A stretch of 64,000 nt of DNA, taken from positions 40,098 through 104,097 of the forward strand of contig JAFDCZ010000001.1 of assembly GCA_019312665.1 (NCBI GenBank). The letters run 5' to 3'. This stretch comes from Deltaproteobacteria bacterium (GTDB taxonomy: Bacteria > Myxococcota_A > UBA9160 > UBA6930). Under the pieces are notes generated by a model that was not told the DNA's origin, searched no databases, and was given only the letters and a program-made list of their open reading frames with translations. Position numbers and translations under genes: made by a program. Shown here piece after piece: positions 1 to 64,000 of the stretch (positions are counted from its first letter, which is position 1; every line of letters starts with the position of its first letter).

Positions 1-2113
1 GGTCGACGAAACTCTCCATTCCCCGGGCCTTCGCCCGCTCGTCCACGGCCATGGCCAGGCGTGAGATGATCTCCCAGTCGGACTTCGCCTCGTAGTAGGA
101 AGTCGCCTTCTCACCGGAGTGGATGTAGGGCATCAGCGGTGTCGCCCACTTGTGCTCGCTTCGCTCGTACCAACCGGCCGCCGGAAGCACGTAATCGGAC
201 TGGAGCGCCGTCGACGTCATGCGGAAATCGAGCGTCACGACCGTATGCAGCTTTGGCCAGAGGTGCTCCAGGATCCGCGGGTAGTTCCGGATCCTGCGAA
301 GCGGATTGCTCCCCATGACCAGCATCATCTTGGGATCGTTCCCGGGTTTGGGCCAGACGTATTGCCACTCTTTCTCCAGGGATTCGTCGAGCACCTCCCG
401 CACCGGTCGCTTCAGGTAGGGATCCCATTGCTCGAGCTTCTCACTCCCCTCGAGCAGGCCCCCGTGTACGTACCAGAACATCGCCCCCGAGGTCATCCTC
501 CCTTCGGAAATCACTCCACGGCTGTGCTCGTGGACGATCATCTCCTCGCTGTATCCCTCGAGCTTCATGCGCGCCGTGTCGACGACCATGCCCCCGATGA
601 CCTTTAGGGCCGTCGTGTTCATCATGTCGGACAGCGAAAACATGTCGCGAACGAAGGGCTCGATGGAATCGTGATCGAGCCAGGGGAAACCGACGAATCC
701 ACTGCCCTTCTTTCCGTAGTTTCCCGTCAAGGCGAAGACCAGGGCCTGCACCCGCTCCATCAGGTTGCCGTGGTAGTACTTCGCCATGTTGCTGGTGGTG
801 ACCATGGCAGCGGATTTCGCTTGCCCAAGCTGGAGGGCGAGTTTGCGGATGAGCGCAGGCGGCGTCCCGCAAATCTTCGAGGCGTCTTCCGGACGGAAAC
901 CCGCGAGACGCTCGCGAAGCAGCGAGAAGACCGTGGAGACACCGACGCGGCTACCATCCTTCAGCGTCACCTCGAAGCGGCCTTCCAGCTCCGGCTCGAG
1001 CCCGTCGAGTCGCAGGCTCCTCCGCGGTGCAGCCACCGCTCCCCGCTCACGGTCCCAGAAGTAGAGTTCTTCGTCGCTTCCGCTTCCCTCGAGGTCGGCC
1101 GTGCGAAGCAGGCGGCGCGTGTCGTCGCGGACAAGCATGGGAAGATCCGTCTGCTCCGCCAGGAAATCGCGATCGATCAACTCTTCCTCGACGAGCACCT
1201 GGGCGACGGAGAGACCGAGGGCGGCGTCGGTGCCGGGTTTCACCGGCACGAAAAAATCAGCATGAATCGAAGAGGCGCTGTAGTCCGGCGCGATGCAGAC
1301 GAGGCGAGCGCCCTTGTAGCGCGCCTCCGTGAGGTAGTGTGCATTGGGAATCTGGGTGTAGAGGGGATTGCTCCCCCAGATCAGGATCAGATCCGAGTAG
1401 AAGTAGTCGTCGGCCGAGCTCTCGAAGGAGATCTTCCCGAAGGTCTCGGCCGCACCTCGGTGGCCATCGCCGATCTCGGTGTTCATGTCCAGGTTGGTCG
1501 AGTCCATCAACACCGATAGGCGTTGATGGCCCGCAGTCATCGTGCCCTCGGTATAGAGGGGGCCCAGTTCCCAGATCACGCGGTCGCAGCCGTCCTGCTC
1601 GATCGTATCGAGCATCGCATCCGCCACCTCATCGGTGGCCTGCTCCCAGGAGATCCGCTTCCAACGACCGGATCCCCGCGGCCCCACACGCTTGAGCGGA
1701 TGGCGAACCCGTCCGGGGTCGTACATGCGCTCGCTGAAGCAGGCCCCCTTCTGGCAACCTCGTGGGTTCGGGTCCGGAACGGATGCGTTCGTCTGGGGAT
1801 AGTCGGCGACCTGCTCCTCGCGCCAGACCATCCCGTCCTTCACGTACACGTTCCATGCACAATGCGCCTGGTACCAACAATTCACGAAATGGCTGCTTCG
1901 AACCACCTTGTCCCAGCGCCAGCGTTCCTGGTAGACATCGCGCCAGTCACCGTAGGGGGGCGGTGCAGGCGCGACGGATGAACCGGCCAGGGCCTCGGTA
2001 TCGCCGGGCTGAAGGCAACGAAGTCCCAGTGCGAGGCTCGCCGTACCCGCCGTACCGGCGATCAGGAAGCGGCGCCGACTGATGCCGGCCCGGCGTTTCA
2101 GCTCTTGACCCAT
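1..2113 (-). CDS. Type II DMSO-reductase-family Mo-bisPGD catalytic (alpha) subunit, ethylbenzene dehydrogenase / steroid C25 dehydrogenase-like, paralog 1. The C-terminus lies beyond the left window edge (about 704 codons present).
   Basis: Absent from the ORF track because no stop lies in the window. Manual reverse-complement translation from ATG 2113 gives MGQELKRRAGISRRRFLIAGTAG (twin-arginine signal), SSHFVNCWYQAHCAWNVYVKDG and NPRGCQKGAC (His/Cys FS0 cluster motif) and MNTEIGDGHRG (candidate Mo-ligand Asp). It stays open to position 1. It is collinear with, and roughly 60-65% identical by eye to, the 37456-40380 paralog. Plus-strand ORFs 119-607, 671-1519 and 1523-1981 are its antisense shadows. 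Confidence 0.85.
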   Translation of the reverse strand, partial: MGQELKRRAGISRRRFLIAGTAGTASLALGLRCLQPGDTEALAGSSVAPAPPPYGDWRDVYQERWRWDKVVRSSHFVNCWYQAHCAWNVYVKDGMVWREEQVADYPQTNASVPDPNPRGCQKGACFSERMYDPGRVRHPLKRVGPRGSGRWKRISWEQATDEVADAMLDTIEQDGCDRVIWELGPLYTEGTMTAGHQRLSVLMDSTNLDMNTEIGDGHRGAAETFGKISFESSADDYFYSDLILIWGSNPLYTQIPNAHYLTEARYKGARLVCIAPDYSASSIHADFFVPVKPGTDAALGLSVAQVLVEEELIDRDFLAEQTDLPMLVRDDTRRLLRTADLEGSGSDEELYFWDRERGAVAAPRRSLRLDGLEPELEGRFEVTLKDGSRVGVSTVFSLLRERLAGFRPEDASKICGTPPALIRKLALQLGQAKSAAMVTTSNMAKYYHGNLMERVQALVFALTGNYGKKGSGFVGFPWLDHDSIEPFVRDMFSLSDMMNTTALKVIGGMVVDTARMKLEGYSEEMIVHEHSRGVISEGRMTSGAMFWYVHGGLLEGSEKLEQWDPYLKRPVREVLDESLEKEWQYVWPKPGNDPKMMLVMGSNPLRRIRNYPRILEHLWPKLHTVVTLDFRMTSTALQSDYVLPAAGWYERSEHKWATPLMPYIHSGEKATSYYEAKSDWEIISRLAMAVDERAKARGMESFVD

Positions 2114-3126
2114 TCGATCGTCGCCGGATCGCGATCGAAACCGCCGAACATATCCTTCCAGCGGTAAGCGATCAGCAGATCCATCAGCTCGGACTTCTCG
2201 CCCGCACGGGTCTTCGCCATCTCCGACTTCATCAGCGCGAGAACATCCAGAACCTTGGGGCCGAAGAGCGACACCAGGTATTCATCCGGGATCCGCGGCT
2301 TCGATTCGTCGACGTCTCCGTTCTCGTCGAAGCGGGGCGGCGCCAGGGGCGGCACGTAGAAGACGTTCGGATCCGTGCCGTATTCTGGATGCAGAGGAAG
2401 CGCGGCCTTCCACTTGTCGACGAGTTTCCAGATCGGTCCTTCCTCATCGTCGCGATAACCGAGGAAGCGAACGCGGCCCGGACATTGCCGCGCGCATGCA
2501 TTGGCCACGCCCTGCTCGATGCGCGGAAAGCAGAAGATGCATTTCTGGGAGACCTTTTCCGCGTGGTTGAAGTAGATCTTCTTGTAGGGGCAGGCCTCCA
2601 TGCAGAAGCGGTAGCCGCGGCAGCGGTCCTCGTCGATCAGGACGATGCCGTCCTCTTCCCGCTTCACGATGGCCTTGCGGGGACAAGCCTCCAAGCATGC
2701 GGGGTGTGTGCAGTGGTTGCAGATGCGGGGCAGGTAGAAGTAGTAGGCGTTCGGGTATTCACCGGCGCCCTGGTCTTCGTCCCAATTCGGGCCCCAGTCC
2801 GGCTCTTCGCCCTTCACCTTGAGGTGGACCTTGTCCCCCTTGCCCCCGAAGAAGACCTCCTCGTGATTGAACTCCCAGGCCTCGCCGAAATCCTTTCGCG
2901 TGGGCAGCTTCCCCGGCACGGCGGTTCCGTCGCGGAACCCACCGCCCATTTCTTCCCAGTCGCGAGGTGTACCACGCCCGGGTTGGGTGTTGACCGAGTT
3001 CCACCACATGTACTCCATGCCCTCGTCGCGGGTCCAGAGCCGCTTGCAGGCGATCGTGCACGTCTGGCAGCCGATGCATTTGTTCAGATCCATCACCATT
3101 GCGAGCTGACGGTCGGGCTTCTCCAT
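2098..3126 (-). CDS. Fe-S electron-transfer (beta) subunit of the type II DMSO-reductase-family enzyme (NarH/EbdB-like)
   Basis: 342-aa ORF with four ferredoxin-type motifs: CIGCQTCTIACK, CNHCTHPACLEACP, CRGYRFCMEACP and CIFCFPRIEQGVANACARQCP. Its last 16 nt overlap the alpha-1 start. Confidence 0.9.
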   Translation of the reverse strand: MEKPDRQLAMVMDLNKCIGCQTCTIACKRLWTRDEGMEYMWWNSVNTQPGRGTPRDWEEMGGGFRDGTAVPGKLPTRKDFGEAWEFNHEEVFFGGKGDKVHLKVKGEEPDWGPNWDEDQGAGEYPNAYYFYLPRICNHCTHPACLEACPRKAIVKREEDGIVLIDEDRCRGYRFCMEACPYKKIYFNHAEKVSQKCIFCFPRIEQGVANACARQCPGRVRFLGYRDDEEGPIWKLVDKWKAALPLHPEYGTDPNVFYVPPLAPPRFDENGDVDESKPRIPDEYLVSLFGPKVLDVLALMKSEMAKTRAGEKSELMDLLIAYRWKDMFGGFDRDPATIEWVKS

Positions 3127-3129
3127 GGG

Positions 3130-3801
3130 TTACCTCGTGGTCTCGGGAACAGCGTCGAGTTGGAGTTCATGCCAGAGCGGTCCAGAGAAGGCCTTGATCC
3201 CTGCCCGCTCGCCGTGATTCCCATCCCACACCGCGACCCCGAAGCCCGTTTCGGCACCGGGCTCGAGCTGTGCGATGGGCTCCTGCGTATCGACGCGCAA
3301 CGCACGGGCGATGACGACACACCAGCGTCCGTCCTTCCAGGTTCCCCGGCCCCGCACAAGCTCGACATCGACGGTACGACTGGAGCCGAGGCCCTCGGCG
3401 ACCACGTGCCGGGCGCGCTCGTCGTCGGCGCGCCAGTACCAGGCATTCACCGCCATGCCGGGCGCTCCCATGGTGATGATCGGAGCCCCCGCGCTGCTTG
3501 GCAGGACGACGGCCGCCCCGTCCGTAAACTCGTGATTGTCGGCGGGTTCCCGGCCCCCATTGGCTGCGCTCCACTCGAGGCGGAAGGCGAGGACCTGCCC
3601 ATCATGAACCGCCGCGACGGAAGCGCGCGCGACGGAGCCGATCTTGCGACCCGCCCACGCCGCGCGGATATGAGCCGTAAGCTGCATACCGAGGGGTGTT
3701 CCCTCGAGCTTCAGCTCTTCGCGGCCGGCCTCCTTCCACACGGCTGCCTCCGGATCGAGGAAGGTCTCGAATTGGGCGGGAGGGACGTAGTGGGCTCGCA
3801 T
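3130..3801 (-). CDS. Heme-b (gamma) subunit, EB_dh/EbdC-like domain
   Basis: 223-aa ORF. The stretch DGAAVVLPSSAGAPIITMGAPGMAVNAWYWRAD and the later GERAGIKAFSGPLW resemble the Met/Lys heme-ligand regions of ethylbenzene-dehydrogenase-type gamma subunits. It lies 3 nt upstream of beta. A GAGGAG Shine-Dalgarno sits 9 nt before the ATG. There is no hydrophobic N-terminal signal. Confidence 0.8.
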   Translation of the reverse strand: MRAHYVPPAQFETFLDPEAAVWKEAGREELKLEGTPLGMQLTAHIRAAWAGRKIGSVARASVAAVHDGQVLAFRLEWSAANGGREPADNHEFTDGAAVVLPSSAGAPIITMGAPGMAVNAWYWRADDERARHVVAEGLGSSRTVDVELVRGRGTWKDGRWCVVIARALRVDTQEPIAQLEPGAETGFGVAVWDGNHGERAGIKAFSGPLWHELQLDAVPETTR

Positions 3802-3816
3802 GTCGAAATCTCCTCG

Positions 3817-4464
3817 TCAACGCGACGAATCCCCTCCTTTGGGATTCGTCCGGGGAGTCCGCGGCTCGATCGCTTCGCAGACGAACGCCGCCGCCTGGCG
3901 AAGCCACTGCTCGAGCGGAAACTCCGAATCGTTCATCCAATGCCCCAGCGCCACGTTCAACGCGCCGAGGACCATCTCGGCCAGAAAGGTCGCCTCGAGA
4001 TCCGTGCGCACTTCTCCCGCGGCCTGCCCTTCGCGGATCACCACCGCGAAGGGTTCGTGGACCGGTGAGAGATAGGGAGCGTCCTCGCCGGGCCGCGCGT
4101 GGCCCCGCATGAGTTCGAGCAGGACCTCCCGCGCGAGGCCTCGGGCTCCGGCGACGTCCGTGGCGACGGCGCCGGCGAAGCCCCGGATGCGTTCCGAGGC
4201 CGAGACCGGCCGCTTGAGCTGCTGATCGACGAGGGCCAGGAGGTGCTCGGAGACCTCGCTCGTCATCTCGACGAGAACGGCGGACTTGTTGGCGAAGTGG
4301 TTGAAGAAGGTGGCCGGAGCGACATCCGCCTTCTCGGCGATCTGCGCCACGGTCGTCGCGTCGTAGCCATTCTTGAGGAAGAGCTGGCGAGCCGTCTCGT
4401 AGATATGGACGCGCAGCTGGCGCTTCTTTCGCTCGCGGCGTCCTTCGCTGGCGGCTTCCGACAC
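3817..4464 (-). CDS. TetR/AcrR-family transcriptional regulator
   Basis: 215 aa. N-terminal HTH region RKKRQLRVHIYETARQLFLKNGYDATTVAQIAEKADVAPATFFNHFANKSAVL. GTG start at 4464. The stop lies only 15 nt upstream of the gamma gene on the same strand. Confidence 0.9.
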   Translation of the reverse strand: MSEAASEGRRERKKRQLRVHIYETARQLFLKNGYDATTVAQIAEKADVAPATFFNHFANKSAVLVEMTSEVSEHLLALVDQQLKRPVSASERIRGFAGAVATDVAGARGLAREVLLELMRGHARPGEDAPYLSPVHEPFAVVIREGQAAGEVRTDLEATFLAEMVLGALNVALGHWMNDSEFPLEQWLRQAAAFVCEAIEPRTPRTNPKGGDSSR

Positions 4465-4472
4465 GATCGCTC

Positions 4473-4519
4473 CTAAACTGTAGAGACGACCATAACTTTA
4501 GATGACAATCTAAGTTTAG
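4473..4519. promoter_or_regulatory. AT-rich palindromic operator/promoter candidate upstream of the TetR-gamma-beta-alpha operon
   Basis: CTAAACT (4473-4479) and AGTTTAG (4513-4519) form a perfect 7-bp inverted repeat. It flanks an inner imperfect palindrome, aactttagatgacaatctaagtt. The element sits in a roughly 100-bp AT-rich gap between the TetR start (4464) and the convergent end of the CoA-transferase gene (4571). Confidence 0.4.
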
Positions 4520-4570
4520 TGCAAGGTCAAAATTGAGATTTCGCCCTACGGAGCTCCAACAATGGGCGGC

Positions 4571-5836
4571 TCAGGGTTCGTCCGCGGGCTCAATGGCCCC
4601 CGCCGCCACGGCCCGCTCGACCTCCTCCGGCGTCATTCCGAGCAGCGAGCCAAACACGGAATCGTTGTCCTGGCCCTCCCCGGCGCCTGCCCTTCCGCTG
4701 CACCCCGGCGTGCCGGAAAGGCCGAGCGGAATGCCGGTCGCGGTCACCACCCCCTTGGCCATGTGCTCGATCTGCTCGAAAAAGCCGCGGGCGGCAAGGT
4801 GCGCGTCGTGCCGGGCCAGGTCCTCTGCGGTCTGGACCACCCCGGCCGCGATGCCGGCCTCCTGCAGCGCGGTCATCAGCTCGTAATCCGTGCGCATGAG
4901 GGTGCGCGTGGCGATCTCCGCGTCCAACACCTCGGCGTGCTCCAACCGCGCGGCAAGGGACGCGAAGCGCGGCTCACCGCGCCACTCCGGCCTTCCCAAC
5001 ACGCTGCAGAAGCTCTCCCACTCGGAGTCCGTCGCAACAGAGATCGCGCACCAGCGGTCCTCGCCGCGGCAGGGGTAGCAGCCATGGGGCGCAGCGCGCC
5101 GGGAGCGATTGCCCATCTTCTCCGGCTCCTGCTTCAGGGCAAGGTACTCCATCATCACGTGCCCGAAGCCGGCCACGGTCGCCTCGTACTGCGAGAGATT
5201 GATGTACTGCCCTCCTCCCCCCCGGTGGCGGTAGTCGAGAGCGGCCAGCACGGCGACCAGCCCGTGCAGGGCGCTGATCGCGTCGGGGTAGGCGTACTGG
5301 GTCAGCGTGCACTCCCGGGAGGGAAACCCAGAGAGCCGACTCATTCCCGACAGGGCTTCGATGTTAGGCCCCCAGGTCACGTAGCGCCTGCACGGCCCCG
5401 TATCGCCGAAGCCGGACGAACTGAGCATGACGAGCCCGGGGTTTACCTGCTGGAGCTCTTCGTAGCCCAGCCCGAGCTTGCCCATGACGCCTGCGCTGTA
5501 GTTCTCGATCACTATGTCGCTGCGGGCAACGAGGCGCTTGGCCAGATCCACGGCGAGAGGCTGCCGGAGATCCAGCGTCACGAAGTGCTTGCCCGCGTTC
5601 CAATCGGTGAACCAGGGCGAGAGCCGGGGTTGGATGCCCAGATCGGGGTTCCAGGGCGGAACGTAGAGCCGCACCACGTCGGGGCGGCTCCTGGATTCCA
5701 CCCGAATCACTTCGGCGCCGCACCATGCCAGGAATCGCCCAATCCACGGCCCCGCCATCGCGGCAGAGAACTCAACGACGCGCAGGCCGGCCAGAGCCTG
5801 GGCGGGCTCGCCCGAGGATCCATCCCCTCCGGGCAT
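4571..5836 (-). CDS. Family III (CaiB/BaiF) CoA-transferase-like protein, second member of a tandem pair; Gly at the position of the catalytic Asp
   Basis: The 613-aa track ORF was trimmed to ATG 5836, which overlaps the upstream stop as ATGA. N-terminus: MPGGDGSSGEPAQALAGLRVVEFSAAMAGPWIGRFLAWCGAEVIRVESRS. The active-site region reads SSSGFGDTGPCRRYVTWGPNIEALSGM, where other paralogs have (Y/I)D. Confidence 0.85.
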   Translation of the reverse strand: MPGGDGSSGEPAQALAGLRVVEFSAAMAGPWIGRFLAWCGAEVIRVESRSRPDVVRLYVPPWNPDLGIQPRLSPWFTDWNAGKHFVTLDLRQPLAVDLAKRLVARSDIVIENYSAGVMGKLGLGYEELQQVNPGLVMLSSSGFGDTGPCRRYVTWGPNIEALSGMSRLSGFPSRECTLTQYAYPDAISALHGLVAVLAALDYRHRGGGGQYINLSQYEATVAGFGHVMMEYLALKQEPEKMGNRSRRAAPHGCYPCRGEDRWCAISVATDSEWESFCSVLGRPEWRGEPRFASLAARLEHAEVLDAEIATRTLMRTDYELMTALQEAGIAAGVVQTAEDLARHDAHLAARGFFEQIEHMAKGVVTATGIPLGLSGTPGCSGRAGAGEGQDNDSVFGSLLGMTPEEVERAVAAGAIEPADEP

Positions 5837-7059
5837 CAGATGACACCTCCAGCCTGGAGTTCTTGCACCGCCGCTTCGGAGAGGCCGAGTTCGTCGCAGA
5901 AGATCTCCCGGTTGTGCTGTCCCAGCGAGGGGGCGCAACGGTAGATGCGCCACGGCGTCTTGGAGTGCCGATAGGGTGCGCCCGGATAGGTTAGACGGCC
6001 GACCATCGGATGGTCGACCTCTTCGAAGAACCCCCGCGATTCCAGGTGGGGATCCGCCGCTACCGCTGCCGCAGAATGAACGGGCGTGACGGCGATGTGC
6101 CTGCTCTGCCCGTCGCGGTAGGCCTCCTCGACGCTGAGCCGCGACATCAAGTCCGAGATGAACAGGTCCAGGAATTCGCGGTAGGGCAGCCGATTCGAGG
6201 ACGGCCCCTCGAACATCGGATCCAGGATCTCCTGGTTTCCGGTTGCCTCGTGGACCCATTGGGCCAGGGCTTTCCAGTGCAGCGGTCGATTGACCATCAG
6301 GTAGATGCTTCCGTCCCGGCACGGATAGGCACCGGAAGGGACCGAGGCGAACAAACCGGTTCCCTGGCGCTTGGGGACGATCCCGTCGTCGAGCCACTTT
6401 CCGACGCCACAAATGTGCGAGACCGAAGCGACCACCTCCTGCACGGAAATGTCGACGTGCTGCCCCTCGCCGCGCACCGAACTGGAAAGCAGCGCGATCA
6501 AGCTGCTGGCCGCCGCAACGGTGGCGGCCGCAACATGTGCCTGACTACCGGCCAATCGCACCGGCGGATCCGTTTCGTCGCCGGTGACGGCCATCGAACC
6601 ACCCAGGGCGCTAGCCACGAGATCCGAGGAACGGAAAGCTCGATGCGGACCCGTCTGCCCGAAACCGGAAATCGAGGTGAGGACCAGGCGGGCGTTCGCC
6701 TGACGCAGGCTCTCATAGCCCAGGCCCAGGCTCTCGAGAGTGCCCGGCGCGAGAGCCTCGATGACGAGATCCGCGCTGCTCGCGAGCTTTTCGAAGAGTT
6801 CACGTCCCTCCGACCGCTGGAGATCCAGCGTCACACCGCGCTTGCTGGTGTTCAAATAGAGGAAGGAGAGGCTCTCCTCCCGGCCCGATCCCGCCTGGAT
6901 CGTCGGAGGCGTGCGCCGGCTGGGGTCGCCGCCGGGGGGCTCCAGCTTGATCACGTCGGCGCCCAGATCCGCCAGCAACTTTCCGCAGTAGGCGCCCTTC
7001 TCGTCGGCAAGTTCCAGGACTCGCCGCCCACTCAGGGCACCGCTTGGCCGGGTCGGCAT
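5836..7059 (-). CDS. Family III (CaiB/BaiF) CoA-transferase, first member of the tandem pair
   Basis: 407 aa. [41 protein letters not shown]. Active-site region [26 protein letters not shown], with Asp present. Confidence 0.9.
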   Translation of the reverse strand: [407 protein letters not shown]

Positions 7060-7111
7060 GAATCCCCCCCTGGCCTTCGACCCCCCCCACTTCGTGACGA
7101 AGGTGCCGGCC

Positions 7112-7143
7112 TTGACGTATCCTAACTCAAGAGTAAGCTACTA
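7112..7143 (+). promoter_or_regulatory. Candidate sigma70-type promoter overlapped by a palindromic operator motif in the divergent region between the CoA-transferase operon and a TetR gene
   Basis: TTGACG (7112-7117), a 16-nt spacer, then TAAGCT (7134-7139), ending 7 nt before the TetR ATG at 7146 (near-leaderless). TAACTCaaGAGTAAGCTACT (7123-7142) recurs at 18/20 identity in reverse orientation at 53100-53119. Confidence 0.35.
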
Positions 7144-7145
7144 GC

Positions 7146-7814
7146 ATGAGAGTCAGCCCCCCGGCTGCTCCGCGCCGGACCGCCCAGGTCACCCAAGAGA
7201 CCCGGGAGTTGATCCTGGCGGCAGCAGAGGCCGAGTTCGCCGCGCGCGGATTCGCCGAAGCGCGCCTGGCAGATATCGCGAAGCGCGTCGGGATCACCCG
7301 CGCGGCCGTCATCTACCACTTCCGCGACAAGAGCGCCCTCTACGACGCCGTGCTCGAGGCGGCTTTTGGGCCCCTCACCGAGCAGATCCAGACGTCGGTG
7401 AGCTTGCCAGGCTCGAACGCCGAGCGGATCGAGCGGGTCATCACGGCGTGGTTCGAGTGCGCTGTCGAGCGTCCCACGCTGGGTCGGCTGTTCATACGGG
7501 AGGTCGCTGCGGCAGAGGATACCCTGCGCCCCGAGGTCGACCGACTGGCCACACCCATGTTCGCTGCCTTTCTCAACGCCATCGAACAGGGACAACGCGA
7601 CGGCGAATTCCGCCCGATCAGCGCGATCCATGTTGCGAACATCCTCTCAGGCGCGGCGATTTGGTTGACCAGCGGAGCGCACCTGACCGGCGGACAAGAA
7701 ACCGAACCGCCCTCAGAACGCCTCGCCCGATACGGGGACGAGTTGGCCGGAGTCGCGCGCCACCTGCTGGGAATCCGGCCGCAAGACGGGGAAGGCGAGA
7801 ACGATCATGAGTGA
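7146..7814 (+). CDS. TetR/AcrR-family transcriptional regulator
   Basis: 222 aa. TRELILAAAEAEFAARGFAEARLADIAKRVGITRAAVIYHFRDKSALYDAVLE. Divergent from the 4571-7059 CoA-transferase pair. Confidence 0.9.
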   Translation: MRVSPPAAPRRTAQVTQETRELILAAAEAEFAARGFAEARLADIAKRVGITRAAVIYHFRDKSALYDAVLEAAFGPLTEQIQTSVSLPGSNAERIERVITAWFECAVERPTLGRLFIREVAAAEDTLRPEVDRLATPMFAAFLNAIEQGQRDGEFRPISAIHVANILSGAAIWLTSGAHLTGGQETEPPSERLARYGDELAGVARHLLGIRPQDGEGENDHE

Positions 7815-7864
7815 TCCGCTCCCGGAGCTCGGAGCTTCGAGAGAGAGACGGGGCGAACGAAGTC

Positions 7865-9571
7865 ATGATGGAAGCCAGATCGACGAGCTTTGATCACACC
7901 GTCGACGTCCTGGTCGTCGGTTCCGGAGCCGGTGCCATGACGGCGGCCCTGCGCGCCCACGACCAGGGTGCCAACGCGCTCCTGATCGAGAAGACCGACC
8001 GTTACGGTGGCTCTTCCGCGATGTCGTCCTGCCTGCTGTGGATCCCGAACAACCACCTGATGGCCGACGTCGGTGTGCCGGACACCCCGGAGGAAGCGTG
8101 GAGCTACCTGAAGGGCACCACCGCCGGCGCCGTCTCCGACGATCGGCTCGACGCCTATCTGGGGAAGGGCCCCGAAGCGCTCAAGTACCTCGTCGACAGA
8201 ACGCGCGCGAAGTTCATCTCCCTGCCCGAGTACTGCGACTACTATCCGCGGGTTCCTGGCAGCAAGCCGGGCGGGCGCTCGGTCGAGCCGGAGCACTTCG
8301 ACGCCCGACAGCTGGGCGAAGATTTCATCGCCATGCGCAACCAGAACCCGCAGATGCAGATCCTGGGACGTCTCGGGATGACGGCCGTCGAGGCCCGCAT
8401 GACCATGACCGGGCAGCCGGGTGGGAGGATGCTCTTCGCGAAGCTCGTCCTCAAGTATCTGATGGACATCCGCTGGCGCCTCCGGTCTCCCCGCGACCGG
8501 AATCCGTCGGGTGGCAACGCGCTGATCGGGATGCTTCGCCTCTCCCTGATGGATCGGGACATCCCCCTCTGGCTGGAGACTCCGGCACGCGAGCTGATCG
8601 TCGAAGATGGACGCGTAACGGGCGTCGTGGTGGAGAAGGACGGCCAGCAGACCCGCATCGGAGCAACGCGAGGCGTGATTCTCGGTGCGGGCGGCTTCGA
8701 GGGCAACCAGGCCATGCGCGAGAAATATCTGCCCAATCCCACGCGCAAGGAGTGGAGCTGCGGCAACCCGCATAACACCGGGGACGCGATCGAGATGGGC
8801 AGGAAGATTGGCGCCGGAATCGACCTCATGGACGACGCCTGGTGGGGGCCGACCACCATCGTCCCCGGTGAGGATCTGGCGCGTTTTTTCGTGATCGAGA
8901 AGTCCCTGCCCGGTAGCATCCTGGTGAACAAGAGGGGCCACCGGTTCACGAATGAAGCGGCCCCCTACCTCGACATCGTGAATGTCATGTACCAGGAAGA
9001 CAGCCCTGAATCTCCCTGCGTGCCGGCCTATTTCGTTTTCGACGCCACCTATCGAAAGAATTACATCTGCGGCCCGCTCTTGCAGGGCTCCGCGCATCCC
9101 GACTGGATGGCACGCAAGCTCTTCAAACAGGGCTATCTCAAGAAGGCGAAGACGCTCGATGATCTCGCTGCGCAGATCGGTGTGAATACCGAGGGGCTGA
9201 AGGAGTCCGTTGCGAGGAACAACGAGTACGCTCGCACGGGCAAGGATCCCGAGTTCGGTCGCGGAGACACGATCTACGACCGCTACTACGGTGATGCCAA
9301 GATCGAGCCGAACCCGTGCATCGGTCCGATCGAAACCGCCCCCTACTACGCGATCGAGGCCTTCCCCGGCGAGCTCGGAACAAAGGGAGGGCTCACGGTC
9401 GACGCCCGGGCACGCGTGCTCACCGAGGAGGGAGACGTGATCCCGGGGCTCTACGCGATTGGCAACTGCTCGTCATCGGTGATGGGACGCAGTTATCCCG
9501 GAGCAGGTGCCACGATCGGGCCGGCGACCATCTTCGGCTACATCGCCGCATCCGACGCGGCGGGCAGTTGA
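7865..9571 (+). CDS. FAD-dependent flavoprotein dehydrogenase, 3-oxosteroid 1-dehydrogenase (KstD)-like, FAD_binding_2 family
   Basis: Trimmed to ATG 7865 (MMEARSTSFDHTVDVLVVGSGAGAMTAAL Rossmann dinucleotide motif). C-terminal region GELGTKGGLTVDARARVLTEEGDVIPGLYAIGNCS is typical of KstD/fumarate-reductase-type flavoproteins. Confidence 0.85.
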   Translation: MMEARSTSFDHTVDVLVVGSGAGAMTAALRAHDQGANALLIEKTDRYGGSSAMSSCLLWIPNNHLMADVGVPDTPEEAWSYLKGTTAGAVSDDRLDAYLGKGPEALKYLVDRTRAKFISLPEYCDYYPRVPGSKPGGRSVEPEHFDARQLGEDFIAMRNQNPQMQILGRLGMTAVEARMTMTGQPGGRMLFAKLVLKYLMDIRWRLRSPRDRNPSGGNALIGMLRLSLMDRDIPLWLETPARELIVEDGRVTGVVVEKDGQQTRIGATRGVILGAGGFEGNQAMREKYLPNPTRKEWSCGNPHNTGDAIEMGRKIGAGIDLMDDAWWGPTTIVPGEDLARFFVIEKSLPGSILVNKRGHRFTNEAAPYLDIVNVMYQEDSPESPCVPAYFVFDATYRKNYICGPLLQGSAHPDWMARKLFKQGYLKKAKTLDDLAAQIGVNTEGLKESVARNNEYARTGKDPEFGRGDTIYDRYYGDAKIEPNPCIGPIETAPYYAIEAFPGELGTKGGLTVDARARVLTEEGDVIPGLYAIGNCSSSVMGRSYPGAGATIGPATIFGYIAASDAAGS

Positions 9572-9573
9572 GC

Positions 9574-10677
9574 ATGGGCTTTCGAGTCCAGACCGTGATC
9601 CTGGGCCCCGACACCGACCAGTACGCCGGCGATGGCCAGGGGACGACCGACATCCGAGCTATTGCCGCGGCGGCTCGCCGATGCGAGGAGCTGGGTTTCG
9701 ACGGTTTGACTGCGCCTGAGGCCGGCCACGACCCCTTCCTTCCCCTGGTCGTCGCGGCAGAGCACACTCAGAGCATCAAGCTGGGCACCAACGTCGCCAT
9801 CGCCTTTCCGCGCAGCCCCATGGTGACGGCACAGCTTGCCTGGGATCTGCAAAACCTCTCCGGCGGTCGTTTTCAGTTGGGATTGGGCACACAGGTGAAG
9901 GGCCACGTCGAGCGGCGCTACGCATCGAATTGGACCAGCGCCCCCGGCCCGCGCTTGCGCGACTACCTGCTCTGCGTGAAGGCGATGTTCGAGACCTTCC
10001 AAACCGGGGCCAGACCCGATTTCGAAGGCGAGCACTACCGCTTCACGCTGATGAATCCCTTCTTCAACCCGGGCCCCATCGAGCACCCGGACATCCCGAT
10101 CCACCTGGCCGCCGTCAATCCCTGCATGGCGCGCCTTGCGGGCGAATTGGGCGATGGTTTGCGTCTCCACCCCATCGCCACCTTCCGCTACACGCGGGAG
10201 GTGATCCTGCCCGCAATAGCGGAGGGCGCCAGGAAAGCCGCGCGCCAGACGTCGGAGATCGACCTGATCGGAGCACCCTTCCTGGCGATCGCCAACGACG
10301 AGGCTGGCGTTCAAACGGCCAAGCAAGCACTGAAGCAGCACATCGCCTTCTATGCCTCCACGCCGACCTACCACGCCGTGCTCGAATTCCACGGCTGGGA
10401 GGGCGTCGGCCAGGAGCTCCACCGCCTGTCCCGCGCGGGCGGGTGGAAGGAAATGCCGAACCAAATCACTGACGAAATGCTCGGCGAGTGGGCCATCGTC
10501 GGCACCCGCGACGAACTGGTCACCCGGGTTCGAGAGCGCTGCTCCGACATCTTCTCGACCGTCCTGCTGGATCTCCCGCCCGAGCTGCGGCGGGATGAAG
10601 CCTGGTTGAGCGAAACCATCACGGCGCTGCATCGTGAAGCCGGCAAGACATCCCAACAGACGAGGCGAACAGCATGA
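9574..10677 (+). CDS. Luciferase-like monooxygenase (LLM) class oxidoreductase, probable F420-dependent subgroup
   Basis: Trimmed to ATG 9574 (MGFRVQTVILG). GFDGLTAPEAGHDPFLPLVVAAEHTQSIKLGTNVAIAFPRSPMVTAQLAWDLQNLSGGRFQLGLGTQVKGHVERRY matches my recollection of the MSMEG_2256-type F420 LLM family. Its stop overlaps the next ATG as ATGA (10674-10677). Confidence 0.8.
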   Translation: MGFRVQTVILGPDTDQYAGDGQGTTDIRAIAAAARRCEELGFDGLTAPEAGHDPFLPLVVAAEHTQSIKLGTNVAIAFPRSPMVTAQLAWDLQNLSGGRFQLGLGTQVKGHVERRYASNWTSAPGPRLRDYLLCVKAMFETFQTGARPDFEGEHYRFTLMNPFFNPGPIEHPDIPIHLAAVNPCMARLAGELGDGLRLHPIATFRYTREVILPAIAEGARKAARQTSEIDLIGAPFLAIANDEAGVQTAKQALKQHIAFYASTPTYHAVLEFHGWEGVGQELHRLSRAGGWKEMPNQITDEMLGEWAIVGTRDELVTRVRERCSDIFSTVLLDLPPELRRDEAWLSETITALHREAGKTSQQTRRTA

Positions 10678-11498
10678 CATCTGAGGATCACCTCCTCTTC
10701 GAGGTCGACGACGGAGTTGGCATCGTGACCTTGAACCGCCCGGAGCGCCTGAACGCGATCAGCTGGGAGCTGGGCAGGGATCTCGTCGAACTCTTCCGCA
10801 AGGTCCGACATCGCGACGAGGTGCGGGTCCTGGTGCTGACCGGCGCCGGCAGGGCGTTCTCGTCTGGCGGCGATGCCGAATGGATCAGCGGGGGATCGGA
10901 GGACCGCGGCCTGCCCGGACTCTCGGATCTTCCGCTGGAGCGCTATCAGCGCAAGACACCCGCCGGCCCGCTCGGAGAGTTCACCCGCATGATCGTCGAG
11001 GTGGACAAGCCGGTGATCGCGGCTCTCTCTGGCCCGGTCATGGGCGCCGGCCTCGCCTTCGCTCTCGCCTGCGACCGCCGCATCGCCGACACCACGACGC
11101 GTTGGTGCGCCGCCATGGTGCGACTCGGTTTCGCCCCGGACTGCGGCATCACCTACTTCCTCCCGCGGGTCACCCGGCTGTCGACGGCGCTCATGATGGT
11201 CGAGACCGGCCGGACCCTGAAGGCCGAAGAGGCACACCGCGAAGGTCTCATCGACGAGCTCGTCGAGGAGGGACAGGCCCTCCCGAAGGCGCTGGAATAC
11301 GCGAAGGTGCTCGCCGACGGGCCGAGCGTCGCCATCGACCTCGCACGCCGCTTCATCCACAAATCCCTCACCTCGACACTGGACGAGATGATCGACTACG
11401 AGGCCGTGGCCGCGACCATGTCTGCACATACGGCCGACGCGCGGGAGGGCACGAGCGCTTTCCTGGAAAAACGCAAAGCGAAATTCAAGGGCTACTAG
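10674..11498 (+). CDS. Enoyl-CoA hydratase/isomerase (crotonase) family protein
   Basis: 274 aa. GIVTLNRPERLNAISWELGRDLVELFRKVRHRDEVRVLVLTGAGRAFSSGGD and C-terminal EGTSAFLEKRKAKFKG. Confidence 0.9.
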   Translation: MTSEDHLLFEVDDGVGIVTLNRPERLNAISWELGRDLVELFRKVRHRDEVRVLVLTGAGRAFSSGGDAEWISGGSEDRGLPGLSDLPLERYQRKTPAGPLGEFTRMIVEVDKPVIAALSGPVMGAGLAFALACDRRIADTTTRWCAAMVRLGFAPDCGITYFLPRVTRLSTALMMVETGRTLKAEEAHREGLIDELVEEGQALPKALEYAKVLADGPSVAIDLARRFIHKSLTSTLDEMIDYEAVAATMSAHTADAREGTSAFLEKRKAKFKGY

Positions 11499-11613
11499 AA
11501 GCCGGCGGACGAGCCCGGCGCGAATGGAGAGGACGAGAAACTTGGCGTTGCCTGAACGTCACGGGGTGGACCCGTCGCTTGCGGGAGCGCGCGCAGAATG
11601 CGACGGCGGCGGA

Positions 11614-11847
11614 ATGATTCCGGGCACTCACTTTGCCGGCCGGGAGGAGTTCACAGGAAGCCTGACCGGCGAGTACGTCGACCACGGCGATCCACCCTGG
11701 CGTTGGTATCTCCTCGCCGAACTCTCCCACAAACCACCGAACTACCCGGCGGATGCCGTGTGGTGCGAATCCGAAAGCCTGTTTCTGATCGACGCCGAGG
11801 GCAGGTCCTTGACGGACACCCTCCCCAGTGGACATAGGAAGAAGTGA
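11614..11847 (+). CDS. Hypothetical small protein (weak call)
   Basis: This is the only ORF in the 350-bp gap between the crotonase and etfB. Codon position 3 is moderately G/C-rich from the internal ATG 11614 (MIPGTHFAGREEF...). No recognisable domain. Confidence 0.25.
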   Translation: MIPGTHFAGREEFTGSLTGEYVDHGDPPWRWYLLAELSHKPPNYPADAVWCESESLFLIDAEGRSLTDTLPSGHRKK

Positions 11848-11848
11848 G

Positions 11849-12664
11849 ATGCGAATCGTCGTCTGTGTGAAGGAAGTACTCGACCCCGATGCGGTCAACA
11901 ACTACGCTCTCGCTGGGCGCCTCGAGATCGGTGAGGACGGGAAGTCGTTGACCCAGACCACGATTCCGCGCCTGATGAACGGCTTCGACGAGCAGGCCCT
12001 GGAGGCCGCGCTCCGGTTGCGCGACGCGGGCGTGGAGTGCCGCATCGGCGCGGTCTCGGTGGGCCCTGATACCGCAACCATCCTCAAGCACGCCGCGGCC
12101 CTGGGAGCAGACGAGATCGCCGCCCTCCCGATGGACGACCCCACACCCGACTACCATGTCGCCGCCGCATTGTTGGCCGCCTACATCCGCTCGAGCGGAG
12201 ATGCCGATCTCGTCCTGTGCGGAAGACAAGCGTCGGACGACGATCAGGGCGTGGTCCCCGCCCTGATCTGCGAAGCCCTCGGGATGCCGCTCGTGACCAA
12301 CGCGCGTGCAATCGAGCTCGCGCCGGCAGCCGACGAACCCACACTTCGGATCACCCGGGTCACGCCGGATGGTGACGAAGTGGTCGAGGTGTCCTGCCCG
12401 GCCGTCGTCACCGTGAGCAACGAGCTGGGAGAGCCGCGCTACCCCACGGCGGCCAAGAAGATCGCGGCGCGGCGGATGAAGCCCGAGATCATCACGCCGG
12501 AGGGGCTCTCCCTGCCTGCCGAGACACTCCGCCCCCGGGTCGTGGCCCAACGGCAGTTCGTCCCCACCGTCGCGGGCGACTGCGAGTTCGTACCCGGCGA
12601 GAGCCCGGCCGAACTGGCCGAGGCATTGGTCGCGCGCCTGCGACAAGACAGCTTGATCCAATGA
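11849..12664 (+). CDS. etfB: Electron transfer flavoprotein beta subunit
   Basis: Trimmed to ATG 11849 behind AGGAAGAAG. MRIVVCVKEVLDPDAV, LVLCGRQASDDDQGVVPALICEALGMPLVTNA and VSNELGEPRYPTAAKKIAARR. Confidence 0.9.
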   Translation: MRIVVCVKEVLDPDAVNNYALAGRLEIGEDGKSLTQTTIPRLMNGFDEQALEAALRLRDAGVECRIGAVSVGPDTATILKHAAALGADEIAALPMDDPTPDYHVAAALLAAYIRSSGDADLVLCGRQASDDDQGVVPALICEALGMPLVTNARAIELAPAADEPTLRITRVTPDGDEVVEVSCPAVVTVSNELGEPRYPTAAKKIAARRMKPEIITPEGLSLPAETLRPRVVAQRQFVPTVAGDCEFVPGESPAELAEALVARLRQDSLIQ

Positions 12665-12714
12665 GGCCAGGGCTCGAAGCGAGACGCCGGCAACGCAACG
12701 AAGAGGAGAGCGTC

Positions 12715-13698
12715 ATGGATGCAAAACCGATTGTGGTTTGCACGTGGAACGAGAGCCAGGGAGGGCTCACGGTGGGTGCGGAAGAAGCACTCACCCTCGG
12801 CCGAGGGGTGGCAGGCGCTACAGGTGCGAAGCTCCGTTTGCTGGTGCTCGGACCGCTTCCCGAGGCGGCCATGGAAACGGCCGGACGCTTCGGCGCGGAC
12901 GCTGTGGACTGGATCGAAGACGCCGCGCTCGAAGCGTTCTCACCAGACGCCTACGTAGAGGCCCTCGCCGGCTACTGCCAGCAAGAGTCGCCGGCGCTCG
13001 TGCTCTTCAACCAGGCCGCAGACACCCGCCTCGTGGCCCCGCGCCTGGCCGGGCGCGTGGGCGCCGGTGTCGTGATGAACGGTGTCGACGTTTCGGTCGG
13101 CGAAGGCGGAGGCCTCCAGGCCACTGCCTCGGCCTACGGTGGCGATACGCAGATGGTCTACGAGCTATCCGGGGCGCCTTCGTACGTGGTGGCGCTCAGC
13201 GCCAACGCGCTGCTCCCCGAACCTGCGGAGGGCGGCCCGACCGAGCCGGAATGCCGAGTGATCTCGAGCGATCTCAGCGGCGTGCAGGAGCGCGTTCGCG
13301 TAATCGAGCAGGCCCGAGCGGAAGGCCCGCGCCTGGAAGACGCCGATATCATCGTGTCGGGCGGGCGCGGCCTGGGCGGGCCCGAGAATTACAAGCTGAT
13401 CGAGCAGCTCGCCGAGGCTCTCGGCGGGTTGGCGGGTGCATCCCGGCCCATCGTCGACGAGGGCTGGGTGGACTCTTCCCAGCAGGTGGGCCTGACCGGC
13501 AAGATCACCCGACCGGCCCTGTATCTGGCCGCGGGGATCTCGGGCGCAAGCCAGCATATGGCCGGGTGCTCCGCCGCCAAGACGATCGTCGCGATCAACA
13601 GTGATCCGGACGCCGCGATCTTTCGCTACGCCCGCTACGGCCTGGTAGGCGATTGCCTGGAAATCCTCCCCGAGCTGATCCGGGCGGCGAGACAATGA
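12715..13698 (+). CDS. etfA: Electron transfer flavoprotein alpha subunit
   Basis: Trimmed to ATG 12715 behind GAAGAGGAGAG. C-terminal FAD-binding region IIVSGGRGLGGPENYKLIEQLAEALGGLAGASRPIVDEGWVDSSQQVGLTGKITRPALYLAAGISGASQHMAG. Confidence 0.9.
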   Translation: MDAKPIVVCTWNESQGGLTVGAEEALTLGRGVAGATGAKLRLLVLGPLPEAAMETAGRFGADAVDWIEDAALEAFSPDAYVEALAGYCQQESPALVLFNQAADTRLVAPRLAGRVGAGVVMNGVDVSVGEGGGLQATASAYGGDTQMVYELSGAPSYVVALSANALLPEPAEGGPTEPECRVISSDLSGVQERVRVIEQARAEGPRLEDADIIVSGGRGLGGPENYKLIEQLAEALGGLAGASRPIVDEGWVDSSQQVGLTGKITRPALYLAAGISGASQHMAGCSAAKTIVAINSDPDAAIFRYARYGLVGDCLEILPELIRAARQ

Positions 13699-13717
13699 AG
13701 GGCGACGAGGTGAAGCG

Positions 13718-14158
13718 ATGACGACCCACGAGCGGATTCCCGTGATGGAAGGGTTGTTCGCCGAGACGGCGGAGGGGCCGCGCCTGCTGGGCTCGCGCTG
13801 CCAGACCTGCAGCACACCCTACTTCCCTCGATCCGCCGTCTGTCACAACCCGGATTGCGGGGAGAGCCGGATGGAGAACGCCGACTTCGGCCCGCGGGGC
13901 CGGCTGTGGAGCTGTGCGATCCAGAACTACCCGCCGCCGCTGCCCGCCCGGTACGAGGAGCCCTACATCCCCTACGCCGTCGGCGTCGTCGATCTCGACG
14001 AAGGCTTGCGGGTCGTCGCGCGCATGAGCGTCGATGATCCGGATTCCCTGGAGCTGGACGCCGAGGTGGAGCTCACGATCGAGCCCATCTACCGGGACGA
14101 CGAGGGCCGCGACGTCACGACCTGGAAGTTCAAGCCACTCCAGCCAGGCCGCAGTTGA
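13718..14158 (+). CDS. DUF35 family Zn-ribbon/OB-fold protein (thiolase/aldolase partner, BbsA/ChsH2-DUF35-like)
   Basis: 146 aa. Zn-ribbon CQTCSTPYFPRSAVCHNPDC followed by OB-fold-like YAVGVVDLDEGLRVVARM. Lies immediately upstream of a thiolase-like gene. Confidence 0.85.
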   Translation: MTTHERIPVMEGLFAETAEGPRLLGSRCQTCSTPYFPRSAVCHNPDCGESRMENADFGPRGRLWSCAIQNYPPPLPARYEEPYIPYAVGVVDLDEGLRVVARMSVDDPDSLELDAEVELTIEPIYRDDEGRDVTTWKFKPLQPGRS

Positions 14159-14186
14159 CGCCGCAGGGTCGGAGAGAGGATCCACC

Positions 14187-15368
14187 ATGAGAGACGTAGC
14201 CGTGCTGGGCGCGGGGATGCATCCCTGGGGCAAGTTCGCGGACCGGTCCGTCACCGCGATGTGCCGTGTCGCGACCGAAGCCGCGCTCGCCGATGCCGGC
14301 GTGGCGTGGCGCGACGTGGAGGCCGTTGCGGCGGCGAGTTCCCGCTTCTCGGGCGGCAAGGGATGGGGCCTCAACGGCAACGACGTCGTCGAGGAGATGG
14401 GATCCACCGGCATACCCGTCTACAACCTCTCGGCGGGATGCGCGGCTGGTGGTAATGCCTTCAATATCGGTTGGCTCCTGGTCGCCAGTGGCGCGCACGA
14501 TTGCGTCCTGGTCGTCGGCGGTGAGAAGATGCCCAAGGGCTTCATCCAAACCTCCGGGCTGGAGGAGGACACCGATCCCGAGCACTTGCGACAGCTCTGC
14601 GTGGGTATGCCCGGTCCCACCTTCTGGGCCGCCCTGTGCCGACGACGCATGAAGGATTTCGGTACCAGCGAGGAAGATCTTGCCCGGATCGCGGTCAAGG
14701 CCCACCGGATCGGCAAGCACAATACGAACGCCCGCTTTCGGCAGGAATTCACTATGGAGGACGTCCTCGGCTCCGCCATGGTGAGCTATCCGCTGCACCT
14801 CTACGAGATCTGCCCGGTGAGCGACGGTGCGGCGGCCGTGGTGATCTGTTCTGCGGACGTAGCCCGGAAGCGAACCACGCGACCCGTGTGGGCCGCATCG
14901 AGCAGCGTCGCTACGGCGCGCTTCGACGACGGCCTCCCGCGCGGGCTCGGCACCGTGGTGCCGCAGGCGGGACCGACCTGCCACAGTGAAGCCAGCTTGG
15001 CCGTGGGCAAGGCGCTGGAATCCGCAGCGGTGGCCCCCACGGAACTCGACCTTGTGGAACTGCAAGACAACACCGTCTTCTACGAACTCGCCTTCCCAGA
15101 AGACTGGGGCCTGTGTCAGCCCGGTGAGGCCGAGCGCCTCGTGGAGAAGGGAGAAACCCTCCCAACGGGCAAACTGCCGATCAACCCCAGCGGCGGCTTC
15201 CTCTGTTTTGGAGAAGCGACCACCGCGATGGGCGTGTTCCAGATCTGCGAGCTGACCTGGCAGCTGCGAGAACAGGCAGGGGCCAGACAGGTCCCGGGGG
15301 CGAAGATCGCCCTCGCACAGACCCTCGGCCTGGGTGGCAACGCCACCGCTGCGGTTCTCAAGAACTAA
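14187..15368 (+). CDS. Thiolase-superfamily protein, SCP-x/lipid-transfer type, non-canonical C-terminal catalytic residues
   Basis: Trimmed to ATG 14187 (MRDVAVLGAGMHPWGKF). The nucleophile-elbow Cys is kept (NLSAGCAAGGNAF). The usual GHP and HNxGG His positions read FGEATT and AQTLGLGG. Confidence 0.85.
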   Translation: MRDVAVLGAGMHPWGKFADRSVTAMCRVATEAALADAGVAWRDVEAVAAASSRFSGGKGWGLNGNDVVEEMGSTGIPVYNLSAGCAAGGNAFNIGWLLVASGAHDCVLVVGGEKMPKGFIQTSGLEEDTDPEHLRQLCVGMPGPTFWAALCRRRMKDFGTSEEDLARIAVKAHRIGKHNTNARFRQEFTMEDVLGSAMVSYPLHLYEICPVSDGAAAVVICSADVARKRTTRPVWAASSSVATARFDDGLPRGLGTVVPQAGPTCHSEASLAVGKALESAAVAPTELDLVELQDNTVFYELAFPEDWGLCQPGEAERLVEKGETLPTGKLPINPSGGFLCFGEATTAMGVFQICELTWQLREQAGARQVPGAKIALAQTLGLGGNATAAVLKN

Positions 15369-15393
15369 CGAAGTGAATGAGGAGAAGCCCCCA

Positions 15394-16494
15394 ATGGCCA
15401 AGGATCCGCTGCGAACGAAGCTATGCGACATGCTGGAGATCGAGTACCCGATCATCTCATTCACCCATTGCAAGGATGTGGCGGTATCCGTCATCAACTC
15501 CGGCGCCTTTGCGGTGCTGGGGGAGGCCATGCACACGCCGGACGAGATCGCGGCCGACATCAAGTGGATCCGTGACCGGGTGGACGGCAAGCCCTTCGGA
15601 GTCGACCTGGTGCTGCCCGCGTCGGTTCCGCTCTCGGGCACCCTGGAGGATCTGGAGAAGAAAATCCCGGACACACATCGGGCGTTCGCTCAGCAGATCA
15701 AGGAGAAGTACGACGTCCCCGATCCCAAGGGGCCCATCGCACTCCATCAGTGGGGCGGCCTGAATCAAGAAATGGCGCGCGGCCAGCTCGAAGTGTTGCT
15801 CGAAGAACGCGTACCCGTCATCTGCTCGGGCCTGGGTAGCCCGGCCTTCATCCTCGACGCCGCCCGCGAGCGTGGCATCAAGATCTTCGGCCTGATCGGC
15901 AAGACCCGGCAGGCCAAGCGGCAGATCGAAGCCGGCGTGGACGCGGTCATCGCGCAGGGTTACGACGCAGCGGGCCACACCGGCGCGATGGGGACCTTCT
16001 CGATCGTCCCGGAGGTCGTCTCCATTGCCGGCGACATTCCCGTCATCGCCGCCGGGGGCATCACCACAGGCCGTCACCTCGCGGCCGCCCTATGCCTGGG
16101 TGCCGCCGGAGTGTGGACAGGAACCCTGTGGCTTGCCTCGCGGGAGTCCGATGTGGACATGATCGTCAAGGAGAAGCTCCTTGCCGCGACGGCCGACGAC
16201 ACCTCCTACTCCCGCTGCATCTCGGGCATGACCATGCGCACGCTGAAATGCCCCTGGACCGAAGAGTGGTCCAAGCCCGAGGCTCCGCCCGTGTTGCCGG
16301 CGCCCTATCAGATGCTTCTCAGCTCCGAGTACATCCAGGGCGCCAACGACAACCGCCGGGAGGATCTGATGACCGAGGCCGCCGGCCAGGGCGTGGGCTT
16401 CGTCACTTCGATGAAGCCCGCCCGCCAGATCGTCTTCGACCTGGTCGAGGAAGCCCTCACCGCCATCGAGGACGTCACCGGCGAGCTTCCGTGA
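15394..16494 (+). CDS. FMN-dependent nitronate monooxygenase / enoyl-reductase (NMO, FabK-like) family protein
   Basis: Trimmed to ATG 15394 behind GAGGAGAAG. VDAVIAQGYDAAGHTGAMGTFSIVPEVVSIAGDIPVIAAGGITTGRHLAAALCLGAAGVWTGT. Confidence 0.85.
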   Translation: MAKDPLRTKLCDMLEIEYPIISFTHCKDVAVSVINSGAFAVLGEAMHTPDEIAADIKWIRDRVDGKPFGVDLVLPASVPLSGTLEDLEKKIPDTHRAFAQQIKEKYDVPDPKGPIALHQWGGLNQEMARGQLEVLLEERVPVICSGLGSPAFILDAARERGIKIFGLIGKTRQAKRQIEAGVDAVIAQGYDAAGHTGAMGTFSIVPEVVSIAGDIPVIAAGGITTGRHLAAALCLGAAGVWTGTLWLASRESDVDMIVKEKLLAATADDTSYSRCISGMTMRTLKCPWTEEWSKPEAPPVLPAPYQMLLSSEYIQGANDNRREDLMTEAAGQGVGFVTSMKPARQIVFDLVEEALTAIEDVTGELP

Positions 16495-16510
16495 TCCGGG
16501 GAGAGGCAGG

Positions 16511-18943
16511 ATGAGCCGGGGGGCTCTCGAAGGGATCAAGGTCGTCGAACTGGGCCAGCGTGTGGCGGCACCCTATTGCGCAAAGCTCTTCGCCGACTAC
16601 GGAGCCGACGTCGTCAAGGTGGAGCCTCCCGCGGGCGACGCCACCCGGCGTTGGGGTCCCTTCCCGAACGACGTGCCACACCCCGAGAAGAGCGGCCTCT
16701 ACCACTTCCTCAATACCAACAAGCGCAGCGTCACCCTCGACGTCGGCTCATTCGACGAACGCGACCTGCTGCGCCAGCTCATGGCGGGGGCCGACGTCCT
16801 GATCGAGGACAACCCACCCGAGCGGATGCAGGAGTGGGGTCTCGATTTCGACACGCTCTCGGCCCTGAACCCGAATCTGGTGATGATCTCGATCACGCCC
16901 TTCGGCCAGACCGGTCCCTACGCCGGGTGGAAGGGCTACGACCTGAACGCCTTCCACCTCACCGGGGCCGGCAGCCGCTACTGCGGAACGCCGGGGAACG
17001 CACCTCTCGAGCACGGAACCTTCGCCGCGGAGTTCTTTGGTGCAGCCGCGGCCTCGGCATGGGGGCTGGCGGCGTTCTACGGCCGAGAGCAGGCGGGGGG
17101 CGGGCAGCAACTCGATGTGTCCTGTGCCGAGGCGATCACCGCGACCTTCGTCGGCGGCCAGAACATCGGTGCCTATGCCCAGGACGGGGTGTTCGGCCAC
17201 CGTACTGGCGTAGGAATGCCCCTGGGTGCGCCCGCCACCATCGTCCCGTGCAAGGACGGCCACGTCTGGATGCTGGCGCTGGAGCCGGGCCAGTGGAACG
17301 GACTGGCGCGCGTGATGGGGAATCCCGACTGGATGCAACTCGAGATGTTCCAGGACATGGCCACGCGTGCCCAGAACGCCGATGCGATCTACCCGCTGAT
17401 CGAAGAGTGGACCGGCGAACGCGGCAAGCAGGAGATCATGGACCAATGTCAGGAGGCCGGCTGCCCGATCACGGCGGTCTTCGACGTCGCGGAAGCCGTG
17501 CAGCATCCACACCTCACCGAGCGGGGCTATCTCGTCGATCTCGAGCACGCCGAACTGGGCCGGATCCGGAGCCTGGGCGCTCCCTTCAAACTGCCTGACT
17601 GCCCCGGCGGACCCGAGCGAGCCGCGCCCCTGCTGGGCCAGCACAACAGCGAAGTGCTAGCCAACCTGGCTTCGGGAACCGTCGCGAAACCCGCGGCCTG
17701 CGCCCGGCCAGCTACGGCGGGCGCAGGTGGCGCGCTACCCCTCGACGGAATCCGCGTTGCGAACTTCGGCTGGGTGTGGGCGGGCCCGGTGACCGGCCAG
17801 ACCCTGGGATTCCTGGGCGCCGAGGTCTACAAGATCGAGTCCCGCAGTCGGGTGGACCTGCTCCGGACCTTGCCTCCCTTCGCCGGAGGTATTCGCGATC
17901 CGGATCGGAGCCTCTCGAACCACGCCTGCTGGGCGGGCAACGGAAGTGTGACCCTCGACCTCAAACGCGAGGAGGCCCGAGATCTCGCTCGCCAGCTGGT
18001 CGCGAAGTCGGACGTAGTGATCGAGAACTTCGGACCTTGCGTGATTGATCGGCTCGGACTCGGCTACGACGACCTTCGCAAGGTCAAACCCGATCTCGTC
18101 ATGTTCTCGATGCCAGCAGCGGGCTTGTTCGGCCCGCTCAAGGACATCCGAACCTACGGACTCAGTCTGACCAGCACAACAGGCCTCGACAGCCTGACCG
18201 GCTACTTCGGTGGTCCGCCGGTGCCGGTAGAGAACGCCTTCTCGGACCCGTACAACGGCATCCTGGGCGCCTTCGCCGTCCTCACCGCGCTGCGGCATCG
18301 CGACCGGACCGGGCGAGGCCAGCACGTCGACTATTCCCAGCAGGAAGCCGTGATGCAGATGGTCGGGCCGGCCTTCATGGACTACGAAATGAATGGACGG
18401 GTCGCAACGACGTTAGGCAACCGGCATCCCCTCGGCGCGGCTTCACCTCATGGCGTGTTCCCCTGCGCGGGCGAGGATCGCTGGATCAGCATCGCCGTGC
18501 ACGAGGATGACGAGTGGCGCAACCTCGTCCGCGCCATGGACCATCCCGAATGGGCCACCTCTCCCGAGCTGGCCGGCGGCGCGGGAAGGCTCGAGCGACT
18601 GGAAGCGATTCACGAGAATCTGGCCGCGTGGACCCGTGCCTTCGACGATCGCGAGCTGGCGGAGCGGCTCCAGCGAGAAGGCGTCCCCGCCGCGCCCGTT
18701 CTGAACGTTGCCGACCTCCTCGAAGACCCCCACTATCGCGCGCGCGGCACCTTCCTGTCGGTCCGACACCCACTCGGCTTCGACGAAACGATCTATGGCG
18801 GTTACGTGAAGATGAGTCGTACCCCGGCACGTGTGGAGCCCGGCCCCGTCATGGGAAGAGACAACGACTTCGTCTTCAAGCAGCTCCTCGGCCTCCCCGA
18901 GGAGCGCTATCGCGAGTTCGTCGAGGAGCAGATCATCTACTGA
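16511..18943 (+). CDS. Fusion of two family III CoA-transferase modules in one 810-aa polypeptide
   Basis: N-module: [42 protein letters not shown] and [14 protein letters not shown]. Ala/Gly/Pro linker near 17665-17745. C-module: [37 protein letters not shown] and [13 protein letters not shown]. The modules mirror genes 5836-7059 and 4571-5836 respectively. Confidence 0.9.
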   Translation: [810 protein letters not shown]

Positions 18944-18998
18944 GCCGCGCTGCGTCTCATGAAGGTCGTCCAAACAGGTTCCGCAGAGGAGAGAGTCC

Positions 18999-20537
18999 AT
19001 GGCCATCGTCACCCCCCTGGAGTCGGCACCGGGGGCACGCCGGCGGCTCGCCCTCGCCAATCCCGCAACTCTCGAACCCATCGGCGAGATCGAGGTCCAG
19101 GCCGCCGACGACGTGCGGGCCGCTGTGATGAAGGCCCGCGAGACGCAGCCGGAGTGGGCCGCGAGTTCCTTCGACATGCGCGCCACCGTCATTCGCCGTG
19201 CGCTCCGCATCCTGCTGGACCGGCAGGATGAATTCATCGACCTCATCCTGAGCGAAACCGGCAAGGCGCGCAGCGAGGCGCTCCAGATGGAGATCTACGC
19301 GGCCTGCGACTCCCTCAACTACTATGCAAGACGAGCGGGGAAGATCCTCAAGCCCAGGAGGGAACGCCTGCACGGAATGTTCTCACTCCTCAAACAGCTG
19401 CACGTGGTCTACCGCCCGCTCGGCGTAGTAGGTGTGATCAGTCCCTGGAACGGTCCCTTCATCCTGGCGATCAATCCCTGCATTCAGGCCCTCATGGCGG
19501 GGAACGCCGTGATCCTGAAGCCCTCGGAGGTGACCCCCTTCTCGGGAAAACTCGTGGGGGATCTCTTCGACGCGGCGGAGCTGCCCGCGGGGCTCCTTCA
19601 GGTGATGCTCGGCGACGGAGAAACCGGCGCCGAGCTCACCCGAGCGGGCGTCGACAAGATCTCCTTCACCGGCAGCGTCGCCACCGGACGCGAGGTGGCC
19701 GTGGCCTGCGCGGAGCAGCTGATCCCCTGCACGCTCGAGCTCGGAGGGAAGGACGCGATGATCGTCTGCGGAGATGCCGATCTCGACAATGCGGCTGGTG
19801 GTGCCGTCGCGGGCGCATTCATGAACACCGGGCAGTATTGCTGCGGCACCGAGCGCGTCTACGTGGTGAATTCGGTGGCCGACGAATTCACGCGAAGGGT
19901 CGTCGAGCGGACCCAGCGGCTGCGGCAAGGGGCCGGCGGCGAATTCGACGTCGGCGCCGTCTTCTGGCCGCGCCAGCTCGAGATCATCCAGGAGCATGTC
20001 GCCGACGCCATCGAGAAGGGCGCCAAGATCCTTTGCGGCGGTCGCCGAACCCCTTCGCTACCCGGCCTCTTCTACGAGCCCACAGTGCTCATCGACGTCC
20101 ACCACGATATGCAGATCATGAGCGACGAGACCTTCGGCCCCATCCTTCCCATCATGCGGGTGGACGACGAAGAGACGGCGATCCGCATGGCCAACGACAG
20201 CGACTACGGCCTCGGCGCAAACGTGTGGACGACCAATCGGGAAAAGGGAATCGCCATGGCCCGTCGCCTCGAGTCCGGCAGCGTGTGCGTGAACGACATG
20301 ACCATGACCTACGGCTTGCAGGAAGCCCCTTTCGGTGGCGTCAAGCAGAGCGGGATCGGACAGGTCAATGGGGAGACCGGCCTCAAGGGCTACTGCCATG
20401 CCACGCCCATCCTCGTCGATCGCTTCGGAGGCAGGCAAACCGCCAGCAGGTATCCCTACACCCACGAGAAGGACGAGGGCATCAGGAGGTTCATGCGCCT
20501 GCAGTGGGGTACCGCCCTCGGCCGGCGGCTGAGCTGA
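18999..20537 (+). CDS. NAD(P)-dependent aldehyde dehydrogenase
   Basis: 512 aa. FTGSVATGREV, CTLELGGKDAMIV (catalytic Glu) and FMNTGQYCCGTERVYV (catalytic Cys). Confidence 0.9.
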   Translation: MAIVTPLESAPGARRRLALANPATLEPIGEIEVQAADDVRAAVMKARETQPEWAASSFDMRATVIRRALRILLDRQDEFIDLILSETGKARSEALQMEIYAACDSLNYYARRAGKILKPRRERLHGMFSLLKQLHVVYRPLGVVGVISPWNGPFILAINPCIQALMAGNAVILKPSEVTPFSGKLVGDLFDAAELPAGLLQVMLGDGETGAELTRAGVDKISFTGSVATGREVAVACAEQLIPCTLELGGKDAMIVCGDADLDNAAGGAVAGAFMNTGQYCCGTERVYVVNSVADEFTRRVVERTQRLRQGAGGEFDVGAVFWPRQLEIIQEHVADAIEKGAKILCGGRRTPSLPGLFYEPTVLIDVHHDMQIMSDETFGPILPIMRVDDEETAIRMANDSDYGLGANVWTTNREKGIAMARRLESGSVCVNDMTMTYGLQEAPFGGVKQSGIGQVNGETGLKGYCHATPILVDRFGGRQTASRYPYTHEKDEGIRRFMRLQWGTALGRRLS

Positions 20538-20620
20538 GCATCGCGACTCGAAGGTGGCGAGATCCCATCTAGACCGCGGAGCGGACAAGGACCCGGTCTC
20601 GCCGACCTGACCGCCTGCTT

Positions 20621-22156
20621 CTAGCTCGGGAGCGGCCTTCCCAGGAAGTCGCCTACCACGCCCGCCGCGATGTAGCCCGGTCCGCCCAGGATCATTCCAC
20701 CCGGGTACATGGACGCGCCGCCCACGAAGAGCCCCGGGATGGGTGTCTCACTGCGGGAGCAGAGATCATTAGGTCGCAGATAGCCCATCTGCAGCGTCGA
20801 ATAGGAGCCGTGCTTGATGGAGCCGCGCTTCATGGTGGTCAGCTTGGCCTCGATTTCCAGGGGCGTCACGTGACGGCGGAAGACCACATCACCGAGTTCA
20901 GCGTATTCCTCGATCAGACCCATACAGCCGTCACCGAAGGCCTTGCCTTCCGTCGCCCAACTGGAGTCGTACCTCACCACCGCCTCCGCACGCAGGAGTT
21001 GGTGGCCGGGCGGAGCCATGGTCCCATCGAAACGGCTCAGATTGGTGACGTGCAGCCACTCCGACCGGCCCGTCTCACCGGCATCGATGCGCTCGAGATG
21101 GTCCAGCAGTTCGTCGTCCGTTTCGAGTCCGCAGAACACGATCATCGCATCGCCAACTCGGGGGTCCTCCGCCTTCCACACCACACCGCCGTGGAGCCCG
21201 AGGTGCAGGCCGAACATCGAGCGCTCTTCCCACTCCCACGAATCCACGGCGAGTCGCAGGTTCTCCGGCAGGTCAGTCGACGCCACCAGTTGCAGGAAGG
21301 TCTGCTCTGGGTTGAGGGTGGAAATGATGGCCGGGGCCTCGAGACGGCGCCCGCCTTCGATCTCGACGGCCACTGCGGATCCGTCCTCGACCACGATGCG
21401 CTGAGCCTCACAGGACTCGAGGACAGTTCCCCCGTTGCCGACGAACGAGCGGTAGATGGCCGAGGAGAGCCGGTGGGAGCCCCCTTTCACGAGTCCGGCG
21501 CTCAACATGCGGCACAGATAGAGCGGGAACAGGAACCCCAGCGGGTCGTCGAGATGGAGACCCCACATGGCCGGGAACGAAAGCAGCGCCATGCGGACCC
21601 GTGGATCCCGGAAACCGTACTCGTCGATCAGCTCGACGAAAGTGGATTCGGAAATCTCGGCCAGACGTCGGCCTGAGGGGGTCTTCTCGAACTCCTCCAT
21701 CTGGTCCAATGCCGCCTCCGGAAGCTCATACGTCATCGGGATCAGGTAGTCGTCGAGCATGGGTTGGAAGTCGGCCCACATCCGGGAGAAAGCCTCAGCG
21801 TCATCCGAAGAGAACACCTCGATGGAACGAAGGGTCTCGTCGAGATCTCGCGTGAAGACCAGCGAACTGCCGTCGCGGAAGGGAAAGGCCGCGACCACGT
21901 GCGGGTAGAGGTAGCGAACGCCCAGGTTCGCCAGATCCAGGTCCCGATGTGCGGGCATGAGCTCGCCCATCATGTGGTAGACCGCGTGCAGGTTGAGGCG
22001 CCAGCCGTAGTACTCCTCGGTGTTGAGCCCGCCGCCGGTCTCGTGGCGCCGCTCGACCAGCGCCACACGGTGGCCCGCCTTGGCCAGGTAGGCGCCGCAC
22101 AACAGGCCGTTGGGGCCCGCTCCGATCACGATCGCGTCGTAGTTCTCGGAGCTCAT
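20621..22156 (-). CDS. Phytoene-desaturase (CrtI)-family FAD-dependent oxidoreductase, second of a tandem pair
   Basis: The 684-aa track ORF was trimmed to ATG 22156, which overlaps the upstream stop as ATGA. MSSENYDAIVIGAGPNGLLCGAYLAKAGHRVALVERRHETGGG. C-terminal PIPGLFVGGASMYPGGMILGGPGYIAA. Confidence 0.85.
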   Translation of the reverse strand: MSSENYDAIVIGAGPNGLLCGAYLAKAGHRVALVERRHETGGGLNTEEYYGWRLNLHAVYHMMGELMPAHRDLDLANLGVRYLYPHVVAAFPFRDGSSLVFTRDLDETLRSIEVFSSDDAEAFSRMWADFQPMLDDYLIPMTYELPEAALDQMEEFEKTPSGRRLAEISESTFVELIDEYGFRDPRVRMALLSFPAMWGLHLDDPLGFLFPLYLCRMLSAGLVKGGSHRLSSAIYRSFVGNGGTVLESCEAQRIVVEDGSAVAVEIEGGRRLEAPAIISTLNPEQTFLQLVASTDLPENLRLAVDSWEWEERSMFGLHLGLHGGVVWKAEDPRVGDAMIVFCGLETDDELLDHLERIDAGETGRSEWLHVTNLSRFDGTMAPPGHQLLRAEAVVRYDSSWATEGKAFGDGCMGLIEEYAELGDVVFRRHVTPLEIEAKLTTMKRGSIKHGSYSTLQMGYLRPNDLCSRSETPIPGLFVGGASMYPGGMILGGPGYIAAGVVGDFLGRPLPS

Positions 22157-23913
22157 TGCCCCGCCCCCGCAGCGGCCTTCCACTTGTCGTCCACCCCGAG
22201 GTTCAACGGAATGCGACCGACGTTCGCGAAGAACCACTCGTACGGATTCGATCTCCACCACTCCACATCGCGGCAGCCAAGGTCCTCGGCCACCTCGCAG
22301 GCAGCCAGATAGCCGGTGGCCAGATGCGTTGCGCCATAAGGATGGATCGAGTTGGAGAGATAGAGCCCGGGGACGAAGCTCCGCGACGCGCCGTTCTGGA
22401 CCACGCCCGGAAGCGGCCGGTTCTGCCCGTACTGCTCGGGAATGGCGCTGCCACCGATCATGTTCCCACGGATCGCCGAGGGATTGCTCAGCTCCTGGTC
22501 CATCGGGGTGTTGACGTGGCGCTCCAGGACCAACTCCTTGAAGCCGGGTGCGTATTCTTCGTAGCGGTCCGTCATCGCGTCGGCGATCGCCTCGCCCAGG
22601 CCATCGCGCCACGCGTTCCAACCATTCAGACGCTTGGCACCCCAACGCCGCGGGCGCGGAGGCACGCTCATCCATGTCATGATCGTGTGGCAGCCCGCCG
22701 GTGCCTGGGAGGGGTCCGCCCGGGTGGTGTTGAACCAGCCGCCCATGATGCGCTCCGGGATCACGCCGGACATCAAGGCCCCCTGCCCGTCCCGGATCTC
22801 ATCCAGGGTCTCGCCGCCGAAGTAGCCGACCCAAGAGCGCTGGATCGCCGGATCGTAGGCCGCCGATGCGAACTCGGGGTCACCATTCAGCGCGTAGCAG
22901 ATACCCAGGAGCTGCGGATCGTCGTAGTTGAAGAACTTGATGCGCCGCGCCCAATCGGAACCGATGACATCCTCGCCTAGCAACCACAAGAAAGTGGGCA
23001 CCAGGGTCAGGTTCGAAAGTACGATCCTGGACCGCACCTCCTCGCCGGGCATCAGGGCGTCCGGGGAGAGGCGGATCCCACAGGCCCGGCCGTCCTCCAT
23101 CAGGATCTTGTCTACCGGGCTGGTCGTCCAGATCTCGCCGCCGTGAGCGACGAGACACTTCACCAAGGCGTGGGTCAACGAATGCGAACCACCCTTCGCG
23201 GTATGCACCGCCATGGGCATCATCCCGGTCAGCGCAAGAACCTGGGGCCCGACTCGGCGGTTCAGCGGCCACTGCCCCGTGAACTCGCCCAACGCACCCG
23301 GAACCGTGCGAACAGCCTCGGACTCGAACAGAACCTCGAGGAGTTCGAAACCGGTCATGCGACTCACGTCGTCGCCGGAGAGCGGAACGTCCAGGGATCG
23401 CAGCAACCCGTCGTTGAAGGCTGCCATGCGATCGACGAATTCCGAGGTGGGCGCCGCGAAAATCGCCTGCTGGTTGAGGGTCAGAGCCTCGCCACCGTTC
23501 TCCATGGAGTAGGCGCGGATCTTGGCCAGCGTGGCCGCGTCGCGTTCGGAGTGTCGAGCCACGCTGTCCTGGGTAAGTGTGGGTTCCAAGCCCTGCACCG
23601 TGTTCGTCCCATCCAGGAACGGCTTGGCGAACAAAATGTCGGTTCCGCGCAGGTCGAGGCCGAAACGCTCGAGTTCGAGGTCGGCCATGGCCGGGCTCAT
23701 GGCCGGCACCAACCAGGCGGCGTGGGTGTTGTGCAGGAAACCGGGTTGTCCCAGCTCGATGGTGTCGCAGTGGGCGCCGCATTGGCCGCGAGCCTCGAAG
23801 ACACCCACAGAGAGGCCCGCTTTGGCCAGGTAGGCAGCACTGGTGAGGCCGTTGATCCCGCCTCCGATCACGACAACGTCGTAGTCCTTCACTTCTTTCC
23901 CCCAGGGGCACAC
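22153..23913 (-). CDS. Phytoene-desaturase (CrtI)-family FAD-dependent oxidoreductase, first of a tandem pair
   Basis: 586 aa, GTG start at 23913. KDYDVVVIGGGINGLTSAAYLAKAGLSVGVFEARGQCGAHC. C-terminal FVPGLYLSNSIHPYGATHLATGYLAA. Confidence 0.85.
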   Translation of the reverse strand: MCPWGKEVKDYDVVVIGGGINGLTSAAYLAKAGLSVGVFEARGQCGAHCDTIELGQPGFLHNTHAAWLVPAMSPAMADLELERFGLDLRGTDILFAKPFLDGTNTVQGLEPTLTQDSVARHSERDAATLAKIRAYSMENGGEALTLNQQAIFAAPTSEFVDRMAAFNDGLLRSLDVPLSGDDVSRMTGFELLEVLFESEAVRTVPGALGEFTGQWPLNRRVGPQVLALTGMMPMAVHTAKGGSHSLTHALVKCLVAHGGEIWTTSPVDKILMEDGRACGIRLSPDALMPGEEVRSRIVLSNLTLVPTFLWLLGEDVIGSDWARRIKFFNYDDPQLLGICYALNGDPEFASAAYDPAIQRSWVGYFGGETLDEIRDGQGALMSGVIPERIMGGWFNTTRADPSQAPAGCHTIMTWMSVPPRPRRWGAKRLNGWNAWRDGLGEAIADAMTDRYEEYAPGFKELVLERHVNTPMDQELSNPSAIRGNMIGGSAIPEQYGQNRPLPGVVQNGASRSFVPGLYLSNSIHPYGATHLATGYLAACEVAEDLGCRDVEWWRSNPYEWFFANVGRIPLNLGVDDKWKAAAGAGQ

Positions 23914-23971
23914 TATTTGTAGTACTCACGAACGTTTGTTTATCTTAGTAGTCGTTCGTTATACTTGCTAC
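23914..23971. promoter_or_regulatory. AT-rich promoter/operator candidate between the divergent CrtI-pair operon and the hypothetical/alpha-3 operon
   Basis: Local G+C falls far below the window average. ACGAACG (23928-23934) and CGTTCGT (23953-23959) form a perfect 7-bp inverted repeat with an 18-nt AT-rich spacer. TATAAC reads on the minus strand at 23963-23958. Confidence 0.3.
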
Positions 23972-24048
23972 CAGATTCCCGACAGGGTCGTTGGCGGAAG
24001 CCGGATTGCGCCAGCGCTCGAAGGGATTTGCACGAAGGATGGCTGGTC

Positions 24049-24495
24049 ATGAGGCTGCGTTCTCGAGGTCTCGGCCGCAAAGAGTTGGTGCTGGATTTCC
24101 GCGAGTACGAGGTGGTGCGCGCGGGCGACGAACTCGTCGTCGTCGGCACCATCCGTGATCCGGTCAACTGGGATTTCACCATCCGCATCTGCGAGGACGA
24201 CGTTCCCGGCATGACCTGGCTGGTACTCCGCCGTGCCATGGTCGGGCTCCTGTTGCGTGCGTTCTTCAGGCGCCGCAAGCGCCATCACTGGGGAGATGAG
24301 CGCGACGAACATGTGGCCGAAGGCAAGAGGCGCCGCCAGCTAGCCGGGGAGAATGCCGACGAACGGGCTCGGATCAGCCTCGAGCCGGTCGCGACGCGCC
24401 GGAAGGCAGCGGCGTTGCGGAGGACGGCTCCGAAGACGAGCGAGCCCGCGCGGCTGTCTCCCGCCAAAGAGACCTCCGCAGCGGATGCCGGGTAG
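24049..24495 (+). CDS. Hypothetical protein: small globular N-domain, one hydrophobic segment, long basic/charged tail
   Basis: ATG 24049 behind GAAGGA, with high G/C at codon position 3 throughout. KELVLDFREYEVVRAGDELVVVGTIRDPVNWDFTIRICEDDVPGMTWLVLRRAMVGLLLRAFF, then an Arg/Lys/Glu-rich tail. No family recognised. Confidence 0.5.
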   Translation: MRLRSRGLGRKELVLDFREYEVVRAGDELVVVGTIRDPVNWDFTIRICEDDVPGMTWLVLRRAMVGLLLRAFFRRRKRHHWGDERDEHVAEGKRRRQLAGENADERARISLEPVATRRKAAALRRTAPKTSEPARLSPAKETSAADAG

Positions 24496-24550
24496 CACGC
24501 TCTCGCCCGAGGCCGCTCGAGGCTACGGCGATGCGAAGAAGGAAGCGAGG

Positions 24551-24694
24551 ATGAACGGCGAAGAGGAACGCGACGTGCTGGCCCGCGAGTTCGATCGCCA
24601 GCGTGCCGTAGAGGGCGACATCCTGGAGGCGATCGCAACCGACAACGAGAAACACCCGTGTCTGCTGGCGATGGTGGAGAAGCCGATCCCGTGA
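24551..24694 (+). CDS. Hypothetical 47-aa protein translationally coupled to alpha subunit 3 (alternative start 24485 gives 69 aa)
   Basis: Strong GAAGGAAGCGAGG lies directly before ATG 24551. High G/C at codon position 3. MNGEEERDVLAREFDRQRAVEGDILEAIATDNEKHPCLLAMVEKPIP. Its TGA (24692-24694) overlaps the GTG 24691 that starts the Tat signal of the alpha gene (GTGA). Confidence 0.35.
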   Translation: MNGEEERDVLAREFDRQRAVEGDILEAIATDNEKHPCLLAMVEKPIP

Positions 24695-27594
24695 ACCCCA
24701 CGCGTCGGCAGTTCCTGAAGCTGTCGGGCGCGGCAGCGGCGGCCACAACCGGCCTTCCCCTCTTCCACTTCCGGATCGCGGAAGCCTCACAGCCGGCTCC
24801 GAAGCTCGCGAGCTGGGAAGACCTCTACCGAGAACGGTGGACCTGGGATTCCATCGTCAAGGGATCCCACGGTTGGGCCAATTGCCGCAGCGCGTGTGCA
24901 TGGGATCTCTACGTCAAAAACGGGATCGTCGTTCGCGAAGAGCAGAATGCAGCCTACGAGGCCTCGGAGCCGGGCGTCCCGGACTTCAACCCTCGCGGAT
25001 GCCAGAAGGGGGCTTGTTACACCGAGGTGATGTATGGCCCCAGCCGTCTCAGCGTGCCGATGAAGAGAGTCGGAGAGCGCGGTTCGGGCCAGTGGCAGCG
25101 CATCAGCTGGGACGAGGCCATCGACGAGATCGCGACGAAGATGTTGATCCTCGCCGAAGAACATGGAACGGACACCATCTACCAGGATCTGGGGCCCAAC
25201 TTCGATCACGGCGCAACGACCGTGGGCCGTTTCAAGTTCCAGATGAAGGCCGGCGGGATGTTCGCCGACATGTGGGCGGAGATCGGCGATCTCAACATCG
25301 GCGCCACGCTGACCCTCGGCATGGCACATATCGGCGGCTCCAGCGACGAGTGGTTCCTCTCCGACTTCCCGGTGGTGTGGATGATGAACCCCGCCGTCAC
25401 GCAGATCTCCGACGTGCACTTCCTGTTCGAGGCCCAGCACAACGGCTCTCAGCTCACGGTGATCGACCCCCAGTACAGCGCCACCGCGGCCCACGCCGAT
25501 CTGTGGCTTCCAATCGAAACCGGCACCGACGCAGCGCTCGGGCTCGCGGTCGCCCGCCACATCTGGAGCAGCGGGAACCTGGACGTCGAGTACGTGCGCG
25601 AGCAGACCGATTTCCCGCTCCTGGTGCGCCTGGACACCGGGCGCTTCCTACGAGGCACAGACCTTCTGCCGGACGCGAAGCAGACCGGAAAGGAAGACCT
25701 CCTCTTCCTGTGGAATCCGACCATCGGACGCGCTGAGCCCGCGCCGGGCTCGCCGGGGGCAGACCAGGGCAAGTTGATCGTCGAGGGCTTCACACCGCCC
25801 ATCGAAGGGACCTTCCTGGTCGCGCTGGCCGACGGTTCGGAGGTCGCCGTCAGCACGGCAGGCAGCATCCTGCGCGAGCATCTCGACCCCTGGACCTTCG
25901 CGGCCGCAGCGGAGGTGACCCGCCTCGCCCCGGAGGTGATCAAAAGGTTCGCCGATGGTTTCGCCAACGCGGAACGCCCCATGATCCTTTCGAGCTGGGG
26001 GTCGAACCGCTTCCTGCACTCGGACCTGATGAATCGCACCAAGCTTCTGTGTCTGGCGATGAAGGGAGCCATCGGCAAGCGGGGTGCCGGATACCAGGCG
26101 ACGGGCATGATGGGCATGGCAGGATTCGGCTCGGCGTTGCAGATGAACCGGACCGGGATCCTGGGCCGACTTGATCTGATGCTCGGCTTGATGTCGCCCG
26201 GAGAACTCTTCGACACGGCGGTGGATCTCGTCAAGCGTCGCAGGAGTTACGAAGACGTGATCTTCGAACAGGCCACCACTGGAGAAGACAAGTCCGTCTG
26301 CGCCACCAACGTCTCCACCCTGAACTATCATCATCAAGGCATCGCGGAACGGCTCGAGATGGAAATCGACGGTCAGTACCCGCGATCTCTGGGAGCCTAC
26401 GTCCGAGAAGCCGAGGAGAAGGGCTGGCAGCACAAGCTGCCCCGCAGCGGTCAGCCGCGGGTCTACATCACCGGCGGGAGCAATCTGCTGCGCCGGGGAA
26501 ACCAGACCCAGGCGATGCTCCAGAACATGTGGCCGGGCATCGACCTCGTCGTCGCCATCGACCAGAAGATGAACTTCACGGTGATGAACTCGGACTACAT
26601 CCTCCCGGCTGCCGGCTGGTACGAGAAGCCCGGCATCAAGTACGCCATGTCCTACATCCCCTACCTCCACTACTGCGACGTCGCGGTGAAGCCCCTGGGC
26701 GAAGCCAAGGACGAGTGGGAGATCTTCTGGCTGCTCTCGAAGAAGATCGAGGAGATCGCGAAGCTCCAGAACACGCCCACATTCGATGGCTGCGGCAAGT
26801 TTCCCGTCGACTGGAAGAGGCTCCACCAGGATTACTCATGCCAGGGCGAGTACGGCCCGAAGGACGCGGAAAAGGTCACCCAGCACGTCATCGACAACAG
26901 CCCGTCGGTGGCCGGAATCAGGATCGAAGATCTGAAGAAGACGGGTATCGAGAAGTTCCGCAACACAGGCCTCAACATGAGTCCCTCGTTCATGTTCAAC
27001 CCGGACTGGAAGGGCGAAGGCGTCCTGTCAACGCTGACGCACTTCACGAAATACAAATGGAGCTGGCCCACGTTCAGTGGGCGCCAGCAGTTCTACATCG
27101 ACCATCCCTGGTTCCTGGAGGCAGGCGAGGCGCACCCCGTGCACAAGGCGAGCCCGAAGGCGGGCGGCGACTATCCCTTCCGGCTCGTCTCGTGCCATAG
27201 CCGCTGGAGCATCCACAGCACCTGGCGCGACCTGCCGATGCTGCTCCGCCTCCAGCGGGGAGAGCCCGCGATCTACCTCAACGAGGCAGAGGCCTCGGAT
27301 CTGGGCTTGGCGGACGGCGAGTGGGCGGAGCTCTACAACGACCTCGACACGATGAGAATGCGCATCAAGTACTCGACCATGGTGCGCCCGGGCGTCGCCT
27401 ACTACTTCCACGGTTGGGACCCGAGCCAGTTCCCCGAACACAAGAGCTACAAGTGGCTGATTCCCGGCCTGATGAATCCGCTTCACATGGCGGGTGGACA
27501 GGGGCATCTCCACTTCGGAATCAATCATCTGGAATCCGGGGCCTTCATCCGGGACACGCGCGTGGGAATCCGCCCATGGGCCCGAGAGAGTTGA
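24691..27594 (+). CDS. Type II DMSO-reductase-family Mo-bisPGD alpha subunit, EBDH/S25DH-like, paralog 3; no adjacent beta/gamma
   Basis: The track ORF starts at GTG 24658. I prefer GTG 24691, which gives (M)NPTRRQFLKLSGAAAAATTGLPLF as a Tat signal. SHGWANCRSACAWDLYVKNG and NPRGCQKGAC (FS0 motif), AEIGDLNIGATLT (candidate Mo-ligand Asp). Collinear with paralogs 1 and 2, roughly 50% identical by eye. Confidence 0.85.
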   Translation: MNPTRRQFLKLSGAAAAATTGLPLFHFRIAEASQPAPKLASWEDLYRERWTWDSIVKGSHGWANCRSACAWDLYVKNGIVVREEQNAAYEASEPGVPDFNPRGCQKGACYTEVMYGPSRLSVPMKRVGERGSGQWQRISWDEAIDEIATKMLILAEEHGTDTIYQDLGPNFDHGATTVGRFKFQMKAGGMFADMWAEIGDLNIGATLTLGMAHIGGSSDEWFLSDFPVVWMMNPAVTQISDVHFLFEAQHNGSQLTVIDPQYSATAAHADLWLPIETGTDAALGLAVARHIWSSGNLDVEYVREQTDFPLLVRLDTGRFLRGTDLLPDAKQTGKEDLLFLWNPTIGRAEPAPGSPGADQGKLIVEGFTPPIEGTFLVALADGSEVAVSTAGSILREHLDPWTFAAAAEVTRLAPEVIKRFADGFANAERPMILSSWGSNRFLHSDLMNRTKLLCLAMKGAIGKRGAGYQATGMMGMAGFGSALQMNRTGILGRLDLMLGLMSPGELFDTAVDLVKRRRSYEDVIFEQATTGEDKSVCATNVSTLNYHHQGIAERLEMEIDGQYPRSLGAYVREAEEKGWQHKLPRSGQPRVYITGGSNLLRRGNQTQAMLQNMWPGIDLVVAIDQKMNFTVMNSDYILPAAGWYEKPGIKYAMSYIPYLHYCDVAVKPLGEAKDEWEIFWLLSKKIEEIAKLQNTPTFDGCGKFPVDWKRLHQDYSCQGEYGPKDAEKVTQHVIDNSPSVAGIRIEDLKKTGIEKFRNTGLNMSPSFMFNPDWKGEGVLSTLTHFTKYKWSWPTFSGRQQFYIDHPWFLEAGEAHPVHKASPKAGGDYPFRLVSCHSRWSIHSTWRDLPMLLRLQRGEPAIYLNEAEASDLGLADGEWAELYNDLDTMRMRIKYSTMVRPGVAYYFHGWDPSQFPEHKSYKWLIPGLMNPLHMAGGQGHLHFGINHLESGAFIRDTRVGIRPWARES

Positions 27595-27760
27595 GGCGCG
27601 GAACGAAGCACCCTGGCGGACCCCAGCGCGACGCTCCTCCAAACACCCGCTGGCGATGGCCTTGGACCCGAACAAGTGCAGCCGAGGCATACATCGACAT
27701 CGCGTAGCAAGCACTCGGCCCTGCCCGTCGCTGTCTCCGAGCGCTGCGGGGGATCGCCCG

Positions 27761-29242
27761 CTATTGCATCTTCTGGCGTCGGCGGAGTTCGTGCCCGACG
27801 AGCCGGGCTACCTCCGTTCCGGACAGAGTGGCCTGGTGAGTCCCCATTCCAGCGGCGCCCGCATCGGTGCCCGCGTAGTAGAGGCCGCGGATCGGCGCCG
27901 TGACCGACGGTTTATCCCTGCCGCATTGCCCTACGACCTGGCCCAAGCCGACGCACTCGCCCCCTTGTCCGGGAAGCACGGCATCACGGGTCAGGCTGCT
28001 GATCTCCCTGGGGCCCGCGTACTCCCGACGCTCCGTCGCCGCCCAGATTTCCGGGAAGAACCGCTGCATCTGCTTGTCCATCACCTTCCACAGCCCCTCG
28101 ATCTCCTTGGCGTCGGGATCGGGTGAACAAATCGTACCGGAGACCAGCACCTGCTTGCCGGGAGGGGCCGCCTTTTCGTCGTAGAAGGAGTGGTTGACCA
28201 TGAAGAGGATGACCTCATCGGGGATGTGGCCCTCCTTCATGCGAATGAAACGCTCCATGTCGATCCAGCTCTCGTCCGCGTAGGCCACGTACATGGCGAC
28301 GTCCATCACCGGCTTGTCGAGGAAGTAGCGGACGCTGGTGAAGGCCCAGCCCGGGACCAGCCCCTTGACGTAGTTCGCGTAGCTTCGGTCGAAGTGCTCC
28401 TCGCCCACCAGCTTCAGCACGGTCGGCTGGATGCCTGCACTACTGACCACGATCGGGGCGCGGAAGGTCCCCTGGGCCGTGACCACCCCCGTGGCGGCGC
28501 CATTCTCGATGACGATCTTCTCCACGCGAGCGTTCGTGATCATCGTCCCGCCGTTCTTCTCGAACTCGCGGATCATCACCTTGGCGAGGGTCCCGAATCC
28601 CCCTTTGTACTGCCCTCCCCCGCCTTGCAGCATCATTTGCCGCATGATGCGGACCTGCTCGGAGGCAGACACCAGGTCGATCGGCTCGGCCAGGGAAGCG
28701 TTGGCGTGGAAGGCCAGGTAGCTGTAGAGCTCGAAAGGGACGTCCTGCTCGATCAGGTACTCGTGCATCGTGAGGTCGTCGAGGCGGTCGATCTCTTCTT
28801 CGGGCATCGTGACGAGGCCCGTCATGAAGGCGAGCACTTTCTGCTCGGCTTCCGTGTCCATATCCCACAGCTTGAAGAATGGCGTCGGATCGGCCATCGC
28901 CTGGCCCTGAACGGTGAAGCGGTACTCGTCCCAGCCTCGCTTGCGGTAGGCGATCTTGATGATGTCGCGGTCGTCGTCGGGCTCGAGGGCGGGCTCGAAC
29001 TCATCGCGGACGCCGAGTTCGTCGAAGATCGCTTCGAACTGCGAGCCACGCATGGGAACCTGGCCGTGGGGGAAGAGATCGTAGGCGTAGCCGTCCTTCT
29101 CGATGCTGACCATCTTGCCGCCGACAAAGTCGTTCTTCTCGACGATCAGGGTCCGGATCCCCCGCTTCTGGAGAAGCGTCGCGCAGGAGGCCCCGCCTGG
29201 CCCGCTGCCGACCACGATCGCGTCGTAGCTCGTATCTTCCAT
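27761..29242 (-). CDS. Phytoene-desaturase (CrtI)-family FAD-dependent oxidoreductase, third copy
   Basis: 493 aa. SYDAIVVGSGPGGASCATLLQKRGIRTLIVEKNDFVGGK. C-terminal IRGLYYAGTDAGAAGMGTHQATLSG. Confidence 0.85.
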   Translation of the reverse strand: MEDTSYDAIVVGSGPGGASCATLLQKRGIRTLIVEKNDFVGGKMVSIEKDGYAYDLFPHGQVPMRGSQFEAIFDELGVRDEFEPALEPDDDRDIIKIAYRKRGWDEYRFTVQGQAMADPTPFFKLWDMDTEAEQKVLAFMTGLVTMPEEEIDRLDDLTMHEYLIEQDVPFELYSYLAFHANASLAEPIDLVSASEQVRIMRQMMLQGGGGQYKGGFGTLAKVMIREFEKNGGTMITNARVEKIVIENGAATGVVTAQGTFRAPIVVSSAGIQPTVLKLVGEEHFDRSYANYVKGLVPGWAFTSVRYFLDKPVMDVAMYVAYADESWIDMERFIRMKEGHIPDEVILFMVNHSFYDEKAAPPGKQVLVSGTICSPDPDAKEIEGLWKVMDKQMQRFFPEIWAATERREYAGPREISSLTRDAVLPGQGGECVGLGQVVGQCGRDKPSVTAPIRGLYYAGTDAGAAGMGTHQATLSGTEVARLVGHELRRRQKMQ

Positions 29243-29278
29243 GGCTTGGACCCCTCTACTGTTGGTGATGGAAGCCGA

Positions 29279-29947
29279 CTAGTCCTCGTCGCCCTCGCTT
29301 CGGAGCTGCGGGAAGAGCTGGAGGATCAGTGCGTCGATGAAGCGAGCCTGCCGTGCGATGCCCTCTTCAGAGAGAGGATCCTCGTCGAGGGTCTCCTTCA
29401 GAAGTGGAGCCAGGGCGAAGTGTCCAAACGAAACGTGGATGAACAAGGCGGCCAGCGAGGGAAGCAGGGGCTCTTCGAGGGGTTCCGGCACGGTCCCGCT
29501 CTTCAGCTCGCCGAGGATGAAGGCGAACAGCGGGCGCACCCACTTCCGGGCGACGGTCGGCAGGTACGGCCCCTCCGCCATGGCCTCGAGGTAGACGAGG
29601 CGCGAGAAGTCCGGGTGACCTGCGAGGTGGCACATCACCTCGCCCACCAGCGCACGGATCGATTCCCTCTCTCGGGGGCCTGCGGAGAAGCGCTCCAACG
29701 TCGTCACCAGGGGCGCGAGGCCGCGCTCGAGAACCGCCTCGTAGAGCGCGGTCTTGCTCGGGTAGTAGTTGTAGAGGGTGGCGCCGTTCACCCCGGCCGC
29801 GGCGGCGATCTCGCGCACGCGGGTGCCGGAAAGCCCCCGGCGAGCGAAGACGCTCTCGGAGGCATCCAGGATGGCCTTCTCGGTGAATGCGGCTCGCTCG
29901 GCCTGGGCGGCTCGTGCGGTCTCACTTTCGTTCGATTTTTCAGGCAC
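29279..29947 (-). CDS. TetR/AcrR-family transcriptional regulator
   Basis: 222 aa, GTG start. FTEKAILDASESVFARRGLSGTRVREIAAAAGVNGATLYNYYPSKTALYEAVLE. Lies 36 nt upstream of the CrtI-like gene on the same strand. Confidence 0.9.
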   Translation of the reverse strand: MPEKSNESETARAAQAERAAFTEKAILDASESVFARRGLSGTRVREIAAAAGVNGATLYNYYPSKTALYEAVLERGLAPLVTTLERFSAGPRERESIRALVGEVMCHLAGHPDFSRLVYLEAMAEGPYLPTVARKWVRPLFAFILGELKSGTVPEPLEEPLLPSLAALFIHVSFGHFALAPLLKETLDEDPLSEEGIARQARFIDALILQLFPQLRSEGDED

Positions 29948-29959
29948 TTATGAACCCGT

Positions 29960-30000
29960 CGCAGAACGAATAAACATTCATTTATCTTGAACAGTAGACA
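29960..30000. promoter_or_regulatory. AT-rich promoter/operator candidate upstream of the TetR/CrtI-like operon
   Basis: ATAAAcattcaTTTAT inverted repeat (29970-29985) inside gaacgaataaacattcatttatcttgaacag. The octamer TTTATCTT (29981-29988) also occurs at 23939-23946, upstream of the other CrtI-like operon. Confidence 0.25.
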
Positions 30001-30069
30001 ATTAGCCAACGCGGCATGATTCGCAAGGCTGCCCTTCGAGTTCCCCGGTCTGTCTTCGCCGGCTTGGGG

Positions 30070-31539
30070 TCAACATCGAGCCACTCGCCCTGCGGCCGCG
30101 CGGCCGGCCCGGCGGCCGAAGAAGGTGCCATCCGCCAGCGACAGTCCGCTGCTGTAGCCCTGGGCTGCCAGGCCCGACGTGGTACGACCCGCGGCGAAGA
30201 GCCCCGAGACGACTTCCCCGTCCGGGGTAAGAACGGCCCCGTCGGGCGTCGTACGCAGCCCGCCCATGGTGAACACGGCCCAGATTGCGGTTTCGGTCGA
30301 ATAGTCGAGAGCCGCGAACGGCGGCTGGACCAGAGGAACCAGATGGGCGGGGGCTTTGTGGAAGACAGGGTCCTCCCCTCGCTGGGCACCCCGATTGTAG
30401 AGTTCGAGAGTGCTCTGGAGGCTTCCCTCGGCAAAGCCCAGCTCGCGCTCCAGCTCCTCGAAGGTTTCGCCCACGGCGGCGATCTCGGTCGGCGGAAACG
30501 GCTTCTCGTAAATGGCGTCGTCAACGATCAGGTAGACCTGCCCGGCCTGGCCGTGCAGCGCTGCCTCACCAACGACCGTCTGGTAGGCGTCCTCGTTGAT
30601 GAAGCGCTGCCCCTGGCGATTCACCATCACACCCTGGATCTGAGACTTGGGCACCGTGAAGGGCAGCACGATGCTGGCGGTATCCATGCGAATGACGTCC
30701 GCCCCTGCGCCCATTCCCATGCGGATGCCCCGCCCGTCGTCACCATCGCAGCCCAGACGCATCTTGCACTTCCGGAGGAGCGGCGCGTAACGCTCGACCA
30801 TCTCGGTGTTGTTGATGAAACCGCCTGCCGTGAGGATCACAGCTTGGCGAGCACGGAAGTGGCGGAGCTTCCCCTCCACCTGGGCGACCGCGCCCACGAC
30901 CCGGCGCTCCTCGTCCAACACCAGCGTCTCGCATAACGTGTCCACTTGGGTCCGGGCGGCGGAGCGCTTCACGGAATCGAGCAGCCGGCGCATCAATATG
31001 GCCCCCGCCTCGATGGTTTCCTGCTGCACGGTGTGTCCGCGGGGCGCCGGCGTCGCGATGTCCCGGTAGGGGTGCGCCAGCTCACTCCCCGAGTAGCTCA
31101 AGCAATCGTCGGTAGGCGTGTAGGATCCATCGCCGTAGAAGGATTCCTTGAACGGGACGCCCTGGGCCACGAGCCAGTGGAAATGTTCCACGCAGTCGTC
31201 GCAGAAGAGCCGGATTTTCGGCTCGTCGGCACCGGGGCCACACGATGCCATCAGGTATGCGTACATCTCATCGGGCGAATCCTCGAAGCCGCACTTCTCC
31301 TGGATCGGCGTGCCGCCACCCAGGTAGATCTGGCCTGTGGAGAGAGCCGACGTGCCGCCGCCGCCACTGGCTCGCTCAAGTATCAGTGTGTCCGCCCCGG
31401 CGCTGCTGGCCTCGAGCGCCGCACAGGCCCCGGCGGCACCGAGCCCCACTACGACGACATCAGCCTCGTCGTCCCAAGCCGGTACCTCCCGCAGCGGCCG
31501 AATGGCTGCGGCACGTCCCATGTCGCGTCGTCGACCCAT
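30070..31539 (-). CDS. FAD-dependent flavoprotein dehydrogenase, FAD_binding_2 (KstD / fumarate-reductase flavoprotein-like) family
   Basis: ADVVVVGLGAAGACAALEASSAGADTLILERASGGGGTS. C-terminal MGGLRTTPDGAVLTPDGEVVSGLFAAGRTTSG. The start is uncertain: ATG 31539, ATG 31521, or GTG 31572, which would overlap the upstream gene. Confidence 0.8.
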   Translation of the reverse strand: MGRRRDMGRAAAIRPLREVPAWDDEADVVVVGLGAAGACAALEASSAGADTLILERASGGGGTSALSTGQIYLGGGTPIQEKCGFEDSPDEMYAYLMASCGPGADEPKIRLFCDDCVEHFHWLVAQGVPFKESFYGDGSYTPTDDCLSYSGSELAHPYRDIATPAPRGHTVQQETIEAGAILMRRLLDSVKRSAARTQVDTLCETLVLDEERRVVGAVAQVEGKLRHFRARQAVILTAGGFINNTEMVERYAPLLRKCKMRLGCDGDDGRGIRMGMGAGADVIRMDTASIVLPFTVPKSQIQGVMVNRQGQRFINEDAYQTVVGEAALHGQAGQVYLIVDDAIYEKPFPPTEIAAVGETFEELERELGFAEGSLQSTLELYNRGAQRGEDPVFHKAPAHLVPLVQPPFAALDYSTETAIWAVFTMGGLRTTPDGAVLTPDGEVVSGLFAAGRTTSGLAAQGYSSGLSLADGTFFGRRAGRAAAGRVARC

Positions 31540-31547
31540 CGAAGCGG

Positions 31548-32468
31548 TCAGCTCGCTTTCCGGTTCGGCCACAAGCCGAGAATCGTGTCGAGAATCTCGT
31601 CTGCAGCGTCGAGGCTTCCCATATGTCCCTCACGCGGACGAACCTTGAGCTCGGAGTCGGGGACGAGCCTTGCCTGGTGCTCGCCGTGATCCAACGGAAC
31701 GAGGTGGTCGGAGTCACCGTGCCAGAATCGGATCGGCACCTGGATGTCCCGCAGCGAGAAACCCCATGGCCTCGAGAAGAGCACCGCGTCGTAGATCGGC
31801 GCGTGCAGCTGGGAGCGACTGGCGCGGAGCATGTCATCGAGGAACATCTGCTTCATCTCAGGGCGGCTCATGACCTCCTGGTCGCCTTCGGGCATGGTGC
31901 CGATGAACAAGTCGAAGGCCTGGGAGGCCAACGGTCGGAGGGCGAACGCTGTGGCCCACACCAGGTGCCCGAGAGGCTGATGGAGAGCTTCCAGCAGCGG
32001 TGCGAAACGCCTGGCGAGAGCCACCGCCCCACCAACGGGAGCCTCATCACCGCAGACCGGCGCGACGCCCCCCAGCACGGCACCCGCAACGACCCGTTCC
32101 GGAAGCTCGTGTGCGCAGGCCAGCACGTAGGGACCACCCCCGGACAGGCCGACCACGCCGAAGCGATCGATGTTGAGCCGGTCGGCGATGTGCTCGATAT
32201 CGCGGGCGCCTTCGGCGACGCTCCGGTGGAGGTGGGGCGTCGAGCTGCCCACCCCCGGGCGTTCCACACCGATCAGACGTACACCGCGATCGGCTGCGAA
32301 TTCGCGTGCGCGCGGCGGGACCTGCCGGCGCCCGCCCGGTGTGCCGTGAAACCAGAAGATGGCTTCGCCGTCCGGATCGCCGTACTCGGCCACTCCAATC
32401 GAGCGACCGTCACCCACCTCGACGGTTCCTTCCATTCGTGCATCGGCAATAGGTGCATTCGTTTCCAT
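31548..32468 (-). CDS. Alpha/beta-fold hydrolase
   Basis: 306 aa. FWFHGTPGGR, nucleophile elbow VVGLSGGGPY (G-x-S-x-G) and a late HGDSDHLVP / EGHMG region. Confidence 0.85.
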   Translation of the reverse strand: METNAPIADARMEGTVEVGDGRSIGVAEYGDPDGEAIFWFHGTPGGRRQVPPRAREFAADRGVRLIGVERPGVGSSTPHLHRSVAEGARDIEHIADRLNIDRFGVVGLSGGGPYVLACAHELPERVVAGAVLGGVAPVCGDEAPVGGAVALARRFAPLLEALHQPLGHLVWATAFALRPLASQAFDLFIGTMPEGDQEVMSRPEMKQMFLDDMLRASRSQLHAPIYDAVLFSRPWGFSLRDIQVPIRFWHGDSDHLVPLDHGEHQARLVPDSELKVRPREGHMGSLDAADEILDTILGLWPNRKAS

Positions 32469-32528
32469 GTTGATCTCTGTCCTGTGCTGAAGCCTGTTGG
32501 TTGAAACCTCGAGGTCGTTGACGCCGCT

Positions 32529-34193
32529 TTACGGATCCCGGCGGCATACATCGGGAGCGTGAGCTTCGAATCGATCCCGCAGGACGTGTTCCCGGGGCTT
32601 TTCGGATGCGGTCTTCGGAATCTCGTCCATGAGTTGGAAGTAGCTGGGGACAAAGTTCGGCTCGAGGCCCGCGCGGCAATGGGCAAATAGCGCGGCCGGA
32701 TCGAAGGCATCCGCATTCCCAGGCACGATTGCAGCGACGACATCCCTCTCGCCGGGGGCCTCGGAAGCGGCTGGCACCCCGTAGACGAACACGTCGGACA
32801 CCTGGGGATCCTCGGCGATCCATTTCTCCACGAACCCGGGATTCACGAAGTCACCGTTGTGGCGGATTCCGCCGCCGGACCGATAGTCGAAATACAACCA
32901 ACCCTCCGCATCCCGGTGTCCCATGTCCCCGCTGCGGTTCCAGCCGTCTCGGATCTTCTTTCGCGAGGCCTCCGGGTTCCCGAAATACTCGACGCTTGCC
33001 TCCCCGGCGCCTTCGGGGCGACAGCAGATCTCGCCGATGACACCGGATGCGCACTCCCTGCCATTCTCATCGAGTACGCGCATGTCGAGACCGCTCATGG
33101 GCTTGCCGAAGGAGCCCACCGGCCCGACGCCGGCCGGCTTGTAGGCCATGCCCCCGCCGTCACTGGCGCCGTAGAACTCGAAGATCTGGACGCCGAAGCG
33201 ACGCTCGAAGGGCTCCCAGATCGCGGCCGGCATACCACCACTCACCACCATGCGCACCGGGTTTTCGGCGTCGTCCTCTCGCGGCGGTTCGCTGTAGATC
33301 GCGGTGGCCATTCCGCCCACCAGAGAGAAGCTCGTGCAGCCGTACCTGCGACAAACCTCCCACAGACTGGACTTGCTGAAGCTCCGGCTGATCACCGCCC
33401 TGTAGCCAGACATCAACGCCGGAGCCAGGGCCGTGGCCTGGGCGTTGTTGTGGGTGAAGGAGAGACCGGTGTAGGGACGTTCGTCTTCGCTGTAACCGAA
33501 GATCCCTCCCAACATGCCGGTTCCGCCGAAGCGCATGTGGTCGCCCACGATTCCCTTCGGATCCCCGGTCGTCCCCGACGTGTAGATGATCTGGAGCGGT
33601 TGCGAGACGTCCTCCACCCGCATCTTCACGCTCTCCGCCGGCGCGGACAGGACGGCGTCGAGCGATGCCACGTCCGGCATATCGGTCAATGATGTCGCGG
33701 CCGGGTCTCCGGATGCCAGGACCAGCAGCCACTCCAGGTCCGCGGCCTGGCCGCGCACCTCCAGCAGCGCCGGTGCGCTGTAGTCCGCGGAGATCACGCC
33801 GCGGCAGCCCGAGTTGCGCAGCAAGAAGGCCAGCTTCTCGCCCCTGGTCCTGGGATCGATCGGGACGAAGATGCAGCCCGTAATGGAAGCGGCGATCATG
33901 GCTTCGACGAACTCGGGGTGGTTGCGCATCATGATCGCGAAACGATCACCCGGTTGCATGCCGCCCTTGACCAGATTCGCGGCGATGCGATTGGCGTTGA
34001 TCTGGAGATCCGCATAGGTGCGCACCTCGTCCGGTGTCGCTCCTTTGTCGAGACTGAACCGTTCGAACGTCAGTACGTCCAGATCCGGTTTCTCCTCGGC
34101 GCGGAGCTGCACCAGGTCTGCCAGGATGAACGGACTTCGATCACGCATTCTACGACTCCGTGCGGAACGAAGCGTTCCGCATGGGCGATTCAT
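32529..34193 (-). CDS. AMP-forming acyl-CoA synthetase/ligase
   Basis: IIYTSGTTGDPKG AMP-binding motif and GDMGHRDAEGWLYFDYR. ATG 34193 overlaps the upstream thiolase stop as ATGA. The alternative start ATG 34148 gives MRDRSPFILADL. Confidence 0.85.
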   Translation of the reverse strand: MNRPCGTLRSARSRRMRDRSPFILADLVQLRAEEKPDLDVLTFERFSLDKGATPDEVRTYADLQINANRIAANLVKGGMQPGDRFAIMMRNHPEFVEAMIAASITGCIFVPIDPRTRGEKLAFLLRNSGCRGVISADYSAPALLEVRGQAADLEWLLVLASGDPAATSLTDMPDVASLDAVLSAPAESVKMRVEDVSQPLQIIYTSGTTGDPKGIVGDHMRFGGTGMLGGIFGYSEDERPYTGLSFTHNNAQATALAPALMSGYRAVISRSFSKSSLWEVCRRYGCTSFSLVGGMATAIYSEPPREDDAENPVRMVVSGGMPAAIWEPFERRFGVQIFEFYGASDGGGMAYKPAGVGPVGSFGKPMSGLDMRVLDENGRECASGVIGEICCRPEGAGEASVEYFGNPEASRKKIRDGWNRSGDMGHRDAEGWLYFDYRSGGGIRHNGDFVNPGFVEKWIAEDPQVSDVFVYGVPAASEAPGERDVVAAIVPGNADAFDPAALFAHCRAGLEPNFVPSYFQLMDEIPKTASEKPREHVLRDRFEAHAPDVCRRDP

Positions 34194-35401
34194 TTCATCA
34201 GGATGTTGATGTTCATGGCGGCGACTTCGCCCTTGATGGTGCCGCCGCCGTTATGCGCGAGCCCGACCCGCGCTCCCTCGACCTGCCGCTTGCCCGCGCG
34301 GCCCTGTAGCTGGCGAGTAAGCTCCAGGATCTGGGCGACCCCGGTAGCGCCGACCGGATGCCCCTTCCGAAGGAGCCCGCCGGATGTGTTGACGGGGATG
34401 CGCCCGCCGAGCTTCGTGTCCCCGTCCTCGAGCAGCTTGACGCTGTCTCCAGGCGGACACAGGTGCAGGCTCTCGTAGACGAGGATCTCGGTCACCGCCG
34501 ATGAATCGTGCAGCTCCACCACGTCCAGGTCAGCCGGCCCAACCCCCGCTTCGTAGTACGCCTCGTCGACGCACAGGCTGCTGACGTTCTCTTCGGCGTC
34601 CACGGGATGCTCGTAGAACGAGTGGACGACGCTCGATACCACCCGCACCGGGCTCTCGATGCCGAGCTGGCGCGCCTTGCGTTCGCTCACGATGATCGCC
34701 GCGGCACCGCCGTCGGCGACGGGGCAGATCATGGGACGCGTCAACGGTGGCACGATCGTCGGCTGCGCCAGGACCTCCTCGACCGTCATCTCGTTCAGGA
34801 ACTGGGCGTTCGGATTGAGGCTTCCGTGGTAGGAGTTCTTGGCTGAGACCATTGCGAAGTGTTCTGGGGTGGAGCCGTACTGCTCCATGTGAGCCCTGGC
34901 CATCACACCGTAGAAATCCACGAACATCGAGCGGTCCTTGCCGGATCCCTCGGATTGACCTTCGGTGATCTCCGCCATCATCTTGTCGCGTTCTTCGACG
35001 TCGACAGCTCCCGAGAAAGCCGCGAACGTGACAATCTTGTTCTCGTGGTAGAGCTTCTCCACCCCGAGAACCAACACTACGTCGTAGTAGCCGGCGGAGA
35101 CCATCAAGCAGGCCTGGTTGAGGGCGGTGCTTCCGCTGCCGCAGGCGTTTTCGATGTTCAGGATCGGGATCTTCCCCAGGCCGATCGAGCTGAGGATGAC
35201 CTGGCCACGGATCGACTCCTGCCCCGTCACCGTGCCGGCGGCGCAATTGCCCACGTACGCAGCCTCGATGTCGGCGAGTTCGATTCTGGCGTCCTTCACG
35301 GCCGCCAGCACCGGCTCGCCGCCGAGCTGTTTCAGGCTCTTGTCGAGGTGCTTGCCGAACGGGGTCATCGCGACCCCGGCAATCACGCTGTTCACACGCA
35401 C
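34190..35401 (-). CDS. Thiolase, SCP-x/nonspecific lipid-transfer-protein type, canonical catalytic residues, no DUF35 partner
   Basis: 403 aa, GTG start. NIENACGSGSTAL (nucleophilic Cys), VNTSGGLLRKGHPVGATG and LAHNGGG. Confidence 0.9.
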   Translation of the reverse strand: MRVNSVIAGVAMTPFGKHLDKSLKQLGGEPVLAAVKDARIELADIEAAYVGNCAAGTVTGQESIRGQVILSSIGLGKIPILNIENACGSGSTALNQACLMVSAGYYDVVLVLGVEKLYHENKIVTFAAFSGAVDVEERDKMMAEITEGQSEGSGKDRSMFVDFYGVMARAHMEQYGSTPEHFAMVSAKNSYHGSLNPNAQFLNEMTVEEVLAQPTIVPPLTRPMICPVADGGAAAIIVSERKARQLGIESPVRVVSSVVHSFYEHPVDAEENVSSLCVDEAYYEAGVGPADLDVVELHDSSAVTEILVYESLHLCPPGDSVKLLEDGDTKLGGRIPVNTSGGLLRKGHPVGATGVAQILELTRQLQGRAGKRQVEGARVGLAHNGGGTIKGEVAAMNINILMK

Positions 35402-35435
35402 GTCAGTTCCTCCATGGCGGATTCCGCCCCACGGT

Positions 35436-36224
35436 CTAGATCATTCCCGAACCGGGCAACTCGTAGCGCTCACGAATTCCCTCGATCTCTTCCTCCCTCC
35501 CGGGCAGTGGAGCAGGTGCCTGGAGCAACCTGCCCTGGGTCAGCTCGTCCACCACCTCCTGCAAGCGGGGAAAGGGGCGGTCGCAGGCGTTCAGCTGGAA
35601 CAGCTCTTCGAACGGCAGACGCGGCCGCTGGCCTCCCGCTTTCGGGTTCTCGAGCGGATAGCCAACGGTCTGCGCCACGACGATGCGACAACTCTCCGGC
35701 AGCCCGAAGGCCTTCTCGACCTTCGCCCAGTTCGCGGAGCCCTGGCAGCAGGTGCCCAGCCCCTGTTCAACGGCCATCAGCGTCGCCTGGGCGAGGGCTT
35801 GCCCCAGGTCCATGTCGACCATGCCCGGGCCCTTGAGAGCCTCGCTGATGTTGTCGAAGAGCGGCACCAGGGTTTCCTCGAGCTCTTTGAGTTTTCCCGG
35901 GCCATAGCCAAGAGCACCGCAGTGGACCAGCTCGCGCAGGCGTTGGCTTGCCGAGTCCATGGCATTGCCCTCCACGTACCAGAGGATGATCACTGGGGCC
36001 AGCTGCACCTGGAAGCCACCGACCGGCGACGGCAGGGACGCGGCCTGCTCTTCGGACGCACTCTCGCGGTGCACGACCAGCGCGCGAGCTGCGTTGTTAT
36101 TTCCGAAATGGGAGGCGATTCGCGCAGCCTCCAACATGCGTTGAATCTTCTCCAGTTCCACCGGACGATCGGGATCCAGGTAGCGGATCGAGCGACGATC
36201 TCCGATGACTTCTCTCAGTTCCAT
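35436..36224 (-). CDS. Nitroreductase-fold flavoprotein
   Basis: Trimmed to ATG 36224, 8 nt after GAGAGG. MELREVIGDRRSIRYLDPDRPVELEKIQRMLEAARIASHFGNNNAARALVV. Confidence 0.8.
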   Translation of the reverse strand: MELREVIGDRRSIRYLDPDRPVELEKIQRMLEAARIASHFGNNNAARALVVHRESASEEQAASLPSPVGGFQVQLAPVIILWYVEGNAMDSASQRLRELVHCGALGYGPGKLKELEETLVPLFDNISEALKGPGMVDMDLGQALAQATLMAVEQGLGTCCQGSANWAKVEKAFGLPESCRIVVAQTVGYPLENPKAGGQRPRLPFEELFQLNACDRPFPRLQEVVDELTQGRLLQAPAPLPGREEEIEGIRERYELPGSGMI

Positions 36225-36253
36225 TCGAGTGACCTCTCTGCTTGCTATTCGGA

Positions 36254-37459
36254 TCAAAGGCGGGAAGCCGCCATCAGACCCAGGAAATCGTTCTCACCGT
36301 CCTCGATGAGCGATGCGCGGGCATCCCGGAAGAGCTTCTCCACCGGGTACTCTCGGGTCAGCCCGTTACCGCCGAAAATTTGGACCGCATCGTGCGCCAC
36401 CTCGTAAGCCGTCTGGGTACAGAAGATTTTCGAAGCTGCGGCGTGCTGGAAGGGGATATCGGAAACGGCCGCCTCGACAGCGACCCGTCGCGCCAGCGCA
36501 CGAGCGCCCTCGACCTTGGAGAACATCCGGAACAGCCGCGCCTTCACGTTCTGGTGTTGGATGATGGGTACCCCGCCCTGAACGCGCTCCTTCGCGTAGG
36601 ACAAGGCGTGATCCAGGGCGGCACGGGCCACACCGACGAACTGCTGCCCCATCGCGGAGTTCGCCATCTTCAGCACCATCTCCCACACCATCCCGTAGGC
36701 ATCCGGGCCGCCGATCAAAAGGAAGGCTTCCGGTACCCGCACTTCGTCGAAGAAGATCTCACCCTGGTTGAGAGACCGCTGTCCGATCTTGTCGAGTGGT
36801 TTTCCCCGGCTGACACCAGGAAGTTCCAGCGGAACCAGGAATGCCGCGCCCCCCTTCAATCCGTCCTTGGAATCCTCCATCGTGCAGAACAGCGCCGCCG
36901 CGGTCGCGATCGTGCCGTTGGAGACCCAGGCGGCCTTCTGGCCGTTGATCACGTACTCGTCACCTTCCAGGCGAGCGCGACAGCTCGGCCGCACCGCGGG
37001 ATCGCTGAAGATGGGCTCCGTGAACCCGACGTGATCGCTGCCGTGGTCGGACTCGGTCAGGGCCAGACAGCCGATGTCGTCCCGCTTGCTGAAGAACTCG
37101 TAGGCCTCCTGCCTTCCAAAGCCCTGGGCCCAGGGTGCGATGGTGTCGCAGAGCCCCACGGAGATGGCCAGCCCGACATCGCCCCAGCTCAACTCCTCCA
37201 GGACCACAGCGTGCAGCAGAGCGCGGTCCGCCGGGCTCAGATCCGGGTCGTACTTGCTGGGGTCGCCGATGCCCAGCTCCTTGTAGCGGTCGAATACCTT
37301 CCAGAGCACCGAGCCCGGTGCGATCACGTCCGAAGCGTCGGGCATCCGATCGAGTTCCGCCGCCGCGGGCCGCATCACCTCCAAGGCGAAGCGATGCACC
37401 GTCGCCCGAATCTCCTTCATGTCATCACTGAGAGCAGCGTCCAGGGGGTAGTCCGTCAT
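36254..37459 (-). CDS. Acyl-CoA dehydrogenase
   Basis: 401 aa. CLALTESDHGSDH, INGQKAAWVSNG and QIFGGNGLTREYPVEKLFRDARASLIEDGENDF. Its ATG overlaps the alpha-2 stop as ATGA (37456-37459). Confidence 0.9.
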   Translation of the reverse strand: MTDYPLDAALSDDMKEIRATVHRFALEVMRPAAAELDRMPDASDVIAPGSVLWKVFDRYKELGIGDPSKYDPDLSPADRALLHAVVLEELSWGDVGLAISVGLCDTIAPWAQGFGRQEAYEFFSKRDDIGCLALTESDHGSDHVGFTEPIFSDPAVRPSCRARLEGDEYVINGQKAAWVSNGTIATAAALFCTMEDSKDGLKGGAAFLVPLELPGVSRGKPLDKIGQRSLNQGEIFFDEVRVPEAFLLIGGPDAYGMVWEMVLKMANSAMGQQFVGVARAALDHALSYAKERVQGGVPIIQHQNVKARLFRMFSKVEGARALARRVAVEAAVSDIPFQHAAASKIFCTQTAYEVAHDAVQIFGGNGLTREYPVEKLFRDARASLIEDGENDFLGLMAASRL

Positions 37460-40380
37460 GTTCGTTCTCCTGAAAATTGGGGACCGCCCGCCAGCCGCTC
37501 CACCTCGACCCGGGTTCCCCGGTCGGGGCAGCCAGGCTCACCCATGAGCAGCGTGGGCTGGAGCTGGAAGTAGCCGCCCGCCAAATGTATCGGGTTCATG
37601 GGGCTCGGAATCAGCGACTGGTGTGATTTGCCGTGTTTGAACTGGAAGGGCTCCCAGGCGTGGTAGACCACGACCTGTCCCGGGCGCACGGAGGACGTGA
37701 CTTTGGCCTGGATCTCGAAGGAGCCGATGTCGTTGTGGACGCGTACAGAACTTCCGTCTTGGATACCGCGCTCGGCGGCGTCCTCATCGCCGAGGAAGAT
37801 GAGCGGCTCACCCCGCTGCAGTTGAAGCAGGGTCTGGTTGTCCCGCCATGAAGCATGGATGGACCAACGGTCGTGGCCTCCGGTCATCTCGAGGGGGTAC
37901 TCGCCACCGAGCTTCGGGTTGTCCTTGTGAACGGGCAGCTCCTCCCCCATCTCCAGGAAGTACGGATGGTCGATGTAGAACTGCATCCGTCTGGTGAGCG
38001 TGGGCCAGGGCTGCTTCTTCTGAACCTGCCAGGTATTCGCCGTGATGGTCTGGTCCGGCTCGATATCGGTTGCGTGGTTGATCTGGGAGGGGCTCATGCC
38101 TACGCCCGTGTAGCGCGCGTAGCCCTTCTCCTTGATCTCCTTCCATCGCACGCCACCGAGATTCGTGGTCACGGCGAGCATCTCGTCGAGGACCTCCTCG
38201 GTATTCTCCTCCGTGAAACGTCCGCCGAACGTGAACTCGTCGTAGACCTGATCCAGACGCCGGGTCTCTCCCGCACGGTCCACGAATTCGGAGATGCCCC
38301 GCTCGATCGCGCGCTGCTGCAGCGTCTTCAGGAAGAGGCAGTGGAACTCCCAGTCGGGCTTCGACTCGCCAAGCGGCTCGACCGCGCGGGTCGTCACGTG
38401 GCAAAATGGCGTGATGGGGGATCCCCAGGTGAGGTCGTCCTTCTCGTACCAGCCCGCCGCAGGGAACACGTAGTCGCTGAAGCGCGCCGTGTTGCTCATC
38501 CGCCAATCGACCGTCACGAGCAGATCGAGCTTCGGCAGAAGCCCGTCGATCATCCGGTCGTAGCCCCGCACCCGGCGCAACAGATTGCCACCGACTTCGA
38601 ACACGATGCGCGGGGGCGTGGTGGGGACCACCTGCCATCCCTTTGCCACGGCTTCGTCGAAGTACTCCTTGAACTCGCGGGGCAGCGAAGGATCCCAACG
38701 TTTCGCGCTTCCGTAGAGTTCCTCGAGCCCCCCATACTTGTAGAGCCACAGCGGAGTGGCGAGGTAGCGCCCGGACTTGTACTCCAGACGGCTCAAGGCG
38801 GAGATCATCATCTCCTCGGAGAAGCCATCCAGCTTCATCCTGGCCATCGCGGGCAAGGCCTGGAGGCCGAGGACAGCGAGGCCGAGCTTGGGAGAAAGCT
38901 TGCCGTTGGCCACGGCGAGCGCATCCGGACCCGCGATGGAGAGGTAGGGAAAGGCTGCGATTCCGGCGCCCTTCTTCCCGATCTGACCCGCCAGGGTGAA
39001 GGCCAGGATCAGGCCCCGTTCCATTTCCATACCGTGGTAGTACTTGGAGAAGTTCGTCTGGGTGATGGCGCTGGCCGCCTTGGCGGTCGCCAACGCCCGC
39101 GCCAGCTTGCGGATCTGCTTCGGAGGCGTCCCAGTGATCACGGATGCAGCCTCCGGGGTGTACTCCGCGAGGCGTTTCTTCAGCAATGCAAAGACCGGCG
39201 TCACGCCGACCTCGCCTGTCCGCGTCTGTACCCGGTATTCTCCCTCGAGGCTGGGATCGAGTTCGCCGAGAGCCAGGGTCGATCGCGGTGCCGGGACCAC
39301 CTTTCCCGCCTTCTGATCAAAAATGTAGAAGGCGTCTTCCCGGCCACCCTCCTCCAGGTCGCTCTCGCGCAGGAAGAGGCCGGTGTCTTCACGCACCAGG
39401 AAGGGCAGATCGGTTTGCTCGACGACGAAGTGACGGTCGAAGATCTCCTCCTCGACCATCACCTGCGCCAGCGCCATCCCCAGGGCCGCATCGGTTCCCA
39501 TCTGCACCGGAACCCACTCGTCCGTGTGGACGCAGGAGGCGTTGTAGTCCGGCGTGATCGCTACCACGCGCGCCCCGTGGTAGCGGGCCTCATTGATGAA
39601 ATGGACGTTGGGGATCTGGGTGTAGTTGGGATTGCCGCCCCAGATCAGGATCAGGTCGGAGTAGAAGAGATCATCGAAGGAGCCGGTGAAGCAGATCTTC
39701 CCAGTCGTGACAGTGGCGCCGGGATAGTGGTCGCCGATCTCCGTGTTCGTCTCGAGCATCGGCGTGTCGAGCACGGAAACGGTGCGCGTCAGCCCGAGAC
39801 CATGGCAGCCATTGGTGATGGCGCTTCCCATGTCCCAGATGATGGAGCCGGGCCCATCCTCTATCAGGGCATCGATGGCGGAATCGGCCACCTCGCGCAG
39901 CCCCTCCTCCCAGGAAATGCGCTTCCAGCGCCCCTCGCCGCGTTCCCCGACGCGCTTGAGCGGGTGCAACATGCGCGACGGGTCGTGCATGCGGTCGCTG
40001 TAGCAGGCCCCCTTCTGGCATCCGCGCGGGTTGAAGTCGGGCACCTCGGAATTGGTCTGCGGATAGTCGCCTACCTGTTCTTCGCGCCAGACCACGCCAT
40101 CCTTGACGTAGACGTTCCACGCGCAGCCGCGCTGGTAGGCGCAGTTCACGTAGTGGGTGCTCTTGGAGATGGAATCCCAGGTCCAGCGCTCACGGTAGAG
40201 GTCCCGCCAGTCCCCGTACGCGGGCGTGGGGGGCGGAGCCGCGGGAGAAACGGATTCGACGAGTTCCGCCTCCTGACAGCGGAGCTGGGTGAGAGCGAGC
40301 ACGACGGTCGCTCCGGATCCCCAGAGGAATTCCCGCCGGTTGATGCCTGGCGTTCTCGCGCGGTCGACGTCGAATCCCAT
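37456..40380 (-). CDS. Type II DMSO-reductase-family Mo-bisPGD alpha subunit, EBDH/S25DH-like, paralog 2; no adjacent beta/gamma
   Basis: The 1021-aa track ORF was trimmed to ATG 40380, which sits 1 nt after the upstream hydratase stop. MGFDVDRARTPGINRREFLWGSGATVVLAL (Tat signal), STHYVNCAYQRGCAWNVYVKDG and NPRGCQKGAC, TNTEIGDHYPGATV. Confidence 0.9.
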   Translation of the reverse strand: MGFDVDRARTPGINRREFLWGSGATVVLALTQLRCQEAELVESVSPAAPPPTPAYGDWRDLYRERWTWDSISKSTHYVNCAYQRGCAWNVYVKDGVVWREEQVGDYPQTNSEVPDFNPRGCQKGACYSDRMHDPSRMLHPLKRVGERGEGRWKRISWEEGLREVADSAIDALIEDGPGSIIWDMGSAITNGCHGLGLTRTVSVLDTPMLETNTEIGDHYPGATVTTGKICFTGSFDDLFYSDLILIWGGNPNYTQIPNVHFINEARYHGARVVAITPDYNASCVHTDEWVPVQMGTDAALGMALAQVMVEEEIFDRHFVVEQTDLPFLVREDTGLFLRESDLEEGGREDAFYIFDQKAGKVVPAPRSTLALGELDPSLEGEYRVQTRTGEVGVTPVFALLKKRLAEYTPEAASVITGTPPKQIRKLARALATAKAASAITQTNFSKYYHGMEMERGLILAFTLAGQIGKKGAGIAAFPYLSIAGPDALAVANGKLSPKLGLAVLGLQALPAMARMKLDGFSEEMMISALSRLEYKSGRYLATPLWLYKYGGLEELYGSAKRWDPSLPREFKEYFDEAVAKGWQVVPTTPPRIVFEVGGNLLRRVRGYDRMIDGLLPKLDLLVTVDWRMSNTARFSDYVFPAAGWYEKDDLTWGSPITPFCHVTTRAVEPLGESKPDWEFHCLFLKTLQQRAIERGISEFVDRAGETRRLDQVYDEFTFGGRFTEENTEEVLDEMLAVTTNLGGVRWKEIKEKGYARYTGVGMSPSQINHATDIEPDQTITANTWQVQKKQPWPTLTRRMQFYIDHPYFLEMGEELPVHKDNPKLGGEYPLEMTGGHDRWSIHASWRDNQTLLQLQRGEPLIFLGDEDAAERGIQDGSSVRVHNDIGSFEIQAKVTSSVRPGQVVVYHAWEPFQFKHGKSHQSLIPSPMNPIHLAGGYFQLQPTLLMGEPGCPDRGTRVEVERLAGGPQFSGERT

Positions 40381-40381
40381 C

Positions 40382-41191
40382 TCAGGTTCCCTTGAAGCGC
40401 GGCTTGCGCTTCTCGGCGAACGCCGCCGGCCCCTCCTTCGCGTCCTCGGAGCCGAGCACACGAGCGCCCAGGGCCTTCTCCAGCACGAAACCCGACTCGA
40501 GCTCCAAACCGCGAACGGCAATCTCCTTGGCCGTGCGCATGGCGAGTGGTCCGTTCTTGCAGAGATCCTCCGCCCACTTCATTGCCGTGGGCATGAGCTC
40601 GTCAGAGGGTACGACCTCGTTGATCAGCCCTACTTCGTACGCGCGCTGGGCGCTGATCGGCTTGCCGGTCAGCAGGAGTTGCATCGAGATGGCCCAGGGG
40701 ATCTGGCGTGGAAGCCGGATGTGGGTGCCGCCGAGCGGCACGAGGCCCCAACGGACTTCTCCGAGGCCGAAGGTGGCGTGCTCGGCGGCGATCCGAAGGT
40801 CCGTCCCCAGAAGCATCTCCATCCCGCCCGCGATACAGAATCCGTTGACCGCACAGATGATCGGCTTGAAGACGTCGGAGAACTGGCGCTTGGTCGTATC
40901 ATCGAAGCCGAGAGTGTCTCCACCGGTCAGCATGGGTGCGGCCTCCTTCAGGTCGAGCCCCGAGGAGAAGGCCTTGTCACCGCTCGCAGTAAAAACGGCC
41001 ACCCAGAGATCGGGATCTTTCTGGAACGCCCGCATGGCGTCCTCGATGCCGGTGAGCATCTCCGCGGTGAGCGAGTTGAGCGCATCGGGGCGGTCGATGG
41101 TGATGACCGCGATGTGGTCCTTGCACTCGTAGGAAAGGGTGGACGGTAACTCCAATGGTTTGACTCCCTCGATGTTCTGAGCGTCTCGCAT
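40382..41191 (-). CDS. Enoyl-CoA hydratase/isomerase (crotonase) family protein
   Basis: 269 aa. IAVITIDRPDALNSLTAEM, AFSSGLDLKE, ICAVNGFCIAGGMEMLLGTDLRIAAEHATFGLGEVRWGLVP and EGPAAFAEKRKPRFKG. Confidence 0.9.
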   Translation of the reverse strand: MRDAQNIEGVKPLELPSTLSYECKDHIAVITIDRPDALNSLTAEMLTGIEDAMRAFQKDPDLWVAVFTASGDKAFSSGLDLKEAAPMLTGGDTLGFDDTTKRQFSDVFKPIICAVNGFCIAGGMEMLLGTDLRIAAEHATFGLGEVRWGLVPLGGTHIRLPRQIPWAISMQLLLTGKPISAQRAYEVGLINEVVPSDELMPTAMKWAEDLCKNGPLAMRTAKEIAVRGLELESGFVLEKALGARVLGSEDAKEGPAAFAEKRKPRFKGT

Positions 41192-41202
41192 TCCGGTTCG
41201 GA

Positions 41203-41628
41203 TCAGGACGTGCCGCGCCGGAATTTCGGCAGCGTGACATCCTCGTTTGCATCTTCGAAAACCACCTCGACGGCCATATCAATCTCCAGCTGGTCGGGCG
41301 GGCAATCCGTCACCTGGCTCAGGATCCGGACGCCCTCCTCCATCTCGATCACGACCGGCGCGTAGGGACACGCCTCCTGGAAAGCCGGGTGAAGCGCACG
41401 GACGACCACGGTCCACGTAAACACCCTTCCCCGCCCGGAGGAGCGCTCCCACTCCCATTCCCACGAGCCGCACCCGGCGCACATTTCCCTGGGCACGTGG
41501 CGCCAGCTCCGGCAATCGCGGCAGCGCTGAAAGCGGAGTTCGCCGTTCTTGCAGTACCCATAGAACTCTCCGGCGAGACCCTCGAGCAAGGGCAGCGGCT
41601 TGGGGATTCCTGTCTCGACCTGGTTCAT
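41203..41628 (-). CDS. DUF35 family Zn-ribbon/OB-fold protein
   Basis: 141 aa. Zn-ribbon CRDCRSWRHVPREMCAGC and OB-fold-like YAPVVIEMEEGVRILSQV. Lies directly downstream of a thiolase-like gene. Confidence 0.85.
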   Translation of the reverse strand: MNQVETGIPKPLPLLEGLAGEFYGYCKNGELRFQRCRDCRSWRHVPREMCAGCGSWEWEWERSSGRGRVFTWTVVVRALHPAFQEACPYAPVVIEMEEGVRILSQVTDCPPDQLEIDMAVEVVFEDANEDVTLPKFRRGTS

Positions 41629-41641
41629 GGACTCTCCCTAC

Positions 41642-42802
41642 TCACGCGCGGCGCAGGATCGCGATGCTGCCGTCGCCGAAATCGCCCCAGCCGGTCACGA
41701 CACCAATCTCGGCATTGGCGACCTGACGCTCGCCTGCATCGCCGCGCAGCTGTCGAACGGCCTCGACGATGTGGTTCATGCCAAGGACGTGCGCCTCCGA
41801 GAGGAGCCCGCCATGGGTGTTCACCGGCAGCTCTCCGCCCAGCTCGATGCGCCCGCCCTCGACGAAGGCACCGCCCTCGCCGCGCTTGCAGAAACCTGCC
41901 TCCTCCAGCTGCTGTAGTACCTCGAAGGTGAAGCAATCGTAGATCTGGGCGAAGTCCACGTCGCGAGGTGAAATTCCGGCCTGTCCGAAGGCTTCGGGGG
42001 CGGCGAGGCTGAGACCCGTCTGGAAGAAGTCCTTCCTGTTCGTGATCTCGTCTGCAGGGAAAGGCTGTCCGGACGCCGCGCCCATGATGAAGACCGGCTC
42101 CTTGCCGAGGTCACGCGCCCGTTCCGGCGTGGTCACCACGACCGCCGCCGCGCCGTCGGTCTCGAGACAGCAATCGAACAAGCGATAGGGATCCGCCAGC
42201 ATGGGAGAGGCCATGTAGTCTTCGAGGGTCATGGCGCGACCCTTCATCACGGCGTTGGGATTCCGCTGGGCGTGCTTGCGCATTGCCACGGCGATGCACC
42301 CGAGCTGCTCGGGCCGTGTCCCGAACTCGTGCATGTGCCGGCGTGCCATCACCGAGTACCACTGGGGCGGAGCCGAGAAGCCGAAGGGCAGATAGAAATC
42401 GCGTGCGATCGCCCCGCCGGGGAGGGACGAAACATCCTCGGCGACCGTCTGGCGCGCCCGTGGCCCTGAGTAGCCGTTCCACCCGGCTGGGATCAGCACG
42501 TAGTCGGCGAGCCCTTGCCGAACCGCGGCGCCGGCCACCCGAAGCGAAGCCACTGGGGCGGCGCCACCCATCCAGACGATGGATTGGAAGCGCAGGTTCT
42601 CGCAGCCGAGATTGGCGGCGAAGCTCTCGGCATGGCCCAGGTTCGGGAAGGGCATGATCCCGTCGATCTGGCTGCCCTCGAGCCCGGCGTCCTCGATGGC
42701 GCGCACCGCGGCCTGCAGCTGGATCCCCAGCGTGCTCAGCCCCGAGCCGGGCTTCCGCACGTAGGCGGTCTCCCCGATCCCGACGATGCAGGCCTCGTCC
42801 AT
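41642..42802 (-). CDS. Thiolase-superfamily protein lacking the nucleophilic cysteine (aldolase-like candidate)
   Basis: ATG 42802 lies 9 nt after GGAGGA (MDEACIVGIGETAYVRK). The alternative start GTG 42823 overlaps the amidohydrolase stop as GTGA. The nucleophile elbow reads SIVWMGGAAPVAS, with Gly where the two paralogs have Cys. Confidence 0.85.
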   Translation of the reverse strand: MDEACIVGIGETAYVRKPGSGLSTLGIQLQAAVRAIEDAGLEGSQIDGIMPFPNLGHAESFAANLGCENLRFQSIVWMGGAAPVASLRVAGAAVRQGLADYVLIPAGWNGYSGPRARQTVAEDVSSLPGGAIARDFYLPFGFSAPPQWYSVMARRHMHEFGTRPEQLGCIAVAMRKHAQRNPNAVMKGRAMTLEDYMASPMLADPYRLFDCCLETDGAAAVVVTTPERARDLGKEPVFIMGAASGQPFPADEITNRKDFFQTGLSLAAPEAFGQAGISPRDVDFAQIYDCFTFEVLQQLEEAGFCKRGEGGAFVEGGRIELGGELPVNTHGGLLSEAHVLGMNHIVEAVRQLRGDAGERQVANAEIGVVTGWGDFGDGSIAILRRA

Positions 42803-42819
42803 TGCGCCCGATCCTCCGC

Positions 42820-43791
42820 TCACTTCACCCGTTTGGTGGGCTCGATCTTCGCCAGCCGGGCCAGGTTCAGACCGAGGAAGCCTGCCCGCATCTCATCGGT
42901 GATCTCCGGGTAGCCGTAGTTCTTCTGCAACTCTTCGGGGATCTGCAGATTGCGCGCCCAATCGACCACTCGCTTGGTGTCGTCGAAAGGCAGGTCGAGG
43001 CCCATCACGATCTTACTCGGATCCACCCATTGGAGTGCGGTACCGATCGCGTGGTAGCCGCGATAACGCGAGCGCTCGTACCAACCCGCGATGCCCGACA
43101 TGCTCAGGAACAGGTTCTGATGCTTGCCAGCGAGTCCGATCAACTCCTCGGTGTGCGGCCAGCCCATGTGGTAGGCGATGATCTTGAGTTCTGGAAAGTC
43201 GAGCAGCACTCGATCGAGGGTGCCCGGGAGGGTGTGGAGGTTGGGCTGTGGCACGACGTACGACATGCCCGTGTGCATGGTCAACGCGATGTCCAGCTCA
43301 CAGGCCTTCTCGTAGAACGGCCACATCCGCCGGTCGTCGAGGGGTCCGTCGTCCTCGGGCTGATACACCTTGCAGAGCTTGGCGTTGCCCTCCTTGACCA
43401 GGTACTCGAGCTCCCAGATGGCGTTGTCGAGGCCGCGTCGGATGATGGGGCCCACCATGGCTTCGAGGTACATACGATCCGGATAGGGCTCGATCTGCTG
43501 CATCATGAATGCGTTGGTGGACATGGCGACCGTGTGCCCGCTGATGTCCATCATCCCTTCGCGCAGAGCGAAGCAGACGTCTACACCCGCCTCGTCCATG
43601 TACTTGATCAGCTCGCTCGCGATGGGATGGGGCCACTCCCCGGATAGATCGCGGCCCGACCAGGCGCGCATCACGCCATCGACGCTTGCCCACCAGCGCT
43701 GGGTGTTCGGGTAGTAGCTGATCTCGGCCATGGTGACCGGGTTCATGAAATGGCACTCGGACAGGGCCACGAAATAGTCATCACTCACCAT
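42820..43791 (-). CDS. Amidohydrolase-2 (PF04909-like, metal-dependent hydrolase/decarboxylase/hydratase) family protein
   Basis: 323 aa, ATG 43791 behind GAAGGAGGA. TIM-barrel-hydrolase-like LTMHTGMSYV, IIAYHMGWPHTEE and IVMGLDLPFDD. Family assignment by eye only. Confidence 0.75.
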   Translation of the reverse strand: MVSDDYFVALSECHFMNPVTMAEISYYPNTQRWWASVDGVMRAWSGRDLSGEWPHPIASELIKYMDEAGVDVCFALREGMMDISGHTVAMSTNAFMMQQIEPYPDRMYLEAMVGPIIRRGLDNAIWELEYLVKEGNAKLCKVYQPEDDGPLDDRRMWPFYEKACELDIALTMHTGMSYVVPQPNLHTLPGTLDRVLLDFPELKIIAYHMGWPHTEELIGLAGKHQNLFLSMSGIAGWYERSRYRGYHAIGTALQWVDPSKIVMGLDLPFDDTKRVVDWARNLQIPEELQKNYGYPEITDEMRAGFLGLNLARLAKIEPTKRVK

Positions 43792-43812
43792 GTCGTCCTC
43801 CTTCTGACAGGT

Positions 43813-46239
43813 TCATTCGCCCGCAGCCGGTTGCTGCGCGGCGCGGATCAGCGTCCACAGCCGGTTCGGGCTCGCCGGAACCTCGGTCGCCCGCGCGCCC
43901 ATGGGTGCCAGGGCATCGTTGATGGCGGAGAGGATGGCGGCGGGCGTCGTATGCATCGCGCCCTCGCCGCAACCCTTGGCGCCGAGCGGCGTGAAGGGCG
44001 AAGGCGTCACGACGATTCCCTTCTTCGTGGCCGGCACCTCGTAAACGGTCGGGAGCAGGTAGTCCATGAAGCTCGAGGTGAGGATCTGCCCCTGCTCGTC
44101 GTAGACATACTCTTCGAGGAGCGCTGCACCTACGCCCTGGGCGATGCTGCCCTCGGTCTGCCCCTCCACCGTGGCGGGATTGAGGCGAGTGCCGCAATCG
44201 TCGACGACGCAGTACTCGAGGATCTCTACGAGCCCCGTCTCGGGATCCACCTCCAGCATCACGACGTGCACCGCCTGGGCGGCTGTGAGGTAGCTCTTCG
44301 CCCTGCCCTCCTCGTCGACCTCCGTGCGACCGGGCGCCGTCCAGACGTGGGTCGCTTCGGGGCGCGGGTCCACGTCGGGAGGCAGAAGATCGCTCCGCGC
44401 CAGCATGGTGCCCACGACCTGGGCCATCGGCATCTCGACGCCGGCCACCCCCTTGGCCACGAGCTTCCCGTCCACCAGGTCCACCTGCTCCGGATCCATC
44501 TGGAAGAGCCCGGCCGCCACCTTGGCGAGCTTCAGCCTGAGCTTCCCGCAGGCGCCGAGCACGGCGCCGGTGAGCGCCACGCCCAGACGGCTCCCACCCG
44601 GGCCGAACGCCGGGGGCGCCGAATGCGTGTCCAGGCAGACGACCGTGATGTCCTCGAACCCCACGTTGAAGTAGTCCGCCACGAGTTGGGTCGCCAGGGT
44701 GTACTGGCCCTGCCCCTCCAGGGCAAAGCCGACCCGCACGCTGATCTTCCCCATGATGTCGATGCTGACGGTCGCGCCCTCCGGCACGCCTGTCCCCTGC
44801 ACGCCCACGATCGCGTAGGCGTTCCAGTCGAAGACGCCGGGCTCGATGGCGCTCACGACGCTGATGCCGACGCAACGACCCTCTGCCCGGGCCTGATCCC
44901 GCCGTTCGCGGAGCTTCCCGTAGTCCGCGAGCGCGAGCGCCTTGTCGAGCACGGCCTCGTAGTCGCCGCTGTCGTACTCGTTGCCGCTAGCAATCGTGTA
45001 GGGGAAGGAATCCTTCGGGATGAAGTTCGTGCGCCGGAACTCCGCAGGGTCGATGTCGAGATCGCGTGCAGCGATGTCCATCATCTGTTCCAGCACGCAG
45101 TTATGCGGCGGCGGCCCCATTCCACGGTACGGACTCTGGGGCAGCTTGTTGGTAGCGACGATCGTCAGGTCGTAGCGCGCAACCGGGATGGCATAGGGCC
45201 CGGTGAACGAGGCCAGCGGCTTCGCCGTACTGATGGCACCGAAGCCCTCACCCGTGGCCCCCATGTCGTCGAGCAGCTTGACGTCGAGGCCCGTGACGCG
45301 GCCGTCGTTCTTCACGGCAAGGGAAACCTCGTAGTGGCGATCCCAGGCCTGGCCTCCACCGCCCGTCAAATACTCCGCGCGATCTTCGATCCACTTCACC
45401 GGCCGACCGCCGGCCTTGCGGGTCAGGAGCGCCGTGACATCGGTACCTCGCGTGCCGCCTTTGCCGCCGAAACTCCCGCCGTGGGGATGGGCGATCACGC
45501 GCACCTTGTTGGACGGAAGTCCCAGAACGGCGGCCCGGCCCAGCCCGAAGTGGGTGGCGGATTGGACACTCGCCCGGAGCGTGAGGCTCTCGTCCACCGG
45601 GTCCCATTGGGCGATCACTCCGAACGTCTCGAGAGGATTGGCGCCCAGGCGATGCCAGCGGAACTTCTCGGTGAAGACACGATCTGCGTCGCCGAACGCC
45701 CCGTCGACATTGCCCCAGGTGAAGACCCGTTGGAGCATGACGTTGGTGCCCTTCTCCTCGATCACCAGGGGACTGCCCGGCTCCATCGCCTTCACGGGGT
45801 CGACCACGGCCTCGAGGGACTCATAGTCGACGGCGATCAGCTCGATGGCATCTTCGGCGACGTAGCGGTTCACCGCGGCCACCGCCGCCACGGGCTCGCC
45901 CACGTAGCGCACCTTGTCCCCCGCGAGGCAATGGGTGCCCCATTCCTCGGGCACCGTAGGTTCCGGATGGCTCCACCGGCGGGCGTCGTCGGAGGTCACC
46001 ACCGCGATCACGCCGGGCAGCTTCTCGGCCTCGTTGATATCGATCGAGACGATTCGCGCGTGGGCGACGGGACTGCGCAGGATGGCTGCATGCAGCATTC
46101 CCGGCAGGACCACGTTGTCGATGAACTCCGTGCGCCCGGTGACGAGATGCGGGTCCTCCACGCGCGGGACGCCACGGCCCACCCAGCGCGGCGCGCTGTT
46201 GGGAAAATCTTCCAGGGTTTTGGGGATCTGGACGGACAT
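43813..46239 (-). CDS. Xanthine-dehydrogenase/CoxL-family molybdopterin-binding large subunit (not a CO-dehydrogenase type)
   Basis: ATG 46239 lies 5 nt after GGAG (MSVQIPKTLEDF); the alternative start ATG 46263 lies directly after the S-subunit TAG. WVGRGVPRVEDPHLVTGRTEFIDN, HPHGGSFGGKG, QSPYRGMGPPPHN, VDDCGTRLNPATVEGQTEGSIAQG and LGAKGCGEGA. Confidence 0.9.
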   Translation of the reverse strand: MSVQIPKTLEDFPNSAPRWVGRGVPRVEDPHLVTGRTEFIDNVVLPGMLHAAILRSPVAHARIVSIDINEAEKLPGVIAVVTSDDARRWSHPEPTVPEEWGTHCLAGDKVRYVGEPVAAVAAVNRYVAEDAIELIAVDYESLEAVVDPVKAMEPGSPLVIEEKGTNVMLQRVFTWGNVDGAFGDADRVFTEKFRWHRLGANPLETFGVIAQWDPVDESLTLRASVQSATHFGLGRAAVLGLPSNKVRVIAHPHGGSFGGKGGTRGTDVTALLTRKAGGRPVKWIEDRAEYLTGGGGQAWDRHYEVSLAVKNDGRVTGLDVKLLDDMGATGEGFGAISTAKPLASFTGPYAIPVARYDLTIVATNKLPQSPYRGMGPPPHNCVLEQMMDIAARDLDIDPAEFRRTNFIPKDSFPYTIASGNEYDSGDYEAVLDKALALADYGKLRERRDQARAEGRCVGISVVSAIEPGVFDWNAYAIVGVQGTGVPEGATVSIDIMGKISVRVGFALEGQGQYTLATQLVADYFNVGFEDITVVCLDTHSAPPAFGPGGSRLGVALTGAVLGACGKLRLKLAKVAAGLFQMDPEQVDLVDGKLVAKGVAGVEMPMAQVVGTMLARSDLLPPDVDPRPEATHVWTAPGRTEVDEEGRAKSYLTAAQAVHVVMLEVDPETGLVEILEYCVVDDCGTRLNPATVEGQTEGSIAQGVGAALLEEYVYDEQGQILTSSFMDYLLPTVYEVPATKKGIVVTPSPFTPLGAKGCGEGAMHTTPAAILSAINDALAPMGARATEVPASPNRLWTLIRAAQQPAAGE

Positions 46240-46263
46240 ACGGTCTCCGGGGTCGGAAGGCAT

Positions 46264-46770
46264 CTAGGAGTGCTGGGTGGAGCCAGCGACGTGCGCATTC
46301 CGGAGCTTGGCCGCCGCCAACCTCACCGAACGCAGAATCGACTGGTAGCCGGTGCAGCGGCAGATCTGCCCTCCGAGCGCCTCTCGGATCTCGTCCTCGC
46401 TCGGATCCGGGTTCTCGTAGAGCAGTTCGTGGACAGTCATCAGGAAGCCGGGCGTGCAGAATCCGCACTGAAGGCCGTGCTCTTCCACGAAGGCCTGCTG
46501 GATCGGGTGGAGCTTTCCGTCCTCCTCCAGTCCTTCCACCGTGGTCAGGCTTGCCCCGTCCACCTGCACCGCCAGCGTCAGGCAGGAGCGCACAGCTCGG
46601 CCCTCCAGCAGCACCGTGCAGGCCCCGCACACACCGTGTTCGCATCCCACATGGGTTCCAGTGAGCGCGAGCTCGCCGCGCAGGAAGTCCGCCAGGGTCG
46701 TGCGCGGCTCGACGTGCGCTTCGTGCATCGTGCCGTTGATCATCACGCTGATCTTCTGCTGTGCTGTCAT
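46264..46770 (-). CDS. Xanthine-dehydrogenase-family [2Fe-2S] small subunit
   Basis: Trimmed to ATG 46770, which overlaps the M-subunit stop as ATGA. GCEHGVCGACTV (plant-type 2Fe-2S) and QCGFCTPGFLM ... CRCTGY (second 2Fe-2S). Confidence 0.9.
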   Translation of the reverse strand: MTAQQKISVMINGTMHEAHVEPRTTLADFLRGELALTGTHVGCEHGVCGACTVLLEGRAVRSCLTLAVQVDGASLTTVEGLEEDGKLHPIQQAFVEEHGLQCGFCTPGFLMTVHELLYENPDPSEDEIREALGGQICRCTGYQSILRSVRLAAAKLRNAHVAGSTQHS

Positions 46771-47669
46771 CGGCGTTCCTCCTGGCCCGGCTCGCGGCCG
46801 CCGGCCCTCGCGACCGCTTCGCCGAGGGCTCGGATGGTCAGGACCCCTGCCAGATTGCGGCGGTATTCCGCCGAGGCGTGGACGTCCGACAGGGGCTCTT
46901 CGAGGCCCTCGCTGGCCGTCGCGCCAGCCTCCCGGAAGAGCGCGTCGCCCGGACGCTGTCCGACGAGCCGTTCTTCGACCCCGCCGAGGCGAACCGCTGC
47001 CCCGCTGACCCCGAACAAAACGATCCGTACCTCGGAGAAGCTCCCGCTCGCGTCGAGTCGGACGGTCGCCGCCGCGCCACCCAGAGCGAAATCCCCGTGT
47101 CGGCGCGCAACCTCCACGAAGGACCATCCCGTGCCCGGGGCGAGTATCGGAACCCGCACCTCGGTCAGGATTTCCACGGGTTCCATGGCCGTCATCAGAT
47201 AACCCTTGAAGAATTCGTCTGCGGCGATACTGCGCTCACCGCCGGGACCGACCACACGCAGCTCCGCGCCAAGCACGAGGGCCAGCGCCGGGTATTCCGC
47301 AGCCGGATCGGCATGCGCCATCGAGCCACCCACCGTGCCCCGGTTGCGGATTTGCGGGTGACCCACCAGCCGGGTCGCGGCGAGGAGAGCGGGCTGACGC
47401 CGGCGCACCAGGTCCGACTCCTCCACCGCTCGCTTGCGGGTCATCGCACCGATGGCGAGCCATTCGCCGTCCTCGCGGATGTACTGCAGCTCTGCGATCC
47501 GGTTGAGGTCGACCAGCAGCTCGGGGCGCGCCATTCGCATGTTCAGCAGCGGAACCAGGCTCTGGCCGCCCGCAAGGATCATGACGTCGTCGTCCGCGTG
47601 GCGCTCGAGCAGGGAGACGGCCTCGCCGAGCGTGTCGGGAGCCGCGTAATCGAAGCGAGCGGGCTTCAT
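46767..47669 (-). CDS. Xanthine-dehydrogenase-family FAD-binding medium subunit (CoxM-like)
   Basis: Trimmed to ATG 47669. MKPARFDYAAPDTLGEAVSLLERHADDDVMILAGGQSLVPLLNMRMARPELLVDL, IRNRGTVGGSMAHADPAAE and SAEYRRNL. No cysteine-rich insertion. Confidence 0.9.
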   Translation of the reverse strand: MKPARFDYAAPDTLGEAVSLLERHADDDVMILAGGQSLVPLLNMRMARPELLVDLNRIAELQYIREDGEWLAIGAMTRKRAVEESDLVRRRQPALLAATRLVGHPQIRNRGTVGGSMAHADPAAEYPALALVLGAELRVVGPGGERSIAADEFFKGYLMTAMEPVEILTEVRVPILAPGTGWSFVEVARRHGDFALGGAAATVRLDASGSFSEVRIVLFGVSGAAVRLGGVEERLVGQRPGDALFREAGATASEGLEEPLSDVHASAEYRRNLAGVLTIRALGEAVARAGGREPGQEERR

Positions 47670-47788
47670 GCAAACGCCTCCGCCGCGACGGGAGCAGGGC
47701 TCGCGGGCCCCCTCTCTGGCCGTAGCGTATGATGGTCCCCCCGGAGCTGGCAGCAATCGCGAGCACGGATCGAGGAGAACGATTCCAC

Positions 47789-48670
47789 ATGAGTTGGAGC
47801 GACTGGCAGGAGGCCGCGGGCGACGGACTCGACTTCGAGGAGATCCTCTACGAGAAGAAGTGGCACGGGGAGCTGGAAGGAGGCGTGGCTCGGGTCACCA
47901 TCAACAAGCCCGAGAAGTACAACGTCATGACCCTCGCCACGGTCGACGAGATGTTCCGCGCCTTCTACGACGCCAACCATGACACGTCGATCGGCGTGAT
48001 CGTGATCGCCGGCAAGGGGAAGCACTTCGGAGTCGGCGGAGACGTCGAATGGGAAAAGTGGGGCCTGCGGGAAGCCTTCTACAACCGGTATCCCCACAAC
48101 CGCCTGATCCGGCTCTCTCGAAAGCCGATCCTCGCCGCCGTACAGGGCTACTGCCTGGGCGGGCATAACCACATGGCCTACTGCTGCGACTTCACCATCG
48201 CCGCAGACAACGCGAAGTTCGGCCAGGCGGGCCCCAAAGTGTCGAGCCCCGCGGACGGGTTCTTCGTGCCGTATCTCACCAAGGTGGTCGGAGCCAAACG
48301 GGCACGCGAGATGTGGATGCTCTGCCGGCGCTATCCCGCTGAGCAGGCCCTGGAAATGGGACTCGTCAACAAGGTCGTTCCTCTCGAAGCCATGGAGGAG
48401 GAGATCGACGGGTGGTGCGAGGAACTCCTGGCCGTGAGTCCGGGCTGCCTCGAAATCCTCAAGGCAAGCTTCGACCAGGAGATGGACGGGTACGCCGAGA
48501 TGGGTGTCATCTCCAGCCAGTTCTACCCCGATTGGTTCGACATGCCGGAAGGGAAGGAGGGTGGAGCCTCCTTCACCGAGAAGCGCCCTCCCCGCTTCTG
48601 GAGCCTTCGCGAGAACGAACGCCAAGCGCGTCAACAGCTCATCGATGATTACGAGGGAGATGACGACTAG
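47789..48670 (+). CDS. MenB/BadI-subfamily crotonase (1,4-dihydroxy-2-naphthoyl-CoA synthase / 2-ketocyclohexanecarboxyl-CoA hydrolase-like)
   Basis: Trimmed to ATG 47789. FEEILYEKKWHGELEGGVARVTINKPEKYNVMT, GHNHMAYCCDFTIAADNAKFGQAGPKVSSPADGFFVPYLTKVVGAKRAREMWMLCRRYPAEQALEMGLVNKVVPLE and EGGASFTEKRPPRFW track the MenB pattern as I recall it. Confidence 0.8.
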   Translation: MSWSDWQEAAGDGLDFEEILYEKKWHGELEGGVARVTINKPEKYNVMTLATVDEMFRAFYDANHDTSIGVIVIAGKGKHFGVGGDVEWEKWGLREAFYNRYPHNRLIRLSRKPILAAVQGYCLGGHNHMAYCCDFTIAADNAKFGQAGPKVSSPADGFFVPYLTKVVGAKRAREMWMLCRRYPAEQALEMGLVNKVVPLEAMEEEIDGWCEELLAVSPGCLEILKASFDQEMDGYAEMGVISSQFYPDWFDMPEGKEGGASFTEKRPPRFWSLRENERQARQQLIDDYEGDDD

Positions 48671-48708
48671 TCGGAAGGCGGCTGCCTGATTGCGAGGGTG
48701 GGAATGCC

Positions 48709-49926
48709 TCAACGTCTTCGCGCCTCCTCGATCTCCGCATGCGTCGCGACCACATCGTTCGAGACGAGATCCGCGATCTCGCCCGAGGCGTAGCCCAGCT
48801 CGCGCAACAGCTCCTCGCTGTGCTCGCCCAGAAGCGGCGGCGGCTGCTGCACCTCACAGGGCGTACCATGGAAGTGGATCGGTACTCCGGTGACGTCCAT
48901 GGGCCCGAGTTTGGGATGGTGCACGCTGACGATCATCCGGTTGTGCCGGACCTGCGGGTCCTCCGCGACCTCGACGGCCCCGTTGACCGGCGCGAAAAGC
49001 ACGTCCGCAGCAACCGACCGCTTCTGCAGTTCGTCAACCGTGAAGTCTTTGCAGCGCTCGTCGATCAGGCGATCCAGCTCGTCCTCGTTGGCGAGGCGGC
49101 GATCGATGCTCTCGAAGCGCACGTCATCCGCCCACTCGACGTCCAGGGCCGTGCAGAGGTTGCGGAAGAACTTCTCCGAGGGACAGGTGATGACCGCCTT
49201 TCGATCATCACCGCAGGTGTAGATACCCGAAGGCGCGAAGTAGAGGCTGCGGTTTCCGGTTCGTGGAGTCGGTTCCCGGGCAATGAGATAGGTGCCCAGA
49301 GAGCTGGCCTGGGCATGGAGCAGAGCGTCGAGCAGCGAGATGTCGATGCGCTGCCCCTCGCCGGTTTCGTCCCGCGTCCGGAGCGCCGCGAGCGCGGCCG
49401 TGCTCACGAGCAGAGAGGTCATCACGTCGATCATCGGAACGGTGACCCGCACCGGCTCTCCCGAGGGCTCTCCGTTCAGCGCCAGCAACCCGCCAAAGCC
49501 CTGGGCCAGGAAGTCGATCCCAGGCCGGCCCGCGTAGGGTCCGTCGGCGCCGAAGGCCGTGATGCCGATCCAGATGATGTCCGGGCGGTGCTTCCGCACG
49601 TGCTCGTAATCGAGACCCAGCCTGGAGAGCGCCGGCTCCCGGATGTTCGTGATCAGGACGTCCGCCGTCGCGGCCAGGCGCGCGAAGACCTCTCGGCCTG
49701 CATCGGTCTTCAACTCCAGGACCATCGCCCGCTTGCTTCGGTTGAGGCTGAGGAAGGGCGAACGCTCTCCGTCGCGCTCGGGCCCCATGTGGCGACTGTC
49801 GTCGCCCCGGTGGGATTCCACCTTGATCACGTCCGCACCGAGATCCCCCATCAGCGTCGCCCCGTAGGGGCCCGCCAGCATGGTGGCCATGTCGAGCACG
49901 CGGATTCCCGCGAGCGGACCCGTCAT
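48709..49926 (-). CDS. Family III CoA-transferase (third of three in a row)
   Basis: Trimmed to ATG 49926 ([45 protein letters not shown]). Active-site region [14 protein letters not shown]. Confidence 0.9.
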   Translation of the reverse strand: [405 protein letters not shown]

Positions 49927-49934
49927 CGTGTCGT

Positions 49935-51146
49935 TCACGGGATGACACCCCGCTCCTTGAGCTCGCTGATGCGATCCCATTCCATCTCGAGCAGATTCAT
50001 GAGGAGAAGCTCGGTGTCCTGGCCGAGCTCGGGGCCGAGACTCTCGACCCGCCCGGGCGTCTTGCTCAGGGTGATGGGCAGGCCGCGGATATCCACTTCA
50101 CGATTCACCTCCCCGCAATGCACCTCGAGCAGGTAGTCGTTCTCCCAGGCCTGAGCATCCCCGGAGACGTCCTTCAGGTTCTGGATCGGAGCGGCGGGGA
50201 GGCCTAACGACCTGCAGCGATCGATCCACTCCTGGGAGTTCTGCTCCTGCAGAACGCTGTCGAGGAGCGCAACGAGTTCGGCATTGTGCTCCCCCCGCTT
50301 CCTCGCGCTTTCGAACCTCGCATCGCTAGCCAGCTCCGGCCGCTCGAGGCTCTCGCACAGCGCGGCCCAGTTCTCGTCGGTATCTTCGAGGCAGAGGAAG
50401 ATCCACTTGTCCTTCACCTGGTAACGGTTCCACAGCGGGTTGCCTGCCTGCTTCCTCGACTGCTGGGTCGAATAGAGCGACTTCCCCGAAGCCAGGAAGG
50501 GCTGGAGTGTCGGGGCGGCCATGAAGAGCTGTGCGCCGTAGAGAGAGGCATCCAGGGATTGGCCGCGTCCCGTCCGCCGGCGCTCATGGAGCGCCAGCAT
50601 GATTCCCAGGGCCGACATGAGGCCCCCGTAGGTATCGCCGGAGCCCATGCCGAGATAGATGGGAGGCTCTCCCGGCTCGCCTTGCCGGCTCATCAGACCG
50701 GTCAACGCCTGCACGTTGATGTCGTAGGACGGCCGGTTGATCTCGCGAGCATGGCCGTAACCACTGTTGGTGGCATAGATGAGGCGTGGGTTGATCTCGC
50801 GAAGTTTCTCCCAGGTGAGTCCCCAAACCCTCAGATTCTCGCGCTGGAAGTTCGACAGGAAGACATCGGACTTCCGAACCAGCTCATAGAAGAGTTCCTG
50901 CCCCTCCGGCTTCTTGAGGTCGACCGCCAGGCTCTTCTTGTTGCGATTGATCACCAGGAAGTACTGGTTCCAATCACCGATGGCCAAGGCCTTGATGCTG
51001 CGCACACCGCGCGCGCCGTCGCCGCCCCCGGGACGCTCGACGTGGATGACCTCGGCGCCGAAGTCCGCGAGGTATTGCGCGCAGACCGGTCCCTGCAGCC
51101 ACTGCGTCAGGTCGAGAACGCGGATGCCTTCGAGTGCCTGCTTCAT
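49935..51146 (-). CDS. Family III CoA-transferase (second of three)
   Basis: The 620-aa track ORF was trimmed to ATG 51146, which overlaps the upstream stop as ATGA. [46 protein letters not shown] and [13 protein letters not shown]. Confidence 0.9.
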   Translation of the reverse strand: [403 protein letters not shown]

Positions 51147-52363
51147 GCCCCAGGCTCCGCGCCCAGGATTCCATCGGCTTCGAGTTCCTGGATCCGGGAT
51201 TCCGCGTAGCCCAGCCGTTCGCGCAGGATCTCGGCCGTATGCTGCCCCACGCAGGGAGCCGTCCGACGAAGACGCGCCGGACTCTCGCTCATGTGGATCG
51301 GGAAGCCCAGGCTCTGGATCGGGCCGTGGGTCGGATGCTCGAGGTTCAGGATGTAGCGATTGGCTTCGGCGTTGGAATCCGAGGCCGGGTACTCGTACTT
51401 CTCGATGACGTCGGCGGGAAGCTGTTTCGCGTCGAGTTCCTGTTTCCAATGGGAGCCCGGCCTGGTCCGGAAGCGCTCGTCGAGGACTTGCATCATCTCG
51501 AGACGATGCTCTCCGCAGCGCTTCTCGTGGCTGTCGAAGCGGGGATCGGCGACGTCGAGGCCTACGATCTCGGCGAAGGCCGGCCAGTACTTGTCCGTAT
51601 CCGGCATCGCCAGGGTGACCCATCGGTCGTCGGAGCTGGGATACATCGGGCCACTCATGGGATTGCCGGAATCGAGACGTGAGAGCGGCTCGAGGAAGCG
51701 ATCGTCCCGGATCGCAAGATAGGCCTGCATGTCGAGGCTCTGGGAATACATGTTCCCGCCGAAGAGGGACGCGTCCACCACCTGCCCCTCCCCACATTCT
51801 TCGCGATGGTGGAGGGCAAGCATCGTGCCGAGGGCGAGCATCACCGCCGTGTGCATCTGGCCGACGCCGGTGTAGACAGGCGGCTGGCCCGGCTGGGGCA
51901 GGGTCGGCATCACGCCGGTACGCGCCGCTGCCAGCTCATCGTAGGCGGGCAAGTCGCGATCCGGCCCCTTCGGGCCGAAACCGCTACCGCGGGTGAAGAT
52001 GATGTCCGGCTTGAGGGCGCACAGACTCTCGTAGTCGCAGCCCTTCTCATCCAGGGTCGCCGACGGCACATCTGTCAGGAAGACATCCGCCCCCGCAACC
52101 AGCTTCTCCAGGATCTCGCGGCCAGCAGGCTCAACGAGGTCCACGGCGAGGCTCTGCTTGTTGCGGTGAGCGAGCTCGTCGAGGGAGTTCCATCGCTCGG
52201 GTGGATGCATGCCGTCGCGGCCGTGATCGACCGTTCGAGCGTCGGAGAGATCTACGACCCGGATCACGGTCGCGCCGTAATCACCCAACAGCGCTCCGGC
52301 CAACGAGGCGTAGAACTCGCGGGTCATGTCGAGGACGACGACATCCTGAAGCGCCCCAGTCAT
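51143..52363 (-). CDS. Family III CoA-transferase (first of three)
   Basis: 406 aa. LQDVVVLDMTREFYASLAGALLGDYGATVIRVVDL and DLPAYDELAAARTG. Confidence 0.85.
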   Translation of the reverse strand: MTGALQDVVVLDMTREFYASLAGALLGDYGATVIRVVDLSDARTVDHGRDGMHPPERWNSLDELAHRNKQSLAVDLVEPAGREILEKLVAGADVFLTDVPSATLDEKGCDYESLCALKPDIIFTRGSGFGPKGPDRDLPAYDELAAARTGVMPTLPQPGQPPVYTGVGQMHTAVMLALGTMLALHHREECGEGQVVDASLFGGNMYSQSLDMQAYLAIRDDRFLEPLSRLDSGNPMSGPMYPSSDDRWVTLAMPDTDKYWPAFAEIVGLDVADPRFDSHEKRCGEHRLEMMQVLDERFRTRPGSHWKQELDAKQLPADVIEKYEYPASDSNAEANRYILNLEHPTHGPIQSLGFPIHMSESPARLRRTAPCVGQHTAEILRERLGYAESRIQELEADGILGAEPGA

Positions 52364-52481
52364 GCCAACCTCCGCACCACTTCGCGCTCTCGCCCAACGT
52401 CAACTCCCGGAACTCCGCCCCGTCCGACAGGGGCCGCCCCCTCACAAACAACCCGGTAGCGGGGCATCGCTCGTCCCTCTC

Positions 52482-53063
52482 TCAGCCCGTCTGCCGAGCG
52501 AAGAGCCGGTGGAAGAAGGCTGCGACGGGCGCCCAGATGACGCCAAGGATCACGCGCAGCAGGGGAACCGACTCGTCAGCAACCGGGGCCTCTGACAAGG
52601 TGTCCGAGGCCGGCGCTTCCAGGGCCTGGCGCGTCCGGGTAACGAATTGCCCGAAGAGCTGGCTCGAGACGCCCTGGATCATTCCGCGTCCGACCTGCAT
52701 CACGCGGCCGGTGAGATCCACCTCCGCCGAGGTGACCACTTCGGTCTGCCCATCTGGGAGGGTGCGCAGCTCGGCCGTGACCGTGCCCTTGGCCGTGCCG
52801 CCGCCGGTCTCTCGACCCTCCGCCACCATGCACACGCGACGTGCCTGTTCATCGACATCGCGGAGATGCACCCGCCCGCGATAGCGCGTGGTGATGGCGC
52901 CCAGTTTGATCTTCACCGCGCCGTTGAAGGTGCGGGCATCGACCACTTCCTCCAGCACCGCTCCGGGCATGCAGGTGACGACGCGATGCGGGTCCAGCAG
53001 GAATTGCCAGACGGCCTCGATGGGCACCGCGACCTGGAAGGTCTCCTCGATCTGGATCGACAT
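52482..53063 (-). CDS. CoxG/SRPBCC-family protein with a C-terminal hydrophobic tail
   Basis: 193 aa. MSIQIEETFQVAVPIEAVWQFLLDPHRVVTCMPGA, LGAITTRYRGRVHL and VDLTGRVMQVGRGMIQGVSSQLFGQF. Tail VPLLRVILGVIWAPVAAFFHRLF. Confidence 0.8.
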   Translation of the reverse strand: MSIQIEETFQVAVPIEAVWQFLLDPHRVVTCMPGAVLEEVVDARTFNGAVKIKLGAITTRYRGRVHLRDVDEQARRVCMVAEGRETGGGTAKGTVTAELRTLPDGQTEVVTSAEVDLTGRVMQVGRGMIQGVSSQLFGQFVTRTRQALEAPASDTLSEAPVADESVPLLRVILGVIWAPVAAFFHRLFARQTG

Positions 53064-53086
53064 GGGAGGTGCTGTCGCCCCGCTAT

Positions 53087-53120
53087 TAACTCACAAGAAA
53101 GTAGCTTACTCGAGAGTTAG
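53087..53120. promoter_or_regulatory. AT-rich palindromic operator candidate in the divergent coxG / membrane-FeS-oxidoreductase region; second copy of the 7123-7142 motif
   Basis: AGTAGCTTACTCgaGAGTTA (53100-53119) matches the reverse complement of 7123-7142 at 18 of 20 positions. An extra TAACTC (53087-53092) pairs with GAGTTA (53114-53119). Confidence 0.35.
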
Positions 53121-53273
53121 CACGAGTCAACCTCCTTCCCCCACCGAACGGCCGGCCTCCCCCGGGGGATGTAGCCCTCGGACCTTGCGGCGAGACGTCG
53201 ATCGGCCGGCGTCGTACCGTGCCGGCCGTTAGCTTGCGACCCCCCTCTCCGGCTGGAGCGAGAAGGAACCGCG

Positions 53274-55349
53274 ATGGAGCCTACCCGCGAGATCTATTGG
53301 AACATCGTCGGTAGCGGGCTGCTCTACTTGCTCGCGCTCGTCGCGGTCGCCCTCTTCGTCTGGGGCGTGTTCCGTCGAGCTCGGCTGTGGCGCCTCGGAA
53401 CCCCCGAAGCGCGGTGGGACCGCATCTGGGAGCGCGCGAGTGGGCTCCTGATGGAAGTCTTCGGCCACCGGCGGCACCGGCGGCGATCGTTCCCGGCCCT
53501 CATCCACGTGCTCATCTTCTACGGTTTCCTGGCCCAGTTCGTGGCGACCTCGATGATCTCGCTGCAGGAGTGGTCGGGCATACATTTCCTGCGCGGCTCC
53601 TTCTACCAGGGCTACTCGCTGCTAAGCGACGTGTTCGGAATCCTCGCCATCATCGGCCTGTGCATGGCGCTCTGGCGACGGCTGGTTCTGCAGCCACCCC
53701 ATCTCCACTCCTTCATGGATGACTGGTTCAGTCTGGGCCTCCTGCTGGTCCTCTTCGTCCAGGGCTTCATCCTCGAGGGTTGCCGCATCGCCGTCACCGA
53801 GTTGCACCAACAGCCCGACCTCGCACTTTGGTCCCCCGGAGGTTATGCGGTGGCGCTGCTGCTCGACGGCCTCGGCAGCGACCCGCTGAGCGCAATTCAT
53901 CGCTCCCTCTGGTGGATCCACGGAACGACGGCCTTCCTCTTCATCGGCTACCTGAGTCATGGGAAGCTGGGGCACGTCCTCTACGGACCCCTCAACATCT
54001 TCCTGCGCGACCTCGACGGCAGCGGCAAGCTCTCGCACCCAGACATCGAAGCCGTGCTGGACAGCGACCCGGACGCCCTCGAGAACCTGGGCGTGGCACG
54101 ACTCGATCAGTTCACGTGGAAGCAGCTGCTCGACATGGACGCCTGCGTGAACTGCGGGCGCTGTGAAGAGGTGTGCCCGGCCCACTTGAGCGGCGCCGCT
54201 CTCAGCCCGCGGAAGCTCGTCCAGGATCTGAAGCAACACCTGCATGAGACGGGCCCCGCCTTCCTGAGTGCTTCTGCGGGATCGGAACCGGAACCGGGAT
54301 CGGAACCGGACCTGCCTCGGCTCGTCGAGCCGTCCTCCGGAGCGACACCTCGAACGGCCGTGACGGAAGAGGAGATCTGGGGCTGCCGCACCTGCGGTGC
54401 CTGTCAGACGGAATGCCCTGTCTTCGTCGAACACATCCCGACGATCATCGACATGCGGCGCAACCTGGTCATGACCGAGGCACGCATGGGCGAGGAGACC
54501 CGGCAGTTCCTCAAGAACATCGAAGACCGAGCGCATCCCTGGGTGGGTACGCCCCACGACCGCGAGGGCTGGTTCGCCGATCTCGACATCAAGGTGTTGG
54601 GGCGAGGCGACACTGCGGAATACCTCTTCTGGGTCGGCTGCACCGGTGCCCTGGTCGACCGGAACATCAAGGTCACCCGCGCCATGGTCCGCGTGCTGCA
54701 GGCAGCGGGTGTGGACTTCGCCGTGCTGGGCGCCGAGGAGTCCTGCACCGGCGACCCGGCGCGTCGGGCCGGCGAGGAACTCAGCTTCCAGACCTGCGCA
54801 AAGACGAACATCGAGACGTTCGAGAGATACGGCGTAGAGAAGATCATCACGACCTGCCCCCACTGCTTCAACAGCTTCAAGAACGAGTACACGGATTTCG
54901 ACGGGCGCTACGAGGTCGTCCACCACACCCAGTTGATCGCCGACATGGTTCGCAGCGGGCGCCTACGCCTCCGCGAAGAGCTGCCGTCCCTCACCTACCA
55001 CGATCCGTGCTACCTCGGCCGTCACAACGAAGTCTACGATGAGCCGCGCAAGATCCTCCGCGGGCTCTCCCAGCCCGGAGGCTTCCGGGAGATGGAGCGA
55101 AGCCGATCTCGCGCGCTCTGCTGCGGGTCTGGAGGAGGCTACGCATGGATGGACGATTCGGCCCCGGAGCGGATCAACCATCAGCGCCTGGAAGACATCC
55201 GCTCCAGCAAGGCAAGCACCACAGCCGTTTCGTGCCCCTTCTGCATGCAGATGTTCGACGAGGCCCTGGGCGCCAAGGATCCCGAGGGCAGCATCCGTGT
55301 GGCCGACATCGCAGAACTGGTGGCCGACGCCCTGGACGAGGAAACATGA
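53274..55349 (+). CDS. Membrane-bound FeS oxidoreductase: NarI-like heme-b membrane domain fused to an HdrD/GlpC-like 2x[4Fe-4S] + CCG domain (ETF:menaquinone-oxidoreductase-like)
   Basis: 691 aa. It has 5-6 hydrophobic helices in the first ~230 aa, with conserved His (IHVLIFYG, WWIHGTTAF). CVNCGRCEEVCP and CRTCGACQTECP. CCG-type region ALCCGSGGG ... VSCPFC. ATG follows GAAGGA. Confidence 0.85.
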   Translation: MEPTREIYWNIVGSGLLYLLALVAVALFVWGVFRRARLWRLGTPEARWDRIWERASGLLMEVFGHRRHRRRSFPALIHVLIFYGFLAQFVATSMISLQEWSGIHFLRGSFYQGYSLLSDVFGILAIIGLCMALWRRLVLQPPHLHSFMDDWFSLGLLLVLFVQGFILEGCRIAVTELHQQPDLALWSPGGYAVALLLDGLGSDPLSAIHRSLWWIHGTTAFLFIGYLSHGKLGHVLYGPLNIFLRDLDGSGKLSHPDIEAVLDSDPDALENLGVARLDQFTWKQLLDMDACVNCGRCEEVCPAHLSGAALSPRKLVQDLKQHLHETGPAFLSASAGSEPEPGSEPDLPRLVEPSSGATPRTAVTEEEIWGCRTCGACQTECPVFVEHIPTIIDMRRNLVMTEARMGEETRQFLKNIEDRAHPWVGTPHDREGWFADLDIKVLGRGDTAEYLFWVGCTGALVDRNIKVTRAMVRVLQAAGVDFAVLGAEESCTGDPARRAGEELSFQTCAKTNIETFERYGVEKIITTCPHCFNSFKNEYTDFDGRYEVVHHTQLIADMVRSGRLRLREELPSLTYHDPCYLGRHNEVYDEPRKILRGLSQPGGFREMERSRSRALCCGSGGGYAWMDDSAPERINHQRLEDIRSSKASTTAVSCPFCMQMFDEALGAKDPEGSIRVADIAELVADALDEET

Positions 55350-55795
55350 GCCGCACCCGGCCCGACGCGATGCTCCAGGAACTCGCCGATCGGGAGGCCA
55401 TTCGGGATCTCGCCTGCCGCTATGCCCACCACGTCTGGCAGAAGCAGGCCGCCGCTGCGGCCAGCCTGTTCACGGAAGACTGCGAAATGGACACGGGCGA
55501 GCCGCCGGTGATCCGAGGGCGGGCGGCGCTGGGCGAGACCTACAAACGCGTGCTAGGCAACGGCGCCTTCCAGCCCTTCGTCTCCAACCATGTCATCACA
55601 CTCGCCGGCGACGAGGCAAGCGGGACCTGTTACCTCGACCTGCGAGCCACGACCGACGGTCGCAGCATGATCGGATCGGGCTACTACGAGGATCGCTACC
55701 AGAGGGTCGATGGTGAATGGAAATTTCGGGCACGGAAGCTCCACATGTCATGGCTCGTCCCTCTCGAGCAGGGTTGGGCCGATCAGGCTTCCTGA
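55346..55795 (+). CDS. SnoaL-like / NTF2-fold protein
   Basis: Trimmed to ATG 55346, which overlaps the upstream stop as ATGA. LQELADREAIRDLACRYAHHVWQKQAAAAASLFTEDCEMD ... SNHVITLAGDEASGTCYL ... YEDRYQRVDGEWKFRARKL. Confidence 0.75.
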   Translation: MSRTRPDAMLQELADREAIRDLACRYAHHVWQKQAAAAASLFTEDCEMDTGEPPVIRGRAALGETYKRVLGNGAFQPFVSNHVITLAGDEASGTCYLDLRATTDGRSMIGSGYYEDRYQRVDGEWKFRARKLHMSWLVPLEQGWADQAS

Positions 55796-57075
55796 CCCGC
55801 GGCGGCCCGCTGCGCCGCATCCAGATCATCGCGCAGGCTCCGACCCGCGGCGTAGAACAGGATGCTGGAGCCGCCACCTACGATACCCACGAAGAGCATC
55901 GACCAGCGGATGGCCGCCTGTCCGTAGTCGTCTGCCAGCAGATCGTTCAGGAACCCCATCAAGAGCGGCCCGATTCCGAGACCAACCAGGTTGACGACGA
56001 AGAGGTTCACCGCTGAGGCCGTCGCCCGCATGTGCGGGACGACCAGGTTCTGGATCGTCGAGAGCATTGGCCCGAGGTACATGCTCGCCAGCAGATGAAA
56101 GGGAATGAAGCAGAGGAGCGCGGCGATCCTGCTCTCGAGCAGGACGAAACCCACGACGAAGGGTACGGCTGCTGCCAACTCGATCGCCGGCAGCCAGACG
56201 TACCAGCGCCGGTCGCGGCGCCCCAAGGCATCGGCCCAGCGGCCGCCCAGGTAGGCGCCGAGGCCTCCGGTGATGCCAATCGCAAGGCCGAACCACACGC
56301 CCACCTCCACCATTCCCATACCGTGGACACGCATGAGGAAGGTCGCACCCCAGGTGAGCACGCCGTAGCCCGACAGAGACATGACCGAGGTCGCGAGCAC
56401 CACCAGCACGAAGGAGCGGTTGCGCCCGAGCACGCGGAGCACCTGCCGCAGAGAGACGGCCTCATCCCTCTCTGGCGCTACGGCCGCGTCCGAGTAGCCG
56501 CGCGGCAGCTCTCGGATGCTGAATCGAACCAGCGCGGCCAACGGAAAGCCGGCCATTCCGATCACCAGATAGACCGTGCGCCAGCCGAAGTGGTGCCCGA
56601 TGTAACCACCCGCGAGGTAGGCCACCGCCACGCCTAGATAAACTCCGGAACCGTAGATGGAGAGCGCCGTGGCGCGCCGTTCAGGCGGGAAGTAATCGGC
56701 GAGGAGCGAGTGGGCCGGCGGGCTTCCCGCCGCTTCACCGATCCCCACGCCGACCCGCGCCGCTGCCAACTGCCAGAAGCTTCTGACGAGTCCGGAGGCG
56801 GCGGTCATGGTGGTCCAGATCACCAGACCCAGGGCGATCACCGAGCGACGCGAGGTGCGGTCCGCGAACCGTGCGATGGGGATCCCCGCGAACGTGTAGA
56901 AGAGGACGAAGGCGGGCCCGGTGAGGAAGCCCATGTAGGTGTCCGAGACGTCCAGCTCCGCCTTGATGGAGGGGAGCAGGATCGAGAGCACCTGCCGGTC
57001 GATGAAGTTGAAGACGTAGACGACGAAGAGCAGGCCGAGGACGTAGTTCGAGTAGCCGCTCGAGACGCGCGTCAC
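55783..57075 (-). CDS. MFS transporter
   Basis: Trimmed to GTG 57075, which overlaps the upstream stop as GTGA. FNFIDRQVLSILLPSIKAELDVSDTYMGFLTGPAFVLFYTFAGIPIARFADRTSRR and GVGIGEAAGSPPAHSLLADYFPPERRATALSIY. Multiple TM segments. Confidence 0.85.
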   Translation of the reverse strand: MTRVSSGYSNYVLGLLFVVYVFNFIDRQVLSILLPSIKAELDVSDTYMGFLTGPAFVLFYTFAGIPIARFADRTSRRSVIALGLVIWTTMTAASGLVRSFWQLAAARVGVGIGEAAGSPPAHSLLADYFPPERRATALSIYGSGVYLGVAVAYLAGGYIGHHFGWRTVYLVIGMAGFPLAALVRFSIRELPRGYSDAAVAPERDEAVSLRQVLRVLGRNRSFVLVVLATSVMSLSGYGVLTWGATFLMRVHGMGMVEVGVWFGLAIGITGGLGAYLGGRWADALGRRDRRWYVWLPAIELAAAVPFVVGFVLLESRIAALLCFIPFHLLASMYLGPMLSTIQNLVVPHMRATASAVNLFVVNLVGLGIGPLLMGFLNDLLADDYGQAAIRWSMLFVGIVGGGSSILFYAAGRSLRDDLDAAQRAAAGQEA

Positions 57076-57983
57076 GCGGCCGAGCCAGGGAACTTGGCGA
57101 TCACCTCGTCGGCGTAGCGCTCGATGGCTGCCTGCTTTACGGCCAGAGAAGGCTGCTGTTGCATGATGGCACCCACCCCCATTTCGGCCAGGACGCGCTC
57201 GCTCCATGGGGTGACCTGGAGATCGGTGACCCCCAGGTCCTCGAGGCGATGGATGTCGTCCACAGTCTCGGCGTCGGGGCAATGCATCATGACGTCGAAG
57301 GGCTCGTTCTCGCGCCCAAACTCCCGGCGAAATCCGTTCAGCTCCGCCATGAGCCCCTCGACCTCATCCATGGAGTGGATGACGCTGATCCAGCCGTCGC
57401 CGTGGCGCGCTGCGCGCCGAAGGGCGGGCTTCGTGGTACCACCCACATAGATGGGGATGCGCTTCTTCGGCACTGGCGCCATCGTCAGGCGGTCGAAGTC
57501 GTAGTGCTCGCCGTGGAATTCCACCATGCCGCCTCTCATGAGAAGGCGGAGGATCTGAATGGCCTCATCCTGGCGGGCGCCCCGGGTCTTTTTGTCCTGC
57601 CCGAGCCACTTGAACTCCTCCGGCATCCAGGCCAGACCCACGCCCAGGGCAACGCGATCGCCCGAGACCGCTGCCACCGAGCACAGGCTCTTGGCTTCCA
57701 GCAGGGGTTGGCGGACGGCCAGCCTGAGTACCGACGGGATGAAGCGGATGCGCTTCGTCACCGTAGCCATGGCAGTGATGGCAACCCACGGGTCCAGGAC
57801 CGGCTGATCGAGGGGCCAGAAGCGCTTGCCATCCGGCGTATAGGGATAGGGGACGGAGATCACCTCCGGAAAGAACGGTGCATCGGCAACCTGGATGCTG
57901 TCCCAGCCCGAGCCATCGGCGGTGCGGGCGAGATCCAGGAACTCGGCGGGGTCGACCATGAACATGTGGAATCCGAACCTCAC
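57072..57983 (-). CDS. Luciferase-like monooxygenase (LLM) class oxidoreductase, probable F420-dependent (Rv2161c-like) subgroup
   Basis: Trimmed to GTG 57983, 7 nt after GAGGAG (VRFGFHMFMVDP). IRFIPSVLRLAVRQPLLEAKSLCSVAAVSGDRVALGVGLAWMPEEFKWLGQDKKTRGARQDEAIQILR and IPIYVGGTTKPALRRAARHGDGWIS. Confidence 0.8.
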   Translation of the reverse strand: MRFGFHMFMVDPAEFLDLARTADGSGWDSIQVADAPFFPEVISVPYPYTPDGKRFWPLDQPVLDPWVAITAMATVTKRIRFIPSVLRLAVRQPLLEAKSLCSVAAVSGDRVALGVGLAWMPEEFKWLGQDKKTRGARQDEAIQILRLLMRGGMVEFHGEHYDFDRLTMAPVPKKRIPIYVGGTTKPALRRAARHGDGWISVIHSMDEVEGLMAELNGFRREFGRENEPFDVMMHCPDAETVDDIHRLEDLGVTDLQVTPWSERVLAEMGVGAIMQQQPSLAVKQAAIERYADEVIAKFPGSAA

Positions 57984-58206
57984 CGCTCTTCTCCTCTCTG
58001 ACCTGGGATTTCGTTCGTCGATGCCGTCGTGGCCTCGAAGATCAGCCCACGCTCGCAACCGGGATTTCCGAACCACCTCCTGGAAAACGGGGCCCTCTGG
58101 CGAAACGGCCGGTTGTCCATGCTTCCTCGACGTCGTACCGTATCGTGAATCGCATTCGCGGGCATACCCGACGTGCCGTCGCTAGGCAGACGAGAGGAAG
58201 AACTCC

Positions 58207-60195
58207 GTGAGCAAGACGCAGTTCGAGCACCTTTTCGCCCCACTACAGGTGGGGTCGATGCGAGTGCCAAACCGGATTTGCGAGACCACCAATACCATCA
58301 ACTCCTCGATGGTTCCCGGCGAAGTCGACGACAACTTCATCGCGCATCACGGTGCCAAGGCCCGCGGCGGTGTCGGCTGGATCGGTAGCGAAACCTGGCT
58401 TCTCAACCTCCCGTTTCCCCCGGATACGCCGGACGAAGTCGGCCTCTCGGTAGGCTTCGCCGCGCATTTCGCCGCCTATCAGAATCCGCCCTGGGTCGAG
58501 GGGATGAAGAAATTCTACGAGGAGGTACACGACGCAGGATCCGTCGCAATCGCTCAATTGACGCATCTCAGCTCGGTGTGGGCTCCTTCGTCAGTGCCCG
58601 TCATCGGAGCCCAGGACTACGTTCCGCACGCGATGGGCGAAGAAGAGATCGAGTGGTGCATCAATTCCTACGCCGATGCGGCGGCGGTCGCCAAGGAGAT
58701 CGGCGCGGACGGAATCCAGATCCACTGCGCCCACGAAACCCTGGCCTACAGCTTCTTGTCTCCGGTGACGAACAGGCGCACCGACCGATGGGGCGGCAGC
58801 GCTGAGAAGCGCACCCGCTTCGCGGTAGCCGTGCTGGAGCGAGTCCGCGAACGGATCGGTGACTCACTCGCGCTGGGTATACGCATTTCCGGCAGGGAGT
58901 TCAGACAGGGTGGTGCCGAGCATCTCGAAATGCGCGAAATGACCCAATACATCGGAGATACCGGCCTGATCGATTTCGTGGACATCGATGTCGGTCACTG
59001 CTGGGGTGCACCGTCCTACGTTCCGTCGTCCTACTACGATCATGCAGAGTTTCGTGAGGTAGGAAAAGCGGCACGCACCGACCTGGATCCGAAGATCGCC
59101 GTCCTGTTTTCCGGACGCGTCAACGACCCCGTCGTGGCGGAGCGACTGCTGAAGGAGGGGGTTTGCGATCTGGTGGGCATGGTGCGAGCAGGCATCGCCG
59201 ATACCGATTTTGCCAACAAGGCGCGCGAGGGCCGCCTGTCGGAGATTCGCCGCTGCATCGGCTGCACGCGTTGCATCGACGAGGCGTCAGAGCCCAGGAC
59301 CTTTCCCTACGCTCCCACCTGCTCCATCAATCCGGTCGTCGGCCATGAGCTGCGCTGGGAGGAGCAGTTCAAACCGGCGGCGACATCGAAACAGGTCGTG
59401 GTGGTCGGCGCTGGCCTTGCTGGATGCGAAGCCGCGCGTTGGGCGGCCATGCGTGGCCACCAGGTGACGCTCCTCGAGCAGGGCGGGCGACTGGGGGGGC
59501 AACTGAGAATCGCAGCCAAGGCCCCCGGGCGCGACGACTTCGAAGACCAGCTCTACTTCGAGGAAAACGAGATGGTTCGTCTGGGAGTCGATCTACGACT
59601 GAAGACCCACGCGGACATCGAGTCGATCAAGGCGTTGTCGCCAGATGCGGTGGTCATCGCAACGGGTTCGATACCACGCGTACCTCATGAGCTTCCCGGG
59701 TTCGACCTGCCTCATGTCGTGCAGGGCTGGGATGTGATGCAGGGCAAGGCCGCGACCGGAGACCGCGTTGCTGTCGTATCGCAGGAAGATTACTACGAAA
59801 CGCCGTGCATCGCCGAATACCTGGCATCCCAAGGCAAGCAGGTAGAGGTCTTCCACAAATCCCTCCATCTCGGCTACGAGATCTCCCGATATTCGATCGC
59901 CATGGTCCTGGCCCACATGGAGAAGTGTGGTGTGACCGTCCATCCAAACCTGGTCTTGAAGGAGGTCAAGACGGACGCCCTCGAATTCGTCTCGTCCTTC
60001 GGTGAGAAGACCTATCGGAAGGAAGGGTTCGACAGCGTGGTCCTGGCCTACGGATCCGTGCCCGTACACGGCCTGTATGATGAACTCGCGGCCGAGGGCA
60101 GCATCCCTCAGGTCTACGTGGCCGGCTCGGCGTGGCTACCGCGCTTCATGGCAGAAGCTTCCCAGCACGGCGCGAGCATCGGGCTGGCGATCTGA
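58207..60195 (+). CDS. Old-yellow-enzyme / 2,4-dienoyl-CoA-reductase-type flavo-FeS oxidoreductase (FMN TIM barrel + [4Fe-4S] + FAD/NAD(P) domain)
   Basis: 662 aa, GTG start behind GAGAGGAAG. LFAPLQVGSMRVPNRI, HCAHETLAYSFLSPVTNRRTDRWGGS, CIGCTRCIDE ... CSINP cluster motif and KQVVVVGAGLAGCEAARWAAMRGHQVTLLEQGGRLGGQ. Confidence 0.9.
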   Translation: MSKTQFEHLFAPLQVGSMRVPNRICETTNTINSSMVPGEVDDNFIAHHGAKARGGVGWIGSETWLLNLPFPPDTPDEVGLSVGFAAHFAAYQNPPWVEGMKKFYEEVHDAGSVAIAQLTHLSSVWAPSSVPVIGAQDYVPHAMGEEEIEWCINSYADAAAVAKEIGADGIQIHCAHETLAYSFLSPVTNRRTDRWGGSAEKRTRFAVAVLERVRERIGDSLALGIRISGREFRQGGAEHLEMREMTQYIGDTGLIDFVDIDVGHCWGAPSYVPSSYYDHAEFREVGKAARTDLDPKIAVLFSGRVNDPVVAERLLKEGVCDLVGMVRAGIADTDFANKAREGRLSEIRRCIGCTRCIDEASEPRTFPYAPTCSINPVVGHELRWEEQFKPAATSKQVVVVGAGLAGCEAARWAAMRGHQVTLLEQGGRLGGQLRIAAKAPGRDDFEDQLYFEENEMVRLGVDLRLKTHADIESIKALSPDAVVIATGSIPRVPHELPGFDLPHVVQGWDVMQGKAATGDRVAVVSQEDYYETPCIAEYLASQGKQVEVFHKSLHLGYEISRYSIAMVLAHMEKCGVTVHPNLVLKEVKTDALEFVSSFGEKTYRKEGFDSVVLAYGSVPVHGLYDELAAEGSIPQVYVAGSAWLPRFMAEASQHGASIGLAI

Positions 60196-60220
60196 ATCGA
60201 CGATCTGGGAGAGGCTCAAC

Positions 60221-60730
60221 ATGTCCAATCGCGAGAAGATGGAGAAACCGGACTTCCTGTCCGACGAAGACTGGGAGGTGCTGAAGGATCAAACCTCCTC
60301 GTTGGCGCGCATCCGGGGTGATTCCAGGGCGGATGTAGAGGACTACCTCGCCAACCCCGAGGGCAGGTCGACGGGTGCCGGTCCGTCGGGGCTCCCGACC
60401 CTGCTGCTGACCTGTGTTGGACACAAGTCAGGTGAGAAGCGCACCACACCCCTGATCTTCTTGCAGAACGGCGAGGAGATGATCGTCGTCGGGTCGCTGG
60501 CGGGTTATGACTCGCACCCCGCCTGGGTTCTCAACCTCAATGCCAACCCGGCGTGCTGGGTGCAGCTCGACGATAAGAGGGCGGCCGCCGTATCCCGTGA
60601 CGTCACGGACGAAGAACGGAAGGCTCTCTGGCCCAAGCTGACGGAGATGTTTCCGCCCTGGGGCTTCTTCCAGAAGCAGACCGAGCGCCCCTTTTCCATC
60701 AAGATCCTGAGGTCGACTGGCTCGGCATAA
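60221..60730 (+). CDS. Deazaflavin (F420H2)-dependent nitroreductase/quinone-reductase-like (DDN/PNPOx-fold, PF04075-like) protein
   Basis: Trimmed to ATG 60221 behind GGGAGAGG. LLLTCVGHKSGEKRTTPLIFLQNGEEMIVVGSLAGYDSHPAWVLNLNANPACWVQLDDK. Confidence 0.8.
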   Translation: MSNREKMEKPDFLSDEDWEVLKDQTSSLARIRGDSRADVEDYLANPEGRSTGAGPSGLPTLLLTCVGHKSGEKRTTPLIFLQNGEEMIVVGSLAGYDSHPAWVLNLNANPACWVQLDDKRAAAVSRDVTDEERKALWPKLTEMFPPWGFFQKQTERPFSIKILRSTGSA

Positions 60731-60842
60731 CACTGCGCCGCGGTTGAATGCGCTCGCCCAGGGGATCGACGCGCGAGATCCGCGGGTCCCTGTTCCGACC
60801 CGGGCGAACCCACGCGCGGAGGTAGAGAGAGCGGTGACGAAC

Positions 60843-62387
60843 ATGATTCGAACGGACACCCTGTGGGAACTCGTTGAAGCTCGGGCAGAGGCGACCCCCG
60901 AAGGTCTGTTTGGGATCGACGAATCCGGCCTTGAAATGACCTTCGGCGAGTACCGAAAGGCTGCGGAGCATCTTGCCGCCGCGCTCTACGAGCGGGGCGT
61001 GCGTGAGAACAGCGCGGTCAGTTGGATCCTCCCCACCTGCTTCAACGCCCTCGTGCTCCTCGCAGCGCTCTCGCGGCTCGGTGCCGTGCAGAATCCCATC
61101 ATCCCGATCTATCGCGGACGCGAAGTCTCCCACTGCCTGCGTCAGACCGGTGCGCAGCTTCTCATCGTGATCGAGCGGTTCCGTGGCTTCGAGTATGGAG
61201 AGATGGCGAACGAACTGGCCGGGAAGATTGAAGGCCTCGACGTGCTGATCACGTCCGACGAGCCCTGGGAGAGCCAGCTTCCCGATACGACGGCGATGCT
61301 TCCGCCCGCACCAAGCGCCGGCAACAAATTACGCTGGATCTTCTACACCTCGGGCACGACATCGGAGCCGAAGGGCGCCCGCCACGCCGACAAAGGCTTC
61401 TTGGCCGCCTCCTTCGGCCTGGCCGACGCGATGGGGCTCTCGCCCTCGGACCGCATCGGCCTGGTCTTCCCGGTGACGCACCTCGGTGGAGTGAACTCGC
61501 TCGTGGCAGCGCTCTCGACGGGCGCGAGTCATCTGATCGTCGAGAGTTTCGATCCTCCGACGACGATTCCTTTCCTGGGCAAGCACGGGGTGACCCATGC
61601 CGGTGCGGGAACGGCGTTCCATCGCATGTACCTCGAGGCCCAACGCAAACGGGGAGAGAAGCCGATCTTTCCGAACATTCGGGTCTTCCAGGGCGGCGGA
61701 GCCCCGAAACCGCCGCCTCTCCACTACGCGCTCAAGGACGAGTGCGGTGCAGGCATCCTCTCTGTCTACGGAATGACCGAGTGCCCGGTCCTGGCCCTCG
61801 GCCGCTTCGACGATCCAGACGAGCAACTAGCGACGACCGAGGGGCGGCTCAATCTCCCGGAGACCGAACTCAAGATCGTCATGGCCGACGGCTCTCTCGC
61901 GGCGGTCGGCGTGGAGGGCGAGCTTCGCGTTCGCGCTCCGCAGCTCTTCCTCGGCTATTTGGACGAAGCGTTGAATTCTGACGCCTTCGATGAAGAGGGC
62001 TTCTATCGCACGGGGGATCTCGGCTTCATCGATGAGAGGGATTGCATCACCGTCTCGGGCCGCCTGAAGGACGTCATCATCCGCAAGGGCGAGAACATCA
62101 GCGCGCCGGAGGTCGAAGGTCTCCTGCTCGAGCATCCGAAGCTCGCCGACGCCAGCGTGATCGGCGTTCCCGACGAGGTACGAGGTGAGATGGTGTGTGC
62201 AGTGGTGGTGCTCCGCGAGGCCACGGAGCCGCTCGCCTTCGAGGAGATGGTCGAGTATCTGCGCGGCAAGGAGCTGATGGTGCAGAAGATCCCGGAACGG
62301 ATGGAGATCGTGGAAGCACTACCGCGCAACCCGAGCGGAAAGGTCCTCAAGCGCGAGCTGCGCAAGCAGTTCGCTGGTACAGGCTGA
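60843..62387 (+). CDS. AMP-forming acyl-CoA synthetase/ligase
   Basis: Trimmed to ATG 60843 (alternative GTG 60834). WIFYTSGTTSEPKG, YRTGDLGFIDERDCITVSGRLKDVIIRKGENISAPEVE and PRNPSGKVLKRELRKQF. Confidence 0.85.
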   Translation: MIRTDTLWELVEARAEATPEGLFGIDESGLEMTFGEYRKAAEHLAAALYERGVRENSAVSWILPTCFNALVLLAALSRLGAVQNPIIPIYRGREVSHCLRQTGAQLLIVIERFRGFEYGEMANELAGKIEGLDVLITSDEPWESQLPDTTAMLPPAPSAGNKLRWIFYTSGTTSEPKGARHADKGFLAASFGLADAMGLSPSDRIGLVFPVTHLGGVNSLVAALSTGASHLIVESFDPPTTIPFLGKHGVTHAGAGTAFHRMYLEAQRKRGEKPIFPNIRVFQGGGAPKPPPLHYALKDECGAGILSVYGMTECPVLALGRFDDPDEQLATTEGRLNLPETELKIVMADGSLAAVGVEGELRVRAPQLFLGYLDEALNSDAFDEEGFYRTGDLGFIDERDCITVSGRLKDVIIRKGENISAPEVEGLLLEHPKLADASVIGVPDEVRGEMVCAVVVLREATEPLAFEEMVEYLRGKELMVQKIPERMEIVEALPRNPSGKVLKRELRKQFAGTG

Positions 62388-62439
62388 GCCGTCACGGGTC
62401 GATACTGCGAACGCCGGCACCAACCGAAGCAGCGCACGA

Positions 62440-62800
62440 TCAGATCATGGCGGGACGCATCGTCGGCCCCGGATGCACCGTGAACGCATGCCGGCGCGGT
62501 GCATCGCGCCTCACCGTGCCGGCAACGAAATCAGTGCGGCCGAAAAGCTGCGACAGCGGTTTCTGCGCGACGGAGCCGATGGCTTCCATCTCGAGCACCG
62601 AAAGGGGCGGCCGGGAAGGCCCCGGAGCTGGAGGCTGGGGTAGAGCGAAGGATCCTGGCCGAGGCTCTGGCGCAACCCGCCTGGGTCCCGCAGTACGTCT
62701 CGTCGGGCTTCTGCCCGTGGAATGCTGAGTGTGGCATGACTTCATCAAGGGCCGTTTCGTAGCACTCGATGAGACGACCGAGAACGGTGGCCTGTCATGC
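62440..62800 (-). pseudogene. Decayed fragment of an rve/integrase-core (DDE) transposase C-terminus
   Basis: One minus-strand frame reads LIECYETALDEVMPHSAFHGQKPDETYCGTQ, resembling the conserved (P)HSA(F/L)xGQTPxExY end of integrase-core transposases. Neighbouring sense continues in other frames, interrupted by stops. No intact ORF and no terminal repeats recognised. Confidence 0.35.
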
Positions 62801-62943
62801 CTCACGGAACCTACGCCAACGAGCTGGTGCTCTATGTGAAGGAACTGGGCTTCCCAGCGCTGGCTGTCGTCCGATGGGCTACGGCGGAACCGCACCGCCC
62901 TCTTCCCGGCCTCCTATCGTATACTGGGGCCCTGGAGGCCCCC

Positions 62944-64000
62944 ATGGCTGTTACCTACGAAGAGTGGATGAGCGACGGCGACGCGTTGATGTGGAACATC
63001 GAACGCGATCCGGTCTTGCGATCTACGGTGTTGAGTGTCTGGATCCTCGACCAGTCACCGGATCTGGAGCGCTTCGAGGCCACCTTCGACCGCGCGGTCG
63101 AAAAGATCCCGCGGCTTCGCCAACGGGTCGTCGCGGATGGGCTGGGCGTGGCAACACCGCGTTGGGAAGAGGACCCGCTCTTCGACCGCACCTATCATCT
63201 ACGCCGCCTGCGAGCGCCGGGCGACGGTGACCTCCGGGACCTGCTCGACCTCGCCGCCCCGATCGCTGGCCAGGCCTTCGACAAGGATCGTCCGCTCTGG
63301 GAGTTCCATCTCGTAGAAGGCCTCGAAGGCGGACGCGCCGGTGTGATCATGAAGATCCATCACGCGATCTCGGATGGTGTCGGAATGGTGCGCATGACCA
63401 ACTCCCTGATCGAGCGCTCGCGAGATCCGGAACCCGGTTGGGATCGACCGCGAACTCTGGCCGAGACCCCGGACGCCTCGCCCCGCGCCACGGAAATGGA
63501 GCATCTGGCCTCGGCGGTACAACAGCGCGTGAAGACCGCCACCCAACGCGGCAGGAAGATCGGAGAGGCCGTTGGCCGGGGGCTGTGGGAAGCCGCGAAG
63601 GATCCGGCCGGAACCGCCCGCAAGCTGGCTGAAACAGCGAGCTCCGTGGGTCGCCTGGTCAAGCCTGCCACCGAACCGCACTCTCCGCTATGGACCGAGC
63701 GCTCGTTTTCGATCCACCTCGATGCGCTCCTCGTCTCCTTCGACGCGTTGCGCGCTGCGGCCAAGGCGGTGGATGGAACCCTCAACGATGCTTTCGTGGC
63801 GTCCATCGCAGGCGGCCTGCGCCTCTACCACGAGGGCCATGGGCATCGCGTCGAAGCTTTGCGCATGAACATGCCGATCAACATCCGCTCCGGCGACGAA
63901 GGCAACAAGGCTGGAAACCAGTTCGTCCCGGCGCGCTTCGATGTGCCGGTCGGGATCGAGGACCCGAAAGAGCGCATGCGGGCCATCCGGAAGCTCGTGC
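62944..64000 (+). CDS. Wax ester synthase / acyl-CoA:diacylglycerol acyltransferase (WS/DGAT) family protein; 3' end beyond the window
   Basis: Absent from the ORF track because no stop lies in the window. Manual translation from ATG 62944: MAVTYEEWMSDGDALMWNIERDPVLRST ... PLWEFHLVEGLEGGRAGVIMKIHHAISDGVGMV (HHxxxDG acyltransferase motif) ... LNDAFVASIAGGLRLY ... NQFVPARFDVPVG. Open to position 64000. Confidence 0.85.
   Translation, partial: MAVTYEEWMSDGDALMWNIERDPVLRSTVLSVWILDQSPDLERFEATFDRAVEKIPRLRQRVVADGLGVATPRWEEDPLFDRTYHLRRLRAPGDGDLRDLLDLAAPIAGQAFDKDRPLWEFHLVEGLEGGRAGVIMKIHHAISDGVGMVRMTNSLIERSRDPEPGWDRPRTLAETPDASPRATEMEHLASAVQQRVKTATQRGRKIGEAVGRGLWEAAKDPAGTARKLAETASSVGRLVKPATEPHSPLWTERSFSIHLDALLVSFDALRAAAKAVDGTLNDAFVASIAGGLRLYHEGHGHRVEALRMNMPINIRSGDEGNKAGNQFVPARFDVPVGIEDPKERMRAIRKLV

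Follow-up and report, generated by a model that had tools for sequence, protein, structure and literature searches.

A putative island for oxygenase-independent sterol catabolism in an uncultivated marine bacterium

Which substrate is served by a 62-kb island that combines molybdenum enzymes with CoA-thioester and ring-cleavage genes, and is such a system new? The first-pass annotation of this locus proposed an undescribed anaerobic steroid or terpenoid system, knew of no described pathway with this combination, and considered the substrate not deducible. In this work, homology makes it quite likely that the island encodes the catabolism of side-chain-bearing sterols by the oxygenase-independent route of Sterolibacterium denitrificans. 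The idea of a water-dependent, oxygenase-free steroid catabolism thus holds, but its novelty does not. A single organism already provides a published precedent for the combination: S. denitrificans unites the same modules, namely, S25DH/S26DH, delta24-SD, AcmB, 1-TDH (AtcABC), an Amidohydrolase-2 ring-A hydrolase, C26-ALDH, and CoA ligases (PMC7411048, PMC11061730, PMC11780191). As for the substrate, five steroid-specific homologues indicate side-chain-bearing sterols.

Gene content, conserved blocks, and search for oxygenases

The window, i.e., the whole 64-kb stretch of DNA analyzed, contains 52 genes according to a codon-usage gene call. Two checks suggested in the first-pass annotation, a domain scan of all genes and a synteny search in MAGs, both bore it out: Pfam and NCBIfam recovered every item of its inventory among the called genes, and collinear blocks were found in several assemblies. 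Marine MAGs with Myxococcota or Deltaproteobacteria labels are the nearest relatives, and MAGs of Acidimicrobiia and Binatia contain the same modules as well. The clustering of these genes is not a matter of chance, because long collinear blocks (60-98% protein identity) recur in independent MAG assemblies. Genes absent from the earlier inventory encode an Amidohydrolase-2 protein, an alpha/beta-hydrolase, an aldehyde dehydrogenase, a nitroreductase-family protein, a third CrtI-like protein, two luciferase-like proteins, one NMO-family protein, and four TetR regulators, including g04 (3817..4464, minus strand; Pfam TetR_N) and those at 7146-7814(+) and 29279-29947(-).

Consistent with the earlier statement that no mono- or dioxygenase was recognizable, the Pfam scan found no oxygenase family among 50 scanned genes of the window. 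Three genes with oxygenase-like family names were rejected as candidates. The luciferase-like g09 (9574..10677, plus; TIGR03617, 396.8 bits, cut-off 278) and g48 (TIGR03619) both score over the cut-offs of F420-dependent LLM-class oxidoreductase families; the latter lies at 55346..57983 (minus; Pfam) with the MFS transporter g47 and, on the plus strand, the SnoaL-like g46. The NMO-family flavoprotein g16 (15373..16494, plus; Pfam NMO) is of the FabK/IpdC-like enoyl reductase type; its best and sole NCBIfam match is the FabK model, and it is 79% conserved in the related locus L083.

The alternative that deserves the most weight, even if we consider it rather unlikely, is that the island is uninformative about anoxic sterol turnover. 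Thauera sp. GDN1 has both atcABC and kshAB, which are expressed whatever the oxygen level (PMC9980454), and S. denitrificans is reported to run its oxygenase-independent pathway under oxic conditions, too (PMC3691188). Moreover, the view of this genome is confined to 64 kb. Against this, oxygenase genes are absent both from these 64 kb and from the 20-kb regions flanking four related loci, and the objection bears on the physiology of the host rather than on the gene content of the island.

Side-chain desaturase and ring-A enzymes

The delta-24 steroid desaturase readies the sterol side chain for a molybdenum C26-hydroxylase. We found its putative beta and alpha subunits in g19 (20621..22183, minus) and g20 (22153..23913, minus), which share 66.9% identity over 510 aa and 68.7% over 572 aa, respectively, with the full-length S. 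denitrificans delta24-SD sequences (supplement of PMC11061730). The characterized enzyme also sits within the closest 120 homologues of g20. The covalent-FMN histidine consensus G-F-L/R-X-N/S-T/L-H-A is kept in both proteins (GWRLNLHA at residues 60-67 of g19, with W for F; GFLHNTHA at residues 58-65 of g20). The first-pass annotation had counted this pair, as relatives of limonene dehydrogenase CtmAB, among three hydroxylase classes. That assignment was rejected in view of the identities above, since delta24-SD itself shares only 34-38% identity with CtmAB and catalyzes no hydroxylation (PMC11061730). Judged by sequence, g20/g19 are orthologous to the desaturase and are not a third hydroxylase; the molybdenum-bisPGD and AtcABC-type classes stand. 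Another CrtI/amine-oxidase flavoprotein, g24 (27761..29242, minus), lacks the covalent-FMN motif; its position next to alpha subunits is conserved in L002, L005, and L027.

Two FAD_binding_2 flavoproteins resemble known 3-ketosteroid dehydrogenases. In the PDB, g08 (7865..9571, plus) is matched best by S. denitrificans AcmB (7P18; PMC9736390), with 571 bits over the full length, whereas the Rhodococcus KstD1 (4C3X) scores half as much (285 bits); g08 is thus of the AcmB delta1-dehydrogenase type. For g26 (30070..31521 with a corrected start codon, minus), the best match is 4AT0 (400 bits; next-best PDB match 104), PRK07121.1-3 is over its cut-off, and the protein is delta4-(5alpha)-dehydrogenase-like.

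The L, S (2Fe-2S), and M (FAD) subunits of an AtcABC-type 1-testosterone hydratase/dehydrogenase are encoded by g37-g39 (43813..47669, minus; Pfam), which agrees with the class named in the first-pass annotation. Aligned with AtcA from Thauera sp. GDN1, a cultured organism that degrades testosterone, the L subunit g37 shows 58.6% identity over 800 aa. This value may be inflated by a few points because the reference was read by OCR from a PDF and 17 frameshifts were repaired with g37 as guide; raw tblastn gave 48% over 509 aa. Both proteins have PYRG(M/Y)GPPPHN and SGNEYDSG, the latter being the atcA degenerate primer site.

Next to the L gene lies g36 (42820..43791, minus; Pfam Amidohydro_2), a candidate steroid ring-A beta-diketone hydrolase with a modelled TIM barrel (pLDDT 87.5). 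[quoted passage not shown] In four assemblies, a g36-type gene adjoins that for the XDH L subunit. Within a library of sequences clustered at 50% identity, the nearest relatives of g36 outside its own MAG-only subfamily share only 37-44% identity, and none could be linked to a cultured degrader. The neighboring g33-g35 (40382..42802, minus; Pfam), which encode an enoyl-CoA hydratase, a DUF35 protein, and an Ltp-type thiolase-like protein, are candidates for the hydratase and aldolase of ring-A degradation. L001, L003, and L083 contain the whole block (XDH M-S-L, amidohydrolase, Ltp, DUF35, and ECH) in collinear order, with 64-98% identity.

These ring-A genes also bear on a second alternative, the catabolism of non-steroidal isoprenoids or terpenoids (monoterpenes, phytol, carotenoids, or hopanoids), in which g20/g19 would act like CtmAB and the molybdenum enzymes like p-cymene or ethylbenzene dehydrogenase. 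We regard this as improbable. The pair does belong to the CtmAB/delta24-SD family, one homologue having been annotated by its depositor as "limonene dehydrogenase CtmA"; the alpha subunits are equally near to EbdA and to Sterolibacterium-type alpha subunits; and the molybdenum cascade might in principle serve non-steroid isoprenoids (PMC7411048). However, g20/g19 share 67-69% identity with delta24-SD, compared with only 34-38% between that enzyme and CtmAB (PMC11061730), and four more steroid-specific ring-A types are present: AcmB-like, delta4-5alpha-dehydrogenase-like, AtcA-like, and an Amidohydrolase-2 protein beside the last. In addition, Pfam revealed no ctmEFG-type ferredoxin or ferredoxin reductase in the window.

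Molybdenum-bisPGD enzymes

As the first-pass annotation proposed, there are three Tat-signal EBDH/S25DH-like alpha subunits with one beta/gamma pair. The alpha subunits are g01 (1..2113, minus; C-terminus cut by the window edge; Pfam Molybdopterin), g23 (24658..27594, plus; Pfam Molybdopterin, Molydop_binding, and TAT_signal; divergent), and g32 (37456..40380, minus; TIGR03479, 952 bits; 3743 homologues). Their N-termini carry twin-arginine motifs (SRRRFL, TRRQFL, and NRREFL, respectively), with that of g23 also matched by the Pfam TAT_signal model. The pair consists of a four-cluster FeS beta subunit, g02 (2098..3126, minus; TIGR03478, 538.9 bits, cut-off 480.7), and a heme-b gamma subunit, g03 (3130..3801, minus; Pfam EB_dh, 98.5 bits), in which a sequence check found no signal peptide and no hydrophobic segment.

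Among NCBIfam models, g01 is matched best by TIGR03479 and the EbdA model, and all three alpha subunits score below the cut-offs of both. Of the proteins with solved structures, EbdA gives the highest score for each of them, above the perchlorate and nitrate reductases, with 485 bits against 379 for PcrA in g01, 680 against 494 in g32, and nearly equal scores in g23 (469 against 444). These comparisons support a position on the EBDH side rather than the respiratory reductase side. None of them is closely orthologous to an alpha subunit of Sterolibacterium: they share 38-40% identity with those in a Sterolibacterium sp. MAG, roughly the same distance as from EbdA. The sharing of one beta/gamma pair by several alpha paralogues is likewise seen in the S25DH isoenzymes. 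Also, g23 adjoins the desaturase genes, a pairing repeated in L027, and g32 forms a conserved operon with g28-g31 (32529..37459, minus; Pfam), which encode an acyl-CoA ligase, a thiolase, a nitroreductase-family protein, and an ACAD, collinear in L003, L004, L005, and L040.

That these enzymes are instead respiratory type II DMSO-reductase-family reductases (for nitrate, perchlorate, chlorate, or selenate) in a loose lipid beta-oxidation neighborhood without a single function is very improbable, since the scores below cut-off and the close PcrA score of g23 are set against EbdA margins of ~190 bits in g32 and ~106 bits in g01, the S25DH-like sharing of one beta/gamma pair, alpha genes fixed in the ACAD/thiolase/ligase operon or beside the desaturase in several MAGs, and the lack of NarI-type, NarJ-type, and chlorite dismutase genes in the window by Pfam.

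Proposed sterol pathway and its host

Based on homology and gene order, the following steps may be proposed for side-chain-bearing sterols. The AcmB-type g08 would convert ring A to the 1,4-dien-3-one, and the covalent-FMN pair g20/g19 would desaturate the isoprenoid side chain at C24, with delta22-type sterols as likely substrates. The allylic terminal methyl would next be hydroxylated with water by a periplasmic, Tat-exported molybdenum-bisPGD enzyme composed of one alpha subunit (g01, g23, or g32) and the common g02/g03. The acyl-CoA would then be formed by g18 (18999..20537, plus; Pfam Aldedh), a candidate C26-aldehyde dehydrogenase whose counterpart in L002 follows alpha subunit and flavoprotein genes, and by a CoA ligase (g28 or g51). 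Within the window, no gene was found for a phosphotransferase-family protein such as the 25-hydroxysteroid kinase (PMC8449060), which acts in the saturated-side-chain route, nor for an AcmA-type 3beta-hydroxysteroid dehydrogenase.

Side-chain shortening may involve the ACAD, hydratases such as g10 (10674..11498, plus; Pfam ECH_1), the thiolase, and aldolase-type Ltp/DUF35 proteins such as g14 and g15 (13718..15368, plus; Pfam), a ChsH2-type OB/zinc-ribbon DUF35 protein and an Ltp-type thiolase-like protein that together make a candidate retro-aldolase, with the lipid-transfer-protein family as best NCBIfam match. In total, the window holds three thiolase-like genes (two with DUF35 partners), two AMP-ligases, one ACAD, and seven CoA_transf_3 modules across six genes. 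Electrons would pass from EtfB and EtfA (g12 and g13; 11849..13698, plus; Pfam ETF and ETF_alpha) to g45 (53274..55349, plus; Pfam CCG x2 and Fer4). This membrane protein, with 4-5 transmembrane helices, two CxxCxxCxxxC ferredoxin motifs, and two CCG domains, is probably an EMO/EtfD-like ETF:menaquinone link.

In the steroid nucleus, g26 would yield the 1-en-3-one, g37-g39 would add water onto C1 and oxidize the product to the 1,3-dione, and g36 would open ring A hydrolytically to a 2,3-seco product. Removal of the ring-A carbons could then involve either a ligase or CoA-transferases (g05 and g06, 4571..7059, minus, Pfam CoA_transf_3; g41-g43, 48709..52363, minus, Pfam), together with the ACAD, a C-C hydrolase, the hydratase g33, and g35/g34 as the aldolase pair. 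Candidates for the C-C hydrolase are the alpha/beta-hydrolase g27 (31548..32435, minus; Pfam Abhydrolase_1) and the MenB/BadI-type crotonase g40 (47729..48670, plus; MenB and BadI as top NCBIfam models). For later ring steps, candidates are the NMO-type reductase, the fused double CoA-transferase g17 (16511..18943, plus; two stretches of Pfam CoA_transf_3), and the OYE and F420-type reductases, of which the OYE/FadH (BaiCD-like) g49 and the F420H2-quinone-reductase-family g50 lie with the acyl-CoA ligase g51 at 58207..62387 (plus; Pfam and NCBIfam). A CoxG/SRPBCC protein is encoded by g44 (52482..53063, minus; Pfam COXG).

The novelty lies in the host and the packaging, not in the kind of system. 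The packaging is distinguished by divergent alpha subunits, an EMO-like ETF acceptor, F420-type reductases, and the whole set in one island. In this uncultivated marine bacterium, a 62-kb island covers most of the known oxygenase-independent sterol pathway. Known first from Sterolibacterium denitrificans, this pathway would now extend beyond the beta- and gammaproteobacteria, its supposed limits.

Gene content and predicted molybdenum hydroxylase subunits

A codon-usage model trained on long unambiguous ORFs called 52 genes in the window, which has a G+C content of 63–69%; Pfam scans covered 50 of these genes and NCBIfam scans covered 30. Every item in the gene list of the first-pass annotation was recovered at its place in these scans. 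These include three Mo-bisPGD alpha subunits, each with a twin-arginine motif (g01, 1–2113, minus strand, truncated by the window edge; g23, 24658–27594, plus strand; g32, 37456–40380, minus strand), and single copies of a four-cluster beta subunit (g02), which exceeds the TIGR03478 cut-off, and an EB_dh heme-b gamma subunit (g03; 3130–3801, minus strand). Also found were an XDH-type enzyme with L, S, and M subunits (g37–g39), with CoxG also present, a tandem CrtI-like pair (g19 and g20), two FAD_binding_2 flavoproteins (g08 and g26), an OYE/FadH-type enzyme (g49), and a MenB/BadI-type crotonase (g40). Seven CoA_transf_3 modules are spread over six genes, accompanied by two AMP-ligases, one ACAD, EtfAB, and three thiolase-like genes, two of which have DUF35 partners. 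The product of g45 (53274–55349, plus strand) has an EMO/EtfD-like build, with an N-terminal membrane domain, 4–5 transmembrane helices, and a pair each of ferredoxin motifs and CCG domains. Beyond the earlier list, we found genes for an Amidohydrolase-2 protein (g36), an aldehyde dehydrogenase (g18), an alpha/beta-hydrolase (g27), a third CrtI-like flavoprotein (g24), a nitroreductase-family protein (g30), and four TetR regulators. An Rfam scan of the window found no RNA families.

The first-pass annotation had also reported no oxygenase, and this is true at the family level: KshAB, HsaA/C, and Cyp125 are all absent among the 50 window genes scanned against Pfam. Two luciferase-like genes (9574–10677, plus strand; 57072–57983, minus strand) and one NMO-family gene were considered as hidden oxygenases and dropped, since the former exceed the NCBIfam cut-offs of the F420-dependent LLM oxidoreductase families TIGR03617 and TIGR03619 and the sole match of the latter is a FabK-type enoyl-reductase. 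A gene of the F420H2-quinone-reductase family (Ddn-like) is located at 60221–60730 (plus strand). Two small ORFs have no Pfam match. The product of g11 (11614–11847, plus strand; 77 aa) is 73% identical to that of an ORF beside an NMO gene in L083, a related locus from another assembly, and that of g21 (24088–24495, plus strand) is 55% identical to that of an ORF adjoining alpha and flavoprotein genes in the related locus L027. After the island, a gene for a wax-ester synthase/diacylglycerol acyltransferase (WS/DGAT; 62797–64000, plus strand) is truncated by the window edge; its product could make storage lipids or steryl esters.

The best match among solved structures is EbdA (2IVF) for all three alpha subunits, with 680 bits for g32, 485 bits for g01, and 469 bits for g23, compared with 494, 379, and 444 bits, respectively, for PcrA and much lower scores for NarG. 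Features expected of S25DH/S26DH-type enzymes are present, namely, membership in the type II DMSO-reductase family, Tat export, paralogous alpha subunits with a common beta/gamma pair, and higher scores for EbdA than for respiratory reductases. Identity as EbdABC equivalogs was rejected, as the alpha subunits score 480–701 bits against a cut-off of 2000, the beta subunit 497 against 740, and the gamma subunit 133 against 400. The enzymes resemble EbdABC of Aromatoleum aromaticum in having EbdA as the top solved match, an alpha/beta/gamma architecture with a heme-b gamma subunit, and Tat export; unlike in that system, genes for downstream ethylbenzene enzymes (e.g., phenylethanol dehydrogenase or acetophenone carboxylase) are absent, and the window context is of steroid type.

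For comparisons among alpha subunits, partial anchors were provided by PDB and HMM scores and by alpha subunits encoded in MAGs of Sterolibacterium, Rhodocyclaceae, and Steroidobacteraceae. Within the window, g01 and g32 are approximately 50% identical, and g23 is approximately 37% identical to either. All three are only 38–40% identical to the alpha subunits of a Sterolibacterium sp. MAG (L041 and L045), such that the alpha subunits are the least conserved part of the system. A fourth alpha type, which is 61–63% identical to the Sterolibacterium sp. MAG alpha subunits, was found in related MAGs directly downstream of the g01-type gene (L004, near 6691; L029, near 2376; L033, near 4518). Because g01 is truncated at position 1, where the window begins, a fourth alpha gene may lie just outside the window.

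The gamma subunit g03 has neither a signal peptide nor a hydrophobic segment, and there is no in-frame room upstream for one; if periplasmic, it would need co-export with a Tat-targeted alpha subunit. No NarJ/EbdD-type chaperone was found in the window. The route for saturated side chains, in which C25-to-C26 conversion is ATP-dependent, uses a phosphotransferase-type 25-hydroxysteroid kinase (PMC8449060). No kinase or phosphotransferase domain was detected by Pfam among the window genes, and such a kinase may be encoded elsewhere in the genome.

Predicted side-chain desaturase and ring-A enzymes

The delta-24 steroid desaturase (delta24-SD) of Sterolibacterium denitrificans consists of a 63-kDa and a 57-kDa subunit, which are adjacent and both CtmAB-like, and each of which binds FMN covalently through the histidine in a G-F-L/R-X-N/S-T/L-H-A motif (PMC11061730, 2024). 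In that organism, stigmasta-1,4-dien-3-one is desaturated by delta24-SD before C26 hydroxylation by the Mo enzyme S26DH2, and delta24-SD is only 34% identical to CtmA and 38% to CtmB (PMC11061730). Using the reference sequences from the supplement of that study (WP_067170564 and WP_067170561), we found full-length identities of 68.7% over 572 aa between g20 (586 aa) and the alpha subunit and of 66.9% over 510 aa between g19 (520 aa) and the beta subunit. The covalent-FMN motif is present as GFLHNTHA at residues 58–65 of g20 and as GWRLNLHA, with W instead of F, at residues 60–67 of g19. The best 120 homologues of g20 include a cluster that is 92.5% identical to the characterised delta24-SD alpha subunit.

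The first-pass annotation had counted this CrtI-like pair as a third hydroxylase class, which the identities of 67–69% to delta24-SD and the motif at its expected position contradict. Given that these values compare with the 34% and 38% between delta24-SD and CtmAB, g20/g19 is an orthologue of the steroid desaturase that partners the Mo hydroxylase, and it is a predicted desaturase, not a hydroxylase. The alternative that g20/g19 is the limonene dehydrogenase CtmAB was rejected because the nearest characterised relative is delta24-SD, although CtmAB of Castellaniella defragrans likewise has two paralogous CrtI-like subunits, both with the covalent-flavin histidine motif, and a reaction at an allylic position is common to both systems. 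The reactions themselves differ, with hydroxylation by CtmAB and desaturation by the closest characterised relative of g19/g20, and the window lacks the electron-transfer gene context of ctm: Pfam detected no ctm-type ferredoxin or ferredoxin-reductase gene in it. The identity of g19/g20 to CtmAB is expected to be far below that to delta24-SD.

The third CrtI/amine-oxidase flavoprotein, g24 (27761–29242, minus strand), does not have the covalent-FMN histidine motif. Genes of this type repeatedly adjoin EBDH-like alpha genes in other MAGs (L002, L005, and L027); in L002, the alpha gene is followed by two g24-type copies and an aldehyde dehydrogenase gene.

In the 2,3-seco route, a delta1-dehydrogenase and a delta4-(5alpha) enzyme make the 1-en-3-one that is the substrate of AtcABC. 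Both an AcmB-type delta1-dehydrogenase and a delta4-(5alpha)-dehydrogenase-like flavoprotein were found in the island. For g08, the top-scoring solved structure is 7P18 (571 bits, full length), which is AcmB of S. denitrificans (PMC9736390); Rhodococcus KstD1 scores 285 bits. For g26, which has its true start at the ATG at 31521, the best solved match is the 3-ketosteroid delta4-(5alpha)-dehydrogenase 4AT0 with 400 bits, and the next scores 104 bits.

The XDH L, S, and M subunits were all detected by Pfam. The best solved matches of the L subunit g37 are CoxL and quinoline oxidoreductase, and its scores are below every NCBIfam equivalog cut-off. Assignment to the aerobic CO dehydrogenase CoxL was rejected, as g37 scores 480–509 bits against cut-offs of 950–991. 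The active-site loop of g37 is SPYRGMGPPPHN, which resembles the YPYRGYGPPPHN of AtcA; the corresponding loop of form I CoxL is VAYRCSFR. For direct comparison, we used atcA from Thauera sp. GDN1, which has been cultured and degrades testosterone anaerobically; its sequence was taken from the OCR-damaged text of a published supplement (PMC9980454). Raw tblastn on this text gave 48% identity over 509 aa, and a frameshift-tolerant alignment that repaired 17 OCR frameshifts gave 58.6% over 800 aa, with approximately 65% in clean stretches. Common to both proteins are the loop PYRG(M/Y)GPPPHN and the peptide SGNEYDSG, the latter being the target of a published degenerate primer for atcA (PMC9980454). 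With catalytic-subunit identity of >35% to a known AtcA as the membership threshold (PMC11780191), g37–g39 are assigned to the AtcABC (1-TDH) type.

The enzyme that opens ring A, SRAH, is an Amidohydrolase-2 protein clustered with 1-TDH (AtcABC), and the later steps require CoA activation by a ligase or transferase together with ACAD, enoyl-CoA hydratase, aldolase, and acetate-releasing hydrolase enzymes (PMC11780191, 2025). In the island, the Amidohydrolase-2 gene g36 directly adjoins the atcA-like g37 and is followed by genes for an Ltp-type thiolase-like protein and a DUF35 protein (aldolase type), ECH, a Mo alpha subunit, ACAD, thiolase, ligase, and an alpha/beta-hydrolase. The family and genomic position of g36 make it a candidate SRAH orthologue. 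Members of its subfamily (at least 72% identity) are known solely from MAGs, the next clusters are 37–44% identical, and all plasmid-borne relatives are <35% identical. No close relative of g36, whose AlphaFold model has a pLDDT of 87.5, was found in the PDB. In L083, genes for hydantoinase A/B and acetone-carboxylase-gamma (1265–6152) lie directly upstream of the AtcCBA-like operon, and the DUF35 and ECH genes are fused, with an additional Acetone_carb_G domain.

Conservation and distribution of the island

All window genes were compared by tblastn with 83 related loci fetched from other assemblies. The segment g26–g41 is collinear in L001 and L003 (79–98% identity), and the operon of g32, ACAD, nitroreductase, thiolase, and ligase genes recurs in L003, L004, L005, and L040. 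Similarly, g23 is again found together with the flavoprotein pair in L027, and a seven-gene core (XDH M-S-L, amidohydrolase, Ltp, DUF35, and ECH) recurs in the 2.2-Mb contig L083 with 64–75% identity. These conserved blocks exclude chance clustering and chimeric assembly as explanations for the island. The modules are split over two contigs in Arabian9_MAG_39, and thus not every relative has them in a single island. In L001, the relative with 94% identity, the ligase gene directly follows the alpha gene, the intervening ACAD, nitroreductase, and thiolase genes being absent, and a block of DUF35, Ltp, NMO, and fused CoA-transferase genes adjoins the g26 homologue. Compared with the arrangement in the window (30070–40380), these differences point to recent reshuffling of modules. 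The nitroreductase-family gene g30 (35436–36224, minus strand) is fixed within the alpha-ACAD-g30-thiolase-ligase operon in at least five MAG loci; we know of no role for such a gene in steroid degradation.

An exact-sequence look-up of a window protein gave no match. The nearest relatives of every gene tested are from MAGs labelled Myxococcota or Deltaproteobacteria. For g32, the closest homologues were found in a MAG contig of GCA_024228115.1 (94% identity), 'Deltaproteobacteria bacterium ARS66' (90%), and 'Myxococcota bacterium Arabian9_MAG_39' (80%). An actinobacterial origin, which the F420, Ddn-like, and WS/DGAT genes had hinted at, was dropped in view of these relatives. Homologues of g36 and g20 are also carried by Acidimicrobiia and Binatia MAGs, which, together with the F420-type genes in a Myxococcota-labelled lineage, suggests that the modules have spread across phyla.

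Proposed pathway and comparison with known systems

Based on homology and gene order, from which all steps are derived, the best-supported reading is that the island encodes oxygenase-independent catabolism of side-chain sterols. Delta1-dehydrogenation would be followed by delta24 desaturation of the side chain and water-dependent hydroxylation in the periplasm by a Mo enzyme. The product would then be oxidised to the acid and activated with CoA, and the side chain may be shortened via beta-oxidation and aldol cleavage-type steps. After delta4 reduction, AtcABC would hydrate and oxidise C1, ring A would be opened hydrolytically, and the ring-A carbons would leave as acetate and acetyl-CoA. Electrons would pass from ACAD through EtfAB to the EMO/EtfD-like membrane protein g45. 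For any low-potential anaerobes that use the 2,3-seco pathway, a requirement for an EMO/EtfD-type enzyme has been speculated (PMC11780191).

The same enzyme classes in the same logical combination are known from S. denitrificans Chol-1S (S25DH/S26DH, delta24-SD, AcmB, 1-TDH/AtcABC, SRAH, and C26-ALDH). In both systems, a covalent-FMN delta24 desaturase pair and an AcmB-type delta1-dehydrogenase accompany Mo-bisPGD hydroxylases of alpha/beta/gamma architecture that are exported by Tat and have several alpha paralogues. Both also have an XDH-family enzyme for hydration and dehydrogenation at C1 with an adjoining Amidohydrolase-2 gene, as well as CoA ligases, an aldehyde dehydrogenase, and genes for beta-oxidation and aldolases, and neither gene set includes an oxygenase. 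Unlike S. denitrificans, which is a betaproteobacterium, the host here belongs to an uncultivated marine lineage labelled Myxococcota/Deltaproteobacteria. The island further differs in its divergent alpha subunits, the lack of a 25-hydroxysteroid kinase gene in the window, the MAG-only amidohydrolase subfamily, the EMO/EtfD-like CCG protein as ETF acceptor, F420-type reductase families, seven family III CoA-transferase modules, and the single 62-kb layout. The 2,3-seco androgen clusters (atcABC plus SRAH) of Steroidobacter denitrificans, Thauera sp. GDN1, and Azoarcus/Aromatoleum share with the island the XDH L/S/M enzyme (L approximately 59% identical to AtcA) and clustered genes for Amidohydrolase-2, CoA activation, ACAD, hydratase, and aldolase-type proteins. 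Their hosts are beta- and gammaproteobacteria, most without the Mo and flavin side-chain enzymes, whereas the side-chain and ring-A modules are contiguous in the window.

The first-pass annotation had proposed three hydroxylase classes in a candidate undescribed system. Since published work on a single organism, S. denitrificans, covers a counterpart of every module, the system is not undescribed, and the hydroxylase classes do not number three. The island reveals no new kind of chemistry. Its novel features are the host lineage, the divergence of the alpha subunits, the MAG-only subfamily of the amidohydrolase, redox partners that are EMO-like and of F420 type, and the contiguous layout. Among RefSeq isolates, the SRAH and 1-TDH marker pair was reported only in denitrifying beta- and gammaproteobacteria, and that study asked if other anaerobes use another pathway (PMC11780191, 2025). 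Homologues of delta24-SD had already been noted in 'Deltaproteobacteria' and Acidimicrobiales entries (PMC11061730), and a targeted literature search of limited coverage found no description of the pathway in Myxococcota.

A broader reading, which we offer tentatively, is that uncultivated marine Myxococcota-type bacteria and, by horizontal spread, Acidimicrobiia and Binatia may hold a complete, self-contained, and oxygenase-free pathway for sterol mineralisation. [quoted passage not shown]

The island offers a compact candidate gene set for the steps beyond ring A. Surveys could use the delta24-SD pair, as well as atcA plus the adjoining amidohydrolase gene, as markers. S25DH is in use for making 25-hydroxyvitamin D3, and the new Mo-hydroxylase variants could therefore be of biocatalytic interest. 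Sterols are abundant and persistent lipids, and the organisms that remove them in anoxic marine settings are poorly known. Together with related loci in MAGs that carry the labels Myxococcota, Deltaproteobacteria, Acidimicrobiia, and Binatia, some of them from the Arabian Sea, the island suggests that the pathway is much more widely distributed.

Follow-up and report, generated by a model that had tools for sequence, protein, structure and literature searches.

The genes described here, which encode periplasmic, water-dependent molybdenum hydroxylases of the S25DH/ethylbenzene dehydrogenase (EBDH) type, are probably organised as a kit, in which a core operon is complemented by extra catalytic alpha subunits placed in pathway-specific units; we give this reading a probability of roughly 60%. 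The core operon would supply a substrate-independent electron wire consisting of beta (three [4Fe-4S] clusters and one [3Fe-4S] cluster) and gamma (heme b with Met/Lys ligation), together with a NarJ/EbdD-type maturation chaperone (delta) and two catalytic subunits. Alphas without a beta or gamma of their own would come from the pathway-specific units, i.e., a CoA-ester operon (alpha3), a unit with a phosphotransferase gene (fifth alpha) and an accessory cassette (alpha2).

The analysed stretch of DNA, here called the window, is 64 kb long and belongs to a catabolic island for steroid/isoprenoid side chains in an uncultured 'Deltaproteobacteria'/Myxococcota-like metagenome-assembled genome (MAG). 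ChsH2-like, ECH, thiolase-like, CoA-transferase III, KstD-like FAD, ALDH and TetR genes form the gene context. The three alpha genes listed in the initial annotation, on the minus, plus and minus strands (Table 1), match PF00384/PF01568 and TIGR03479-type models. As a count, three is correct for the window. Just past position 1, in a region read on a contig 99.95% identical to the window, there are alpha0, delta and a fifth alpha, and approximately 83 kb (the window, 10.9 kb to its left and 8.4 kb to its right) contain at least five alphas, with an alpha:beta:gamma:delta ratio of 5:1:1:1. A NarH-like beta and an EB_dh-type gamma were indeed found only beside alpha1, and tblastn searches with beta, gamma and delta queries detected no second beta, no second gamma and no delta in the 64-kb window. 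The reported lack of a chaperone gene thus applies to the window and not to the operon: delta lies 3.7 kb past position 1, and it was missed because the window edge cuts the operon. In the flanks, delta was recovered but no further beta or gamma; neither was found a second time in the 10.9 kb on the left, and the 8.4 kb on the right had no alpha, beta, gamma or delta.

Table 1. Features of the window discussed in the text.
Feature	Position	Strand	Description
alpha1	1..2113	-	Mo-bisPGD catalytic subunit, N-terminal 704/966 aa, edge-cut; first alpha after beta
beta	2098..3126	-	NarH/EbdB-type, four Fe-S cluster motifs; no signal peptide
gamma	3130..3801	-	EB_dh heme b subunit, PF09459; no signal peptide
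TetR-family regulator	3817..4464	-	15 nt upstream of gamma, same strand
accessory cassette	18945..30087		11.1 kb; absent from sister species; breakpoints by blastn vs L166
two adjacent FAD amine-oxidase/phytoene-desaturase-like genes	20621-22156, 22153-23913	-	within 20621..23913
conserved small ORF	24049..24495	+	148 aa; upstream of alpha2
alpha2	24691..27594	+	complete, 967 aa; deep branch; no adjacent beta or gamma
alpha3	37456..40380	-	complete, 974 aa; inside CoA-ester side-chain operon; no adjacent beta or gamma

On the nearly identical contig the core operon reads TetR-gamma-beta-alpha1-alpha0-delta. From beta to delta the genes overlap by 16, 4 and 4 nt, the first of these being the overlap of beta with the alpha1 start, and the TetR position is kept in the sister species. 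The last gene, delta (PF02613; NCBI MBW2392654), is on the window's own contig. The tandem alphas are 42% identical to each other and belong to different deep subfamilies. Alpha1, with the Tat motif SRRRFLI, the FS0 ligands and Asp216, is placed in a clade of alphas that come first after gamma-beta; alpha0 falls among the sole alphas of gamma-beta-alpha-delta operons. The four Cys groups of beta are located at residues 17-27, 136-148, 169-179 and 196-215, and the third has Tyr instead of its second Cys. Compared with the subunits of Sterolibacterium denitrificans, identity is 73.6% for beta (to beta3) and 46.6% for gamma (to gamma3).

The initial annotation ascribed twin-arginine signals and FS0/Asp motifs to all three alphas of the window, and both proved invariant in an alignment of five alphas (R13 R14 x F16 for the Tat motif; H75/C79/C85/C120 for FS0, and D216; 5/5 in each case). 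Alpha2 also matches the Pfam TAT_signal model. Among the NCBIfam models, beta (TIGR03478, 538.9 bits, cut-off 480.7) and delta (TIGR03482, 159.3, cut-off 152.3) score above the cut-offs. The alphas (TIGR03479, 793-952, cut-off 984.75) and gamma (TIGR03477, 137.3, cut-off 169.85) have these models as their best full-length matches, with scores slightly under the cut-offs. The NCBIfam EbdA-D equivalog cut-offs are missed by a wide margin.

EBDH (EbdABCD, PDB 2IVF) is the closest solved structure (E = 4e-196 for alpha1 and 8e-30 for gamma). FS0 ligands, the Mo-ligand Asp, the heme Met/Lys ligands and a delta chaperone are common to EBDH and the proteins described here: D216 of the alphas aligns to Asp223, M110 and K202 of gamma align to Met108 and Lys201, and the EBDH spacing H-x3-C-x4/5-C recurs in alpha1, alpha3 and the fifth alpha. 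However, EBDH has one alpha per beta-gamma-delta set in the order alpha-beta-gamma-delta, whereas here several alphas accompany one set in the order gamma-beta-alpha1-alpha0-delta. The gene context differs as well, being steroid-type CoA chemistry here and aromatic hydrocarbon degradation in the case of EBDH and p-cymene dehydrogenase.

Only the alphas carry a Tat signal, and each would bring its own to the complex. Judging from the protein families, an apo-alpha would receive Mo-bisPGD with the help of delta, and the loaded alpha would then dock on a beta-gamma pair in the cytoplasm and take it through the Tat system. In the periplasm, electrons would pass from Mo through FS0, beta and heme b to cytochrome c.

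The S. denitrificans precedent named in the initial annotation is borne out by the literature. Its genome contains 8 alpha, 6 beta, 6 gamma and 2 chaperone genes (PMC6153880), and its alpha1, alpha2 and alpha3 were each produced in active form with beta3gamma3 and SdhD (PMC6016249), a chaperone which also matures S26DH1 (PMC7411048). S25DH1-4, i.e., alpha1-4 with beta3gamma3 or beta4gamma4 and SdhD, belong to the same enzyme family as the proteins of the island. The gene order gamma-beta-alpha is common to the core operon and S. denitrificans S25DH (L085), and in both systems the Tat signal is only on alpha. [quoted passage not shown] Subunit sharing is thus already published, and the island probably extends the known design as a variant. 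In S. denitrificans the proven sharers are 72-82% identical, whereas the putative ones here are only 33-60% identical to each other, a divergence that bears on interface compatibility and weighs against the kit reading; the ratio of alphas to beta/gamma pairs is 5:1 here, counted locally in approximately 83 kb, versus 8:6 genome-wide. Unlike in S. denitrificans, tandem alphas of different deep subfamilies occur in the gamma-beta operon and delta comes last. The hosts also differ, S. denitrificans being a betaproteobacterium and the host here an uncultured Myxococcota/'Deltaproteobacteria' MAG.

Only one of the five alphas, alpha0, is an S25DH orthologue as judged by sequence (62.7% identity to S. 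denitrificans alpha3, S25DH3, over 963 aa), and C25 hydroxylation is predicted for it; it is located outside the window. The other four alphas are 38.6-39.2% identical to the same protein and probably hydroxylate other positions or other side chains.

The initial annotation proposed that the alphas share one electron-transfer module, which the comparison of loci supports in part. Tandem alphas in one operon are widespread: one beta is accompanied by 2-4 co-directional alphas in 24 of the 80 related loci, in a survey that was centred on beta and thus does not reach the frequency of orphan alphas. Sharing of beta/gamma by alpha1 and alpha0 is well supported as a prediction from gene order. Operons with several alphas occur frequently in MAGs of Myxococcota, Gammaproteobacteria, Chloroflexota and Actinomycetota, and no description of them was found in the searched literature.

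A tandem of two paralogous catalytic subunits with one Fe-S subunit, one anchor subunit and one chaperone in a single operon is also present in Escherichia coli (ynfEFGH-dmsD). That system differs in belonging to another branch of the DMSO reductase family, in encoding a membrane-anchored reductase and in its closely related alphas.

For alpha3 and the fifth alpha, sharing is plausible, since their orthologues are found within gamma-beta operons of other genomes. Orthologues of alpha3 are the extra alpha in L006 (gamma-beta-alpha1-alpha0-alpha3; 78% identical) and in L041 (gamma-beta-alpha-alpha3-amox-APH; 63% identical), and in L010 the order is alpha(-1)-gamma-beta. In its own operon, alpha3 starts 1 nt after the end of ECH, and its stop is overlapped by an acyl-CoA dehydrogenase gene. 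A phosphotransferase gene resembling 25-hydroxysteroid kinase precedes the fifth alpha, in a convergent APH-alpha unit beyond the core operon. The sister species has the core operon and alpha3 but neither the cassette with alpha2 nor the APH-alpha unit; therefore, alphas are gained or lost without beta/gamma.

The accessory cassette encodes an ALDH, two CtmAB/delta24-desaturase-like flavoproteins, two small ORFs, alpha2, an amine-oxidase/phytoene-desaturase-like flavoprotein and a TetR regulator, with no beta or gamma inside. Alpha2 is a candidate S26DH-type subunit. The S26DH1-3 (DH5-7) alphas of S. denitrificans are approximately 38% identical to S25DH alpha (PMC6153880), similar to the value of about 39% for alpha1, alpha2, alpha3 and the fifth alpha. 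Their clusters start with alpha, the DH5-7 forward primers beginning at alpha N-termini, and so do those of the alpha2 orthologues; the signal peptides of alpha2 and alpha5 give a gap-free alignment (RRQFL...LxLF). S26DH is functionally linked to a delta24-desaturase and a C26-ALDH (PMC11061730, PMC7411048), and alpha2 is flanked by look-alikes of both. While each S26DH enzyme of S. denitrificans has its own beta/gamma, none is adjacent to alpha2.

It is in the case of alpha2 that the shared module fails to find support. Its orthologues (55-80% identity) have their own beta' and gamma', in the order alpha-beta-gamma, in nine metagenome loci (L088-L092, L097-L100) and in L016, and these are only 60% and 35% identical to the window pair. 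As the orthologues normally come with their own beta and gamma, sharing by alpha2 is not supported by the comparison, and a dedicated pair for it is possible elsewhere in the genome. In L100 an 80%-identical alpha2 followed by beta' and gamma' adjoins a counterpart of window gene 30070-31572 (86% identical), and the loss or relocation of beta'/gamma' is therefore recent. These observations, the six beta/gamma pairs of S. denitrificans and the second beta within 10 kb of the main cluster in L002 and L007 all favour a different explanation, namely that the local 5:1 ratio reflects sampling and that dedicated pairs outside the approximately 83 kb serve the orphan alphas, most of all alpha2. We regard it as possible though somewhat doubtful. 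No second beta or gamma was found in the window or its two flanks, the alpha2 orthologue of a second lineage (L087) also lacks beta/gamma downstream, the cassette and the APH-alpha unit, set against the sister species, are gained or lost as units with an alpha and no beta/gamma, and alpha3 orthologues reside in S25DH-type gamma-beta operons.

Alpha2 and the fifth alpha are dispensable to the lineage, as the sister species has neither of them, and some orphan alphas, especially alpha2 after the loss of beta'/gamma', might be unexpressed or functionless remnants. This is very improbable. The reading frames of all five alphas are intact (alpha1 being complete only beyond the window edge), all cofactor ligands are conserved, as is the Tat motif, and GC3 (approximately 0.82) is that of the neighbouring genes. 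Alpha2 is under purifying selection, with dN/dS values of 0.13-0.23 against L086, L087 and L088, no higher than between copies keeping beta/gamma, and the cassette around it is coherent and includes a TetR of its own.

Hardly more credible is the idea that orphan alphas need no NarH-type beta, with FS0 handing electrons straight to some other acceptor. It would fit the absence of adjacent beta/gamma and the small conserved ORF found ahead of alpha2 where these are missing, both in the window and in L087. However, this ORF, which is followed by a 47-aa ORF (24552-24694) overlapping the alpha2 start codon, shows neither a cofactor motif nor a fold match, and the characterised type II DMSO-reductase-family enzymes of the EBDH/S25DH branch are all alpha-beta-gamma complexes (EBDH, 2IVF; S25DH and S26DH, PMC6016249 and PMC7411048).

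The kit reading has a bolder form, in which a single S25DH-type gamma-beta pair with a single chaperone would serve five alphas of three deep subfamilies (33-63% identical), including an S26DH-type alpha2 that has lost its dedicated beta'/gamma', and specificities would be gained and lost as alpha-only cassettes. We put it forward tentatively and consider it rather unlikely; if true, it would mean promiscuity across subfamilies far past the S. denitrificans precedent. Should one beta-gamma-delta set accept very divergent alphas, the O2-independent hydroxylation of C-H bonds in sterol side chains would be modular, a trait spread by alpha-only cassettes among uncultured sediment and soil bacteria. 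A single gamma-beta-delta expression chassis could then serve in screens of many environmental alphas for the selective hydroxylation of steroids, e.g., the synthesis of 25-hydroxyvitamin D3.

The adjacent FAD gene pair of the cassette is comparable to the alpha/beta pair of delta24-steroid desaturase (PMC11061730), and in other metagenomes (L086, L088, L093, L094 and L096) it occurs in linkage with orthologues of alpha2.

Since the G+C content of the window is 62-69%, gene calling relied on third-position G+C, followed by family scans. The initial annotation placed three catalytic (alpha) subunit genes with Tat and FS0/Asp motifs in the window, and both family matches and alignment agree with this. 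When the five alphas of the locus are aligned, there is no variation in the Tat motif RR-x-F, in the FS0 ligands His75/Cys79/Cys85/Cys120 or at Asp216, a residue that aligns with the molybdenum ligand Asp223 of ethylbenzene dehydrogenase (EBDH). A single pair of NarH-like Fe-S (beta) and EB_dh-type heme b (gamma) subunit genes next to alpha1 was also reported, and tblastn found no second beta, second gamma or NarJ-type gene in the 64-kb window. The reported lack of a chaperone gene thus holds for the window but not for the operon, in which a NarJ/EbdD-type chaperone gene (delta) is present beyond position 1. The earlier observation is real, but the window shows only part of a larger locus. The gene upstream of gamma (3817-4464) was considered as a chaperone and rejected, as it encodes a TetR regulator. 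By the sizes of the 90%-identity clusters (493 members, from many metagenomes, for beta; gamma alone in its cluster; 2-14 members for the alphas), beta is the most conserved subunit by a wide margin.

Features of the window; family-scan genes are listed without positions where none were given
Feature	Position	Strand	Remarks
alpha1, Mo-bisPGD subunit	1-2113	-	cut by window edge at 704 of 966 aa
beta	2098-3126		four Cys groups of NarH-type protein; passes TIGR03478
gamma	3130-3801		EB_dh protein; heme ligands Met and Lys kept
Small ORF, 148 aa	24049-24495	+	upstream of alpha2
Small ORF, 47 aa	24552-24694	+	stop codon overlaps alpha2 start codon
alpha2, Mo-bisPGD subunit	24691-27594	+	
alpha3, Mo-bisPGD subunit	37456-40380	-	
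Xanthine-dehydrogenase-family Mo enzyme	43813-47756	-	family scans; MoCoBD large subunit 43813-46263, 2Fe-2S subunit within 46264-47127
CoxG-like gene	52482-53063	-	near the xanthine-dehydrogenase-family Mo enzyme
Fe-S/CCG-domain protein, HdrD-like	53274-55349	+	possible membrane partner of ETF at 11828-13698
Wax-ester synthase/DGAT gene	62773-63999	+	continues past right window end
Family III CoA-transferases, many			family scans
ChsH2-like, enoyl-CoA hydratase, thiolase-like and acyl-CoA dehydrogenase genes			family scans
ETF and KstD-like FAD enzymes			family scans
Aldehyde dehydrogenase, one			family scans
TetR regulators, three			family scans

The sequence beyond the window was read from another assembly of this population (46.8-kb and 38.8-kb contigs). 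Window positions 1-13849 are matched by a 99.95%-identical contig, which gives a view to the left of position 1. There the core operon has the order TetR-gamma-beta-alpha1-alpha0-delta, with overlaps of 16 nt (beta/alpha1), 4 nt (alpha1/alpha0) and 4 nt (alpha0/delta). Delta is a PF02613/TIGR03482 chaperone scoring over the cut-off, and it is also carried by the window's own 110.5-kb contig (MBW2392654; exact protein look-ups place the window on this contig, NCBI series MBW2392xxx). Convergent to the core operon is a two-gene unit encoding an APH-family phosphotransferase (362 aa) and then a fifth alpha (959 aa) that adjoins neither beta nor gamma (L082, 16720-20748). With no relevant gene in a further 8.4 kb to the right of the window, the approximately 83 kb covered therefore hold five alphas, one beta, one gamma and one delta.

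The 25-hydroxysteroid kinase of Sterolibacterium denitrificans is an approximately 40-kDa 'phosphotransferase family' protein (PMC8449060), and the pairing of APH with the fifth alpha would therefore fit the published cascade of C25-hydroxylation, phosphorylation, elimination and C26-hydroxylation (PMC7411048). In the related locus L041, APH-like and amine-oxidase-like genes come after the alpha3 orthologue. A lipobox-like L-S-A-C closes the signal peptide of the fifth alpha, and in S. denitrificans alpha5-7 the last residues of the published signals are LFGC or LPGC; judged from these ends, some of the alpha subunits may be Tat-exported lipoproteins.

Pairwise identities among the five alphas are 33-60%. 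A homology search seeded with a Steroidobacteraceae orthologue of alpha0 recovered S. denitrificans alpha3, and no other alpha of that species; it was identified via its published signal peptide and lies in a gamma3-beta3-alpha3 locus. Alpha0 is 62.7% identical to this protein, beta 73.6% to beta3 and gamma 46.6% to gamma3. An origin of the window from S. denitrificans itself was rejected, given this beta value and a source MAG labelled 'Deltaproteobacteria bacterium'. Alpha1, alpha2, alpha3 and the fifth alpha are all 38.6-39.2% identical to S. denitrificans alpha3, the same level as S25dA1 compared with S25dA5-7 (~38%; PMC6153880), so that alpha0 is the subunit of the steroid C25 dehydrogenase (S25DH) type. 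Related loci supplied 112 alphas for a neighbour-joining tree, in which alpha1 falls into a clade always found first after gamma-beta, and alpha0 into one that also includes the single alphas of gamma-beta-alpha-delta operons. The fifth alpha is the sister of alpha3, and alpha2 forms a long branch beside an alpha heading an alpha-beta-gamma cluster. Many alpha homologues in the gamma-beta(-delta) clusters of Chloroflexota, Actinomycetota and similar MAGs (L050-L081) lack a twin-arginine motif ahead of the conserved RW-x-WD anchor, which suggests cytoplasmic versions of the enzyme.

Sharing of beta/gamma is already known biology from S. denitrificans, which has 8 alpha, 6 beta, 6 gamma and 2 chaperone genes (PMC6153880). 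Active forms of its alpha1, alpha2 and alpha3 were obtained with beta3gamma3 and SdhD (PMC6016249), and the SdhD that serves S25DH also matured the C26 dehydrogenase S26DH1 (PMC7411048). Among GTDB species representatives, where the closest beta genes are those of Myxococcota MAGs (87% identity), one beta is accompanied by 2-4 co-directional alphas in 24 of the 80 beta-centred loci, in arrangements such as GBAAD, GBAAA, AGBAAAD and GBDAAA. In L006 (gamma-beta-alpha1-alpha0-alpha3) and L041 (gamma-beta-alpha-alpha3-amine oxidase-APH) the additional alpha is orthologous to alpha3 (78% and 63% identical, respectively), and in L010 an orthologue of the fifth alpha immediately precedes gamma-beta. 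On gene order, sharing of the one pair by alpha1 and alpha0 appears well supported, and by alpha3 and the fifth alpha plausible. The locus is probably best read as a known design, that of S25DH-type modular alphas with a common beta-gamma and a single chaperone, here in a more extreme form and in a new lineage. It differs from the S25DH of S. denitrificans in having tandem alphas of different subfamilies inside the gamma-beta operon, as well as alpha-only accessory units.

A sister species (GCA_024228115.1; 87-90% nucleotide identity to the window) keeps the core operon (86-95% amino acid identity) and the alpha3 operon. Missing from it is the 11.1-kb cassette at 18945-30087, which comprises an aldehyde dehydrogenase (ALDH), two CtmAB-like flavoproteins, alpha2, an amine-oxidase-like gene and TetR, and the APH-alpha unit is not at the corresponding place. 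Alpha genes are thus acquired or lost with no beta/gamma alongside them. Also missing is a 3.3-kb block at 34172-37479 (acyl-CoA dehydrogenase, nitroreductase-family gene and thiolase). Neither repeats nor mobility genes were found at the junctions of these two segments.

Alpha2 is the weak point of the case for sharing. An alpha2-centred metagenome scan gave 15 orthologous loci, five of which end too early to show the downstream genes. In 9 of the 15, a dedicated beta' and gamma' come after alpha2, although two of these nine (L089 and L098) are contigs that break off inside beta'; L087 has an MFS transporter downstream instead. The alpha2 orthologue in L016 likewise has its own pair. Beta' shares only 59.6% identity with the window beta, and gamma' only 35% with the window gamma. 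In L100, alpha2 (80% identical)-beta'-gamma' adjoins a gene 86% identical to the one at 30070-31572 in the window, so beta'/gamma' were lost or relocated recently in the window lineage. Alpha2 is intact and its dN/dS (0.13-0.23) is not above that of copies with beta/gamma retained; it is under purifying selection. Four indirect pointers make it a candidate S26DH-type subunit: linkage to delta24-desaturase-like genes (compared with PMC11061730), the ALDH in its cassette, the alpha-first order of its orthologues, as in the DH5-7 clusters (read from primer sequences), and a signal peptide aligning gap-free to that of S. denitrificans alpha5.

The 148-aa product encoded upstream of alpha2 is a member of an uncharacterised family that comprises 124 representatives when clustered at 50%. 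Its ORF is kept beside alpha2 orthologues in four loci (L086, L087, L094 and L096) and is missing where ctmAB-like genes abut alpha2 (L088 and L093). It was considered as a divergent chaperone or gamma and rejected: despite a confident AF2 model (pLDDT 84; five-strand sheet and helices) no Pfam, PDB-sequence or PDB-fold match was obtained.

By its gene families, the window appears to be a dense catabolic island for steroid/isoprenoid side chains. The xanthine-dehydrogenase-family enzyme lies upstream of the alpha3 operon, and its FAD_binding_5 subunit was inferred from the sister-species locus (L166); the enzyme might correspond to an AtcABC-like enzyme acting on ring A in anaerobic steroid degradation. 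Rfam families, including the Moco riboswitch, and tRNA genes were not found in the 64-kb window. A stretch of 48 nt (5726-5773), equal to 16 in-frame codons in a CoA-transferase III N-terminal motif, is present in the window and the sister species (421-aa product) and missing in the otherwise 99.95%-identical sister assembly (405 aa), which would reflect an indel between strains or else an artefact of assembly.

Follow-up and report, generated by a model that had tools for sequence, protein, structure and literature searches.

A probable 2,3-seco steroid ring-A operon headed by an AtcABC-family molybdoenzyme in an uncultured deltaproteobacterium

A close relative of the enzyme considered here is AtcABC (1-TDH), which initiates the degradation of the first steroid ring in the oxygen-independent 2,3-seco pathway of androgen degradation. 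The atcABC genes have been listed for T. terpenica and T. butanivorans (PMC9980454, PMC7264893), and growth on testosterone with nitrate has been demonstrated for A. evansii KB740 (PMC11780191). SRAH, an Amidohydrolase_2 enzyme clustered with 1-TDH, was characterised in 2025 and displayed virtually no activity on cyclohexane-1,3-diones; the same study left the CoA ligase or transferase, the acyl-CoA dehydrogenase, the acetate-releasing hydrolase, the hydratase and the aldolase of the pathway without genes (Jacoby et al. 2025, PMC11780191). The chemistry of MhyADH works on cyclohexenone (PMC3044224). The hydratase half-reaction of this related enzyme has been questioned (PMC4052635), which counts against the reading proposed below.

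The stretch of DNA that was analysed (the window, 64,000 nucleotides) comes from the metagenome-assembled genome of an uncultured member of the "Deltaproteobacteria". On its minus strand, a trimer of genes at 47669–43813, in the order M (FAD), S (two [2Fe-2S]) and L (Mo), heads a tightly packed operon:

46767..47669, minus strand: M subunit (FAD), 300 aa; Pfam FAD_binding_5 and CO_deh_flav_C
46264..46770, minus strand: S subunit with two [2Fe-2S] clusters, 168 aa; Pfam Fer2 and Fer2_2
43813..46239, minus strand: L subunit (Mo cofactor, catalytic), 808 aa; Pfam Ald_Xan_dh_C, MoCoBD_1 and MoCoBD_2
45100..45132, minus strand: active-site loop PYRGMGPPPHN of L, residues 370–380 of the 808-aa protein
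44965..44991, plus strand: site of the atcA-specific reverse PCR primer, encoding (A/P)SGNEYDSG; 2 mismatches, 0 chance matches expected

The Pfam domains of all three subunits agree with the gene order and cofactors given in the original prediction. M starts at the ATG at 47669, with GGAGG 8 nt upstream, and the start of S overlaps the stop of M by 4 nt; for L, the ATG at 46239 is preferred over the open-frame start at 46263, since GGAG lies 8 nt upstream and both the NCBI and the JGI gene calls give 808 aa. The eight cysteines of S fall into two [2Fe-2S] patterns (43, 48, 51, 63 and 102, 105, 137, 139), with the spacing given for the MhyADH small subunit (PMC3044224). M contains no cysteine at all and consequently lacks the HcrB-type Fe-S insertion of 4-hydroxybenzoyl-CoA reductase, as had been predicted. 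The trimer might still be imagined as an enzyme of the latter type, reducing a CoA thioester of the operon, which is rich in CoA-ester enzymes, all the more as HcrA is a detectable homologue of L (300 bits). However, M lacks the additional [4Fe-4S] insertion by which HcrB is defined, the NCBIfam scores for 4-hydroxybenzoyl-CoA reductase are far below their cut-offs (411/995, 104/405 and 174/258) and L is much nearer to AtcA, which makes such a reductase highly improbable. M rather appears to be the counterpart of the AtcABC/1-TDH subunit in medium-subunit position.

The loop region of L reads QSPYRGMGPPPHN. At the position of PYRGMGPPPHN, form I CoxL has AYRCSFR, QorL has AYRGVGF and the Thauera and Aromatoleum AtcA proteins have PYRGYGPPPHN; the CO-dehydrogenase loop is thus missing from L, as originally noted. 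The Glu/Arg/Gln set of hydroxylases, which the original prediction had proposed to inspect, is present, Gln226, Arg372 and Glu759 being conserved. Five motifs are common to L and Thauera AtcA and not found in CoxL or QorL: PYRG[MY]GPPPH, GG[SG]FGGKGG, EYL..GG.Q.WDR, FG[PQ]GGSRLG and GAKGCGEGA.HT. The reverse primer (sequence from PMC5554518) matches L as listed above, whereas the forward atcA primer has four mismatches, which counts against the assignment.

L is 59% identical to AtcA of T. terpenica and T. butanivorans and 61–62% identical to that of Aromatoleum, while M and S are 55–59% and 63–71% identical to their counterparts in the Thauera, Aromatoleum and Azoarcus loci and in proteobacterial atc loci, respectively. 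The similarity extends along the loci. Compared with the window, the T. butanivorans locus shows M at 55%, S at 65% and L at 59%, followed by a CoA transferase at 65%; in T. terpenica 58Eu, L (59%) is accompanied by a CoA transferase (64%), the amidohydrolase (67%) and the hydratase (61%), and in A. evansii KB740, L (62%) by a CoA transferase (63%), an OYE-type reductase (68%) and the amidohydrolase (64%, partial). Orthology was argued via these Thauera and Aromatoleum loci and Sterolibacterium MAGs rather than via the biochemically characterised proteins (Steroidobacter AtcA, Sterolibacterium SRAH and MhyADH). Two relatives of L, 84% and 73% identical, are named '3-oxo-Delta1-steroid hydratase/dehydrogenase large subunit' by JGI; in the NCBIfam profile search no equivalog cut-off was reached.

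A neighbour-joining tree was built from 62 family sequences (L of the window and 61 of the AtcA family, picked by primer match and as such a biased sample of the family) and three solved outgroups. These outgroups were of the CoxL and QorL types; form II CoxL and the purine/nicotinate enzymes, which were outside the tree, score far lower in profile and structure comparisons. The AtcA family including L was monophyletic with respect to CoxL and QorL (bootstrap 100) and set off from them by a long stem; L thus stands apart from both reference types, the CO-dehydrogenase large subunits and the quinoline oxidoreductase, and a grouping that would have spoken against the original prediction was not seen with these references. 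Within the family, L forms a clade with L001 and ARS66 (bootstrap 100), joined by Myxococcota and Acidimicrobiia sequences at 87; the beta/gamma-proteobacterial AtcA clade (bootstrap 100) excludes it, and the deep nodes have values of 21–62. Identity, the bootstrap-100 clade, the common motifs and the primer match together support L as a member of the AtcA family and a putative 3-oxo-delta1-steroid hydratase/dehydrogenase (1-TDH alpha); what had been proposed as the closest functional analogy is thereby raised to family membership.

A form II CoxL-type protein (putative CO dehydrogenase) or a Qor-, Kdh- or Ndh-type hydroxylase of N-heterocycles would be suggested by the best solved-structure matches of L (CoxL, 435 bits; QorL, 395; KdhL, 362), by several public annotations of relatives as 'carbon monoxide dehydrogenase' or 'caffeine dehydrogenase' and by a CoxG gene nearby. 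Such an identity is nevertheless hardly credible, considering that the loop is neither the Cys-containing AYRCSFR nor AYRGAGR, that the family is split from CoxL and QorL as described, that NCBIfam scores for CODH and Xdh reach about half of their cut-offs, that N-heterocycle pathway genes are absent and that the neighbours are steroid-type CoA-ester enzymes.

Downstream of L, the first five genes either overlap by 4 nt or are spaced by no more than 34 nt:

42820..43791, minus strand: Amidohydrolase_2 protein, candidate steroid ring-A beta-diketone hydrolase (SRAH type), 323 aa; Pfam Amidohydro_2
41642..42823, minus strand: thiolase-like protein (SCP-x type), candidate catalytic subunit of an acetyl-CoA-releasing aldolase; Pfam Thiolase_C_1 only
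41203..41628, minus strand: DUF35 protein (ChsH2-type zinc ribbon and OB fold), partner of the thiolase-like protein; Pfam zf-ChsH2 and OB_ChsH2_C
40382..41191, minus strand: enoyl-CoA hydratase, candidate SDA-CoA hydratase; Pfam ECH_1
37456..40380, minus strand: EBDH/S25DH-like DMSO-reductase type II alpha subunit (alpha-2), 974 aa; Pfam Molybdopterin and Molydop_binding
36254..37459, minus strand: acyl-CoA dehydrogenase, candidate DSA-CoA dehydrogenase; Pfam Acyl-CoA_dh_N/M/1
35436..36257, minus strand: nitroreductase-family flavoprotein; Pfam Nitroreductase
34190..35401, minus strand: true thiolase with NACGSG nucleophile motif; Pfam Thiolase_N and Thiolase_C_1
32529..34193, minus strand: acyl-CoA synthetase (AMP-binding); Pfam AMP-binding and AMP-binding_C

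A terminator between L and the genes that follow it would have spoken against a single unit; no coding-strand terminator-like site was found across 32000–49000. The amidohydrolase is 67–68% identical to those of Thauera R32x and SZAS KAN-75, in addition to the T. terpenica and A. evansii counterparts given above. The thiolase-like protein had been described as lacking cysteine; it contains seven, and what is absent by alignment is the nucleophile-Cys loop, a gap standing opposite the NACGSG segment of the true thiolase. Its gene is kept beside L in L001–L004, L009, L025, L044, L062, L073, L081, L090 and L104–L106, and in relatives the DUF35 gene always adjoins it. The top NCBIfam match of the hydratase is EchA19 (cholesterol side-chain hydratase type), under cut-off, and the acyl-CoA dehydrogenase is 93% conserved in ARS66. 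Relatives whose L is as little as 72% identical, Acidimicrobiales among them, keep the core from M through the amidohydrolase, thiolase-like and DUF35 genes to the hydratase. The gene content originally called a beta-oxidation-type operon stands, its description being refined to a probable 2,3-seco ring-A module, with an SRAH-type hydrolase (PMC11780191) directly after L.

That a single transcription unit should hold two classes of molybdoenzyme had been regarded as unusual. Both are present, and the second is a lineage-specific insertion: alpha-2 is found in the window, ARS66/Tara, L002–L004 and L104 and is absent from L001, L105 and L106, which retain the rest of the module. It carries an N-terminal twin-arginine signal (NRREFL), scores 952 bits against TIGR03479 (cut-off 984.75) and finds its best PDB match in EBDH alpha (2ivf, 680 bits). 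Alpha-2 thus appears to be an accessory of some lineages, outside the ring-A module, and may be a periplasmic, Tat-exported hydroxylase, most likely working with the beta and gamma subunits whose genes lie at 2098–3801 and acting on the steroid side chain, like S25DH/S26DH. Its presence in the operon together with an AMP-forming ligase could suggest that M/S/L is a general aldehyde oxidoreductase, similar to archaeal glyceraldehyde dehydrogenase, which oxidises an aldehyde derived from the alpha-2 alcohol and delivers the carboxylate to the CoA ligase. Indeed, M and S find their top NCBIfam models in the beta and gamma subunits of glyceraldehyde dehydrogenase, and L has the alpha model in second place. 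Yet all three scores are well below the curated cut-offs (267/350, 227/290 and 506/790), M-S-L and the amidohydrolase are retained in the three loci devoid of alpha-2, L is as close to AtcA as stated above and a separate NAD-type aldehyde dehydrogenase is encoded at 18999–20537, so that an aldehyde oxidoreductase is very unlikely.

Upstream of the trimer lie further candidate pathway genes:

47789..48670, plus strand: MenB/BadI-type crotonase, divergent, candidate acetate-releasing C-C hydrolase; Pfam ECH_1
48709..52363, minus strand: three family-III CoA transferases, candidates for DSAO activation; Pfam CoA_transf_3 in each
52482..53063, minus strand: CoxG-type SRPBCC protein, candidate quinone shuttle of M/S/L; Pfam PF06240 COXG

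The crotonase, whose best NCBIfam matches are DHNA-CoA synthase (234 bits) and BadI (206 bits), both under cut-off, is 73–92% conserved adjoining M-S-L in many loci. CoAT1 is 63–65% identical to the transferase whose gene immediately follows atcA in loci of Thauera, Aromatoleum and Sterolibacterium. The CoxG-type gene was correctly recognised in the original prediction; its product ends in a hydrophobic C-terminal tail that reads VPLLRVILGVIWAPVAAFFHRLF, and its function is taken as in bioRxiv 10.1101/2024.01.09.574806. The distance of this gene from the trimer does not seem to be an oddity, since CoxG genes recur near or adjoining AtcA-family genes in L002/L003, L008, L024, L039 and L101. Elsewhere the window encodes KstD-like dehydrogenases, which score 619 bits with the model for 3-ketosteroid-delta1-dehydrogenase, as well as ETF, an OYE/BaiCD-like reductase and two alpha subunits of EBDH type together with beta and gamma. 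Limonene-dehydrogenase/phytoene-desaturase-like FAD enzymes adjoin alpha-1, and in relatives acetone-carboxylase-like genes lie beside the module.

Alternatively, the family and its chemistry may be as proposed, an enone being turned into a 1,3-diketone whose ring is then opened by hydrolysis, while the natural substrate of the non-proteobacterial subclade is another alicyclic enone: a cyclic terpenoid, a ring derived from hopanoids or bacterial sterols or, as for MhyADH, a monocyclic cyclohexenone. Such a substrate would be consistent with the position of L outside the proteobacterial AtcA clade, with low deep nodes, with the FAD enzymes and acetone-carboxylase-like genes just mentioned and with the cyclohexenone chemistry of MhyADH. 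It would also fit the Steroidobacteraceae, in which two or three paralogues occur alongside another amidohydrolase subfamily (36–41% identity), suggesting that the substrate range of the family may exceed one steroid. On the other hand, the amidohydrolase is 64–68% identical to SRAH-type genes, whose characterised member virtually ignores cyclohexane-1,3-diones; for the CoA transferase, the hydratase and the OYE reductase, identity to genes of proteobacterial androgen clusters is 61–68%; KstD-like and S25DH-like genes lie within the window; and the motifs quoted for MhyADH (GGSFGSK, GTGPGG and GGGEGG; PMC3044224) deviate at positions where L agrees with AtcA. A non-steroid enone thus seems a rather unlikely substrate.

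Judging from domain content, homology, phylogenetic placement and synteny, we consider it likely that M/S/L is an AtcABC-family (1-TDH) enzyme heading the genes for ring A in the 2,3-seco pathway of oxygen-independent steroid degradation; its substrate, activity and electron route are inferred. By analogy with the characterised homologue, its substrate would be a 3-oxo-delta1 steroid, for instance androst-1-ene-3,17-dione or 1-testosterone, into which it would introduce water-derived oxygen at C1 while withdrawing two electrons, yielding a cyclic 1,3-diketone. From Mo, the electrons would travel via the two [2Fe-2S] clusters to FAD and probably on to a membrane quinone by way of the nearby membrane-anchored CoxG. 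The SRAH-type amidohydrolase would then cleave C2–C3 to give a 2,3-seco acid, which the CoA transferases or the ligase may activate, and the acyl-CoA dehydrogenase would introduce the 4-ene. Release of acetate is best ascribed to the MenB/BadI-like crotonase, and after putative addition of water by the hydratase, the thiolase-like/DUF35 pair may act as a retro-aldolase, liberating acetyl-CoA and leaving a three-ring product.

Accordingly, each step left without a gene in PMC11780191 has a candidate in this operon. The kind of enzyme and the kind of pathway were already known; what is new is the host, an uncultured deltaproteobacterium with relatives in Binatia, Myxococcota, Acidimicrobiia, Chloroflexota and the Tara Oceans data, and the compactness of the operon, which would place the ring-A pathway outside the groups to which it was thought to be confined.

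The FAD (M), 2x[2Fe-2S] (S) and molybdenum (L) subunits of a xanthine-oxidase-family enzyme open a long minus-strand gene run in the window, which has a G+C content of 65%. The genes of this run and their upstream neighbours were assigned with Pfam, complemented by NCBIfam for the divergent crotonase.

Genes of the minus-strand run and its upstream neighbours (window coordinates)
47669-46767, minus strand: M, with FAD_binding_5 and CO_deh_flav_C
46770-46264, minus strand: S, with Fer2 and Fer2_2
46239-43813, minus strand: L, 808 aa, with Ald_Xan_dh_C and MoCoBD_1/2
43791-42820, minus strand: amidohydrolase, Amidohydro_2 (88.6 bits)
42823-41642, minus strand: thiolase-like protein, with Thiolase_C_1 only
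41628-41203, minus strand: DUF35 protein, with zf-ChsH2 and OB
41191-40382, minus strand: hydratase, ECH_1
40380-37456, minus strand: alpha-2, an EBDH-like alpha subunit
37459-36254, minus strand: acyl-CoA dehydrogenase, Acyl-CoA_dh
36257-35436, minus strand: nitroreductase, Nitroreductase
35401-34190, minus strand: thiolase, with Thiolase_N and C
34193-32529, minus strand: AMP-ligase, AMP-binding
47789-48670, plus strand: MenB/BadI-like crotonase, upstream and divergent
48709-52363, minus strand: three family-III CoA transferases, upstream
52482-53063, minus strand: CoxG, upstream

Genes within the run are separated by no more than 34 nt or overlap by 4 nt. For L, the stop of S is directly followed by an in-frame ATG at 46263, but the start adopted is the ATG at 46239, which is preceded by a GGAG Shine-Dalgarno sequence and fits public gene calls. 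No coding-strand terminator was found in 32000-49000, all six terminator-like hairpins lying on the opposite strand and being fewer than expected from shuffling. The scan for sigma-70-like promoters returned no site and is uninformative at 65% G+C. We do not claim an operator in the divergent M/crotonase intergenic region, where the only inverted repeat (14 nt, 79%) is weak and has a wide spacer.

L is identical to the NCBI MAG proteins MBW2241414.1 and MBW2392692.1 ('Deltaproteobacteria bacterium'), whose annotation is generic. Since there is no NCBIfam equivalog for M, S, L or the amidohydrolase, names were drawn from homology to atc loci. The original prediction, whose factual statements about the sequence were borne out, had named AtcABC, the 3-oxo-delta1-steroid hydratase/dehydrogenase (1-TDH), as the closest functional analogy. 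This was right in direction: L is 59-62% identical to the large subunit AtcA of Thauera and Aromatoleum, as against roughly 35-40% to solved structures, and lies within the AtcA family. The closest solved structures are CoxL (435 bits), QorL (395) and KdhL (362); to our knowledge, no AtcA structure exists for comparison. Window L and Thauera AtcA have in common the motifs PYRG[MY]GPPPH, GG[SG]FGGKGG, EYL..GG.Q.WDR, FG[PQ]GGSRLG and GAKGCGEGA.HT, which are not found in CoxL or QorL. The loop QSPYRGMGPPPHN, singled out in L by the original prediction, was confirmed in the alignment, and because PYRG[MY]GPPPH is common to Thauera AtcA, it represents a signature of the AtcA family. Two relatives, 84% and 73% identical to L, carry the KO-derived JGI label '3-oxo-Delta1-steroid hydratase/dehydrogenase large subunit'. 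S contains eight cysteines forming two cluster motifs, and the M-S-L order recurs in the loci of T. butanivorans, Azoarcus Aa7 and A. diolicum.

Other members of the xanthine oxidase family fit less well. The best NCBIfam scores of L, against CODH group 5 (509/950), glyceraldehyde dehydrogenase alpha (506/790) and HcrA (411/995), amount to about half the cut-offs. In a structure-based alignment, the catalytic Gln226, Arg372 and Glu759 are retained, and a different sequence takes the place of the Cys loop by which CO dehydrogenase binds Cu. A form I Mo-Cu CO dehydrogenase was rejected, the AY(R/A)CSFR loop being missing from L, which reads PYRGMGP there. Form II CoxL has AYRGAGR as compared with PYRGMGPPP in the window, and the CODH group-5 score is 509 for a cut-off of 950, the tree described below holding no form II sequence. 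A 4-hydroxybenzoyl-CoA reductase-like enzyme was likewise discarded: as originally noted, M lacks the Cys-rich insertion, and in fact contains no cysteine, while the TIGR03193-03195 scores are 411/995, 104/405 and 174/258. The glyceraldehyde dehydrogenase score, well below its cut-off, speaks against a generic aldehyde oxidoreductase, and the position of QorL outside the family clade (bootstrap 100) against an N-heterocycle hydroxylase. Judged from its sequence, M/S/L extends the AtcABC/1-TDH family by a new member from outside the Proteobacteria and is predicted to head a ring-A module for the 2,3-seco steroid pathway. Its predicted reaction would be the oxidation of 1-testosterone or androst-1-ene-3,17-dione to the 1,3-diketone. 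Both enzyme class and pathway have been published before (AtcABC 2016, SRAH 2025); work on AtcABC has covered Steroidobacter denitrificans, Sterolibacterium denitrificans and Thauera spp. (Yang et al. 2016, quoted by PMC5554518, PMC7264893 and PMC11780191).

Loci of the AtcA family were collected by means of the degenerate atcA-specific primers published in PMC5554518, the reverse one of which encodes PSGNEYDSG. On window L the reverse primer falls at 44965-44991 with two mismatches and the forward primer has four, no site being found within three; the span between the two sites, about 1.17 kb, is that expected for the amplicon. A scan of one genome per GTDB species yielded exact matches of the reverse primer in 99 stretches (L005-L103). 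The proteobacterial ones include Thauera terpenica 58Eu and T. butanivorans, both among the listed atcABC carriers (PMC9980454; PMC7264893), Aromatoleum evansii KB740, for which growth on testosterone with nitrate was shown in 2025 (PMC11780191), other Aromatoleum/Azoarcus strains, Sterolibacterium MAGs and many Steroidobacteraceae MAGs. Among the others are stretches from Binatia, Myxococcota, Acidimicrobiia, Microthrixaceae, Dehalococcoidia, Chloroflexota, Thermodesulfobacteriota and the Tara MAG ARS66. Environmental PCR surveys of atcA may thus already detect non-proteobacterial genes, and the 'atcA-specific' reverse primer may not be specific for denitrifying Proteobacteria. When every ORF of the primer loci was compared with the window proteins by BLASTP, the T. 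butanivorans locus was found to encode M (55% identity), S (65%) and L (59%) followed by a CoA transferase (65%), that of T. terpenica L (59%), CoA transferase (64%), amidohydrolase (67%) and hydratase (61%), and that of A. evansii L (62%), CoA transferase (63%), an OYE-type reductase (68%, to 58207-60195) and amidohydrolase (64%).

A neighbour-joining tree (Kimura distances, 801 columns, 100 bootstraps) was built from 61 near-full-length L sequences of the primer loci, window L, two CoxL and QorL, the CoxL and QorL sequences being rebuilt from structure alignments; the sample is primer-recruited, and MhyADH, form II CoxL, HcrA and the characterised Steroidobacter/Sterolibacterium proteins were not included. 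The AtcA family is monophyletic on a long stem with respect to the two CoxL and QorL (bootstrap 100). Window L groups with the relative L001 and ARS66 (bootstrap 100), and these join Myxococcota, Acidimicrobiia and 'Deltaproteobacteria' MAGs in a subclade (bootstrap 87). A beta/gamma-proteobacterial clade of 28 sequences (bootstrap 100) comprises Thauera, Aromatoleum, Sterolibacterium MAGs and one Steroidobacteraceae paralogue. As this clade, which holds the studied organisms, excludes window L, the latter represents a sister lineage in the AtcA family and not a member of the studied clade. A third clade consists of Steroidobacteraceae/Rhodocyclaceae paralogues (bootstrap 100), and the branching order among the AtcA-family clades is weakly supported (21-62). 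Some genomes carry two or three AtcA-family paralogues from different clades (L019/L038/L052 in FW602_bin.2, L022/L072 in Steroidobacteraceae Bin_35, L039/L080 and L015/L101). Beside one paralogue type lie a KstD-like gene and an amidohydrolase from a separate subfamily, which shares only 36-41% identity with the SRAH type. These observations suggest several substrate specificities inside the AtcA family.

The gene following L bears on the next step of the pathway. [quoted passage not shown] In the window, an Amidohydro_2 gene starts 21 nt downstream of L. Its product is 64-68% identical to the Thauera/Aromatoleum atc-cluster members and 36-41% to the second Steroidobacteraceae subfamily, and so belongs to the same subfamily as the former. 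From CoA-ester metabolites, Jacoby et al. proposed five more steps, with enzymes not assigned: CoA activation, 4-ene dehydrogenation, hydrolytic acetate release, hydration and an aldol cleavage releasing acetyl-CoA (PMC11780191). One of the three CoA transferases of the window, CoAT1, matches the gene that follows atcA in Rhodocyclales at 63-65% identity. The MenB/BadI-type crotonase belongs to a family that includes C-C hydrolases, and the hydratase is EchA19-like by its best NCBIfam match, which stays below the cut-off. The thiolase-like protein had been called Cys-less in the original prediction; it does contain cysteines, and what is missing, relative to the true thiolase of the window, is the nucleophile loop. 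Together with the adjacent DUF35 protein it forms what we take to be an Ltp2/ChsH2-type aldolase architecture. The remaining genes of the operon could plausibly supply one candidate for each of the steps lacking an enzyme: the CoA transferases for CoA activation, the acyl-CoA dehydrogenase for 4-ene dehydrogenation, the crotonase for acetate-releasing hydrolysis, the EchA19-like hydratase for hydration, and the thiolase-like/DUF35 pair for acetyl-CoA-releasing aldol cleavage. The compact operon would in this way provide a short candidate list for five ring-A steps with metabolite evidence only.

The core from M through S, L, amidohydrolase, thiolase-like protein and DUF35 to the hydratase is kept in relatives with L identities of 89%, 86%, 78%, 74% and 72%, and also occurs in 8-kb blocks from Binatia, Myxococcota, Acidimicrobiia, Dehalococcoidia and Thermodesulfobacteriota. 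An SRAH-type gene (at least 60% identity) lies in the same block in 22 of the 99 primer loci; these loci are 8-kb blocks, and a gene missing from a block is not necessarily missing from the genome. In L106 (14626-16398), from the Acidimicrobiales MAG among the five relatives, DUF35 and enoyl-CoA hydratase are fused into one protein of 590 aa, in which an Acetone_carb_G-like zinc-ribbon region is also present, and this fusion supports a functional link between the DUF35 and hydratase products. [quoted passage not shown] In the literature searched, we found no earlier report of atcA or the 2,3-seco pathway outside Proteobacteria (metagenomes, MAGs, Myxococcota), nor of Binatia with S25DH. Going by the homologues, the distribution of predicted 1-TDH and SRAH is wider than the beta- and gamma-Proteobacteria, this pair occurring in five or more further groups of phylum level as well as in metagenomes from the open ocean. 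Such a spread alters the expectation as to which organisms clear sterols and steroid hormones from sediments, soils, sludge and seawater.

As for the electron outlet, CoxG genes adjoin or lie near AtcA-family genes in several lineages (L002/L003, L008 from Pseudohalioglobus lutimaris, L024, L039 and L101), and the C-terminus of window CoxG forms a hydrophobic tail. With mycobacterial Mo-CODH, it is CoxG that extracts menaquinone and delivers the electrons to the respiratory chain (bioRxiv 10.1101/2024.01.09.574806); by analogy, window CoxG might play a similar quinone-linked role. A membrane HdrD-like Fe-S/CCG protein (53274-55349, plus strand, 691 aa) with a hydrophobic N-terminus is kept next to CoxG in relatives, and ETF alpha/beta are also encoded in the window (11828-13698, plus strand). 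This arrangement resembles the ETF:menaquinone oxidoreductase through which, in the discussion of Jacoby et al. 2025 (PMC11780191), electrons from acyl-CoA dehydrogenase would leave.

The operon also contains alpha-2. This protein scores 952 bits with TIGR03479, slightly below the cut-off of 984.75, carries the twin-arginine motif NRREFL and has EBDH alpha (2ivf, 680 bits) as its top solved match; public names of its homologues are generic. Genes for EBDH-type beta (Fer4_11) and gamma (EB_dh) subunits lie within 2098-3801 and do not adjoin it.

EBDH-type subunit genes (window coordinates)
2098-3126, minus strand: beta
3130-3801, minus strand: gamma
24658-27594, plus strand: alpha-1, with Tat signal
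37456-40380, minus strand: alpha-2, with Tat signal

Beta and gamma stand alone at one end of the window, and the two Tat-signal alphas, 20 and 35 kb off, have no beta and gamma of their own, which suggests that several catalytic alpha subunits share one beta-gamma pair. In the S25DH isoenzymes of Sterolibacterium, several alphas share beta-gamma. Alpha-1 is flanked by amine-oxidase/phytoene-desaturase-like FAD proteins (20621-23913 and 27761-29242, both minus strand), reminiscent of the limonene dehydrogenase CtmAB type, an oxygen-independent hydroxylase. Among the relatives examined, alpha-2 is present only in the window, ARS66/Tara and the relative L104; its absence from L001, L105 and L106 identifies it as an insertion into the ring-A module. 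No description of an alpha gene inside a ring-A operon was found in the literature searched. By analogy with S25DH/S26DH, the natural inference is that alpha-2 may act as a steroid side-chain hydroxylase.

Further genes of the same region may touch on steroid breakdown. An OYE/BaiCD-like Fe-S flavoenzyme (58207-60195, plus strand) is 68-69% identical to a gene inside the atc loci of A. evansii and SZAS AMP-45 and would be a candidate reductase of androsta-1,4-diene-3,17-dione to the 1-ene. Of two KstD-type flavoproteins (7811-9571, plus strand; 30070-31572, minus strand), the first reaches 619 bits with the 3-ketosteroid-delta1-dehydrogenase model, whose cut-off is 789. Oxygen- or F420-dependent steps beside oxygen-independent ones are hinted at by three further genes of the same island (9316-10677, plus strand; 57072-58076, minus strand; 60002-60730, plus strand), which encode two luciferase-like monooxygenases and an F420H2-dependent quinone-reductase-like protein. 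A second conserved block, encoding DUF35, thiolase, an NMO-type FMN enzyme and a fused double CoA transferase (810 aa), occurs at 13718-18943 (plus strand) and in L105, the relative with 78% L identity, at 15978-22427 (minus strand); it may be another steroid-ring module. Acetone/acetophenone-carboxylase-like genes (Hydantoinase A/B and Acetone_carb_G) lie beside M-S-L in L001 (1-3758), L104 (1-1741) and L106 (3692-8585), directly upstream of M in the last; none were found in the window. Once ring A is gone, their products might carboxylate the resulting ketone and thereby initiate the degradation of ring B.

With some hesitation, we lean towards a broader view: that the oxygen-independent 2,3-seco ring-A pathway extends beyond denitrifying beta- and gamma-Proteobacteria and is widespread, in Binatia-like 'Deltaproteobacteria', Myxococcota, Acidimicrobiia and Chloroflexota, including Tara water-column marine bacteria; that it is laid out as one operon naming the enzyme-less steps (CoA transferases, MenB/BadI-type acetate-releasing hydrolase, hydratase, thiolase-like/DUF35 aldolase); and that this operon couples these enzymes to a CoxG quinone shuttle, joined in some lineages by a new S25DH-like hydroxylase subunit.

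Several known systems can be set beside the window. S25DH/S26DH and EBDH, like alpha-2, have a DMSO-reductase type II alpha with a Tat signal, and alpha-2 together with the beta and gamma genes would provide the features of the EBDH/S25DH type, namely type II alpha, Tat signal, beta and gamma; the putative likeness to S25DH is drawn from these EBDH-type features. SRAH of S. denitrificans and the window amidohydrolase are both Amidohydrolase_2 proteins of about 320-340 aa encoded beside 1-TDH genes; SRAH (WP_154715975.1) was likened to the window protein via the Thauera/Aromatoleum cluster members (64-68%), and the window host lies outside the beta- and gamma-Proteobacteria that host the pathway in PMC11780191. 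The Ltp2-ChsH2(DUF35) side-chain retro-aldolase shares with the window pair a thiolase fold devoid of the Cys loop and a zinc-ribbon/OB DUF35 partner; in the window, however, DUF35 stands alone, and the proposed substrate would be a ring-A-derived 5-hydroxy acyl-CoA and not a side chain (as derived from PMC11780191). Form I Mo-Cu CoxSML with CoxG (1n5w, 8uem) has the same subunit architecture and a CoxG-type membrane-anchored partner encoded near, but its Cu-holding AYRCSFR Cys loop is missing from window L, which sits on a separate long-stemmed clade. MhyADH, the 2-cyclohexenone hydratase/3-hydroxycyclohexanone dehydrogenase of Alicycliphilus denitrificans, resembles window M/S/L in M-S-L order, Cys spacing in S and a nearby KstD-like gene, and its net chemistry, from enone and water to 1,3-diketone, is also that predicted for the window enzyme (PMC3044224). 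Its substrate is monocyclic, and, as far as quoted motifs can be compared, GGSFGSK, GTGPGG and GGGEGG of MhyADH-L differ at sites where the window agrees with AtcA (PMC3044224), a faint indication that window L may be nearer to AtcA than to MhyADH. From the AtcABC loci themselves the window differs in belonging to a Binatia/Myxococcota/Acidimicrobiia/Chloroflexota/marine-MAG subclade, in having its ring-A genes in one compact operon instead of scattered, and in the embedded EBDH-like alpha; it shares with them the M-S-L order, an L that is 59-62% identical with signature motifs in common, and the presence of a CoA transferase, an SRAH-type amidohydrolase and a hydratase in one locus.
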